A DNA stretch of 38,135 nucleotides from Chthonomonadaceae bacterium. GTDB lineage: Bacteria > Armatimonadota > Chthonomonadetes > Chthonomonadales > Chthonomonadaceae. The notes under the pieces are model-generated. The model was not told where the DNA came from and searched no databases. It was given only the letters and a program-made list of their open reading frames with translations. The stretch lies in assembly GCA_043757795.1 (NCBI GenBank), contig JAYVOT010001068.1, positions 1 to 38,135 on the forward strand, given 5' to 3'. Position 1 is the first letter of the stretch. The number at the start of each line of letters is the position of its first letter. This document shows, in pieces, positions 1 to 38,135 of this stretch. The position numbers were made by a program, and so were the translations under genes.

Positions 1-314
1 ACCGTCCGTGGTTTAGTTTGGCTTTTACACCAATATTCTACTTCACAAACGATACAAGTCACTCCATCCCTGATTCAAAAATGGCTAAAGTCCAGTGATA
101 AAGGTATTGTGATATAGGAGGGATTGTCACTTCCTATACAGAAATAACAATAATCAATCATTTCAGCGCCTTTCATTTACTATAGCGGGAATCATTTGAT
201 CTTCAATTCCGTATTTATGAATACTCCTTTACTTTAAGTACAAAAAAACGCCGAAAATCACTTGCGATTAATAGTCTTGGTTCACACTCCAAGCAAGGGA
301 CACCGCATACTCCG

Positions 315-1031
315 ATGCACTATAAGAAAGCTCCTATAACTGAAGCTATCATAGATATACAAGTGGCGTTGCCCGAGTCGACGACACTTGAGCTACTTGA
401 AGATTTCCAAAAGAAAATACCAGAGTTTAGTGAAAAACAAAATGTAACCCTTAATAAAATTTTAATGCAACAGGACAATTCGCCAAATGTGGAGCAAATT
501 CACACTGGTTATCAGTTTATCAAGGAGGATAAAAAGAGGATTGTGCAGGTCGCTCAACACGGTTTTGCTTACTTGTGGCTAGCTCCCTATGAAAATTGGG
601 AAGCGTTTTCGACAGAGGCAAAATCCAAGTGGGATATTTATAGGAATCATTTTAATCCAGGTGGCGTCAACCGAATCGCTCTGAGATACATCAATAGAAT
701 CGACATTCCTGAAAACAAGATAGATCTGAAGGAATATCTGCATACCGCGCCTGAAATTGCAAAAGGTTTGCCTCAACTCCTAGTCGGTTACTTCATGCAA
801 CTGACGTTGCCTATGGAAGAATTCCAGAGCATGGCAACAATCAAGCAAACGATAGTTCCTCCTCCTATCCCTCATGTGACATCGATTTTATTGGACATTG
901 AAACGTACAGAGACGTCGATGCGCCTCAGTCATCGCAAGAAATATGGGAAGCCTTCGAACAGTTGAGGGCAGCCAAAAATAAAGTATTCGAACACACGCT
1001 TACAGAAAAGACAAAGGAGTTTATCAAATGA
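315..1031 (+). CDS. TIGR04255-like uncharacterised protein (238 aa)
   Basis: Long ORF. The N-terminal K-APITEAIIDIQV pattern and ~240 aa size resemble the uncharacterised TIGR04255 family (recalled from memory, not searched). Its stop overlaps the next start (ATGA at 1028-1031). Confidence 0.7.
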   Translation: MHYKKAPITEAIIDIQVALPESTTLELLEDFQKKIPEFSEKQNVTLNKILMQQDNSPNVEQIHTGYQFIKEDKKRIVQVAQHGFAYLWLAPYENWEAFSTEAKSKWDIYRNHFNPGGVNRIALRYINRIDIPENKIDLKEYLHTAPEIAKGLPQLLVGYFMQLTLPMEEFQSMATIKQTIVPPPIPHVTSILLDIETYRDVDAPQSSQEIWEAFEQLRAAKNKVFEHTLTEKTKEFIK

Positions 1032-1600
1032 GTTTTCTTTGCCTCGGATATCGTCCACCTCAATCAAAAACTATTCCTGCTGCTAAAAGTGATGCTCATG
1101 TCAATAGCATTTTTAGCTCGCTCGATTCAGAATATCCAGGCTACATCGGCAGTCGACTTCCAGCTATCGATGAGAGCGAATTCATCCTGTTCTATACTCA
1201 AGCGACATCTCTGAAAAATCCTCCAAGTTCTGTTTTGTGGTTGCGGAAAGCCGGAGAGCGATTGTCTCAAATTTCACAGTTGAAAGAGGATTGGAATGAC
1301 GAAGGGGCGCTTCCGGTCTCTAAAAATGTGATCATGTTAGTATTCGATTTCATTACCGAGGTCGCTCAACGCGCTACAGGTGTCGAAGAGCTATTCACAC
1401 CCTCTATTTTTCCGACCATCGAGGGTGGAATCGAGCTTTATTGGAAAACTCTAGAACAACAAAGATCGCTCACGTTTTGTGATGGGACTGAAGCAGTGGA
1501 AGAGATGAAGCAACTCTTTGACGCCCATGCCGAGTTTCGGTTGACACCTCTGGAAGAAGCAGAAAAAATCGCTTTAGAGATGCTTCAATCACCCAGATAA
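1028..1600 (+). CDS. Hypothetical protein (190 aa), translationally coupled to upstream gene
   Basis: ATGA start/stop overlap with 315..1031. No family recognised. Confidence 0.65.
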   Translation: MSFLCLGYRPPQSKTIPAAKSDAHVNSIFSSLDSEYPGYIGSRLPAIDESEFILFYTQATSLKNPPSSVLWLRKAGERLSQISQLKEDWNDEGALPVSKNVIMLVFDFITEVAQRATGVEELFTPSIFPTIEGGIELYWKTLEQQRSLTFCDGTEAVEEMKQLFDAHAEFRLTPLEEAEKIALEMLQSPR

Positions 1601-1618
1601 AAGGGATCAGGCAACATA

Positions 1619-2098
1619 GTGTCTCAACCAGGCGAAGGATCGAAAGGATATGTATATCGCAGAGTTGCTTCAGAACACATTGACAAGCATACAGAAAATG
1701 TATCTCCTCAGGCATTTAGAGTAAGAGAAAACGAACAAGGACTATCGGTTTTTCGCGCGGATATAGCATCGCCTTACGATGTCATCAATCAACGCTTTCA
1801 GACTGCGGTCGAACTCTCTCAAGACGAAGGGTCAAAGAGGCGGCTCAAAGAGGCAGACTTTCTTAGAAATAATCCTGATGTCGAATCGATAATAAAGAAT
1901 CGAACTTTTTTAGTTGTTGCAATACCAATCGAAGAAATTGAGAAGATGGGGTTTCAATTTGGAGTTCTCGACGAAAATGGGCATCTGAATGTCGAAGGTT
2001 CTGTTTCGGAATTTAAGATGAATGCCCCACTACTGGCAAAACATTCGAGATTGTTGTCAGTAGAGGAATGTCTACGCAAGGAATTGATTTCATTTTAG
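1619..2098 (+). CDS. Hypothetical protein (159 aa)
   Basis: GTG start 18 nt after the upstream stop, same strand, with AAAGGGA upstream. No family recognised. Confidence 0.6.
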   Translation: MSQPGEGSKGYVYRRVASEHIDKHTENVSPQAFRVRENEQGLSVFRADIASPYDVINQRFQTAVELSQDEGSKRRLKEADFLRNNPDVESIIKNRTFLVVAIPIEEIEKMGFQFGVLDENGHLNVEGSVSEFKMNAPLLAKHSRLLSVEECLRKELISF

Positions 2099-2292
2099 CC
2101 GAACGCTTAGAGGAGCATCGATAGAGTTTTTTACATGAGAATTTGGCTGGTTCCGGTCAGGGGACGAAGCTGTCTTCTCGCAAATTGTCGCCTAGCTTTT
2201 GTCTCCTCGAAGGGCAAGGAAGATGGTGGAAACAGTCACGGCGAGGAAAAAGGCAGGCAAGTCCGAGATTTTCCAAATAAGGAAGTAGTAAT

Positions 2293-2324
2293 CCCCCCAA
2301 AGCATTTTAGCTTTCGGGGGGGGG
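2293..2324. terminator. Strong C6/G9 stem-loop (CCCCCCAAAGC-atttta-GCTTT(C)GGGGGG) in a long non-coding gap
   Basis: Read directly from the sequence. It lies ~200 nt downstream of the 315..2098 operon. There is no clear U-tract, so a terminator role is uncertain. Confidence 0.3.
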
Positions 2325-2590
2325 TGTTTAGGCGCGTCAACAGGGTAAGTGTAGAAAATCCTACCCGCGAAAACTACCGGGTGCGTCAGGTATATAAGCG
2401 CCTTTTGTATCCACAGGCTGGGTCGTTGCAGTCAATTTTAATCACTCGATATTTTCCTTTCGAATATTCAGGTTGCAGATAGAAACCTATCGTATGCAAG
2501 CCGAAAAAACAAAACATGTTTTCAAACCGACTTCGTTTACAGGTAAAGTTTACTTGTGACAATTCAATGACCTCTTTTGGGAGATGAGCT

Positions 2591-3577
2591 ATGGCGCGAT
2601 TTACCCGCATTCTCTTATTGTTTGCCATCTTGACATATTATGCAGTCGCCCCGCGCACGGTCGCGGCGCAAAACGAACGCAGCTTCGTATCGGTCCCGAA
2701 CTATTTTCCTGCGAAACCGGACAATCTGCAACTCGGTCCGACGCATGGCGGCGTCGCGGTAGACCGAGCCGGAAATGTCTACATGAGCACGGACACGGAG
2801 CGCGGAATACTTGTCTTCGGAGCGAACGGCAAATATCTGCGATGCTTCGGGCCAACTCAGATACATGGACTTTTTCTGCAACGTGAGAAAGACGGTCTAT
2901 TTCTCTACGCTGCGAGACCCAACTTTCACGAGGTTCTCAAGATCAAAACGGATGGAACGATCGCCTGGAAAATGGGTTACCCTGAAGCCTCCGGCGTCTA
3001 TGCCAAAGCAGACGAATTCAACCCCACGAATATGGTCGCCTTGCCGGACGGTACGATTTTCGTAGCGGACGGATACGGCAAGAATTACATTCACAAGTAT
3101 GATCGCGACCGTAAATACATCAAGTCGTTCGGAGGACCAGGCGGCTCACCGGCTGAGGACGGAAAATTCAACCGATGTCATGGGTTAGCGGTCGATTTGC
3201 GGGGCAAAAAACCGATGCTCATCGTTTGCAATCGGGAAAGCGGGCGAGTTGAGCAGTGGGACACGGATGGAAATTTGGTGAAGGTCTTGCTGAGAGATTT
3301 GAGAATGCCGGCAACTGCGCACGTTTCCGGAGACTATGTCGCTGTAGGCGAACTGAAGGGGCGCGTCACTATTCTGGGCAAGGACAATCGCATCGTGGCG
3401 CAAGTCGGCGACAATCCTAATGAATCTCAGCGCGCCAACTACGGCTTGGATCCCTCTCAATGGACTGAAGGCATTTGCAATTCCGTTCACGGCGTCTCTT
3501 TCGACCGAGCGGGCAATCTGGTCGTCGCGGAGTGGAGTCAGTTCGGGAGGATCCTCAAGTTCGCCGTCAAGAAGTGA
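2591..3577 (+). CDS. Secreted NHL-repeat / six-bladed beta-propeller protein (PAL-like)
   Basis: GGGAGA RBS 7 nt upstream. Signal peptide MARFTRILLLFAILTYYAVAPRTVAAQ. Repeated NHL-like blades (GVAVDRAGNVYM, LPDGTIFVADGYG, HGLAVD, HGVSFDRAGNLVVAEW). Confidence 0.8.
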   Translation: MARFTRILLLFAILTYYAVAPRTVAAQNERSFVSVPNYFPAKPDNLQLGPTHGGVAVDRAGNVYMSTDTERGILVFGANGKYLRCFGPTQIHGLFLQREKDGLFLYAARPNFHEVLKIKTDGTIAWKMGYPEASGVYAKADEFNPTNMVALPDGTIFVADGYGKNYIHKYDRDRKYIKSFGGPGGSPAEDGKFNRCHGLAVDLRGKKPMLIVCNRESGRVEQWDTDGNLVKVLLRDLRMPATAHVSGDYVAVGELKGRVTILGKDNRIVAQVGDNPNESQRANYGLDPSQWTEGICNSVHGVSFDRAGNLVVAEWSQFGRILKFAVKK

Positions 3578-3588
3578 CGGCTAGTGTA

Positions 3589-3691
3589 AACGATGACGCC
3601 CATGATGAGAGGGATAGCACGAATATAAGTCGAGATCGCCGCTCCCAACTCGAATTATCATGTCAATCCTTCAATCATGGACGTCATCGTT
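3589..3691. terminator. Long hairpin (18-nt arms, 17/18 complementary, 67-nt loop) between the NHL gene and the secA-3' remnant
   Basis: aacgatgacgcccatgat (3589-3606) pairs with atcatggacgtcatcgtt (3674-3691). It may be the ancestral bidirectional terminator. Confidence 0.35.
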
Positions 3692-3698
3692 CAGACAA

Positions 3699-3762
3699 CC
3701 AACTCAGCTACTTCCCGTGACATTGCTAATAATTCTTGCCGCTTCCGCACCAGTAGACGTCG
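3699..3762 (-). pseudogene. Degenerate copy of the secA 3' end (SEC-C motif fragment with an in-frame stop)
   Basis: The minus strand reads D V Y W C G S G K N Y * Q C H G K *, against the secA C-terminus CWCGSGKKYKQCHGK*. My ungapped hand alignment to 7932..7995 gives 56/64 identical, including bases beyond the stop codon. Confidence 0.75.
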
Positions 3763-3782
3763 ATGCAAAAATGAACAGTCGT

Positions 3783-4382
3783 TTATGATCTTGCGAACAG
3801 CAGTAAGCGTTTTACATCCCCTTGATCCGCCTCCTGCAAAGCCTTTATGTACTCCCGCCTCGTTTCGCTGCTCTCCGCTATCGAGCCTGAACCCCAGGAG
3901 AATCGCTTCTGTCCATTACGCTGTAAAAGAAGTTCGGCGGCAAGACGAGCATGGCGACCATTGCCATTTGGAAAGGGATGAATTACAACCAACTCATGGT
4001 GAAAACGAACCGCCAAGTCGTCCCAGGCGCTATCCATGTTTTTAATTTGATACAGAGTATTGCCGCAAAGCTGTTCCAGACGCATGGGTATCTGCTCGAA
4101 TGAGACGCCGATGTTCGTTTGCGCGCGACGAAACTGACCCGCCCAACGCCATGTGAATGAGAACATTTTTTGGTGGAGTTTGCGAAGCGAAACAACCTGC
4201 AGAATGTCTTTGTCCGCGCCCTTTGCCCGCTTCGCCCATTGCATCGCTTGAAAAATGTTTCGCGCCTCAAAATCGTTCAGTTCCGCCTGAAGCGTCAGGT
4301 TGGGGATGAGTCCTGCAATCGAATCCAGGTCTAATGGAGTGGCTCCATCCGGGGAATCGAAGTTCACTTGCCGACCTCCCAA
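3783..4382 (-). CDS. Fic/DOC family protein ('mobile mystery protein B' type)
   Basis: Fic motif HPFPNGNGRHARL. Size and pairing with an upstream HTH gene fit this type. The track start is TTG at 4382; GTG at 4367 (GTGA overlap with the upstream stop) is an alternative start. Confidence 0.9.
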   Translation of the reverse strand: MGGRQVNFDSPDGATPLDLDSIAGLIPNLTLQAELNDFEARNIFQAMQWAKRAKGADKDILQVVSLRKLHQKMFSFTWRWAGQFRRAQTNIGVSFEQIPMRLEQLCGNTLYQIKNMDSAWDDLAVRFHHELVVIHPFPNGNGRHARLAAELLLQRNGQKRFSWGSGSIAESSETRREYIKALQEADQGDVKRLLLFARS

Positions 4383-4840
4383 ATCTCGCGACTCAGCGTT
4401 CGAATCATCTCCTGAGCCAATTCGCGACGCTCACTCTCCACCTCATCCGGCAATCGACCCTGCGCTTCCAACCGCATGGAATGTTCGACGCGCTGAAGTT
4501 GTTCCTCCGCACGAATTTCCGCCTGTCGCATCAAAGTCGCTTCCAGAGAGTCGTTCGGGACGAGCGCGTAAACGAGCGTGCATTCCATCGCCTCTGCCAA
4601 CTTACGTAGGCTTTTGAGGGCGATGGTTTCCATCTCTTCAGAACGTTCCAATTTCGCGATCGTCGGTTGCGAGACTCCGACTCGTTGAGCCAACTGCAGG
4701 GAAGTCATCCCAAGAGCGTCGCGAATCTCTCTAACCCAGCCTTTGCGGGGTCGAGGTGTGCGTACGAACGGCTGAAGCGTTTTCAGCTGTTTGTCCAGTT
4801 GTCGTCTGCGTAAAGGATTTGCGGATAGATTTGATCTCAT
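4364..4840 (-). CDS. XRE-type HTH protein ('mobile mystery protein A' type)
   Basis: HTH segment GMTSLQLAQRVGVSQPTIAKLERSE. I chose ATG 4840 (MRSNLSANPL...) over the track start at 4906, which lies inside the promoter palindrome. Confidence 0.85.
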   Translation of the reverse strand: MRSNLSANPLRRRQLDKQLKTLQPFVRTPRPRKGWVREIRDALGMTSLQLAQRVGVSQPTIAKLERSEEMETIALKSLRKLAEAMECTLVYALVPNDSLEATLMRQAEIRAEEQLQRVEHSMRLEAQGRLPDEVESERRELAQEMIRTLSREIWEVGK

Positions 4841-4851
4841 AATATAGCCTT

Positions 4852-4884
4852 TAGGGTATTGAAATATAATAATATTATACCCTA
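4852..4884 (-). promoter_or_regulatory. Promoter/operator of the HTH-Fic operon: 8-bp inverted repeat TAGGGTAT-N17-ATACCCTA overlapping a TATAAT -10 box
   Basis: On the minus strand this reads ccttgTAGGGTATAATattattatatttcaATACCCTAaagg, 12 nt upstream of ATG 4840. TATAAT is at 4874..4879. Confidence 0.55.
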
Positions 4885-5378
4885 CAAGGTATAATTTCGT
4901 GTACATATTTCCTTAAACAGAGACTCCCAAGATTAAAGGACTTGCACAATCATAAGTCGGGAATATCGCTCCTTATTGGGATCGTCAAGTCAATCTCTTA
5001 ATTATGAGCGTTATGGTTTAAACTGTATGTAACTATTGAGACTACGTGCGTATTTACGCCAGTGTTCTCACGCATTGCCCCTAGTTGTCACAATTGCAAG
5101 TGAAATCATATTAAATATTAACTTTTCAAAAAATAGTTGCCAATAAGGCAAAAATAGTTAAAACGACCCTAGTATTTTCTTGCGAAGCAGAGTAGTCTAT
5201 CTTTATTAGCGGATACGTCGACTTGAACGAGCAACGATTGCAGAAAGCATGGGCAGGCGGGTTTTCAATTTGAATTTCCTCTCACTCTCTCGCTGTTGAA
5301 CTAACATGGATCAGCAAGCGACACCAGCAACACAACTTATTCAGTTCAATATTGAACTCATTTCAAAGGAGAATTTGC

Positions 5379-5926
5379 ATGAAACACATTACCGCGCTCC
5401 TCACTATCGGAATCTTAGCAGTATTTGCCTCTTCGTCAGCGACAGCGCAACTCACATCCTCTTGTACAGCCGCCCTGACGCCGGACAAGCCAATAAATAC
5501 CAGTATGTTCTATCGATAGTCCCCTATCAGTTCCCAATACAATACATACCGTTTCCAGTACCCATAGAAGGAACCTTTACTGCCAGGTTCAACAATGCAC
5601 CGCTATCTCCTGCAGTCACCTTCTTTCCGGTCGTGTCAGTGAGTTTGAGTTTTGGCGTACAAGGTTTGTCAATAATTACCCCACCGCTGGTTGTCGTAAA
5701 TTCTACTCCCGTCACTCTGACACAAGGCACCTTTGCGGTCGTTCCAAATGGCGCTTTTAGCCCTCTTTTTGCGTCGACCCCTCCAGTGGGTTCAGGTTAC
5801 TTTTTCGCTCAGTGCGGGATAGCAGTATTCGGATCGATTTCAAATACCAATCTTGTGCCGATTCTTGGAGCATCAAGCTCAAAAACCGACGGTCATTCCG
5901 TATGGATGATCGGAGGATTGCCTTAA
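5379..5926 (+). pseudogene. Secreted protein of unknown function, apparently frameshifted
   Basis: AAGGAG RBS 7 nt before ATG 5379. A clear signal peptide MKHITALLTIGILAVFASSSATAQ is followed by a stop at 5517-5519. A long open frame (-1 relative; the track ORF 5306..5926) continues to 5926 without an RBS or signal peptide of its own. Confidence 0.5.
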
Positions 5927-6092
5927 ATGATTGAGCCTCAAAGTATTTTTGCCTGAGGGTGAGATTCGCTGAAATGACTGTCGAAAAGTCGCAGTACATT
6001 ATCCAAATAAGTTTCTTGAATGCAAGTAAACTTAAATTCCGAGGTTGCGCGTTTGATGAAAGACGTGCAACCTCATCTTCCAAAAAGGACAC

Positions 6093-7814
6093 ATGGAGAT
6101 GTCATTGAAGTTAGCCAGGACTATTATTCTATGTATGTTGTTTTGCTCCATCATCACATTTTGTTCGGCTCAAAACAAGTTTGAGGAGTGGATCGCCTCA
6201 GACATGCAGTTGAAGAAAACCGTCACGCTTCAAGAATCCAAAATCACAATTGGAGAGGCTCTAGAATCATTCTCTAAACAAACAGGCGTGAAAATATTGA
6301 TGGACGCCAATAAGGAGGAATCAGGAGTAATACTCTTCGTTCAATTAAAGAACGCTCCACTCTCGAACTGCCTGGAAGCAATAAGTTCTCTTCTTAGCCT
6401 ACCTGGGTCAAAGTGGCAGTGGGGCAGAAACGGAGATAAAAATCTGTGGACTTATAAACTGTACCCGGCAAATCTTTCTGATCTTAATACTGCGTTAATG
6501 TTTCAGGCGCGAATGGTCTTCAAAGACTACATCAACTTTCTTCGAGGCTATGTCGCGCTTTCCCCCGAAGAACAGGACAAACAAAAGAGCCTCTACTCGA
6601 AAGCAATGTTGCAGAAAAGCGATGAAATTGCAAATTCCTATCTCGACGCCAGAAAAACGGGCTTGATCAGTAGAATGAAAGTGATGCTCGAATTGCTTGA
6701 CGACCAGGGAATTGACGCAGTATTGGACGGAGGAGCAGTTACCCTTCCGCTCGCAAAACTCTCTGAAACCCAAAAAGCGTCGATGTTGCAATTCTACGAT
6801 CAATATCATCTAGAGTTCACGCAAAATGGAGTTCCAGTGTTGCCGCCCTCGCCTGAGCCAACAAGTATGACCATTTACTCAATCCGGAGCCGAGGCTCGA
6901 AAAAAGACGTTATGCCCAATATACTGCTTTCGGTTGGAGAATCTGGCGCTTTGACTTGTCTTGGTCCAGGAGTGTCAGGAGGGTTTATCCAGTCTTTAGG
7001 GCGAGCTTGGATTCTTCCGGGCGATTTGCAATCGCATCCGCTAGAAGAGACACTCATACCTGATGCTAAAATCGAGAACAAGACAATTGAAGTGAAAGAG
7101 CATTCGGCGCAAGACGCAAAGCGTCATAATCCGGTTGACGCTGACTACGAAAGACGCTTAACTGAGACTTCAATTTTGACAAAAATTCCAATCATAGCGG
7201 TGCTCAATCAGGAAGTTCGTCAAAGTTATGTAGAACCTGCAAACAAAACAACAGTAAAGAAGTTCCTTGATACAACCGAAGGCAGATCGTCCATAAAAAT
7301 CCACAAATGGCGAAAAGGAATACTTTTGATTTCAACCCCGGATTGGATGATGTCCCAGGACAGCATTATTCCTGTGAATCTCATGAAAAAAATGCAAACC
7401 CTACTCTACAGACCCTCTAAAGAAGGCTTGTTGAAAGAAGTTTGCAGCCAGTTCGTTACTCTCAGCCCGCCGCAGTGGCAGGGATTGGTTGAGAAATTTC
7501 CACAATTCAGCATAGTCTTTAGAAACCGGAGTTTCTTTCGATTCGCCTCGAACTACCCTGATTTATTTCGGAGTACAGGACTCATCCTCAATCAAGATAT
7601 CATCCAGGCGATCCTGTCTTGCTTGCCGGAATCTAATAGGAAGACGCTTGACAACGCGCGTAAAGTCCGTTGGAGAACAGTCAACGCAGGAACGAAAGAA
7701 GAAGATTTCCCTGTCTTTGCCTTTGAAGTTTTGGACAGCAAGGGGGCATGGAAAGAACTCGTTTCATCCGCTTATCTCTCCGTTATGGATGGAAGCGATT
7801 ATTCCCCGCAATAA
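6093..7814 (+). CDS. Secreted protein of unknown function (573 aa)
   Basis: AAGGA RBS. Signal peptide MEMSLKLARTIILCMLFCSIITFCSAQ. No domain confidently recognised; the N-terminal VTLQESKITIGEALESFSKQTGVKILMD is weakly STN-like. Confidence 0.8.
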   Translation: MEMSLKLARTIILCMLFCSIITFCSAQNKFEEWIASDMQLKKTVTLQESKITIGEALESFSKQTGVKILMDANKEESGVILFVQLKNAPLSNCLEAISSLLSLPGSKWQWGRNGDKNLWTYKLYPANLSDLNTALMFQARMVFKDYINFLRGYVALSPEEQDKQKSLYSKAMLQKSDEIANSYLDARKTGLISRMKVMLELLDDQGIDAVLDGGAVTLPLAKLSETQKASMLQFYDQYHLEFTQNGVPVLPPSPEPTSMTIYSIRSRGSKKDVMPNILLSVGESGALTCLGPGVSGGFIQSLGRAWILPGDLQSHPLEETLIPDAKIENKTIEVKEHSAQDAKRHNPVDADYERRLTETSILTKIPIIAVLNQEVRQSYVEPANKTTVKKFLDTTEGRSSIKIHKWRKGILLISTPDWMMSQDSIIPVNLMKKMQTLLYRPSKEGLLKEVCSQFVTLSPPQWQGLVEKFPQFSIVFRNRSFFRFASNYPDLFRSTGLILNQDIIQAILSCLPESNRKTLDNARKVRWRTVNAGTKEEDFPVFAFEVLDSKGAWKELVSSAYLSVMDGSDYSPQ

Positions 7815-7891
7815 ACATTACGAGCCTCCTCATTCCAAGAAGCGCTGGCTCCCAAATAAAGTGATTTCAACCGGAAGAAACCAAACGAAAA

Positions 7892-7920
7892 CGCCCCCCG
7901 CCAAAACTTGGCGGGGGGCG
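7892..7920. terminator. Bidirectional rho-independent terminator between the convergent 573-aa gene and secA
   Basis: CGCCCCCCGCCAA-aac-TTGGCGGGGGGCG stem. It is followed by gttttcgttt on the secA strand. Confidence 0.8.
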
Positions 7921-7940
7921 TCTCTGCAAATCCAACTCAA

Positions 7941-10900
7941 CTACTTACCGTGACATTGCTTGTACTTCTTACCGCTTCCGCACCAGCAGGCGTCGTTTCT
8001 GCCGCCCTTCCAGTCTGCAGGAGCCTCCGTATCTTTCTTCTTGCCGCCGCCTGAGCTTGGAGGCGCGGGCGTCGCCATGCCGTTCATGCTGAGGATGCGG
8101 GGCTGTTCCATCTGCGGCAGGTCGGTGAAGCGCGGGAGACCTTCCGGCAAAGAGGTGTCGATCTGCAGATTCTCTTCAGGCAACTGAATTTGAACGTGGT
8201 AGATGCCCTTGACGATGTCGTCCTGAATCGACTGTTGCATCCGCTCGAACTCCTCGAACGCCTCTTTTTGATAGATCAGCAAGGGGTCCTTCTGCTCATA
8301 ACCGCGCAGTCCGATGCCCTCTCGCAGGTAGTCCATGTTCGCGAGGTGCTCCATCCATCGGGAGTTGACCGCTCGAAGCGCCATCCAGCGCTCCAGTTCG
8401 CGCATCGTTTCGCTGCCCTGAAGCTCATTGAAATGCTCTTCTCGAGCTTGATAGACGTTCACACAATGACTGTGCAGGAACTCGACCAGTTGCGAATGGG
8501 TTTTCCCGTGCAGGTCTTCCTCGACGACTGCCGGGGTGAGCGCGAAGAATTCGTCCATCTCCGCGTACAACTCAGCGAGATTCCACTCCGAGGAGGGAAT
8601 CCCTTCCGGGGCGTGAAGCGCAACGCTGCTCGTGATGTTCTGTTCGACATAGATCAAGATCGTGTCGTGGAGATTCACGCCCTCCAGAATTCGGCGGCGT
8701 TCCCGATAGATCAGCTCGCGCTGTCGGTTCATCACGTCGTCGTAGTTCAAAACGTGTTTGCGCGACTCGAAATAGTGTCCTTCAACCTTCTTTTGCGCGT
8801 TCTGAATCATGCCTGAGAGGAAAGGAGTGTCCATCGAAAGGTTCACTTCCCACGTCTTGAGGAGGGGGTGGTTCGCTCTGTCTCCGAATAGTCTCCAAAG
8901 TTCATCTTCCAGCGAGACGAAGAACCGGCTCTCTCCGGGGTCGCCCTGTCGTCCGGCGCGTCCTCGCAACTGATTGTCAATTCGTCGGCTCTCGTGTCGC
9001 TCCGTACCCAGAATGTAGAGTCCGCCCAGCTTGATGACTTCTTGTCCTGCTTTTTTATGCTCTTCGTCCGTCAGCGCTCCGGTTGTCACTGCATCGAGCA
9101 CTCCCGGTCTTCCGTAGCGTCGGTAACCTCTGTCATCGCCGCTTACTGCCAGCGAACCTGACTCTTCGTCGTCATCCTCGTCTCGGGCGGTCTCCGTAAA
9201 CTTCGCAATTTCTCGCATCGATTTTTCGCTGCCGTCAACGGAGGGAAGTTCCTGATTGATGTGCTTGCCGCCGAGCAGAATATCGACGCCTCGCCCCGCC
9301 ATGTTGGTGGCGATCGTGATGGCGCCTTTTCGTCCTGCTTCCGCGATAATGACCGCTTCCTGTTCGTGATATTTCGCGTTCAGGATGTTATGTCCGATGC
9401 CGTGTTGAAGAGCGTCTTCCAGCCTCTCAAGTCCGTCATTGTTGATCTCGAAGATTCGCGCGATCTCGGCTTTGTTCTCCGGCGATAGCGGGTCATCACT
9501 GAGTCCCAACTCTTTCAAAATCGGTCGGAGGACGCCCATCGTCAGCGGATTCATTCGCTTGTTGACGATTTTGCCGTTCTCTTCCATGTCCATCGTCCAG
9601 GGTTCGGAGGACATATTCAATCCGGCGGTCCACTGATTACGCTTATCCGCCGGGAACGATTTATCGCCTTCGAGCTTCATTCTCGCGACTTCCGTCATCA
9701 CGAGCGTTCGCAGGCTCTGCGGGGTCATTCTTGCGGACACTCGTTCGCTCATCTCGATAGAGCGAGTACCGACGAGAAGAGGTTGCTTTTTACAGTAAAT
9801 TCGTAGAATCTCCGCAACAATCCCTCGAAGTTTGTGCTCTTCGGCTTTGTAGATGATGTCGGAGCCGTCTTTGCGCTGAATAGGTTTGTTGGTGGGAACC
9901 TGAACGACATCGAGGGCGTAGATTTTTCGGAACTCGTCTTCTTCCGTTTTTGCGGTTCCCGTCATTCCTCCGAGCTTCGCATAGAGGCGGAAATAGTTCT
10001 GAAAGGTGATCGTCGCAAGCGTCTGACTCTCGTTCTTGACCTCGACATGCTCTTTCGCTTCGATCGCCTGATGCAGTCCGTCGCTGTAACGCCGTCCGAA
10101 CATAAGACGCCCGGTGTTCTCATCGACGATGATGATCTCCGGCCCCTCGCCGTTGTCTTTCACCACGTAGTCGATGTCTTTTCGGAAGACGCCGTGCGCT
10201 TTCAAGCTCGCCTGAAGGTAGTGCATCATCTCATGATTGTCGGAGAGGTTCTCGACATCCAGCTCTTTTTCAACCCTTGTCACTCCGGCATCCGTAATCG
10301 TCGCAGTTTTGGACTTCTCATCCACCACGTAGTGGATATGAGATTTATGTTTGTCGGCTTCCGGATTGTCTTTGTCTTTTTTCGGGTCATCGATCCCTTT
10401 TTTCAGTTTGGAGGTGATCTTGTCAATGATATTGTAGCGTTCGGTGGACTGCTCCACCATTCCTGAAATAATCAATGGGGTTCGCGCTTCATCGATCAGA
10501 ATGGAGTCCACTTCGTCGACGATGGCGAAATGAAGTTCTCGTTGAACAAGCTCGTCTTTGCTGAACGCCATATTGTCGCGCAGATAGTCAAAGCCGTACT
10601 CATTGTTCGTTCCGTAGGTGATGTCGCAGGCGTAAGCCTCTTTGCGGGAGACAGGTCGCGCCGAGTCGTATCGAGATTCTTCACCTATGAAGTCCGGATC
10701 ATAAATATAGCTTCCGCCCTCATCGCCGGTTTCCGGCGATTGCCCTTGAATGATGCCGACGCTCATGCCGAGCAGGTGATAGATCGGTCCGTTCCAGACG
10801 GCGTCTCTTTTGGACAAATAGTCGTTGGCAGTAACGAGGTGGGAGCCTTTTCCCATGAGCGCGTTGAGGTATAAGGGGGCGGTCGCGACGAGGGTTTTGC

Positions 10901-11309
10901 CTTCTCCTGTTCTCATCTCCGCGATTCTGCCGTCGTGCAGCACCATTCCGCCGATCATCTGCACGTCGTAGTGTCGAAGTCGAATCGTTCGTTTGGAGGC
11001 TTCGCGAACCATCGCGAAGGCTTCCGGCAAAACCTGATCCAGGACGGTGTCGAAAATTTCTCGGTCGGCCTCTCGCTTTTTCTGGTCGATGAGAGTCGCC
11101 CAGCCTGGCTCCGCCGCCTCGCGTCTTTTTTTATAGGCGGCTTGCACCCGCAGTTTGAGGTCTTCGGTTTTAGCGCGAAGCTCCTCGTCCGTGAGTTTCT
11201 CCATGGCGGCTTCGTAGGTATTGATTTTTGCGGAGACGACCTTGTATTTCTCTATTTCGCGAGCATTGGCGTCAAAAAACTTTTTGATAAAATCTGGCAG
11301 AGCAACCAT
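7941..11309 (-). CDS. secA: Preprotein translocase ATPase SecA (long form, 1122 aa)
   Basis: MRTGEGKTLVAT Walker A, DEVDSILIDEARTPLIISG, TNMAGRGVDI, GTERHESRRIDNQLRGRAGRQGDPG, and a C-terminal SEC-C zinc motif CWCGSGKKYKQCHGK. Confidence 0.98.
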   Translation of the reverse strand: MVALPDFIKKFFDANAREIEKYKVVSAKINTYEAAMEKLTDEELRAKTEDLKLRVQAAYKKRREAAEPGWATLIDQKKREADREIFDTVLDQVLPEAFAMVREASKRTIRLRHYDVQMIGGMVLHDGRIAEMRTGEGKTLVATAPLYLNALMGKGSHLVTANDYLSKRDAVWNGPIYHLLGMSVGIIQGQSPETGDEGGSYIYDPDFIGEESRYDSARPVSRKEAYACDITYGTNNEYGFDYLRDNMAFSKDELVQRELHFAIVDEVDSILIDEARTPLIISGMVEQSTERYNIIDKITSKLKKGIDDPKKDKDNPEADKHKSHIHYVVDEKSKTATITDAGVTRVEKELDVENLSDNHEMMHYLQASLKAHGVFRKDIDYVVKDNGEGPEIIIVDENTGRLMFGRRYSDGLHQAIEAKEHVEVKNESQTLATITFQNYFRLYAKLGGMTGTAKTEEDEFRKIYALDVVQVPTNKPIQRKDGSDIIYKAEEHKLRGIVAEILRIYCKKQPLLVGTRSIEMSERVSARMTPQSLRTLVMTEVARMKLEGDKSFPADKRNQWTAGLNMSSEPWTMDMEENGKIVNKRMNPLTMGVLRPILKELGLSDDPLSPENKAEIARIFEINNDGLERLEDALQHGIGHNILNAKYHEQEAVIIAEAGRKGAITIATNMAGRGVDILLGGKHINQELPSVDGSEKSMREIAKFTETARDEDDDEESGSLAVSGDDRGYRRYGRPGVLDAVTTGALTDEEHKKAGQEVIKLGGLYILGTERHESRRIDNQLRGRAGRQGDPGESRFFVSLEDELWRLFGDRANHPLLKTWEVNLSMDTPFLSGMIQNAQKKVEGHYFESRKHVLNYDDVMNRQRELIYRERRRILEGVNLHDTILIYVEQNITSSVALHAPEGIPSSEWNLAELYAEMDEFFALTPAVVEEDLHGKTHSQLVEFLHSHCVNVYQAREEHFNELQGSETMRELERWMALRAVNSRWMEHLANMDYLREGIGLRGYEQKDPLLIYQKEAFEEFERMQQSIQDDIVKGIYHVQIQLPEENLQIDTSLPEGLPRFTDLPQMEQPRILSMNGMATPAPPSSGGGKKKDTEAPADWKGGRNDACWCGSGKKYKQCHGK

Positions 11310-11823
11310 GATGGACGTATACCTCAGTAAAAATCGGCGTCGCTTCAGGGGCGCGAGGCGATTGGATTGGACAATGATTTGGGAAAATTAGCTAGGTTGG
11401 ACGATAGTCGATCAATGCAACCAAACCAGTATACCCTTAGACTTCCCTTCTGCCTATACGTTTTAAAGTATGCATTGGGTTCCTACTAAAAAGGTTGTCG
11501 GCGCTTTGGGAGAGAATCCGCAATTGGGGGCAAAATGCGGACCTCCTCAAAATGAGCGTTGCGAAAACAGGGTAAAATGAAACACGTTCTTCAATTTCGT
11601 TAGCGTCTCTTCCTGGACTATGTTCTTCTTCTCGAGCCGAGTCCGAGAGCCGATAAGTTTTTACTTGTCCCTTTCACTGACTTGAATGGAAGTCAATTGC
11701 CGATACCCGATCGTCTCGACATAAAGTATCTGTGATGAATCTGGAAAATGGAATCGTATTTATCCGGAATATCCCGCCAATAAATCGTATTGAACAGAAA
11801 TTTTGACGCATGAAAGGATGACA

Positions 11824-12471
11824 ATGAAGCTCCCACCGAATTGCAAACTTTTGATGATCGGAGACTCGATCACGGATGCGGGGCGGGAACGACCTGCCGG
11901 CGAAGGGCTATTCGACGCGCTTGGCAAGGGCTACGTCGCACAAGTGAACGCCTTGCTCGGAGTCGCTCACCCGGAGCTGGGGATACGAGTCGTGAATATG
12001 GGAAATAGCGGCAATACCGTTCGGGACTTGAAGCACAGGTGGCACGCCGACGTGGTCGCGCACAAGCCGGATTGGCTCTCCATCTGCATCGGCGTCAACG
12101 ACGTGTGGCGGCAGTATGATCTGCCCTGGCAAAAGGAGTTGCACGTCTATCCGAAAGAGTACGAAGAGACTTTGGAGGCGCTCGTCGTCGAAACCTTGCC
12201 GCTCGTCAAGGGCATGATCCTGATGACTCCCTTCTACATTGAGCCGAACAAGAGCGACGCGATGCGGGCGACAATGGACGAGTACGGCGAGATCGTTCGG
12301 AAGCTGGCTGTAAAGCATGGAACCCTCTTCGTCGATACGCAAGCGGCGTTCGACGAAGTTTTGAAGACGTTTTACCCGGCGACTCTCAGTTGGGATCGCG
12401 TGCATCCCAACCCCATCGGAACGATGGTCATCGCACGCGCTTTTTTGAAGACGATAGAGTTTGAATGGTAG
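11824..12471 (+). CDS. SGNH/GDSL family hydrolase
   Basis: LLMIGDSITDAGR block I motif, GNSGNT, and WDRVHP at the C-terminus. I chose ATG 11824 (AAGGA 5 nt upstream); the track ORF starts at TTG 11803. Confidence 0.88.
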   Translation: MKLPPNCKLLMIGDSITDAGRERPAGEGLFDALGKGYVAQVNALLGVAHPELGIRVVNMGNSGNTVRDLKHRWHADVVAHKPDWLSICIGVNDVWRQYDLPWQKELHVYPKEYEETLEALVVETLPLVKGMILMTPFYIEPNKSDAMRATMDEYGEIVRKLAVKHGTLFVDTQAAFDEVLKTFYPATLSWDRVHPNPIGTMVIARAFLKTIEFEW

Positions 12472-12504
12472 CTGACAATCGCACTACGCGAAGAATGGAA
12501 CGAC

Positions 12505-13560
12505 ATGACTGTGACTGAAGCGCAGGTTCGGGAGGCTTTGAAAGCGGTTCAAGACCCCGACCTGCATAAAGATATCGTAACTCTGGGGTTCGTGAAAGAC
12601 GTTTTGATCGAAGGAGGATTCGTCTCCTTCAAGATCGAATTGACGACGCCCGCCTGTCCGGTGAAAGACTTGTTGAAAAATCAAGCGCACGATGCGGTGA
12701 CGGCGCTCCCTGGAGTCGAGCGCGTCGAAATCGAAATGACCGCTCGCGTGCAGGGGCGAACCGGACCTGCAGAGGAGATGTTGCCGGGAGTTCGGCATGT
12801 CATCGCGATCGCAAGCGGAAAGGGGGGCGTCGGCAAAAGCACACTCTCCGTTAATCTCGCAGTCGCCCTCGCGCAGACGGGCGCAAAAGTCGCGCTTTTG
12901 GATGCGGACATTTACGGACCTACGATTCCGCTGATGATGGGAAACAAGCAACGCCCGCTGATGACTCAGACTGAAACGGGAACGAAGATCGTCCCGTTAT
13001 TGGCGCACGGCGTTCTGACGATGTCGCTCGGATCCCTGCTCGAACCGGATAAAGCGGTCGCCTGGCGGGGACCAATGGTGGCAGGCGCCGTCCGACAACT
13101 CCTCGGCGACGTGCTATGGGGCGAACAAGACTACCTCCTTGTGGATCTTCCTCCCGGCACGGGCGACGCCCCGATGTCGCTCGCGCAACTCGTCCCTCTT
13201 TCCGGCGTCGTCATCGTGATGACCCCCCAACAGGTAGCGCAGGAGATCGCAAACAAGTCGATTTTGATGTTTCGAATGTTGGAGCAGACTCAGAAAAAAT
13301 CGATCCCGATTCTGGGGATCGTCGAGAATATGAGCGGCTCGATTTTCGGAACAGGCGGCGGGGAGAGCGCGGCTGAGCGCCTGAAAGTCCCGTTCTTGGG
13401 GCGTATTCCCCTCGATTCTACGATTTGCGAGGGCGGCGACGCCGGACAACCTGTGACTGTGAGCGACAAAGAGGGCGACTCCGCGAAACGCTTCCGGGAG
13501 ATCGCCTCCCAACTCGCCGCTCAACTGAGCATCTTGCGCTATGAGGAGCAGGAGGGATAG
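12505..13560 (+). CDS. apbC: Mrp/ApbC/NBP35 family Fe-S cluster carrier ATPase
   Basis: N-terminal DUF59-like VQDPDLHKDIVTLGFV, deviant Walker A IASGKGGVGKST, and the LLVDLPPGTGD motif. Confidence 0.93.
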   Translation: MTVTEAQVREALKAVQDPDLHKDIVTLGFVKDVLIEGGFVSFKIELTTPACPVKDLLKNQAHDAVTALPGVERVEIEMTARVQGRTGPAEEMLPGVRHVIAIASGKGGVGKSTLSVNLAVALAQTGAKVALLDADIYGPTIPLMMGNKQRPLMTQTETGTKIVPLLAHGVLTMSLGSLLEPDKAVAWRGPMVAGAVRQLLGDVLWGEQDYLLVDLPPGTGDAPMSLAQLVPLSGVVIVMTPQQVAQEIANKSILMFRMLEQTQKKSIPILGIVENMSGSIFGTGGGESAAERLKVPFLGRIPLDSTICEGGDAGQPVTVSDKEGDSAKRFREIASQLAAQLSILRYEEQEG

Positions 13561-13580
13561 GCGGTTTCCCTCATCCCCTA

Positions 13581-13612
13581 GTCCCTCCTGCCGAAGCTTC
13601 GGGAGGAGGGAC
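13581..13612. terminator. Near-perfect palindromic hairpin between convergent apbC and the DinB-like gene
   Basis: gtccctcctgccgaagc/gcttcgggaggagggac, 16/17 complementary, centred on AAGCTT. Confidence 0.5.
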
Positions 13613-13708
13613 GAGATTGCATATCGGGAGTATTTTCAAGGCGCGCCGGGCGCTTATATAGTCGGGTTTTTGCCCCAACGTCAACAACGGCGGGCGCGCC
13701 AAACGCCC

Positions 13709-14233
13709 CTACTCTTTTCGCCACACGCCCCACACGTTCTCTTCCTCCCACTCCTCGTCAAGCTCTTGCCCGGCGACGCGAAACGCAAGAGTCATCACGC
13801 CGTAGTGTCCGCTCTCATGCCAGAGCATGTGTTGCAGGAAGAAAGCCGGGTGGTCATAGGGACCTGCTTGCGTCGCTCCCGAATCGATCAGTTCCCGCAC
13901 CACGTCGCCGACTGCTTTGCCGCTCAAGGTGAGTTGCTTTTTGATCTCATTTAAGTCCGTGATCGCCGTCCAATCGTCCCCGTCATTTGTATATGTTGCT
14001 CCCAGAGGCTCGACGCTCTTCGCGGAAACTTCCTTGAGCCAGCCATAGCGACACTGGTGAATGTGGCAAAGATACTCGCTAATCGTTGAGCCGTCGGGCG
14101 CCGCCTTGAAACCCTTCTCTGCTTCGCCGACCCTTTTGCAAAGATTTCCCAATATGCGAACATGCCGATCCCACGACTCCAAAAACGCCTCCATCGCAAC
14201 CCGCAAACTGTTGGAACTCTCTATTCCGCTCAT
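13709..14233 (-). CDS. DinB/YfiT-like superfamily protein
   Basis: 174-aa ORF. The C-terminal LWHESGHYGVMTLAFRVAG resembles the DinB-family H-x-x-x-H-x-G motif. Family call is by eye. Confidence 0.7.
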   Translation of the reverse strand: MSGIESSNSLRVAMEAFLESWDRHVRILGNLCKRVGEAEKGFKAAPDGSTISEYLCHIHQCRYGWLKEVSAKSVEPLGATYTNDGDDWTAITDLNEIKKQLTLSGKAVGDVVRELIDSGATQAGPYDHPAFFLQHMLWHESGHYGVMTLAFRVAGQELDEEWEEENVWGVWRKE

Positions 14234-14422
14234 TGCTGTCTCCTTCCGGAAATTGAAACATCCTAAAATGTCATTATATGCCTTGCGCTCGCAACTCGTC
14301 CTGCTGCTTGCATCCGACCCCGTGACAAATTAGACAGGTTTACCGGTTTATCCTTCCTGTTCAGGACGATTAGCTTTTGGAAAAACGCCTCTCGATCTCA
14401 TCGAAAAGGCTAAAACAACGCC

Positions 14423-14453
14423 AAAAAAAGCGCTCGATTGCGGCGCTTTTTTT
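14423..14453. terminator. Orphan bidirectional terminator-like hairpin (A7-GCGC...GCGC-T7) in a divergent intergenic region
   Basis: aaaaaaagcgctcgattgcggcgcttttttt. The GC stem is short, and no annotated gene ends here. Confidence 0.4.
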
Positions 14454-14815
14454 GACATTCGCTATCCTTTGTAAACAGGATTCCCAGAGATAAATTCCCG
14501 CTCTCGGCGGCGTATCACTGTCAGCGCTTCGCACAGGAGGGAGGCTTCCGGATCGTTTGCGATGCACAGACAGCGCGAAGCGCTACAGTATCAGAGTTTT
14601 AACACCCTGGGAATTTGATTGCCGCATATTTCAGCCGCCTCTCATGCAATCCGGGTTCAAAGCGCCGGACTACGTGAATTTTGCCAGTATAATTGAGTCT
14701 ATTATTTTGGAGCGTTGCCTTAGCCCACAAAAGCCTGCTCACATCGACTTCCCGAAGTAGACGACCAGGCAATCTCGTTCGTATTAACTGTATTCTACTA
14801 ACGCAGGAGTGACAT

Positions 14816-15649
14816 ATGAGCCATATTTGGTTGATCACGGGATGTTCGTCAGGGTTCGGATATGAGTTAGCTTTAAAGGCGGCGGAGGCGGGAGATAAGG
14901 TGATAGCGACCGCTCGCAACATCGAATCGCTAAACGAACTTGCCGAATTGCACCCGGACAGTCTAACCGCGATGACATTAGATGTGACGAATCCGGAGCA
15001 GGTGAAAAAGGTTGTTTCAGAGGCCGCAGAAATATACCGTGGTATCGATGTTGTCGTGAATAACGCGGGTTACGGGCTAATCGGGGCGCTTGAGGAGTAT
15101 GACGAGGCACAGATAGTACGCAGTTTTGAAACTAATTTCTTCGGAACCTTGCGCGTGATGCGAGCCGTTCTCCCGATCTTCAGGGAACAAAAAAGCGGAC
15201 ATTTCATCAACATGTCCGCTATCGCAGGCTTCGAAAATCATCCCGGTTTCAGCGTCTACGGAGGCGCAAAGGCGGCTCTCGACTCCGCATCAGATGCCTT
15301 GAAAGAGGAAGTCGCGCCATTGGGAATTAAGGTCACCGTCGTCGTGCCGGGTCCCTTTCGCACAGACTTCATTTCACGGTCGCTTGATAAAACTGAGGTC
15401 AAGCTACCGGACTACACCAGAACAAGCGGCAAGTTCCAAAAAATATTGGAGTCGATAGACGGCAAGCAACAGGGCGATCCCGAAAAAGCGGCGGAGATCA
15501 TCGTGCGAATGGTGAAGGACGGCAAGGCTCCCTCTCGGCTTTTCCTCGGAAAATATGCGATGGACAAAGCGCGAAACAAGATGAGGGCGATAGAAAGAGA
15601 CTTGCAGGAGTGGGAGGCGGAATCGTTGAGCGCGGATTTCGCGCTCTGA
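14816..15649 (+). CDS. Short-chain dehydrogenase/reductase (SDR) family oxidoreductase
   Basis: AGGAG RBS. ITGCSSGFG (TGxxxGxG), NNAG, and the YGGAK (YxxxK) catalytic motif. Confidence 0.92.
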   Translation: MSHIWLITGCSSGFGYELALKAAEAGDKVIATARNIESLNELAELHPDSLTAMTLDVTNPEQVKKVVSEAAEIYRGIDVVVNNAGYGLIGALEEYDEAQIVRSFETNFFGTLRVMRAVLPIFREQKSGHFINMSAIAGFENHPGFSVYGGAKAALDSASDALKEEVAPLGIKVTVVVPGPFRTDFISRSLDKTEVKLPDYTRTSGKFQKILESIDGKQQGDPEKAAEIIVRMVKDGKAPSRLFLGKYAMDKARNKMRAIERDLQEWEAESLSADFAL

Positions 15650-15795
15650 TATCTCGCGGGGCTACGCCTCATGTAGACAGATATAGCGAATTTTTGCCGA
15701 CTGTCACTAGCGAGAGCCGGGCAATAAATTACCCGGATATCTGGCGTTTTGTCTCCGTGCAACAAATTACACGGCTCGAAGGCGTTCCGCATAGC

Positions 15796-15845
15796 GTCCT
15801 TCGGCCGCGATGCAAGCGCCTCCGGCGCTCCCGTGTCCGAAGGAC
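15796..15845. terminator. Nested stem-loop between the convergent SDR and sulfatase-like genes
   Basis: GTCCTTCGG...CCGAAGGAC encloses GCGCC-tcc-GGCGC. Confidence 0.35.
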
Positions 15846-15929
15846 GCCCATTGACTGGACGAGGGTTTTCAATCCCCGTCTCAATAGCGCTCCGCCAATT
15901 GTCTCGTCTTCACAGACTTGAACGTTGCA

Positions 15930-17321
15930 TTACTCTCGGCTCTCGGCTTGCAACTTTGCGGCGGCGCCCGGGTCACCGATATGCATCGTATCGTAGGCTT
16001 GTTGGGAGGTATTGAAGGGGCCGACTCCCGTGTGCCCATGCCAATCCCCCTGCGTGAGCATCGGGTTGACGATCCCTTCCTCGCCCTCTCTCTTTGCGAT
16101 CCACGCCTCCATCTTTCCTCTTAGCAGGGCGACTACTTCCGGTTGCGACGCCGCCAAATTGCTGTTCTCCGCCGGGTCCTCAATCAAATTGTAGAGTTCG
16201 ACCTCCGGCTTGAAGTGGAAATCCGGCTCAAGCGCGACAATCAGTTTCCAATGAGGAGTGCGCCAGCCGTGCTTTCGCATCCAGGTGCATTCGGTAATGT
16301 AGAATTCGCTTTCATGCGAAGCGACTTCGCCGTTTGCCAACGGAATCAGGCTAACGCCCTCGAACTTCTCAGCGCACTCGATTCCGGCAAGCTCAAGCAA
16401 GGTGGGAACAAGGTCTTTGTGTTGCGAAAAACCAGACACTCGTTTGCCGGCGGGAACTTTGCCGGGATAGCGAATGATGAGCGGGACATGAAGCGTGTTG
16501 TCATAAATCCCATGATGATCGAACCAGCAATCGTGGTCGTAAAGAGTTTCCCCGTGATCCCCGTTCAAAACCACAATAGTCTCATCGAGAATTCCGTGCG
16601 TTTCGAGAGCGGTGAATATACGCTGAATGCATGCGTCCATATAGGCGATAGCGCCGTCGTATTGCGCGATCACATAGTCTTTGTCGCTAATTCCGGGCGG
16701 CATCCAACTTGCGAAAAAATCGCGAAAGGGCTTGAAACTCATCACCGGTTCCATGCTTTTGTTGGCGGGATCGCTCTCGTTTCCGTGATAAAACATTCGT
16801 TCGTAAGGTGCGGGGGGCAGATAGGGCGCATGCGGATCCATGTGGCGCAAGAAGAGAAAGAAAGGCGCTTCGCCTGCGGCAAGCCTGTCCAATTCCGGCA
16901 ACGCCGTTTCGTTCAAGCTCTCCGCCTTCGGGCTTCTGCCCTCGTTCCAGCTTCCCCAACTTGGATAGTCCAGGTACTTGTCGAAGCCGCGCGAACTCGG
17001 ATTGCCCGTGAATCCGACGCACGTCGTGGCGTATCCCGCCTCTCGCAAAATCTCCGGGAGCGTTTTGACCTCCGCCCTCAACGGACCCTGATGCCGGAGC
17101 GCCACTACGTGCGTCCCGAAAGCGTCCCGACCCGTCAACATGGAGGCGTAGGCGCTAGTCGTGGGGATGTGAGGGCTGAAATTCCGTTCAAATAGGGTTC
17201 CAGTTTTCGCGAATCGATCAATATGCGGCGTCGTTTGCCGATGATAACCGTAGCAAGACATGTGGTCTGCAAGCAAGCTGTCTATTCCGAACAGCACGAT
17301 ATTGGGTCTCTTATCTGACAT
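15930..17321 (-). CDS. Sulfatase-like (alkaline-phosphatase superfamily) hydrolase/transferase
   Basis: GGAGG RBS. N-terminal PNIVLFGIDSLLADHMSCYG...TPHIDRFA...MLTGR is typical of the sulfatase fold. The expected C/S-x-P-x-R position reads T-T-S-A-Y. Confidence 0.9.
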   Translation of the reverse strand: MSDKRPNIVLFGIDSLLADHMSCYGYHRQTTPHIDRFAKTGTLFERNFSPHIPTTSAYASMLTGRDAFGTHVVALRHQGPLRAEVKTLPEILREAGYATTCVGFTGNPSSRGFDKYLDYPSWGSWNEGRSPKAESLNETALPELDRLAAGEAPFFLFLRHMDPHAPYLPPAPYERMFYHGNESDPANKSMEPVMSFKPFRDFFASWMPPGISDKDYVIAQYDGAIAYMDACIQRIFTALETHGILDETIVVLNGDHGETLYDHDCWFDHHGIYDNTLHVPLIIRYPGKVPAGKRVSGFSQHKDLVPTLLELAGIECAEKFEGVSLIPLANGEVASHESEFYITECTWMRKHGWRTPHWKLIVALEPDFHFKPEVELYNLIEDPAENSNLAASQPEVVALLRGKMEAWIAKREGEEGIVNPMLTQGDWHGHTGVGPFNTSQQAYDTMHIGDPGAAAKLQAESRE

Positions 17322-17702
17322 GCGTCAGTGTTCCTCCTAAAAGTGGGTTCGCCTTTCGGCATTAGGGAGACAATTCGCCCTGCTCAATCAAAAATCCTGT
17401 ATTGCCCGAATCATCCTTGATTTGACGTTGTCGGCAACTCATCCCGCTCTCAAGGCGCATATCCCGAAGTCCTGCTTCGAATCCTGATTAACTCCTACCT
17501 GCTCTACTAGTCCGGAATTTTTGAATCATTCTAATACACGGAATTTCAGTCAGGAGACACTGAATTAAATCCAACAAGCGCATGTTGGCAGTCGTGGGAA
17601 CTGCGCCGGAGCGTCCATTCGATCCAGTATATCCTGTCTAAATTTAGGAGTTTATGTTCTTTATAAGGCAGTGGGTTAGAAACCTGTTTTTGGCGCATCT
17701 TC

Positions 17703-18080
17703 TTATCTGGGAGGTTCTATTATTCGGAGGAAAGAGTCATCCATAACAGCGCGTGCTATTTTATTTTGAAAACGTTTGTCGTCTGGCTTGTCATCTTCTT
17801 CTCTTTTGTTTACCAATACAAATACTACTTTATACTGGCATTGAGTATGATTACCCACTATGTAAAATCTGTGCCGTCCACGCCTGTATTTTTTGACGTT
17901 GCTAATTTTTAAGGAAGACCAGTCACTAACGGTTTTGAGCTTTGAGCCTAATGCTTTCCCTTCTTCAACGGTATCTTCATCTGCCAGTCGTGCTATGTCT
18001 AGCACTAGGTTAGACTGTCCAAGTCTGCAAATTTCTACGATGCTCTTATTCGCAGTGGGGTTACTTAGTAGTTGGCACAC
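17703..18080 (-). CDS. RelE/ParE-like putative toxin (125 aa from GTG; the track ORF starts at TTG 18113)
   Basis: C-terminal YRRGRHRFYIVG...YKVVFVLVNKRE pattern is RelE/ParE-like by eye. GAGGAAGGTG SD precedes GTG 18080. Overlaps the upstream gene by 20 nt. Confidence 0.6.
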   Translation of the reverse strand: MCQLLSNPTANKSIVEICRLGQSNLVLDIARLADEDTVEEGKALGSKLKTVSDWSSLKISNVKKYRRGRHRFYIVGNHTQCQYKVVFVLVNKREEDDKPDDKRFQNKIARAVMDDSFLRIIEPPR

Positions 18081-18582
18081 GAATGACACCTTCCTCTGAT
18101 AGGGAATTTTCAATTAACAATTGGAAGTCATGTGAAGACTCAAGTTCAGCATCTTCGAAATCGTCAATATTGATACGGCGAATATTGAATTGAGCCATTT
18201 TTCGTAGGAACGAAAGAGCGCCTGATATTTGACCGTAAGACAAAGTAGGTAATTCGGTCTTGATTTGGTCGTAGCCAATATATTCGTCAAGTATTTCAAC
18301 GAATTTGTACAAGAAAACGGGTTGATTGTCACTCCCTAAAATATATGGTAAACACCCTGTTTGCGGATTAATTACTATATCTCCTCCACAATCCTCACTC
18401 ATATGCGTATAAAACGATATTATATTAGCAGTCGCAAAATGAGTGTTAAATGAATCAATTTTTTGTGAATCAAGAACAGTTGTAACCGCCTTGCTGATAA
18501 CTCCTAAATCAATAAATCTAGGCGCTTTAAAAGTGGTAATTTGTTCATACTGATAGGGTGGTTCGTTTTGCAACGGATTCAT
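18061..18582 (-). CDS. DUF433-like domain protein (173 aa), putative antitoxin or adaptor
   Basis: IVINPQTGCLPYILGSDNQPV...YDQIKTELPTLSYGQISGALSFL matches my memory of the DUF433 pattern. ATGA overlap with the upstream gene. Confidence 0.7.
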   Translation of the reverse strand: MNPLQNEPPYQYEQITTFKAPRFIDLGVISKAVTTVLDSQKIDSFNTHFATANIISFYTHMSEDCGGDIVINPQTGCLPYILGSDNQPVFLYKFVEILDEYIGYDQIKTELPTLSYGQISGALSFLRKMAQFNIRRINIDDFEDAELESSHDFQLLIENSLSEEGVIRVPTTK

Positions 18583-18905
18583 TTTTGCGATGCTTTCAAA
18601 TGTTCGTGCGCTTCTGGCGTAAGCAAGTCCTCTGGTGATTTGATCACGCCGAATAATGCTTCGTATTGACTTAAAGCGTCATTCAAACTCTTGGCAAGCC
18701 TTTTAACATGTCCTGGGGTCATGTATACTCGCACCAATCCCTGAGCCACTGCTGGAGTTTCAGGATTCATCAGCCCATAGCGAACAACTATTTCATCCGA
18801 TGATATTGCTATACTATTAACATTAGCATAAATAGACGGTTCGGTTGGTGTTGGTGTAATTTTTGTTTCGGTTAAAGAAAGACGGGCATCAGGTTGATCA
18901 CTCAT
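18579..18905 (-). CDS. DUF3467-like small protein (108 aa)
   Basis: GGAG is 6-7 nt before ATG 18905 (MSDQPD...). IYANVNSIAISSDEIVVRYG...RVYMTPGHVKRLAKSLNDALSQYEALFG resembles DUF3467. The track start at 18968 is less likely. Confidence 0.7.
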   Translation of the reverse strand: MSDQPDARLSLTETKITPTPTEPSIYANVNSIAISSDEIVVRYGLMNPETPAVAQGLVRVYMTPGHVKRLAKSLNDALSQYEALFGVIKSPEDLLTPEAHEHLKASQK

Positions 18906-19231
18906 GACACACTCCAAATAGAATACATTAAGTATTGGATTGACTACTTTATATCTTGAGATACACACAAATCATGCCAATCTACCTCATAAATTATGAC
19001 ACAACAATTGTATATCTTCATATACGATTGAAAGCAGGACTCAACCCAACAATGAATAGGGAGGTCAATTGACCTCCCTATTCATTGTTGGGTTGAGTCC
19101 TGCTTTCAATCGTATATGAAGATATACAATTGTTGTGTCATAATTTATGAGGTAGATTGGCATGATTTGTGTGTATCTCAAGATATAAAGTAGTCAATCC
19201 AATACTTAATGTATTCTATTTGGAGTGTGTC

Positions 19232-19558
19232 ATGAGTGATCAACCTGATGCCCGTCTTTCTTTAACCGAAACAAAAATTACACCAACACCAACCGAACCG
19301 TCTATTTATGCTAATGTTAATAGTATAGCAATATCATCGGATGAAATAGTTGTTCGCTATGGGCTGATGAATCCTGAAACTCCAGCAGTGGCTCAGGGAT
19401 TGGTGCGAGTATACATGACCCCAGGACATGTTAAAAGGCTTGCCAAGAGTTTGAATGACGCTTTAAGTCAATACGAAGCATTATTCGGCGTGATCAAATC
19501 ACCAGAGGACTTGCTTACGCCAGAAGCGCACGAACATTTGAAAGCATCGCAAAAATGA
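19232..19558 (+). CDS. DUF3467-like small protein (mirror copy of 18579..18905)
   Basis: Exact reverse-complement copy. Not independent evidence. Confidence 0.7.
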   Translation: MSDQPDARLSLTETKITPTPTEPSIYANVNSIAISSDEIVVRYGLMNPETPAVAQGLVRVYMTPGHVKRLAKSLNDALSQYEALFGVIKSPEDLLTPEAHEHLKASQK

Positions 19559-20076
19559 ATCCGTTGCAAAACGAACCACCCTATCAGTATGAACAAATTA
19601 CCACTTTTAAAGCGCCTAGATTTATTGATTTAGGAGTTATCAGCAAGGCGGTTACAACTGTTCTTGATTCACAAAAAATTGATTCATTTAACACTCATTT
19701 TGCGACTGCTAATATAATATCGTTTTATACGCATATGAGTGAGGATTGTGGAGGAGATATAGTAATTAATCCGCAAACAGGGTGTTTACCATATATTTTA
19801 GGGAGTGACAATCAACCCGTTTTCTTGTACAAATTCGTTGAAATACTTGACGAATATATTGGCTACGACCAAATCAAGACCGAATTACCTACTTTGTCTT
19901 ACGGTCAAATATCAGGCGCTCTTTCGTTCCTACGAAAAATGGCTCAATTCAATATTCGCCGTATCAATATTGACGATTTCGAAGATGCTGAACTTGAGTC
20001 TTCACATGACTTCCAATTGTTAATTGAAAATTCCCTATCAGAGGAAGGTGTCATTCGTGTGCCAACTACTAAGTAA
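19555..20076 (+). CDS. DUF433-like domain protein (mirror copy of 18061..18582)
   Basis: Exact reverse-complement copy; the protein is identical in the track. Confidence 0.7.
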   Translation: MNPLQNEPPYQYEQITTFKAPRFIDLGVISKAVTTVLDSQKIDSFNTHFATANIISFYTHMSEDCGGDIVINPQTGCLPYILGSDNQPVFLYKFVEILDEYIGYDQIKTELPTLSYGQISGALSFLRKMAQFNIRRINIDDFEDAELESSHDFQLLIENSLSEEGVIRVPTTK

Positions 20077-20434
20077 CCCCACTGCGAATAAGAGCATCGT
20101 AGAAATTTGCAGACTTGGACAGTCTAACCTAGTGCTAGACATAGCACGACTGGCAGATGAAGATACCGTTGAAGAAGGGAAAGCATTAGGCTCAAAGCTC
20201 AAAACCGTTAGTGACTGGTCTTCCTTAAAAATTAGCAACGTCAAAAAATACAGGCGTGGACGGCACAGATTTTACATAGTGGGTAATCATACTCAATGCC
20301 AGTATAAAGTAGTATTTGTATTGGTAAACAAAAGAGAAGAAGATGACAAGCCAGACGACAAACGTTTTCAAAATAAAATAGCACGCGCTGTTATGGATGA
20401 CTCTTTCCTCCGAATAATAGAACCTCCCAGATAA
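20057..20434 (+). CDS. RelE/ParE-like putative toxin (mirror copy of 17703..18080)
   Basis: Exact reverse-complement copy. Confidence 0.6.
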   Translation: MCQLLSNPTANKSIVEICRLGQSNLVLDIARLADEDTVEEGKALGSKLKTVSDWSSLKISNVKKYRRGRHRFYIVGNHTQCQYKVVFVLVNKREEDDKPDDKRFQNKIARAVMDDSFLRIIEPPR

Positions 20435-20815
20435 GAAGATGCGCCAAAAACAGGTTTCTAACCCACTGCCTTATAAAGAACATAAACTCCTAAATTTAGA
20501 CAGGATATACTGGATCGAATGGACGCTCCGGCGCAGTTCCCACGACTGCCAACATGCGCTTGTTGGATTTAATTCAGTGTCTCCTGACTGAAATTCCGTG
20601 TATTAGAATGATTCAAAAATTCCGGACTAGTAGAGCAGGTAGGAGTTAATCAGGATTCGAAGCAGGACTTCGGGATATGCGCCTTGAGAGCGGGATGAGT
20701 TGCCGACAACGTCAAATCAAGGATGATTCGGGCAATACAGGATTTTTGATTGAGCAGGGCGAATTGTCTCCCTAATGCCGAAAGGCGAACCCACTTTTAG
20801 GAGGAACACTGACGC

Positions 20816-22207
20816 ATGTCAGATAAGAGACCCAATATCGTGCTGTTCGGAATAGACAGCTTGCTTGCAGACCACATGTCTTGCTACGGTTATCATCGGC
20901 AAACGACGCCGCATATTGATCGATTCGCGAAAACTGGAACCCTATTTGAACGGAATTTCAGCCCTCACATCCCCACGACTAGCGCCTACGCCTCCATGTT
21001 GACGGGTCGGGACGCTTTCGGGACGCACGTAGTGGCGCTCCGGCATCAGGGTCCGTTGAGGGCGGAGGTCAAAACGCTCCCGGAGATTTTGCGAGAGGCG
21101 GGATACGCCACGACGTGCGTCGGATTCACGGGCAATCCGAGTTCGCGCGGCTTCGACAAGTACCTGGACTATCCAAGTTGGGGAAGCTGGAACGAGGGCA
21201 GAAGCCCGAAGGCGGAGAGCTTGAACGAAACGGCGTTGCCGGAATTGGACAGGCTTGCCGCAGGCGAAGCGCCTTTCTTTCTCTTCTTGCGCCACATGGA
21301 TCCGCATGCGCCCTATCTGCCCCCCGCACCTTACGAACGAATGTTTTATCACGGAAACGAGAGCGATCCCGCCAACAAAAGCATGGAACCGGTGATGAGT
21401 TTCAAGCCCTTTCGCGATTTTTTCGCAAGTTGGATGCCGCCCGGAATTAGCGACAAAGACTATGTGATCGCGCAATACGACGGCGCTATCGCCTATATGG
21501 ACGCATGCATTCAGCGTATATTCACCGCTCTCGAAACGCACGGAATTCTCGATGAGACTATTGTGGTTTTGAACGGGGATCACGGGGAAACTCTTTACGA
21601 CCACGATTGCTGGTTCGATCATCATGGGATTTATGACAACACGCTTCATGTCCCGCTCATCATTCGCTATCCCGGCAAAGTTCCCGCCGGCAAACGAGTG
21701 TCTGGTTTTTCGCAACACAAAGACCTTGTTCCCACCTTGCTTGAGCTTGCCGGAATCGAGTGCGCTGAGAAGTTCGAGGGCGTTAGCCTGATTCCGTTGG
21801 CAAACGGCGAAGTCGCTTCGCATGAAAGCGAATTCTACATTACCGAATGCACCTGGATGCGAAAGCACGGCTGGCGCACTCCTCATTGGAAACTGATTGT
21901 CGCGCTTGAGCCGGATTTCCACTTCAAGCCGGAGGTCGAACTCTACAATTTGATTGAGGACCCGGCGGAGAACAGCAATTTGGCGGCGTCGCAACCGGAA
22001 GTAGTCGCCCTGCTAAGAGGAAAGATGGAGGCGTGGATCGCAAAGAGAGAGGGCGAGGAAGGGATCGTCAACCCGATGCTCACGCAGGGGGATTGGCATG
22101 GGCACACGGGAGTCGGCCCCTTCAATACCTCCCAACAAGCCTACGATACGATGCATATCGGTGACCCGGGCGCCGCCGCAAAGTTGCAAGCCGAGAGCCG
22201 AGAGTAA
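20816..22207 (+). CDS. Sulfatase-like hydrolase/transferase (mirror copy of 15930..17321)
   Basis: Exact reverse-complement copy; the protein is identical in the track. Confidence 0.9.
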   Translation: MSDKRPNIVLFGIDSLLADHMSCYGYHRQTTPHIDRFAKTGTLFERNFSPHIPTTSAYASMLTGRDAFGTHVVALRHQGPLRAEVKTLPEILREAGYATTCVGFTGNPSSRGFDKYLDYPSWGSWNEGRSPKAESLNETALPELDRLAAGEAPFFLFLRHMDPHAPYLPPAPYERMFYHGNESDPANKSMEPVMSFKPFRDFFASWMPPGISDKDYVIAQYDGAIAYMDACIQRIFTALETHGILDETIVVLNGDHGETLYDHDCWFDHHGIYDNTLHVPLIIRYPGKVPAGKRVSGFSQHKDLVPTLLELAGIECAEKFEGVSLIPLANGEVASHESEFYITECTWMRKHGWRTPHWKLIVALEPDFHFKPEVELYNLIEDPAENSNLAASQPEVVALLRGKMEAWIAKREGEEGIVNPMLTQGDWHGHTGVGPFNTSQQAYDTMHIGDPGAAAKLQAESRE

Positions 22208-22487
22208 TGCAACGTTCAAGTCTGTGAAGACGAGACAATTGGCGGAGCGCTATTGAGACGGGGATTGAAAACCCTCGTCCAGTCAATGGGCGTCCTTCGG
22301 ACACGGGAGCGCCGGAGGCGCTTGCATCGCGGCCGAAGGACGCTATGCGGAACGCCTTCGAGCCGTGTAATTTGTTGCACGGAGACAAAACGCCAGATAT
22401 CCGGGTAATTTATTGCCCGGCTCTCGCTAGTGACAGTCGGCAAAAATTCGCTATATCTGTCTACATGAGGCGTAGCCCCGCGAGATA

Positions 22488-23321
22488 TCAGAGCGCGAAA
22501 TCCGCGCTCAACGATTCCGCCTCCCACTCCTGCAAGTCTCTTTCTATCGCCCTCATCTTGTTTCGCGCTTTGTCCATCGCATATTTTCCGAGGAAAAGCC
22601 GAGAGGGAGCCTTGCCGTCCTTCACCATTCGCACGATGATCTCCGCCGCTTTTTCGGGATCGCCCTGTTGCTTGCCGTCTATCGACTCCAATATTTTTTG
22701 GAACTTGCCGCTTGTTCTGGTGTAGTCCGGTAGCTTGACCTCAGTTTTATCAAGCGACCGTGAAATGAAGTCTGTGCGAAAGGGACCCGGCACGACGACG
22801 GTGACCTTAATTCCCAATGGCGCGACTTCCTCTTTCAAGGCATCTGATGCGGAGTCGAGAGCCGCCTTTGCGCCTCCGTAGACGCTGAAACCGGGATGAT
22901 TTTCGAAGCCTGCGATAGCGGACATGTTGATGAAATGTCCGCTTTTTTGTTCCCTGAAGATCGGGAGAACGGCTCGCATCACGCGCAAGGTTCCGAAGAA
23001 ATTAGTTTCAAAACTGCGTACTATCTGTGCCTCGTCATACTCCTCAAGCGCCCCGATTAGCCCGTAACCCGCGTTATTCACGACAACATCGATACCACGG
23101 TATATTTCTGCGGCCTCTGAAACAACCTTTTTCACCTGCTCCGGATTCGTCACATCTAATGTCATCGCGGTTAGACTGTCCGGGTGCAATTCGGCAAGTT
23201 CGTTTAGCGATTCGATGTTGCGAGCGGTCGCTATCACCTTATCTCCCGCCTCCGCCGCCTTTAAAGCTAACTCATATCCGAACCCTGACGAACATCCCGT
23301 GATCAACCAAATATGGCTCAT
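22488..23321 (-). CDS. SDR family oxidoreductase (mirror copy of 14816..15649)
   Basis: Exact reverse-complement copy. Confidence 0.92.
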   Translation of the reverse strand: MSHIWLITGCSSGFGYELALKAAEAGDKVIATARNIESLNELAELHPDSLTAMTLDVTNPEQVKKVVSEAAEIYRGIDVVVNNAGYGLIGALEEYDEAQIVRSFETNFFGTLRVMRAVLPIFREQKSGHFINMSAIAGFENHPGFSVYGGAKAALDSASDALKEEVAPLGIKVTVVVPGPFRTDFISRSLDKTEVKLPDYTRTSGKFQKILESIDGKQQGDPEKAAEIIVRMVKDGKAPSRLFLGKYAMDKARNKMRAIERDLQEWEAESLSADFAL

Positions 23322-23683
23322 ATGTCACTCCTGCGTTAGTAGAATACAGTTAATACGAACGAGATTGCCTGGTCGTCTACTTCGGGAAGTCGATGTGAGC
23401 AGGCTTTTGTGGGCTAAGGCAACGCTCCAAAATAATAGACTCAATTATACTGGCAAAATTCACGTAGTCCGGCGCTTTGAACCCGGATTGCATGAGAGGC
23501 GGCTGAAATATGCGGCAATCAAATTCCCAGGGTGTTAAAACTCTGATACTGTAGCGCTTCGCGCTGTCTGTGCATCGCAAACGATCCGGAAGCCTCCCTC
23601 CTGTGCGAAGCGCTGACAGTGATACGCCGCCGAGAGCGGGAATTTATCTCTGGGAATCCTGTTTACAAAGGATAGCGAATGTC

Positions 23684-23714
23684 AAAAAAAGCGCCGCAAT
23701 CGAGCGCTTTTTTT
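23684..23714. terminator. Orphan bidirectional terminator-like hairpin (mirror of 14423..14453)
   Basis: Exact reverse-complement copy. Confidence 0.4.
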
Positions 23715-23903
23715 GGCGTTGTTTTAGCCTTTTCGATGAGATCGAGAGGCGTTTTTCCAAAAGCTAATCGTCCTGAACAGGAAGGATAAACCGGTAAACC
23801 TGTCTAATTTGTCACGGGGTCGGATGCAAGCAGCAGGACGAGTTGCGAGCGCAAGGCATATAATGACATTTTAGGATGTTTCAATTTCCGGAAGGAGACA
23901 GCA

Positions 23904-24428
23904 ATGAGCGGAATAGAGAGTTCCAACAGTTTGCGGGTTGCGATGGAGGCGTTTTTGGAGTCGTGGGATCGGCATGTTCGCATATTGGGAAATCTTTGCA
24001 AAAGGGTCGGCGAAGCAGAGAAGGGTTTCAAGGCGGCGCCCGACGGCTCAACGATTAGCGAGTATCTTTGCCACATTCACCAGTGTCGCTATGGCTGGCT
24101 CAAGGAAGTTTCCGCGAAGAGCGTCGAGCCTCTGGGAGCAACATATACAAATGACGGGGACGATTGGACGGCGATCACGGACTTAAATGAGATCAAAAAG
24201 CAACTCACCTTGAGCGGCAAAGCAGTCGGCGACGTGGTGCGGGAACTGATCGATTCGGGAGCGACGCAAGCAGGTCCCTATGACCACCCGGCTTTCTTCC
24301 TGCAACACATGCTCTGGCATGAGAGCGGACACTACGGCGTGATGACTCTTGCGTTTCGCGTCGCCGGGCAAGAGCTTGACGAGGAGTGGGAGGAAGAGAA
24401 CGTGTGGGGCGTGTGGCGAAAAGAGTAG
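23904..24428 (+). CDS. DinB/YfiT-like protein (mirror copy of 13709..14233)
   Basis: Exact reverse-complement copy. Confidence 0.7.
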   Translation: MSGIESSNSLRVAMEAFLESWDRHVRILGNLCKRVGEAEKGFKAAPDGSTISEYLCHIHQCRYGWLKEVSAKSVEPLGATYTNDGDDWTAITDLNEIKKQLTLSGKAVGDVVRELIDSGATQAGPYDHPAFFLQHMLWHESGHYGVMTLAFRVAGQELDEEWEEENVWGVWRKE

Positions 24429-24524
24429 GGGCGTTTGGCGCGCCCGCCGTTGTTGACGTTGGGGCAAAAACCCGACTATATAAGCGCCCGGCGCGCCTTG
24501 AAAATACTCCCGATATGCAATCTC

Positions 24525-24556
24525 GTCCCTCCTCCCGAAGCTTCGGCAGGAGGGAC
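24525..24556. terminator. Palindromic hairpin (mirror of 13581..13612)
   Basis: Exact reverse-complement copy. Confidence 0.5.
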
Positions 24557-24576
24557 TAGGGGATGAGGGAAACCGC

Positions 24577-25632
24577 CTATCCCTCCTGCTCCTCATAGCG
24601 CAAGATGCTCAGTTGAGCGGCGAGTTGGGAGGCGATCTCCCGGAAGCGTTTCGCGGAGTCGCCCTCTTTGTCGCTCACAGTCACAGGTTGTCCGGCGTCG
24701 CCGCCCTCGCAAATCGTAGAATCGAGGGGAATACGCCCCAAGAACGGGACTTTCAGGCGCTCAGCCGCGCTCTCCCCGCCGCCTGTTCCGAAAATCGAGC
24801 CGCTCATATTCTCGACGATCCCCAGAATCGGGATCGATTTTTTCTGAGTCTGCTCCAACATTCGAAACATCAAAATCGACTTGTTTGCGATCTCCTGCGC
24901 TACCTGTTGGGGGGTCATCACGATGACGACGCCGGAAAGAGGGACGAGTTGCGCGAGCGACATCGGGGCGTCGCCCGTGCCGGGAGGAAGATCCACAAGG
25001 AGGTAGTCTTGTTCGCCCCATAGCACGTCGCCGAGGAGTTGTCGGACGGCGCCTGCCACCATTGGTCCCCGCCAGGCGACCGCTTTATCCGGTTCGAGCA
25101 GGGATCCGAGCGACATCGTCAGAACGCCGTGCGCCAATAACGGGACGATCTTCGTTCCCGTTTCAGTCTGAGTCATCAGCGGGCGTTGCTTGTTTCCCAT
25201 CATCAGCGGAATCGTAGGTCCGTAAATGTCCGCATCCAAAAGCGCGACTTTTGCGCCCGTCTGCGCGAGGGCGACTGCGAGATTAACGGAGAGTGTGCTT
25301 TTGCCGACGCCCCCCTTTCCGCTTGCGATCGCGATGACATGCCGAACTCCCGGCAACATCTCCTCTGCAGGTCCGGTTCGCCCCTGCACGCGAGCGGTCA
25401 TTTCGATTTCGACGCGCTCGACTCCAGGGAGCGCCGTCACCGCATCGTGCGCTTGATTTTTCAACAAGTCTTTCACCGGACAGGCGGGCGTCGTCAATTC
25501 GATCTTGAAGGAGACGAATCCTCCTTCGATCAAAACGTCTTTCACGAACCCCAGAGTTACGATATCTTTATGCAGGTCGGGGTCTTGAACCGCTTTCAAA
25601 GCCTCCCGAACCTGCGCTTCAGTCACAGTCAT
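24577..25632 (-). CDS. apbC: Mrp/ApbC Fe-S cluster carrier ATPase (mirror copy of 12505..13560)
   Basis: Exact reverse-complement copy. Confidence 0.93.
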   Translation of the reverse strand: MTVTEAQVREALKAVQDPDLHKDIVTLGFVKDVLIEGGFVSFKIELTTPACPVKDLLKNQAHDAVTALPGVERVEIEMTARVQGRTGPAEEMLPGVRHVIAIASGKGGVGKSTLSVNLAVALAQTGAKVALLDADIYGPTIPLMMGNKQRPLMTQTETGTKIVPLLAHGVLTMSLGSLLEPDKAVAWRGPMVAGAVRQLLGDVLWGEQDYLLVDLPPGTGDAPMSLAQLVPLSGVVIVMTPQQVAQEIANKSILMFRMLEQTQKKSIPILGIVENMSGSIFGTGGGESAAERLKVPFLGRIPLDSTICEGGDAGQPVTVSDKEGDSAKRFREIASQLAAQLSILRYEEQEG

Positions 25633-25665
25633 GTCGTTCCATTCTTCGCGTAGTGCGATTGTCAG

Positions 25666-26313
25666 CTACCATTCAAACTCTATCGTCTTCAAAAAAGCGC
25701 GTGCGATGACCATCGTTCCGATGGGGTTGGGATGCACGCGATCCCAACTGAGAGTCGCCGGGTAAAACGTCTTCAAAACTTCGTCGAACGCCGCTTGCGT
25801 ATCGACGAAGAGGGTTCCATGCTTTACAGCCAGCTTCCGAACGATCTCGCCGTACTCGTCCATTGTCGCCCGCATCGCGTCGCTCTTGTTCGGCTCAATG
25901 TAGAAGGGAGTCATCAGGATCATGCCCTTGACGAGCGGCAAGGTTTCGACGACGAGCGCCTCCAAAGTCTCTTCGTACTCTTTCGGATAGACGTGCAACT
26001 CCTTTTGCCAGGGCAGATCATACTGCCGCCACACGTCGTTGACGCCGATGCAGATGGAGAGCCAATCCGGCTTGTGCGCGACCACGTCGGCGTGCCACCT
26101 GTGCTTCAAGTCCCGAACGGTATTGCCGCTATTTCCCATATTCACGACTCGTATCCCCAGCTCCGGGTGAGCGACTCCGAGCAAGGCGTTCACTTGTGCG
26201 ACGTAGCCCTTGCCAAGCGCGTCGAATAGCCCTTCGCCGGCAGGTCGTTCCCGCCCCGCATCCGTGATCGAGTCTCCGATCATCAAAAGTTTGCAATTCG
26301 GTGGGAGCTTCAT
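25666..26313 (-). CDS. SGNH/GDSL hydrolase (mirror copy of 11824..12471)
   Basis: Exact reverse-complement copy. Confidence 0.88.
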   Translation of the reverse strand: MKLPPNCKLLMIGDSITDAGRERPAGEGLFDALGKGYVAQVNALLGVAHPELGIRVVNMGNSGNTVRDLKHRWHADVVAHKPDWLSICIGVNDVWRQYDLPWQKELHVYPKEYEETLEALVVETLPLVKGMILMTPFYIEPNKSDAMRATMDEYGEIVRKLAVKHGTLFVDTQAAFDEVLKTFYPATLSWDRVHPNPIGTMVIARAFLKTIEFEW

Positions 26314-26827
26314 TGTCATCCTTTCATGCGTCAAAATTTCTGTTCAATACGATTTATTGGCGGGATATTCCGGATAAATACGATTCCATTTTCCAGATTC
26401 ATCACAGATACTTTATGTCGAGACGATCGGGTATCGGCAATTGACTTCCATTCAAGTCAGTGAAAGGGACAAGTAAAAACTTATCGGCTCTCGGACTCGG
26501 CTCGAGAAGAAGAACATAGTCCAGGAAGAGACGCTAACGAAATTGAAGAACGTGTTTCATTTTACCCTGTTTTCGCAACGCTCATTTTGAGGAGGTCCGC
26601 ATTTTGCCCCCAATTGCGGATTCTCTCCCAAAGCGCCGACAACCTTTTTAGTAGGAACCCAATGCATACTTTAAAACGTATAGGCAGAAGGGAAGTCTAA
26701 GGGTATACTGGTTTGGTTGCATTGATCGACTATCGTCCAACCTAGCTAATTTTCCCAAATCATTGTCCAATCCAATCGCCTCGCGCCCCTGAAGCGACGC
26801 CGATTTTTACTGAGGTATACGTCCATC

Positions 26828-29800
26828 ATGGTTGCTCTGCCAGATTTTATCAAAAAGTTTTTTGACGCCAATGCTCGCGAAATAGAGAAATACAAGGTCG
26901 TCTCCGCAAAAATCAATACCTACGAAGCCGCCATGGAGAAACTCACGGACGAGGAGCTTCGCGCTAAAACCGAAGACCTCAAACTGCGGGTGCAAGCCGC
27001 CTATAAAAAAAGACGCGAGGCGGCGGAGCCAGGCTGGGCGACTCTCATCGACCAGAAAAAGCGAGAGGCCGACCGAGAAATTTTCGACACCGTCCTGGAT
27101 CAGGTTTTGCCGGAAGCCTTCGCGATGGTTCGCGAAGCCTCCAAACGAACGATTCGACTTCGACACTACGACGTGCAGATGATCGGCGGAATGGTGCTGC
27201 ACGACGGCAGAATCGCGGAGATGAGAACAGGAGAAGGCAAAACCCTCGTCGCGACCGCCCCCTTATACCTCAACGCGCTCATGGGAAAAGGCTCCCACCT
27301 CGTTACTGCCAACGACTATTTGTCCAAAAGAGACGCCGTCTGGAACGGACCGATCTATCACCTGCTCGGCATGAGCGTCGGCATCATTCAAGGGCAATCG
27401 CCGGAAACCGGCGATGAGGGCGGAAGCTATATTTATGATCCGGACTTCATAGGTGAAGAATCTCGATACGACTCGGCGCGACCTGTCTCCCGCAAAGAGG
27501 CTTACGCCTGCGACATCACCTACGGAACGAACAATGAGTACGGCTTTGACTATCTGCGCGACAATATGGCGTTCAGCAAAGACGAGCTTGTTCAACGAGA
27601 ACTTCATTTCGCCATCGTCGACGAAGTGGACTCCATTCTGATCGATGAAGCGCGAACCCCATTGATTATTTCAGGAATGGTGGAGCAGTCCACCGAACGC
27701 TACAATATCATTGACAAGATCACCTCCAAACTGAAAAAAGGGATCGATGACCCGAAAAAAGACAAAGACAATCCGGAAGCCGACAAACATAAATCTCATA
27801 TCCACTACGTGGTGGATGAGAAGTCCAAAACTGCGACGATTACGGATGCCGGAGTGACAAGGGTTGAAAAAGAGCTGGATGTCGAGAACCTCTCCGACAA
27901 TCATGAGATGATGCACTACCTTCAGGCGAGCTTGAAAGCGCACGGCGTCTTCCGAAAAGACATCGACTACGTGGTGAAAGACAACGGCGAGGGGCCGGAG
28001 ATCATCATCGTCGATGAGAACACCGGGCGTCTTATGTTCGGACGGCGTTACAGCGACGGACTGCATCAGGCGATCGAAGCGAAAGAGCATGTCGAGGTCA
28101 AGAACGAGAGTCAGACGCTTGCGACGATCACCTTTCAGAACTATTTCCGCCTCTATGCGAAGCTCGGAGGAATGACGGGAACCGCAAAAACGGAAGAAGA
28201 CGAGTTCCGAAAAATCTACGCCCTCGATGTCGTTCAGGTTCCCACCAACAAACCTATTCAGCGCAAAGACGGCTCCGACATCATCTACAAAGCCGAAGAG
28301 CACAAACTTCGAGGGATTGTTGCGGAGATTCTACGAATTTACTGTAAAAAGCAACCTCTTCTCGTCGGTACTCGCTCTATCGAGATGAGCGAACGAGTGT
28401 CCGCAAGAATGACCCCGCAGAGCCTGCGAACGCTCGTGATGACGGAAGTCGCGAGAATGAAGCTCGAAGGCGATAAATCGTTCCCGGCGGATAAGCGTAA
28501 TCAGTGGACCGCCGGATTGAATATGTCCTCCGAACCCTGGACGATGGACATGGAAGAGAACGGCAAAATCGTCAACAAGCGAATGAATCCGCTGACGATG
28601 GGCGTCCTCCGACCGATTTTGAAAGAGTTGGGACTCAGTGATGACCCGCTATCGCCGGAGAACAAAGCCGAGATCGCGCGAATCTTCGAGATCAACAATG
28701 ACGGACTTGAGAGGCTGGAAGACGCTCTTCAACACGGCATCGGACATAACATCCTGAACGCGAAATATCACGAACAGGAAGCGGTCATTATCGCGGAAGC
28801 AGGACGAAAAGGCGCCATCACGATCGCCACCAACATGGCGGGGCGAGGCGTCGATATTCTGCTCGGCGGCAAGCACATCAATCAGGAACTTCCCTCCGTT
28901 GACGGCAGCGAAAAATCGATGCGAGAAATTGCGAAGTTTACGGAGACCGCCCGAGACGAGGATGACGACGAAGAGTCAGGTTCGCTGGCAGTAAGCGGCG
29001 ATGACAGAGGTTACCGACGCTACGGAAGACCGGGAGTGCTCGATGCAGTGACAACCGGAGCGCTGACGGACGAAGAGCATAAAAAAGCAGGACAAGAAGT
29101 CATCAAGCTGGGCGGACTCTACATTCTGGGTACGGAGCGACACGAGAGCCGACGAATTGACAATCAGTTGCGAGGACGCGCCGGACGACAGGGCGACCCC
29201 GGAGAGAGCCGGTTCTTCGTCTCGCTGGAAGATGAACTTTGGAGACTATTCGGAGACAGAGCGAACCACCCCCTCCTCAAGACGTGGGAAGTGAACCTTT
29301 CGATGGACACTCCTTTCCTCTCAGGCATGATTCAGAACGCGCAAAAGAAGGTTGAAGGACACTATTTCGAGTCGCGCAAACACGTTTTGAACTACGACGA
29401 CGTGATGAACCGACAGCGCGAGCTGATCTATCGGGAACGCCGCCGAATTCTGGAGGGCGTGAATCTCCACGACACGATCTTGATCTATGTCGAACAGAAC
29501 ATCACGAGCAGCGTTGCGCTTCACGCCCCGGAAGGGATTCCCTCCTCGGAGTGGAATCTCGCTGAGTTGTACGCGGAGATGGACGAATTCTTCGCGCTCA
29601 CCCCGGCAGTCGTCGAGGAAGACCTGCACGGGAAAACCCATTCGCAACTGGTCGAGTTCCTGCACAGTCATTGTGTGAACGTCTATCAAGCTCGAGAAGA
29701 GCATTTCAATGAGCTTCAGGGCAGCGAAACGATGCGCGAACTGGAGCGCTGGATGGCGCTTCGAGCGGTCAACTCCCGATGGATGGAGCACCTCGCGAAC

Positions 29801-30196
29801 ATGGACTACCTGCGAGAGGGCATCGGACTGCGCGGTTATGAGCAGAAGGACCCCTTGCTGATCTATCAAAAAGAGGCGTTCGAGGAGTTCGAGCGGATGC
29901 AACAGTCGATTCAGGACGACATCGTCAAGGGCATCTACCACGTTCAAATTCAGTTGCCTGAAGAGAATCTGCAGATCGACACCTCTTTGCCGGAAGGTCT
30001 CCCGCGCTTCACCGACCTGCCGCAGATGGAACAGCCCCGCATCCTCAGCATGAACGGCATGGCGACGCCCGCGCCTCCAAGCTCAGGCGGCGGCAAGAAG
30101 AAAGATACGGAGGCTCCTGCAGACTGGAAGGGCGGCAGAAACGACGCCTGCTGGTGCGGAAGCGGTAAGAAGTACAAGCAATGTCACGGTAAGTAG
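26828..30196 (+). CDS. secA: SecA (mirror copy of 7941..11309)
   Basis: Exact reverse-complement copy; the 1122-aa protein is identical in the track. Confidence 0.98.
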   Translation: MVALPDFIKKFFDANAREIEKYKVVSAKINTYEAAMEKLTDEELRAKTEDLKLRVQAAYKKRREAAEPGWATLIDQKKREADREIFDTVLDQVLPEAFAMVREASKRTIRLRHYDVQMIGGMVLHDGRIAEMRTGEGKTLVATAPLYLNALMGKGSHLVTANDYLSKRDAVWNGPIYHLLGMSVGIIQGQSPETGDEGGSYIYDPDFIGEESRYDSARPVSRKEAYACDITYGTNNEYGFDYLRDNMAFSKDELVQRELHFAIVDEVDSILIDEARTPLIISGMVEQSTERYNIIDKITSKLKKGIDDPKKDKDNPEADKHKSHIHYVVDEKSKTATITDAGVTRVEKELDVENLSDNHEMMHYLQASLKAHGVFRKDIDYVVKDNGEGPEIIIVDENTGRLMFGRRYSDGLHQAIEAKEHVEVKNESQTLATITFQNYFRLYAKLGGMTGTAKTEEDEFRKIYALDVVQVPTNKPIQRKDGSDIIYKAEEHKLRGIVAEILRIYCKKQPLLVGTRSIEMSERVSARMTPQSLRTLVMTEVARMKLEGDKSFPADKRNQWTAGLNMSSEPWTMDMEENGKIVNKRMNPLTMGVLRPILKELGLSDDPLSPENKAEIARIFEINNDGLERLEDALQHGIGHNILNAKYHEQEAVIIAEAGRKGAITIATNMAGRGVDILLGGKHINQELPSVDGSEKSMREIAKFTETARDEDDDEESGSLAVSGDDRGYRRYGRPGVLDAVTTGALTDEEHKKAGQEVIKLGGLYILGTERHESRRIDNQLRGRAGRQGDPGESRFFVSLEDELWRLFGDRANHPLLKTWEVNLSMDTPFLSGMIQNAQKKVEGHYFESRKHVLNYDDVMNRQRELIYRERRRILEGVNLHDTILIYVEQNITSSVALHAPEGIPSSEWNLAELYAEMDEFFALTPAVVEEDLHGKTHSQLVEFLHSHCVNVYQAREEHFNELQGSETMRELERWMALRAVNSRWMEHLANMDYLREGIGLRGYEQKDPLLIYQKEAFEEFERMQQSIQDDIVKGIYHVQIQLPEENLQIDTSLPEGLPRFTDLPQMEQPRILSMNGMATPAPPSSGGGKKKDTEAPADWKGGRNDACWCGSGKKYKQCHGK

Positions 30197-30216
30197 TTGA
30201 GTTGGATTTGCAGAGA

Positions 30217-30245
30217 CGCCCCCCGCCAAGTTTTGGCGGGGGGCG
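30217..30245. terminator. Bidirectional terminator (mirror of 7892..7920)
   Basis: Exact reverse-complement copy. Confidence 0.8.
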
Positions 30246-30322
30246 TTTTCGTTTGGTTTCTTCCGGTTGAAATCACTTTATTTGGGAGCCAGCGCTTCTT
30301 GGAATGAGGAGGCTCGTAATGT

Positions 30323-32044
30323 TTATTGCGGGGAATAATCGCTTCCATCCATAACGGAGAGATAAGCGGATGAAACGAGTTCTTTCCATGCCCCCTTGCT
30401 GTCCAAAACTTCAAAGGCAAAGACAGGGAAATCTTCTTCTTTCGTTCCTGCGTTGACTGTTCTCCAACGGACTTTACGCGCGTTGTCAAGCGTCTTCCTA
30501 TTAGATTCCGGCAAGCAAGACAGGATCGCCTGGATGATATCTTGATTGAGGATGAGTCCTGTACTCCGAAATAAATCAGGGTAGTTCGAGGCGAATCGAA
30601 AGAAACTCCGGTTTCTAAAGACTATGCTGAATTGTGGAAATTTCTCAACCAATCCCTGCCACTGCGGCGGGCTGAGAGTAACGAACTGGCTGCAAACTTC
30701 TTTCAACAAGCCTTCTTTAGAGGGTCTGTAGAGTAGGGTTTGCATTTTTTTCATGAGATTCACAGGAATAATGCTGTCCTGGGACATCATCCAATCCGGG
30801 GTTGAAATCAAAAGTATTCCTTTTCGCCATTTGTGGATTTTTATGGACGATCTGCCTTCGGTTGTATCAAGGAACTTCTTTACTGTTGTTTTGTTTGCAG
30901 GTTCTACATAACTTTGACGAACTTCCTGATTGAGCACCGCTATGATTGGAATTTTTGTCAAAATTGAAGTCTCAGTTAAGCGTCTTTCGTAGTCAGCGTC
31001 AACCGGATTATGACGCTTTGCGTCTTGCGCCGAATGCTCTTTCACTTCAATTGTCTTGTTCTCGATTTTAGCATCAGGTATGAGTGTCTCTTCTAGCGGA
31101 TGCGATTGCAAATCGCCCGGAAGAATCCAAGCTCGCCCTAAAGACTGGATAAACCCTCCTGACACTCCTGGACCAAGACAAGTCAAAGCGCCAGATTCTC
31201 CAACCGAAAGCAGTATATTGGGCATAACGTCTTTTTTCGAGCCTCGGCTCCGGATTGAGTAAATGGTCATACTTGTTGGCTCAGGCGAGGGCGGCAACAC
31301 TGGAACTCCATTTTGCGTGAACTCTAGATGATATTGATCGTAGAATTGCAACATCGACGCTTTTTGGGTTTCAGAGAGTTTTGCGAGCGGAAGGGTAACT
31401 GCTCCTCCGTCCAATACTGCGTCAATTCCCTGGTCGTCAAGCAATTCGAGCATCACTTTCATTCTACTGATCAAGCCCGTTTTTCTGGCGTCGAGATAGG
31501 AATTTGCAATTTCATCGCTTTTCTGCAACATTGCTTTCGAGTAGAGGCTCTTTTGTTTGTCCTGTTCTTCGGGGGAAAGCGCGACATAGCCTCGAAGAAA
31601 GTTGATGTAGTCTTTGAAGACCATTCGCGCCTGAAACATTAACGCAGTATTAAGATCAGAAAGATTTGCCGGGTACAGTTTATAAGTCCACAGATTTTTA
31701 TCTCCGTTTCTGCCCCACTGCCACTTTGACCCAGGTAGGCTAAGAAGAGAACTTATTGCTTCCAGGCAGTTCGAGAGTGGAGCGTTCTTTAATTGAACGA
31801 AGAGTATTACTCCTGATTCCTCCTTATTGGCGTCCATCAATATTTTCACGCCTGTTTGTTTAGAGAATGATTCTAGAGCCTCTCCAATTGTGATTTTGGA
31901 TTCTTGAAGCGTGACGGTTTTCTTCAACTGCATGTCTGAGGCGATCCACTCCTCAAACTTGTTTTGAGCCGAACAAAATGTGATGATGGAGCAAAACAAC
32001 ATACATAGAATAATAGTCCTGGCTAACTTCAATGACATCTCCAT
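30323..32044 (-). CDS. Secreted protein of unknown function, 573 aa (mirror copy of 6093..7814)
   Basis: Exact reverse-complement copy. Confidence 0.8.
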   Translation of the reverse strand: MEMSLKLARTIILCMLFCSIITFCSAQNKFEEWIASDMQLKKTVTLQESKITIGEALESFSKQTGVKILMDANKEESGVILFVQLKNAPLSNCLEAISSLLSLPGSKWQWGRNGDKNLWTYKLYPANLSDLNTALMFQARMVFKDYINFLRGYVALSPEEQDKQKSLYSKAMLQKSDEIANSYLDARKTGLISRMKVMLELLDDQGIDAVLDGGAVTLPLAKLSETQKASMLQFYDQYHLEFTQNGVPVLPPSPEPTSMTIYSIRSRGSKKDVMPNILLSVGESGALTCLGPGVSGGFIQSLGRAWILPGDLQSHPLEETLIPDAKIENKTIEVKEHSAQDAKRHNPVDADYERRLTETSILTKIPIIAVLNQEVRQSYVEPANKTTVKKFLDTTEGRSSIKIHKWRKGILLISTPDWMMSQDSIIPVNLMKKMQTLLYRPSKEGLLKEVCSQFVTLSPPQWQGLVEKFPQFSIVFRNRSFFRFASNYPDLFRSTGLILNQDIIQAILSCLPESNRKTLDNARKVRWRTVNAGTKEEDFPVFAFEVLDSKGAWKELVSSAYLSVMDGSDYSPQ

Positions 32045-32210
32045 GTGTCCTTTTTGGAAGATGAGGTTGCACGTCTTTCATCAAACGCGCAACCTCGGAA
32101 TTTAAGTTTACTTGCATTCAAGAAACTTATTTGGATAATGTACTGCGACTTTTCGACAGTCATTTCAGCGAATCTCACCCTCAGGCAAAAATACTTTGAG
32201 GCTCAATCAT

Positions 32211-32758
32211 TTAAGGCAATCCTCCGATCATCCATACGGAATGACCGTCGGTTTTTGAGCTTGATGCTCCAAGAATCGGCACAAGATTGGTATTTGAAAT
32301 CGATCCGAATACTGCTATCCCGCACTGAGCGAAAAAGTAACCTGAACCCACTGGAGGGGTCGACGCAAAAAGAGGGCTAAAAGCGCCATTTGGAACGACC
32401 GCAAAGGTGCCTTGTGTCAGAGTGACGGGAGTAGAATTTACGACAACCAGCGGTGGGGTAATTATTGACAAACCTTGTACGCCAAAACTCAAACTCACTG
32501 ACACGACCGGAAAGAAGGTGACTGCAGGAGATAGCGGTGCATTGTTGAACCTGGCAGTAAAGGTTCCTTCTATGGGTACTGGAAACGGTATGTATTGTAT
32601 TGGGAACTGATAGGGGACTATCGATAGAACATACTGGTATTTATTGGCTTGTCCGGCGTCAGGGCGGCTGTACAAGAGGATGTGAGTTGCGCTGTCGCTG
32701 ACGAAGAGGCAAATACTGCTAAGATTCCGATAGTGAGGAGCGCGGTAATGTGTTTCAT
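32211..32758 (-). pseudogene. Frameshifted secreted protein (mirror copy of 5379..5926)
   Basis: Exact reverse-complement copy. Confidence 0.5.
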
Positions 32759-33252
32759 GCAAATTCTCCTTTGAAATGAGTTCAATATTGAACTGAATAA
32801 GTTGTGTTGCTGGTGTCGCTTGCTGATCCATGTTAGTTCAACAGCGAGAGAGTGAGAGGAAATTCAAATTGAAAACCCGCCTGCCCATGCTTTCTGCAAT
32901 CGTTGCTCGTTCAAGTCGACGTATCCGCTAATAAAGATAGACTACTCTGCTTCGCAAGAAAATACTAGGGTCGTTTTAACTATTTTTGCCTTATTGGCAA
33001 CTATTTTTTGAAAAGTTAATATTTAATATGATTTCACTTGCAATTGTGACAACTAGGGGCAATGCGTGAGAACACTGGCGTAAATACGCACGTAGTCTCA
33101 ATAGTTACATACAGTTTAAACCATAACGCTCATAATTAAGAGATTGACTTGACGATCCCAATAAGGAGCGATATTCCCGACTTATGATTGTGCAAGTCCT
33201 TTAATCTTGGGAGTCTCTGTTTAAGGAAATATGTACACGAAATTATACCTTG

Positions 33253-33285
33253 TAGGGTATAATATTATTATATTTCAATACCCTA
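33253..33285 (+). promoter_or_regulatory. Operator/promoter palindrome of the HTH-Fic operon (mirror of 4852..4884)
   Basis: TAGGGTATAAT...ATACCCTA; TATAAT is at 33258..33263 and the ATG at 33297. Confidence 0.55.
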
Positions 33286-33296
33286 AAGGCTATATT

Positions 33297-33773
33297 ATGA
33301 GATCAAATCTATCCGCAAATCCTTTACGCAGACGACAACTGGACAAACAGCTGAAAACGCTTCAGCCGTTCGTACGCACACCTCGACCCCGCAAAGGCTG
33401 GGTTAGAGAGATTCGCGACGCTCTTGGGATGACTTCCCTGCAGTTGGCTCAACGAGTCGGAGTCTCGCAACCGACGATCGCGAAATTGGAACGTTCTGAA
33501 GAGATGGAAACCATCGCCCTCAAAAGCCTACGTAAGTTGGCAGAGGCGATGGAATGCACGCTCGTTTACGCGCTCGTCCCGAACGACTCTCTGGAAGCGA
33601 CTTTGATGCGACAGGCGGAAATTCGTGCGGAGGAACAACTTCAGCGCGTCGAACATTCCATGCGGTTGGAAGCGCAGGGTCGATTGCCGGATGAGGTGGA
33701 GAGTGAGCGTCGCGAATTGGCTCAGGAGATGATTCGAACGCTGAGTCGCGAGATTTGGGAGGTCGGCAAGTGA
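33297..33773 (+). CDS. XRE-type HTH 'mobile mystery protein A' type (mirror copy of 4364..4840)
   Basis: Exact reverse-complement copy. Confidence 0.85.
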   Translation: MRSNLSANPLRRRQLDKQLKTLQPFVRTPRPRKGWVREIRDALGMTSLQLAQRVGVSQPTIAKLERSEEMETIALKSLRKLAEAMECTLVYALVPNDSLEATLMRQAEIRAEEQLQRVEHSMRLEAQGRLPDEVESERRELAQEMIRTLSREIWEVGK

Positions 33774-34354
33774 ACTTCGATTCCCCGGATGGAGCCACTC
33801 CATTAGACCTGGATTCGATTGCAGGACTCATCCCCAACCTGACGCTTCAGGCGGAACTGAACGATTTTGAGGCGCGAAACATTTTTCAAGCGATGCAATG
33901 GGCGAAGCGGGCAAAGGGCGCGGACAAAGACATTCTGCAGGTTGTTTCGCTTCGCAAACTCCACCAAAAAATGTTCTCATTCACATGGCGTTGGGCGGGT
34001 CAGTTTCGTCGCGCGCAAACGAACATCGGCGTCTCATTCGAGCAGATACCCATGCGTCTGGAACAGCTTTGCGGCAATACTCTGTATCAAATTAAAAACA
34101 TGGATAGCGCCTGGGACGACTTGGCGGTTCGTTTTCACCATGAGTTGGTTGTAATTCATCCCTTTCCAAATGGCAATGGTCGCCATGCTCGTCTTGCCGC
34201 CGAACTTCTTTTACAGCGTAATGGACAGAAGCGATTCTCCTGGGGTTCAGGCTCGATAGCGGAGAGCAGCGAAACGAGGCGGGAGTACATAAAGGCTTTG
34301 CAGGAGGCGGATCAAGGGGATGTAAAACGCTTACTGCTGTTCGCAAGATCATAA
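33755..34354 (+). CDS. Fic/DOC 'mobile mystery protein B' type (mirror copy of 3783..4382)
   Basis: Exact reverse-complement copy. Confidence 0.9.
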   Translation: MGGRQVNFDSPDGATPLDLDSIAGLIPNLTLQAELNDFEARNIFQAMQWAKRAKGADKDILQVVSLRKLHQKMFSFTWRWAGQFRRAQTNIGVSFEQIPMRLEQLCGNTLYQIKNMDSAWDDLAVRFHHELVVIHPFPNGNGRHARLAAELLLQRNGQKRFSWGSGSIAESSETRREYIKALQEADQGDVKRLLLFARS

Positions 34355-34374
34355 ACGACTGTTCATTTTTGCAT

Positions 34375-34438
34375 CGACGTCTACTGGTGCGGAAGCGGCA
34401 AGAATTATTAGCAATGTCACGGGAAGTAGCTGAGTTGG
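34375..34438 (+). pseudogene. Degenerate secA 3'-end fragment (mirror of 3699..3762)
   Basis: Exact reverse-complement copy. Reads gac gtc tac tgg tgc gga agc ggc aag aat tat TAG caa tgt cac ggg aag TAG. Confidence 0.75.
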
Positions 34439-34559
34439 TTGTCTGAACGATGACGTCCATGATTGAAGGATTGACATGATAATTCGAGTTGGGAGCGGCG
34501 ATCTCGACTTATATTCGTGCTATCCCTCTCATCATGGGCGTCATCGTTTACACTAGCCG

Positions 34560-35546
34560 TCACTTCTTGACGGCGAACTTGAGGATCCTCCCGAACTGAC
34601 TCCACTCCGCGACGACCAGATTGCCCGCTCGGTCGAAAGAGACGCCGTGAACGGAATTGCAAATGCCTTCAGTCCATTGAGAGGGATCCAAGCCGTAGTT
34701 GGCGCGCTGAGATTCATTAGGATTGTCGCCGACTTGCGCCACGATGCGATTGTCCTTGCCCAGAATAGTGACGCGCCCCTTCAGTTCGCCTACAGCGACA
34801 TAGTCTCCGGAAACGTGCGCAGTTGCCGGCATTCTCAAATCTCTCAGCAAGACCTTCACCAAATTTCCATCCGTGTCCCACTGCTCAACTCGCCCGCTTT
34901 CCCGATTGCAAACGATGAGCATCGGTTTTTTGCCCCGCAAATCGACCGCTAACCCATGACATCGGTTGAATTTTCCGTCCTCAGCCGGTGAGCCGCCTGG
35001 TCCTCCGAACGACTTGATGTATTTACGGTCGCGATCATACTTGTGAATGTAATTCTTGCCGTATCCGTCCGCTACGAAAATCGTACCGTCCGGCAAGGCG
35101 ACCATATTCGTGGGGTTGAATTCGTCTGCTTTGGCATAGACGCCGGAGGCTTCAGGGTAACCCATTTTCCAGGCGATCGTTCCATCCGTTTTGATCTTGA
35201 GAACCTCGTGAAAGTTGGGTCTCGCAGCGTAGAGAAATAGACCGTCTTTCTCACGTTGCAGAAAAAGTCCATGTATCTGAGTTGGCCCGAAGCATCGCAG
35301 ATATTTGCCGTTCGCTCCGAAGACAAGTATTCCGCGCTCCGTGTCCGTGCTCATGTAGACATTTCCGGCTCGGTCTACCGCGACGCCGCCATGCGTCGGA
35401 CCGAGTTGCAGATTGTCCGGTTTCGCAGGAAAATAGTTCGGGACCGATACGAAGCTGCGTTCGTTTTGCGCCGCGACCGTGCGCGGGGCGACTGCATAAT
35501 ATGTCAAGATGGCAAACAATAAGAGAATGCGGGTAAATCGCGCCAT
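34560..35546 (-). CDS. Secreted NHL-repeat beta-propeller protein (mirror copy of 2591..3577)
   Basis: Exact reverse-complement copy. Confidence 0.8.
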   Translation of the reverse strand: MARFTRILLLFAILTYYAVAPRTVAAQNERSFVSVPNYFPAKPDNLQLGPTHGGVAVDRAGNVYMSTDTERGILVFGANGKYLRCFGPTQIHGLFLQREKDGLFLYAARPNFHEVLKIKTDGTIAWKMGYPEASGVYAKADEFNPTNMVALPDGTIFVADGYGKNYIHKYDRDRKYIKSFGGPGGSPAEDGKFNRCHGLAVDLRGKKPMLIVCNRESGRVEQWDTDGNLVKVLLRDLRMPATAHVSGDYVAVGELKGRVTILGKDNRIVAQVGDNPNESQRANYGLDPSQWTEGICNSVHGVSFDRAGNLVVAEWSQFGRILKFAVKK

Positions 35547-36038
35547 AGCTCATCTCCCAAAAGAGGTCATTGAATTGTCACAAGTAAACTTTACCTGTAA
35601 ACGAAGTCGGTTTGAAAACATGTTTTGTTTTTTCGGCTTGCATACGATAGGTTTCTATCTGCAACCTGAATATTCGAAAGGAAAATATCGAGTGATTAAA
35701 ATTGACTGCAACGACCCAGCCTGTGGATACAAAAGGCGCTTATATACCTGACGCACCCGGTAGTTTTCGCGGGTAGGATTTTCTACACTTACCCTGTTGA
35801 CGCGCCTAAACACCCCCCCCCGAAAGCTAAAATGCTTTGGGGGGATTACTACTTCCTTATTTGGAAAATCTCGGACTTGCCTGCCTTTTTCCTCGCCGTG
35901 ACTGTTTCCACCATCTTCCTTGCCCTTCGAGGAGACAAAAGCTAGGCGACAATTTGCGAGAAGACAGCTTCGTCCCCTGACCGGAACCAGCCAAATTCTC
36001 ATGTAAAAAACTCTATCGATGCTCCTCTAAGCGTTCGG

Positions 36039-36518
36039 CTAAAATGAAATCAATTCCTTGCGTAGACATTCCTCTACTGACAACAATCTCGAATGTTTTG
36101 CCAGTAGTGGGGCATTCATCTTAAATTCCGAAACAGAACCTTCGACATTCAGATGCCCATTTTCGTCGAGAACTCCAAATTGAAACCCCATCTTCTCAAT
36201 TTCTTCGATTGGTATTGCAACAACTAAAAAAGTTCGATTCTTTATTATCGATTCGACATCAGGATTATTTCTAAGAAAGTCTGCCTCTTTGAGCCGCCTC
36301 TTTGACCCTTCGTCTTGAGAGAGTTCGACCGCAGTCTGAAAGCGTTGATTGATGACATCGTAAGGCGATGCTATATCCGCGCGAAAAACCGATAGTCCTT
36401 GTTCGTTTTCTCTTACTCTAAATGCCTGAGGAGATACATTTTCTGTATGCTTGTCAATGTGTTCTGAAGCAACTCTGCGATATACATATCCTTTCGATCC
36501 TTCGCCTGGTTGAGACAC
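36039..36518 (-). CDS. Hypothetical protein, 159 aa (mirror copy of 1619..2098)
   Basis: Exact reverse-complement copy. Confidence 0.6.
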   Translation of the reverse strand: MSQPGEGSKGYVYRRVASEHIDKHTENVSPQAFRVRENEQGLSVFRADIASPYDVINQRFQTAVELSQDEGSKRRLKEADFLRNNPDVESIIKNRTFLVVAIPIEEIEKMGFQFGVLDENGHLNVEGSVSEFKMNAPLLAKHSRLLSVEECLRKELISF

Positions 36519-36536
36519 TATGTTGCCTGATCCCTT

Positions 36537-37109
36537 TTATCTGGGTGATTGAAGCATCTCTAAAGCGATTTTTTCTGCTTCTTCCAGAGGTGTCAACCGA
36601 AACTCGGCATGGGCGTCAAAGAGTTGCTTCATCTCTTCCACTGCTTCAGTCCCATCACAAAACGTGAGCGATCTTTGTTGTTCTAGAGTTTTCCAATAAA
36701 GCTCGATTCCACCCTCGATGGTCGGAAAAATAGAGGGTGTGAATAGCTCTTCGACACCTGTAGCGCGTTGAGCGACCTCGGTAATGAAATCGAATACTAA
36801 CATGATCACATTTTTAGAGACCGGAAGCGCCCCTTCGTCATTCCAATCCTCTTTCAACTGTGAAATTTGAGACAATCGCTCTCCGGCTTTCCGCAACCAC
36901 AAAACAGAACTTGGAGGATTTTTCAGAGATGTCGCTTGAGTATAGAACAGGATGAATTCGCTCTCATCGATAGCTGGAAGTCGACTGCCGATGTAGCCTG
37001 GATATTCTGAATCGAGCGAGCTAAAAATGCTATTGACATGAGCATCACTTTTAGCAGCAGGAATAGTTTTTGATTGAGGTGGACGATATCCGAGGCAAAG
37101 AAAACTCAT
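36537..37109 (-). CDS. Hypothetical protein, 190 aa (mirror copy of 1028..1600)
   Basis: Exact reverse-complement copy. Confidence 0.65.
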   Translation of the reverse strand: MSFLCLGYRPPQSKTIPAAKSDAHVNSIFSSLDSEYPGYIGSRLPAIDESEFILFYTQATSLKNPPSSVLWLRKAGERLSQISQLKEDWNDEGALPVSKNVIMLVFDFITEVAQRATGVEELFTPSIFPTIEGGIELYWKTLEQQRSLTFCDGTEAVEEMKQLFDAHAEFRLTPLEEAEKIALEMLQSPR

Positions 37110-37822
37110 TTGATAAACTCCTTTGTCTTTTCTGTAAGCGTGTGTTCGAATACTTTATTTTTGGCTGCCCTCAACTGTTCGAAGGCTTCCCATATTTCTT
37201 GCGATGACTGAGGCGCATCGACGTCTCTGTACGTTTCAATGTCCAATAAAATCGATGTCACATGAGGGATAGGAGGAGGAACTATCGTTTGCTTGATTGT
37301 TGCCATGCTCTGGAATTCTTCCATAGGCAACGTCAGTTGCATGAAGTAACCGACTAGGAGTTGAGGCAAACCTTTTGCAATTTCAGGCGCGGTATGCAGA
37401 TATTCCTTCAGATCTATCTTGTTTTCAGGAATGTCGATTCTATTGATGTATCTCAGAGCGATTCGGTTGACGCCACCTGGATTAAAATGATTCCTATAAA
37501 TATCCCACTTGGATTTTGCCTCTGTCGAAAACGCTTCCCAATTTTCATAGGGAGCTAGCCACAAGTAAGCAAAACCGTGTTGAGCGACCTGCACAATCCT
37601 CTTTTTATCCTCCTTGATAAACTGATAACCAGTGTGAATTTGCTCCACATTTGGCGAATTGTCCTGTTGCATTAAAATTTTATTAAGGGTTACATTTTGT
37701 TTTTCACTAAACTCTGGTATTTTCTTTTGGAAATCTTCAAGTAGCTCAAGTGTCGTCGACTCGGGCAACGCCACTTGTATATCTATGATAGCTTCAGTTA
37801 TAGGAGCTTTCTTATAGTGCAT
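37106..37822 (-). CDS. TIGR04255-like protein (mirror copy of 315..1031)
   Basis: Exact reverse-complement copy. Confidence 0.7.
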   Translation of the reverse strand: MHYKKAPITEAIIDIQVALPESTTLELLEDFQKKIPEFSEKQNVTLNKILMQQDNSPNVEQIHTGYQFIKEDKKRIVQVAQHGFAYLWLAPYENWEAFSTEAKSKWDIYRNHFNPGGVNRIALRYINRIDIPENKIDLKEYLHTAPEIAKGLPQLLVGYFMQLTLPMEEFQSMATIKQTIVPPPIPHVTSILLDIETYRDVDAPQSSQEIWEAFEQLRAAKNKVFEHTLTEKTKEFIK

Positions 37823-38135
37823 CGGAGTATGCGGTGTCCCTTGCTTGGAGTGTGAACCAAGACTATTAATCGCAAGTGATTTTCGGCGTTTTTTTGTACT
37901 TAAAGTAAAGGAGTATTCATAAATACGGAATTGAAGATCAAATGATTCCCGCTATAGTAAATGAAAGGCGCTGAAATGATTGATTATTGTTATTTCTGTA
38001 TAGGAAGTGACAATCCCTCCTATATCACAATACCTTTATCACTGGACTTTAGCCATTTTTGAATCAGGGATGGAGTGACTTGTATCGTTTGTGAAGTAGA
38101 ATATTGGTGTAAAAGCCAAACTAAACCACGGACGG

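Follow-up and report, generated by a model that had tools for sequence, protein, structure and literature searches.

A 38,135-base palindromic contig from Chthonomonadaceae almost certainly reflects an assembly artefact and not a genome feature

The contig described here raises the question of whether its palindrome belongs to a bacterial genome, as a hairpin telomere or an inverted duplication, or was created when the sequence was assembled. The window, that is, the whole stretch of DNA that was analyzed, is the entire 38,135-base contig, and its sulfatase cluster is recorded on that one contig. Positions 2..38135 form an exact palindrome in which position i is paired with position 38137-i; all 19,067 of the 19,067 pairs are complementary, with 0 mismatches. 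The centre lies between positions 19068 and 19069, where AATAGGGAGGTCAA is followed directly by TTGACCTCCCTATT, with no spacer, no unpaired loop, and no adaptor-like insert. The base counts of the window are symmetric (A 9646/T 9645, C 9422/G 9422) and its GC profile is mirror-symmetric about the centre. These observations bear out an earlier note on this DNA, which had described the whole window as a zero-spacer palindrome of 2 x 19,067 bp. The note had also paired the ORF at 315..1031 on the plus strand with 37106..37822 on the minus strand, and secA at 7941..11309 on the minus strand with 26828..30196 on the plus strand, and both pairs were confirmed by arithmetic and by the ORF list. Such a palindrome cannot have arisen by chance (about 4^-19067).

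Both halves of the contig stop on the same genomic base, unique flanks are absent, and only base 1 is unpaired. Because the palindrome takes up the whole contig, and its arms match with 0 mismatches in 19,067 pairs and to within 1 base in length, the two arms are not independent observations. The overall layout is as follows.

1..1, no strand: single unpaired base (A) at the 5' end, the sole asymmetry of the contig
1..314, no strand: outer arm end, AT-rich (37-41% GC) and non-coding, with no gene cut
2..19068, plus strand: left arm, 19,067 bp of unique sequence, an ordinary Chthonomonadaceae chromosomal segment
19059..19078, no strand: turn-around, GGGAGGTCAA/TTGACCTCCC, with no spacer, in non-coding AT-rich DNA
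19069..38135, minus strand: right arm, the exact reverse complement of the left arm, with no independent information

The gene content of the arm is that of ordinary single-copy chromosomal DNA of Chthonomonadaceae (Armatimonadota), from a soil-type bacterium. The arm carries SecA, ApbC/Mrp, a sulfatase, an SDR, DinB, and a Fic/HTH pair, so that the secA and apbC genes reported in the earlier note are both present, the latter as an ApbC/Mrp-type ATPase. Low-GC accessory genes adjoin the outer end and encode a TIGR04255-family protein and a protein with a partial PDC-M32A-like match. Hairpin telomeres are resolved by telomere resolvases of the ResT/TelA/TelN type. No telomere resolvase or recombinase was found among the arm proteins by searches of Pfam, NCBIfam, PHROGs, PADLOC, and PDB sequences, in agreement with the earlier statement that no protelomerase is present in the 19 kb. 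A divergent resolvase was also sought among the unannotated proteins, above all the product of a 573-aa ORF at 6093-7814, and this candidate was rejected; PHROGs, Pfam, NCBIfam, and PADLOC were all empty, and the sole PDB sequence match is unrelated and non-significant (E 0.58). The genes needed to follow the arm toward the centre are listed below.

7941..11309, minus strand: secA, 1122 aa, the chromosomal marker that places the arm in Chthonomonadaceae
15930..17321, minus strand: sulfatase, the last gene common to close relatives; collinearity with loci L058, L059, and L060 ends just centre-ward of it
17647..19068, minus strand: three-gene cassette, the innermost 1.4 kb, low-GC (34-45%) and strain-specific
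17703-18113, minus strand: cassette gene, 136 aa
18061-18582, minus strand: cassette gene, 173 aa
18579-18905/18968, minus strand: cassette gene, DUF3467
19069-20490, right arm: mirror copy of the cassette

The turn-around is located ∼160 bp upstream of the first gene of this island cassette and cuts no gene, and stops occur in all six frames across 18969-19068. No promoter or terminator consensus was found at the centre, and the centre motif is unique within the window, with no second copy that could form an operator pair or a telomere repeat. The exact centre contains an AATT/CAATTG site, and a head-to-head ligation of restriction fragments was therefore considered. It was dismissed as uninformative, because any even palindrome is centred on a palindromic 4-mer (1 in 16) or 6-mer (1 in 64); the outer end has no restriction site matching that of the centre. 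In the IMG/VR loci L061 and L062, the cassette is kept as an operon in mid-contig, adjoined by a methylase/Mrr-type restriction gene. This mid-contig position beside a restriction gene indicates that the cassette is a mobile module of the defence-island type and not a chromosome terminus. The fold-back thus falls within DNA that varies among strains, a setting in which assemblies are prone to break.

The closest independent sequences are ∼87-90% identical to the arm at the nucleotide level. In the three closest relatives (L058, L059, and L060) the cassette is absent and collinearity is lost at its edge. The centre-ward continuation consists of ordinary genes, zwf in L059 and pseudopilins in L058, so the corresponding point is not terminal in these two relatives, and the innermost 1.4 kb is specific to the strain of the window. 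None of the relatives showed a duplication of the arm segment. In four long, chromosome-scale Armatimonadota records, two of them labelled Chthonomonadaceae, secA is 0.46-2.5 Mb from the record ends. Across the secA neighborhoods of 56 GTDB representative loci, SecA is at most 72% identical and no neighboring genes are shared. The earlier note had proposed looking for a contig that runs past 19068 into unique sequence, and no such contig from the same strain turned up in IMG/VR, the JGI metagenomes, or the protein collection. A 28-mer from centre-adjacent DNA was absent from IMG/VR, and the DUF3467 protein and a 22-mer ending at the centre were absent from the JGI metagenomes. Exact-protein searches with the centre-nearest genes, the outer-end-nearest genes, and the sulfatase gave no matches and did not recover even the window's own copies, so that the record of the window is apparently masked or has differently called genes.

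Based on these findings, the palindrome is most likely a single 19-kb edge (unitig) of an assembly graph that was walked out and then back along its own reverse complement, rather than a structure of the genome. The assembler was presumably graph-based. In a de Bruijn graph, k-mers are common to both strands. If the end of an edge had no competing continuation, for example at a coverage gap or where a low-coverage branch was pruned in strain-variable DNA, its sole remaining link could be to its own reverse complement. Such a link could be supplied by a small number of fold-back chimeric reads, or by a short natural palindrome whose length equals or exceeds the smallest k, and the junction k-mers probably have one of these two origins. 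The maximal unbranched path would then spell X + rc(X). A unitig walked twice accounts for the zero spacer, the zero mismatches, the arms that end on the same base, and a contig that consists of the palindrome alone. The contig has this form, X + rc(X) without a spacer and with 0 mismatches in 19,067 pairs, and its halves end on the same base without unique flanks. In addition, a centre within a strain-specific low-GC cassette at a synteny breakpoint is the type of site expected for the end of an edge.

This behavior is documented. When a unitig ends in a "lonely inverted loop", the doubled graph provably spells it as an exact palindrome, each half of which must be the reverse complement of the other (Rahman & Medvedev 2022, PMC9528984). 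SPAdes and MEGAHIT emit such palindromes whole, and unitigs are unsafe at coverage gaps (PMC9528984). In the "double-strand hairpin" of rnaSPAdes, a chimeric edge links an edge to its reverse complement and gives a palindromic contig, and MDA data show similar connections (PMC6736328). SPAdes assemblies of M. bovis contained 81 whole-contig exact palindromes, which were reported as artefacts (PMC9455707), and further whole-contig palindromes in cyanobacterial single-cell assemblies were likewise reported as artefacts (10.1101/2023.06.06.543983). It should be noted that the organisms in these last two reports (PMC9455707, 10.1101/2023.06.06.543983) are not known for hairpin telomeres.

The odd length of the contig counts against a graph fold-back. 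A pure palindromic unitig has an even length, and base 1 therefore presumably reflects asymmetric handling of the two ends of the path. The extra 5' base could have been left by a walk that began at the first k-mer and was halted at the reverse complement of that k-mer. A dA-tailing remnant was rejected as the origin of base 1; a 5' A is seen, where a 3' A or a 5' T would be expected.

The earlier note had taken the arm ends on the same base as favoring a single molecule read out and back over a chromosomal inverted duplication. This point is not discriminating, since graph traversal equalizes the arms however the junction arose, be it at a true telomere or in a true inverted repeat. Junction k-mers from real palindromic DNA would give the same traversal, and symmetry alone is no proof of an artefact; the artefact verdict rests on priors and on context. 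An artefact of a physical kind can also be considered, in which one fold-back DNA molecule was read through its full length as a long read and retained as a contig; its source could be an inverted MDA/WGA chimera, a SMRTbell with one hairpin adaptor missing, or a nanopore template followed directly by its complement. We regard this origin as unlikely, although 19 kb is a typical long-read insert size, equal arms are natural for the two strands of one molecule, and a contig made up of the palindrome alone is what such a molecule would give. After WGA, long fragments are often palindromic, and reads of this form also result when a SMRTbell adaptor is missed (PMC6218980). However, independently read strands should show sequencing errors unless corrected, and the arms have 0 mismatches or indels over 19 kb. 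Overlapping reads that corrected such errors would also have carried the contig past the arm ends and left the arms unequal, contrary to what is seen. The centre has neither an adaptor remnant nor a junction scar, and the unpaired 5' A is not the base that dA-tailing predicts. The leading choice of the earlier note, a fold-back artefact kept as its own contig, is thus supported by the ordinary arm, the turn-around in a variable island, and the documented assembler behavior, but the missed adaptor or unsplit nanopore read that it proposed as the source fits poorly, because two independently read arms should differ by sequencing errors.

The two readings in which the junction exists in the cell have to explain the same symmetry. 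A closed hairpin telomere of a linear chromosome or chromid, or an unresolved head-to-head telomere junction, could have been read around its tip, with the assembler then retracing the edge. In favor of a telomere, the perfect palindrome at the centre lies in AT-rich, non-coding DNA and interrupts no gene, the DNA near it is low-GC and accessory, as is common at the ends of linear replicons, and the failure to find a same-strain continuation in the databases would fit such an end. We nevertheless consider this very unlikely. The perfect inverted duplication around a tip is present but non-specific, as an artefact looks alike. The 19 kb encodes no telomere resolvase, secA lies far inside the chromosome-scale records, the closest relatives run past the corresponding point into housekeeping genes, and the cassette adjoining the centre is internal in other contigs. 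The relatives share neither a terminal locus with the same end nor a common motif, and searches of the collections gave no further occurrence of the centre sequence, with no sign of a shared telomere motif. To our knowledge, no linear chromosome is known in Armatimonadota. In a long-read assembly the wrap-around would normally be joined to the remainder of the replicon, and the arms would be unequal. Hairpin telomeres of Borrelia do assemble as exact terminal inverse duplications of 5-18 kb, but short-read libraries have essentially zero coverage across true hairpins (10.1101/2025.07.18.665644). A real junction in the full sense, a linear Chthonomonadaceae chromosome or chromid with a covalent hairpin telomere and a defence-type accessory cassette at its tip, is harder still to credit; it would be the first hairpin-telomere replicon in Armatimonadota, and its resolvase would have to be encoded in another part of the genome. 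The least probable origin, in our estimate, is a real spacer-less chromosomal inverted duplication of at least 19 kb that collapsed onto one edge, with the contig ending where different flanks branch. In bacteria, long spacer-less palindromes are known targets of SbcCD-type nucleases and are not stably maintained, and large natural inverted repeats normally have a unique spacer. Neither differing outer flanks nor a unique spacer is present here, the essential genes secA and apbC would be doubled without one difference between the copies, and no relative duplicates the segment. A collapsed inverted repeat would likewise be expected to leave a graph assembler with arms of equal length that show zero differences, as can be deduced from the work on unitigs (PMC9528984).

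Taken together, nothing positive supports a hairpin telomere or a real inverted duplication, and the contig is almost certainly an assembly artefact. Its unique information is a 19-kb stretch of the chromosome of an uncultured Chthonomonadaceae bacterium, and its biological weight is small and would grow only if the junction were real. The finding matters more for data hygiene. In a contig of this kind every gene is counted twice, spurious "paralogues" and spurious whole-length inverted terminal repeats appear, and a telomere or a complete linear element may seem to be present. Palindromic contigs therefore need to be halved or flagged before downstream use.

Among known systems, the contig most resembles the palindromic unitigs and "double-strand hairpins" of SPAdes and MEGAHIT, with which it shares the form X + rc(X), the zero spacer, the halves ending on the same base, and the lack of flanks. 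In de Bruijn assemblers these arise at dead or low-coverage ends of edges; the ideal palindromic unitig is even in length, whereas the contig here is odd, with one extra 5' base. Inverted MDA/WGA chimeras and PacBio reads with missed adaptors, as treated by Pacasus (PMC6218980), are alike in folding back on themselves and in having arms of long-read size, but in raw long reads each arm has errors of its own, and here there are none, nor is there an adaptor at the centre. The Borrelia wrap-around (10.1101/2025.07.18.665644) is alike in its exact inverse duplication and in its spacer-less, AT-rich turn-around. It differs in being attached to its replicon, in appearing with long reads only, and in having conserved telomere motifs and a genome-encoded resolvase, none of which is shown by the contig described here.

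Pairing each position i with 38137-i across the full window gave 19,067 complementary pairs and 0 mismatches, and the sole unpaired base in the contig is base 1 (A). The turn-around lies between positions 19068 and 19069, where the sequence reads ...AATAGGGAGGTCAA on one side and TTGACCTCCCTATT... on the other, with no loop or adaptor-like insert, and the mirror symmetry extends to the base counts and the GC profile. The palindrome spans the whole contig, as the cluster containing the window's own sulfatase sits on a single contig of 38,135 bases. The earlier note had described an exact, spacer-less palindrome, which is right to the base, and the ORF pairs it offered as examples recur in the ORF list with unchanged coordinates. 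The unique information in the window thus amounts to only 19,067 bases, the annotated content of which is listed below.

Annotated features of the left arm, from the outer end to the centre (coordinates and strand where assigned)
315-2482: TIGR04255-family protein and several hypothetical proteins
NHL-repeat protein
3783-4906, minus strand: Fic/DOC protein (199 aa) and overlapping XRE-type HTH protein (180 aa)
Hypothetical protein, 573 aa
7941-11309: SecA, 1122 aa
GDSL hydrolase
ApbC/Mrp-type Fe-S ATPase
DinB-family protein
Short-chain dehydrogenase (SDR)
15930-17321, minus strand: sulfatase
17703-18968 (mirror 19169-20434): three small genes, the DUF3467 protein last

The arm is ordinary chromosomal DNA, neither phage nor plasmid, and contains no tRNA. 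SecA assigns it to the Chthonomonadaceae (Armatimonadota). The top SecA matches among GTDB representatives are proteins from MAGs that are 65-72% identical, and therefore no species-level relative is present among these representatives. At this level of SecA identity, no conserved gene order was found around secA in the GTDB representative loci. SecA itself is unusually long, and its DEAD-like domain occupies residues 9-461 as compared to a 290-position profile, which implies that the domain carries large insertions. Since relatives from the Chthonomonadaceae align over the full length, the long SecA is a lineage trait rather than an artefact.

The Fic/DOC gene overlaps the upstream XRE-type HTH gene by 19 bases, and its product matches the PADLOC candidate defence family PDC-S04 (E 4e-23) and SoFic. 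A 64-nt direct repeat (88% identical) occurs at 3699-3762 and 7932-7995. One copy is the 3' end of secA, coding for the SEC-C zinc motif ...CWCGSGKKYKQCHGK*, and the other is the DNA directly downstream of the Fic gene. Translation in the Fic frame past the Fic stop codon gives ...DVYWCGSGKNY*QCHGK*, which looks like a decayed SEC-C tail that may once have been fused to Fic and is now severed by stop codons. At the low-GC outer end (315-1600), the gene after that of the TIGR04255-family protein (E 8e-41) encodes 190 aa that partially match the PADLOC candidate PDC-M32A (E 7e-10). The arm thus has a further accessory or defence-like patch at the opposite end from the three small genes.

The surroundings of the turn-around were compared with related contigs. 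No gene is cut at either arm end; bases 1-314 and ~18906-19068 consist of AT-rich DNA in which each of the six frames contains stops. The GC content is 37-46% in the outer 2 kb and 34-45% in the inner 1.4 kb, versus 50-58% in the core; both arm ends are low-GC accessory DNA. The closest independent contigs carry sulfatases with 93-97% protein identity and 87-90% DNA identity. Collinearity between these relatives and the window covers the stretch from the SDR to the sulfatase and breaks off at ~20490 (mirror 17647). The SDR side of the sulfatase is conserved in L059 and L060, two contigs matched via the sulfatase. On the centre-ward side the relatives have differing, ordinary genes: L059 carries glucose-6-phosphate dehydrogenase (zwf), L058 carries prepilin-type/pseudopilin genes, and L057 carries other, unrelated genes; these three contigs, each with different neighbours, share 79-89% nucleotide identity with the window. 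L060 is too short past the sulfatase to reveal its centre-side neighbour. Because collinearity stops 1.4 kb short of the centre, the innermost 1.4 kb is DNA inserted at a synteny breakpoint and specific to this strain. The window's sulfatase forms a singleton cluster in a large protein collection, where the window record is apparently masked or part-indexed: the cassette proteins do not match even themselves and exact look-ups fail.

The inserted DNA is a complete three-gene module: a low-GC operon in which the DUF3467 gene is followed by genes for proteins of ~170 aa and ~135 aa, neighbouring genes overlapping at their stop and start codons. The cassette is absent from the closest relatives, and the two products encoded downstream of DUF3467 gave no match in Pfam, NCBIfam, PADLOC or PDB. 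The same gene order recurs at 31-43% amino acid identity, mid-contig, in two IMG/VR contigs, one 52 kb and one 86 kb long (4481-5754 in L061), in both cases with a DNA-methylase/Mrr-type restriction fusion gene immediately upstream. The cassette is possibly a so far uncharacterised module of mobile or defence-associated type. The turn-around thus lies upstream of a cassette of the mobile, defence-island type, at a distance of ~160 bp, and metagenome contigs tend to break off where strains differ in such DNA. In L061, a 9+2+9 palindrome lies ~95 bp upstream of the DUF3467 gene, a hint, but no more, of operator-like palindromes in this position.

Taken together, zero differences and equal arms mean that the second arm adds no observation of its own. 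Had the arms been read independently, off a real molecule or off two copies in the genome, 19 kb should have left a few discrepancies or more between them through sequencing or consensus errors, and they would not need to share an end base. The reading ranked highest in the earlier note, a fold-back artefact kept as a contig, is supported, with the mechanism refined to graph traversal: the contig is likely a graph fold-back, in which one assembly-graph edge would have been spelled once and then again as its reverse complement. The junction k-mers could derive from a few fold-back chimeric fragments, or the promoter region of the cassette could hold a short natural palindrome that supplied them, where the true continuation was absent or had been pruned; the graph mechanism accounts for the symmetry regardless of what created the junction. 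We infer that the extra 5' base would be the leftover of a walk begun at the first k-mer and halted on meeting its reverse complement. An A-tailing remnant was rejected as the origin of base 1, being the wrong base at the wrong end. In a doubled de Bruijn graph, a unitig ending in a "lonely inverted loop" (the (k-1)-suffix of the last k-mer is its own reverse complement, without a competing edge) is output as an exact palindrome with halves that are necessarily reverse complements; SPAdes and MEGAHIT have been demonstrated to output these palindromes in full, ABySS breaks at palindromic edges, and unitigs proved unsafe under incomplete coverage (PMC9528984). In rnaSPAdes the same topology is a "double-strand hairpin" made by chimeric reads, with similar connections in MDA data (PMC6736328). 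Whole-contig palindromes, regarded by the respective authors as artefacts, number 81 in SPAdes assemblies of M. bovis (PMC9455707) and occur in Synechococcus single-cell assemblies (10.1101/2023.06.06.543983). Equal arms are also expected if one physical fold-back molecule was sequenced as a single long read, arising as a WGA chimera or because an adaptor was missed (PMC6218980); however, such a read should show independent errors between its arms, plus an adaptor at the centre where one was missed, and neither is seen, which makes this origin unlikely. With both routes combined, the contig is very probably an artefact of some kind, and the palindrome is almost certainly not a real genomic feature.

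SbcCD-type nucleases cleave long spacer-less palindromes. A real 19-kb inverted duplication would be such a substrate and, while it would likewise collapse to equal arms in the graph, it would double essential genes without a single difference and has no counterpart in any relative; we regard it as the least probable reading. A hairpin telomere is only slightly less improbable. As the earlier note had remarked of protelomerases, no resolvase was found in the 19-kb arm (Pfam, NCBIfam, PHROGs, PADLOC and PDB sequence searches), and the centre motif was found nowhere else in the window, IMG/VR or JGI metagenomes. Relatives run on past the corresponding point, the cassette beside the centre is internal in L061 and L062, the two IMG/VR contigs, and in four chromosome-scale related Armatimonadota records (two labelled Chthonomonadaceae) 0.46-2.5 Mb separate secA from the ends of the record. 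To our knowledge, no linear replicon is known in the Armatimonadota. No same-strain contig through the centre was found in IMG/VR, JGI metagenomes or the protein collection. The artefact verdict rests on base rates, the lack of a positive telomere sign and a turn-around in DNA prone to breaking assemblies, and the contig is best cut at 19068 with one arm kept. Real hairpin telomeres do assemble as exact inverse duplications of 5-18 kb, and Illumina libraries have essentially zero coverage at the hairpin wrap-around (10.1101/2025.07.18.665644). Such telomeres, however, show up in long-read data, joined to the rest of the replicon, with conserved motifs and a genome-encoded resolvase.

Follow-up and report, generated by a model that had tools for sequence, protein, structure and literature searches.

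Several described toxin-antitoxin (TA) systems come close to the locus analyzed here. PaaR2-PaaA2-ParE2, omega-epsilon-zeta, and PasABC start with the gene of a DNA-binding repressor of HTH or RHH type. In the TAC systems (HigB-HigA-SecB-like; PMC5105189, PMC9098466), a three-gene operon encodes a toxin of the RelE superfamily, its antitoxin, and a further small protein; this third component is defined as a SecB-like chaperone that binds the chaperone-addiction extension of the antitoxin. The COG2442/DUF433 family has been predicted to act as antitoxins (PMC2701414), and VapB10, a DUF433/COG2442 protein of the Synechocystis VapBC10 system, was experimentally tested as a DNA-binding antitoxin (PMC3834315). 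In a 2009 survey, PIN toxins were the sole partners found for COG2442/DUF433 (PMC2701414).

The window, the whole 38,135-nt stretch of DNA that was analyzed, contains a translationally coupled three-gene operon that is probably of the type II TA kind and horizontally acquired, with the toxin activity assigned to its third gene by inference. The features are as follows.

18579..18905, minus strand: g1, 108 aa, ATG start, first in the operon; GGAG at 18912-18915, 6 nt 5' of the start
18061..18582, minus strand: g2, 173 aa, joined to g1 by an ATGA stop/start overlap (4 nt)
17703..18080, minus strand: g3, 125 aa, GTG start with GAGGAAGG 8 nt 5' of the GTG; 20-nt overlap with g2
17322..19068, minus strand: low-GC segment with the operon, flanked by the sulfatase gene and, in relatives, by zwf
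19055..19082, no strand: natural loopless palindrome AATAGGGAGGTCAATTGACCTCCCTATT, 28 nt, 149 nt 5' of g1
19232..20434, plus strand: mirror copy of g1-g2-g3, an artefact in the second foldback arm

Compared with RelBE, HigBA, and ParDE, g3 has the predicted fold and the size class of the toxins and is basic, and its gene overlaps that of an acidic partner encoded 5' of it; the locus is likewise mobile and patchily distributed. However, no Pfam RelE/ParE-type model captures g3 at threshold, and the protein is set apart by two invariant cysteines (Cys2, at the N terminus, and Cys81) and by an additional conserved helix at its C-terminal end. The putative antitoxin is not of the RHH, Phd/YefM, Xre, or RelB type, and the third gene is obligatory. 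As for VapB10-type antitoxins (PMC3834315, PMC2701414), the core of g2 resembles the DUF433 C-terminal helices, but its partner is of the RelE/ParE fold rather than PIN, and g2 itself is twice as long, varies in its N-terminal region, ends in an acidic tail, and scores below the Pfam threshold. The trio resembles TAC in its three kinds of product and in an antitoxin C-terminal segment that may need assistance. In contrast to TAC, the third protein belongs to DUF3467, lacks detectable SecB similarity, and is encoded first, not last. The order of small first gene, antitoxin, and RelE/ParE-type toxin recalls PaaR2-PaaA2-ParE2, omega-epsilon-zeta, and PasABC, but in the present operon the HTH-like domain belongs to g2, and the first gene encodes an acidic member of DUF3467. 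The module is apparently an undescribed tripartite variant of type II TA systems. An earlier note on this DNA had not recognized the trio as a described architecture, and our searches agree: no description was found in PADLOC or the searched literature, g1, g2, and g3 had no match in PADLOC-DB v2.0.0 at E ≤ 1, no report of DUF3467 in TA systems was found in that literature, and the 2009 survey had only PIN partners.

The three small overlapping ORFs are real genes rather than chance ORFs. The coordinates, overlaps, and ribosome-binding sites that the earlier note had assigned to them were all correct. The longest g3 ORF begins with a TTG at 18113; the GTG was chosen as the start because homologues begin at an aligned "MC(S/Q/L)(I/L)". 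This choice is supported by database gene calls on the same contig, which give products of 108, 173, and 125 aa. Homologues of all three genes were found elsewhere in identical arrangement. Purifying selection acts on the trio genes: between the window and a relative 89% identical to it (L003), dN/dS was 0.29 for g1, 0.22 for the core plus tail of g2, and 0.13 for g3. Scans of the real (non-mirrored) arm with tRNA and Rfam models yielded no RNA genes, and scanning for promoters and terminators gave no signal exceeding shuffled expectation. A conserved operator 5' of g1 was dropped as a candidate, with a significant palindrome in just 3 of 16 loci.

The trio is a conserved, co-inherited unit. 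Co-occurrence of the genes in other genomes was a test on which the earlier note had staked its reading beforehand, and the census bears it out: g2 and g3 were adjacent, overlapping, and in the same order in all 35 loci, and a g1 homologue lay 5' of g2 in 31 of them, the remaining four reflecting loss at a contig edge or a divergent copy. Further intact trios were found at L038 to L040. The divergence matrices of the three genes were strongly correlated (Pearson r, 0.87 to 0.91; Mantel p, about 5e-4), with r of 0.87 for g1 and g3. A sole candidate fusion of g1 and g2 (P0125) was left out of the linkage evidence, as it resembles a deletion derivative or a truncated gene call.

The distribution of the module is patchy, in metagenome-assembled genomes (MAGs) of several phyla. 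Carriers include Armatimonadaceae, Acidobacteriota, Terriglobia, Omnitrophota, Desulfosarcina, Desulfobacterium, and a "Proteobacteria" MAG. A tblastn search of PLSDB plasmids and GenBank phages with a consensus-like g3 returned no match. Across loci, neighbors of mobile type (integrases and IS transposases) often occur, along with TA- or restriction-type genes (AbiEii/AbiEi, BrnT/CopG, and methyltransferase-Mrr fusions), cI/Cro-like and M78 prophage genes, and a large ATPase/TPR-repeat ORF that is STAND-like by eye. Some loci lie in housekeeping surroundings, with PGK/TIM/SecG at L001 and zwf at L039. Small co-directional overlapping genes with the antitoxin gene 5' of the toxin gene, conserved pairing, and a mobile, patchy distribution are among the criteria for type II TA systems, and the trio, with g2 as putative antitoxin, shows each of these.

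Base composition supports horizontal acquisition of the operon. Within the low-GC segment, GC content is 0.37 to 0.43 for the trio genes themselves and 0.34 and 0.46 on their upstream and downstream sides, respectively; neighboring genes have 0.52 to 0.58. GC3 is 0.32 for g1, 0.31 for g2, and 0.37 for g3, about half the value of the flanking genes (0.61 to 0.74 in the sulfatase, secA, mrp, SDR, and GDSL genes). The same disparity was seen at L039, where trio GC3 is 0.33 to 0.35 and that of zwf is 0.69. The AT-richness and foreign origin proposed from hand counts of G+C (21/60 at 18361-18420 and 38/60 at 13081-13140, both exact) are thus upheld by GC3 in both the window and L039.

Structure prediction confirmed at the fold level that g3 has the RelE/ParE (BECR) fold. 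The AlphaFold2 model (pLDDT, 88.5; pTM, 0.84) has the topology beta-alpha-alpha-beta-beta-beta-alpha, and nearly all of its top 50 Foldseek matches in the PDB were RelE, HigB, YoeB, or ParE toxins. Matches at probabilities of 0.9 to 1.0 included PfiT, Mycobacterium tuberculosis RelE1/RelE2, Thermus thermophilus RelE, Cami1, HigB, YoeB, and ParE, with target-normalized TM scores to PDB toxins of up to 0.72. In sequence comparisons, g3 of the window had no Pfam (E ≤ 1), NCBIfam, or PADLOC match, the PDB sequence search with the g3 profile gave chance-level matches only, a viral fold search returned nothing informative, and hhalign of the g3 profile against Escherichia coli RelE was not significant (E, 0.26). 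The RelE/ParE-like assignment made from the letters held in the AlphaFold2/Foldseek comparison and fell short of the Pfam sequence threshold. The family is basic (pI 9.4; 19 distinct loci), with invariant residues C2, A33, G68, R69, H70, R71, G76, C81, Y83, and K92; conservation is complete or nearly complete at K64, R69, H70, R71, Y83, K89, and K92. The extra C-terminal helix spans residues 102 to 112 and includes F104 and Q105. In the L002 copy, g3 is frameshifted.

In the model, the positions of the basic cluster match RelE catalytic residues topologically, K64, R69-H70-R71, K89, K92, and Y83 lying where RelE has K52/K54, R61, and R81. This mapping rests on topology because the hhalign comparison with RelE was not significant. 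Given the position of the cluster, the putative toxin would most likely act by ribosome-dependent mRNA cleavage, leading to translation arrest. The RelE/ParE fold alone cannot tell an RNase from a gyrase poison, and we weighed the same architecture with g3 as a ParE-type DNA gyrase poison instead of a ribosome-dependent RNase. The C-terminal regions of ParE are important for its activity, and g3 has its conserved extra helix at that end; the best single Foldseek match was the ParE-like PfiT (PfiAT complex; E, 7.6e-4), several ParE structures were listed, and ParE_toxin (PF05016) was the commonest and only recurrent sub-threshold Pfam family (4 of 48 g3 relatives; best E, 0.0066). However, matches to RelE, HigB, YoeB, and Cami1 were equally many and had better target-normalized TM scores (0.66 to 0.72), and the invariant R-H-R, K, and Y cluster looks like RNase-type active sites. 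Moreover, mRNA cleavage is reported for part of the Pfam ParE family (PMC11980606), so a ParE_toxin match does not imply a gyrase target. We regard a gyrase poison as unlikely and favor the ribosome-dependent RNase.

The product of g2 is the better candidate for the antitoxin. Its family is discrete (190 clusters at 50% identity; 165 to 190 aa) and acidic (pI about 4.4; 19 distinct loci), with a variable N-terminal third, a conserved core (about residues 79 to 133), and an acidic tail at the C-terminal end (IDID..ED..), which the structure model places with low confidence. The g2 of the window had no Pfam (E ≤ 1), NCBIfam, or PADLOC match, and PDB profile searches gave chance-level matches only. 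Three weak DUF433 signals nonetheless agree. In a scan of the family, 27 of 149 members matched DUF433 (PF04255) below threshold (best E, 0.0055), whereas the next family was matched by 2. These matches fall on the conserved core, as in L011, where residues 86 to 116 align with profile positions 25 to 55 of 56 at 15.2 bits, below the gathering threshold of 23.6 bits. The third is a fold match. The AlphaFold2 model, built from a six-sequence alignment, is poor overall (mean pLDDT, 51), although its core, beta-beta-alpha-alpha-alpha, reaches pLDDT 60 to 80; the top and only notable PDB match of the model in Foldseek was 2GA1 (probability, 0.69; E, 0.45; target-normalized TM, 0.54), a DUF433 crystal structure whose fold is a beta-hairpin plus a three-helix DNA-binding bundle. 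The core of g2 is probably DUF433-like, with scores that stay below the PF04255 threshold; the earlier suggestion of a DUF433-like domain is thus backed by consistent sub-threshold signals, and family membership is not. Diversifying selection on the g2 N-terminus was also considered, on an omega of about 2 between the window and L003, and was set aside as a lead only, with 0.25 in a second close pair.

The DUF3467-like label first given to g1 holds above the Pfam threshold. The protein is a member of PF11950 (DUF3467) at E of 4.9e-13 and 49.4 bits (gathering threshold, 25), its residues 20 to 89 aligning with profile positions 22 to 91 of 92, and most g1 homologues from trio loci also pass the threshold. 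It further matches PHROG 7919, a family of unknown function (E, 2.3e-8), while NCBIfam added nothing useful for g1. As a broad family in Pfam and PHROG, DUF3467 also has members outside the trio. There was no SecB Pfam match at E ≤ 1, comparison of the g1 profile with E. coli SecB by hhalign gave a probability of 0.2, and a PDB search with the profile gave chance-level matches only. The analogy with TAC systems, which the earlier note had raised as speculation, stays speculative. The pI of the family is about 5.8; since g1 is mildly acidic, protein binding is likelier than DNA binding.

Because the antitoxin of a RelE/ParE toxin is normally encoded directly 5' of the toxin gene and overlaps it, gene order points to g2. 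The arrangement could instead be like PaaR-PaaA-ParE or omega-epsilon-zeta but with permuted roles, g1 being the direct antitoxin or an essential co-antitoxin and g2 mainly a transcriptional regulator or adaptor. Such a g1 would fit its small size and acidity, which many antitoxins share, its conservation with the trio as strict as that of g2, its co-divergence with g3, and the presence of the sole DNA-binding-like domain in g2. Against this, g2 is the more acidic protein and has a conserved acidic, low-confidence tail of the kind expected of a toxin-binding segment, and the broad DUF3467 family also occurs without the trio. We consider an antitoxin role for g1 improbable.

With g2 as antitoxin, its acidic tail, probably disordered, would wrap around and neutralize the basic g3, for which the opposite charges (pI 4.4 and 9.4) offer indirect support, while its DUF433-like helix-turn-helix core may bind DNA and autoregulate the operon. 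The core is itself acidic (pI 4.4), which is unusual in a DNA binder and counts against a DNA-binding role. The obligatory third partner, g1, probably acts on the antitoxin or the complex, stabilizing or modulating it, perhaps as a chaperone, co-regulator, or trigger sensor. The module would probably stabilize mobile DNA and/or provide abortive-infection-type defense. That there is no addiction or defense module, g3 being a non-toxic RelE-fold RNA-binding or regulatory protein with two partners and a housekeeping or regulatory function, accords with the lack of matches in PADLOC, sequenced plasmids (PLSDB), and GenBank phages and with the housekeeping surroundings of L001 and L039, but is very unlikely given the patchy cross-phylum distribution, the foreign base composition, the recurrent integrase, IS, TA, and restriction-type neighbors, the invariant basic putative active-site residues, and the L002 frameshift, as expected of a dispensable or toxic gene.

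On the favored type II TA reading, the RelE/ParE toxins would gain a branch not yet classified, and the range of DUF433-type antitoxins would reach past PIN partners. A conserved three-gene module (about 190 g2 clusters) escapes Pfam, NCBIfam, and PADLOC except for the uninformative DUF3467 label of g1, and DUF3467 gains a testable context as an obligatory TA accessory. More tentatively, DUF3467 could be a new class of third component of TA or abortive-infection systems (antitoxin stabilizer/chaperone or invader-trigger sensor), its partners being a DUF433-derived antitoxin and an unclassified RelE/ParE-fold toxin family recognizable by invariant residues Cys2 and Cys81. Mobile elements would in that case have carried a so far undescribed tripartite system for addiction or phage defense through uncultured phyla, and functional work on DUF3467 as a wider family would gain its first point of entry. 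We hold this fuller proposal to be possible but doubtful.

The second copy of the operon is a product of assembly. The arms at 2-19068 and 19069-38135 are 100% complementary with a spacer of 0 nt, and their ORFs are identical, which accounts for the mirror copies at 19232..20434. The 38-kb palindrome is a foldback chimera (assembly artefact) seeded at the natural 28-nt palindrome, so the real sequence of this NCBI contig is about half its length. The apparent duplication had been ascribed to the palindrome alone; this was right, and the palindrome is moreover artefactual, so that the "divergent duplicate operons" of the contig do not exist. In L003, L039, and L040, the 28-nt palindrome is present in un-mirrored form, its far side consisting of unrelated sequence and the 3' end of zwf/G6PD. 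The arm length of this natural palindrome was reached by none of 200 shuffles.

On the left arm of the window we located three small, overlapping minus-strand genes (g1, g2, and g3), and the coordinates that the earlier note had given for this trio from the sequence alone all match ORFs found there. The trio and the features discussed with it are as follows:

18579..18905, minus strand: g1, the DUF3467 protein gene, 108 aa, ATG start, GGAG 6 nt upstream
18061..18582, minus strand: g2, the putative antitoxin gene, 173 aa, ATGA overlap with g1
about 18388-18579, minus strand: N-terminal third of g2, codons 2-65, compared with L003 (a contig from a close relative)
17703..18080, minus strand: g3, the putative toxin gene, 125 aa, GTG start, GAGGAAGG 8 nt upstream, 20-nt overlap with g2
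about 18075-18077 and 17838-17840, minus strand: Cys2 and Cys81 of g3, from A3, the alignment of the g3 family
19055-19082: natural palindrome of 28 nt, AATAGGGAGGTCAATTGACCTCCCTATT, also in L003, L039, and L040
19068/19069: foldback junction, arms 100% complementary

A TTG at 18113 opens the longest possible g3 ORF, but homologues begin at an aligned Met-Cys, and public gene calls for the trio are 108, 173, and 125 aa. The trio forms a compact, GC-poor insert among high-GC housekeeping genes. Hand counts of 21/60 and 38/60 G+C in the earlier note were exact on recount, and GC3 was 0.31 to 0.37 in the trio versus 0.61 to 0.74 in the sulfatase, secA, mrp, SDR, and GDSL genes of the window. In L039, GC3 was 0.69 for zwf versus 0.33 to 0.35 for the trio.

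The window is the whole of a 38,135-nt NCBI contig, according to a database look-up, and is a single perfect foldback, with arms at 2-19068 and 19069-38135 and a spacer of 0. A close relative is represented by three metagenomic contigs (L003, L039, and L040), which match the window at 89% identity across the trio and have the palindrome equally far upstream of g1. On its far side lie unrelated sequence and a 3'-terminal part of a G6PD (zwf) gene, with no mirror image. Since these contigs are un-mirrored beyond the 28-nt palindrome, the real locus order is zwf, hairpin, g1-g2-g3, sulfatase. The window palindrome is an artifact seeded at the natural hairpin, and the second trio copy at 19232..20434 is absent from the organism. 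The contig thus holds only about 19.1 kb of real sequence, each gene being artifactually doubled.

The expectation that the trio would be conserved as a neighborhood in other genomes was borne out. Across 35 loci searched with local HMMs of the three proteins, g2 and g3 were adjacent, codirectional, and overlapping in every case (35/35), and 31/35 had g1 directly upstream. Of the four exceptions, three are cut off by a contig edge, and L018 has at the g1 position a divergent ORF with a weak DUF3467 match (E 0.14). Intact trios beyond this census were present in L038 to L040. The matrices of pairwise identity for g1, g2, and g3 were correlated (r 0.87 to 0.91, Mantel p ∼5e-4): the three genes are co-inherited. 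Relative to L003, selection is purifying, with dN/dS of 0.29 for g1, 0.22 for the core and tail of g2 taken together, and 0.13 for g3. In the N-terminal 64 codons of g2, dN was 0.41 and dS 0.20 (omega ∼2) in operons otherwise 89% identical. Because a second close pair (L002/L005) gave 0.25, this single-pair excess is a lead only. A family-wide operator palindrome upstream of g1 was not found across the loci compared.

No match to g3 was detected in Pfam, NCBIfam, or PADLOC, and none of the 49 relatives recovered by profile search (120 to 139 aa) carried a Pfam domain. The AlphaFold2 model built on the relatives' alignment was confident (pLDDT 88.5, pTM 0.84; beta-alpha-alpha-beta-beta-beta-alpha), and its Foldseek matches in the PDB were almost exclusively RelE/ParE-superfamily toxins (PfiT, Mtb RelE1/RelE2, T. 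thermophilus RelE, the Cami1 RelE domain, HigB, HigB2, YoeB, and ParE), with probability up to 1.0 and target-normalized TM-score up to 0.72. The RelE/ParE-like character first proposed for this gene therefore holds at the fold level. hhalign of g3 against RelE gave no significant similarity. By topology, we infer that GRHR.Y of g3 is the counterpart of the RelE G-Y-R-L-V-Y strand (R61), that the K/R residues before it correspond to RelE K52/K54, and that K92 corresponds to R81. ParE_toxin was the sole recurrent family among sub-threshold Pfam matches of g3 relatives (4/48); that g3 is a ParE-type, gyrase-targeting toxin instead of an mRNase nevertheless seems to us unlikely. Residues C2, A33, G68, R69, H70, R71, G76, C81, Y83, and K92 are invariant, and K64 and K89 nearly so. 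Cys2 (in the N-terminal motif MCSIS.N) and Cys81, along with His70, are invariant in 48/48 family members, and His78 is mostly conserved; together these residues could form a disulfide or metal site. To our knowledge, no RelE/ParE family has such an invariant Cys2/Cys81 feature. In L002 (a 65-kb long-read contig), a g3 homologue at 6440-6682 is frameshifted after ∼54 residues, through decay of the toxin gene or a sequencing error at low coverage (6x).

g2 likewise had no direct match in Pfam, NCBIfam, or PADLOC. The family is sharply bounded: clustered at 50% identity, the matches of an exhaustive profile search form 190 groups, of which 183 fall below 1e-10. A variable N-terminal third precedes a conserved core (consensus P.L.G.D..PV.LY.FVE..D...DYD....E.P.LSY.QI.GAI.FLRK..QFN) and a conserved acidic tail (IDID..ED...RVL). 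In a Pfam scan, 27/149 members matched DUF433 sub-threshold (best E 0.0055), every other family being matched by at most two, and the match maps to the core (residues 86-116 of L011 g2 align to profile positions 25-55 of 56). An AlphaFold2 model from six sequences was poor overall (pLDDT 51; core 60 to 80, beta-beta-alpha-alpha-alpha), and its only notable PDB match was the DUF433 crystal structure 2GA1 (E 0.45, prob 0.69). We take these signals as probable remote homology to DUF433, in keeping with the DUF433-like label of the earlier note, and not as membership in the family. Across 19 distinct loci, median pI was 4.4 for g2 and 9.4 for g3, the classic acidic-antitoxin, basic-toxin pattern, and 5.8 for g1.

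The assignment of g1 to DUF3467 was confirmed by PF11950 (49.4 bits, cutoff 25, E 4.9e-13), and g1 is a bona fide member; PHROG 7919, a function-unknown family, also matches. Neither a Pfam scan nor hhalign supported g1 as a SecB-like chaperone of toxin-antitoxin-chaperone systems. In one library protein, P0125 (136 aa), the C-terminal helix of a DUF3467-type g1 is followed in frame by the g2 core; this protein probably arose by deletion or is a truncated call, and it was set aside as evidence of g1-g2 fusion.

The interpretation of the trio in the earlier note was largely right, and a toxin-antitoxin architecture is probable. The toxin would be g3, which has the RelE/ParE fold and would most likely act as a ribosome-dependent mRNase; g2 would be the antitoxin, binding DNA through its DUF433-like core and neutralizing g3 with its acidic tail; and g1 would be an obligatory accessory. 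VapB10 is an experimental case of a DUF433 protein as DNA-binding antitoxin (PMC3834315). A 2009 toxin-antitoxin survey pairs COG2442/DUF433 with PIN only (PMC2701414), a 2025 overview of RelE/ParE toxins is silent on both DUF3467 and DUF433 (PMC11980606), and full-text literature search returned no paper tying DUF3467 to toxin-antitoxin systems. The module is therefore new among tripartite type II systems, and it falls outside RelBE, ParDE, VapBC, and toxin-antitoxin-chaperone systems as now defined. This undescribed conserved trio provides a functional context for DUF3467.

Named hosts are in every case uncultured or environmental lineages: Armatimonadaceae (closest to the window g3), an Acidobacteriota chromosome, Desulfosarcina, Desulfobacterium N47, a 'Proteobacteria' MAG, Omnitrophota, and Terriglobia. 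The trio is present on two IMG/VR contigs; PLSDB plasmids and GenBank phages gave no match. Neighborhoods were typical for mobile toxin-antitoxin and defense genes, with the following within 5 kb of the module:

L001, L008, L011, L012, L035: tyrosine recombinases
L002, L016: IS transposases
L006: AbiEii/AbiEi
L002: BrnT/CopG
L012, L035: methyltransferase-Mrr fusions
L035: large ATPase/TPR-repeat ORF, STAND-like by eye
L012: cI/Cro-like pair and M78 peptidase

Elsewhere on the real arm, a 64-nt direct repeat (88%) flanks a 4.2-kb segment of lower GC that looks like an island integrated at the secA 3' end. One repeat copy is that 3' end (...CWCGSGKKYKQCHGK*), and the other has decayed (...WCGSGKNY*QCHGK*).

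3699-3762 and 7932-7995: 64-nt direct repeat
3763-7931: putative island
3783..4382 and 4364..4906, minus strand: Fic-domain ORF (motif HPFPNGNGRHAR) and overlapping upstream helix-turn-helix ORF, by eye
315..2098, plus strand: three tightly packed or overlapping ORFs (238, 190, and 159 aa), GC 0.41 to 0.45, at the far end of the real arm

By eye, the Fic/helix-turn-helix pair in the putative island resembles 'mobile mystery protein B/A' or a Fic toxin-antitoxin-like pair, and the low-GC ORFs at 315..2098 may be a further foreign module.
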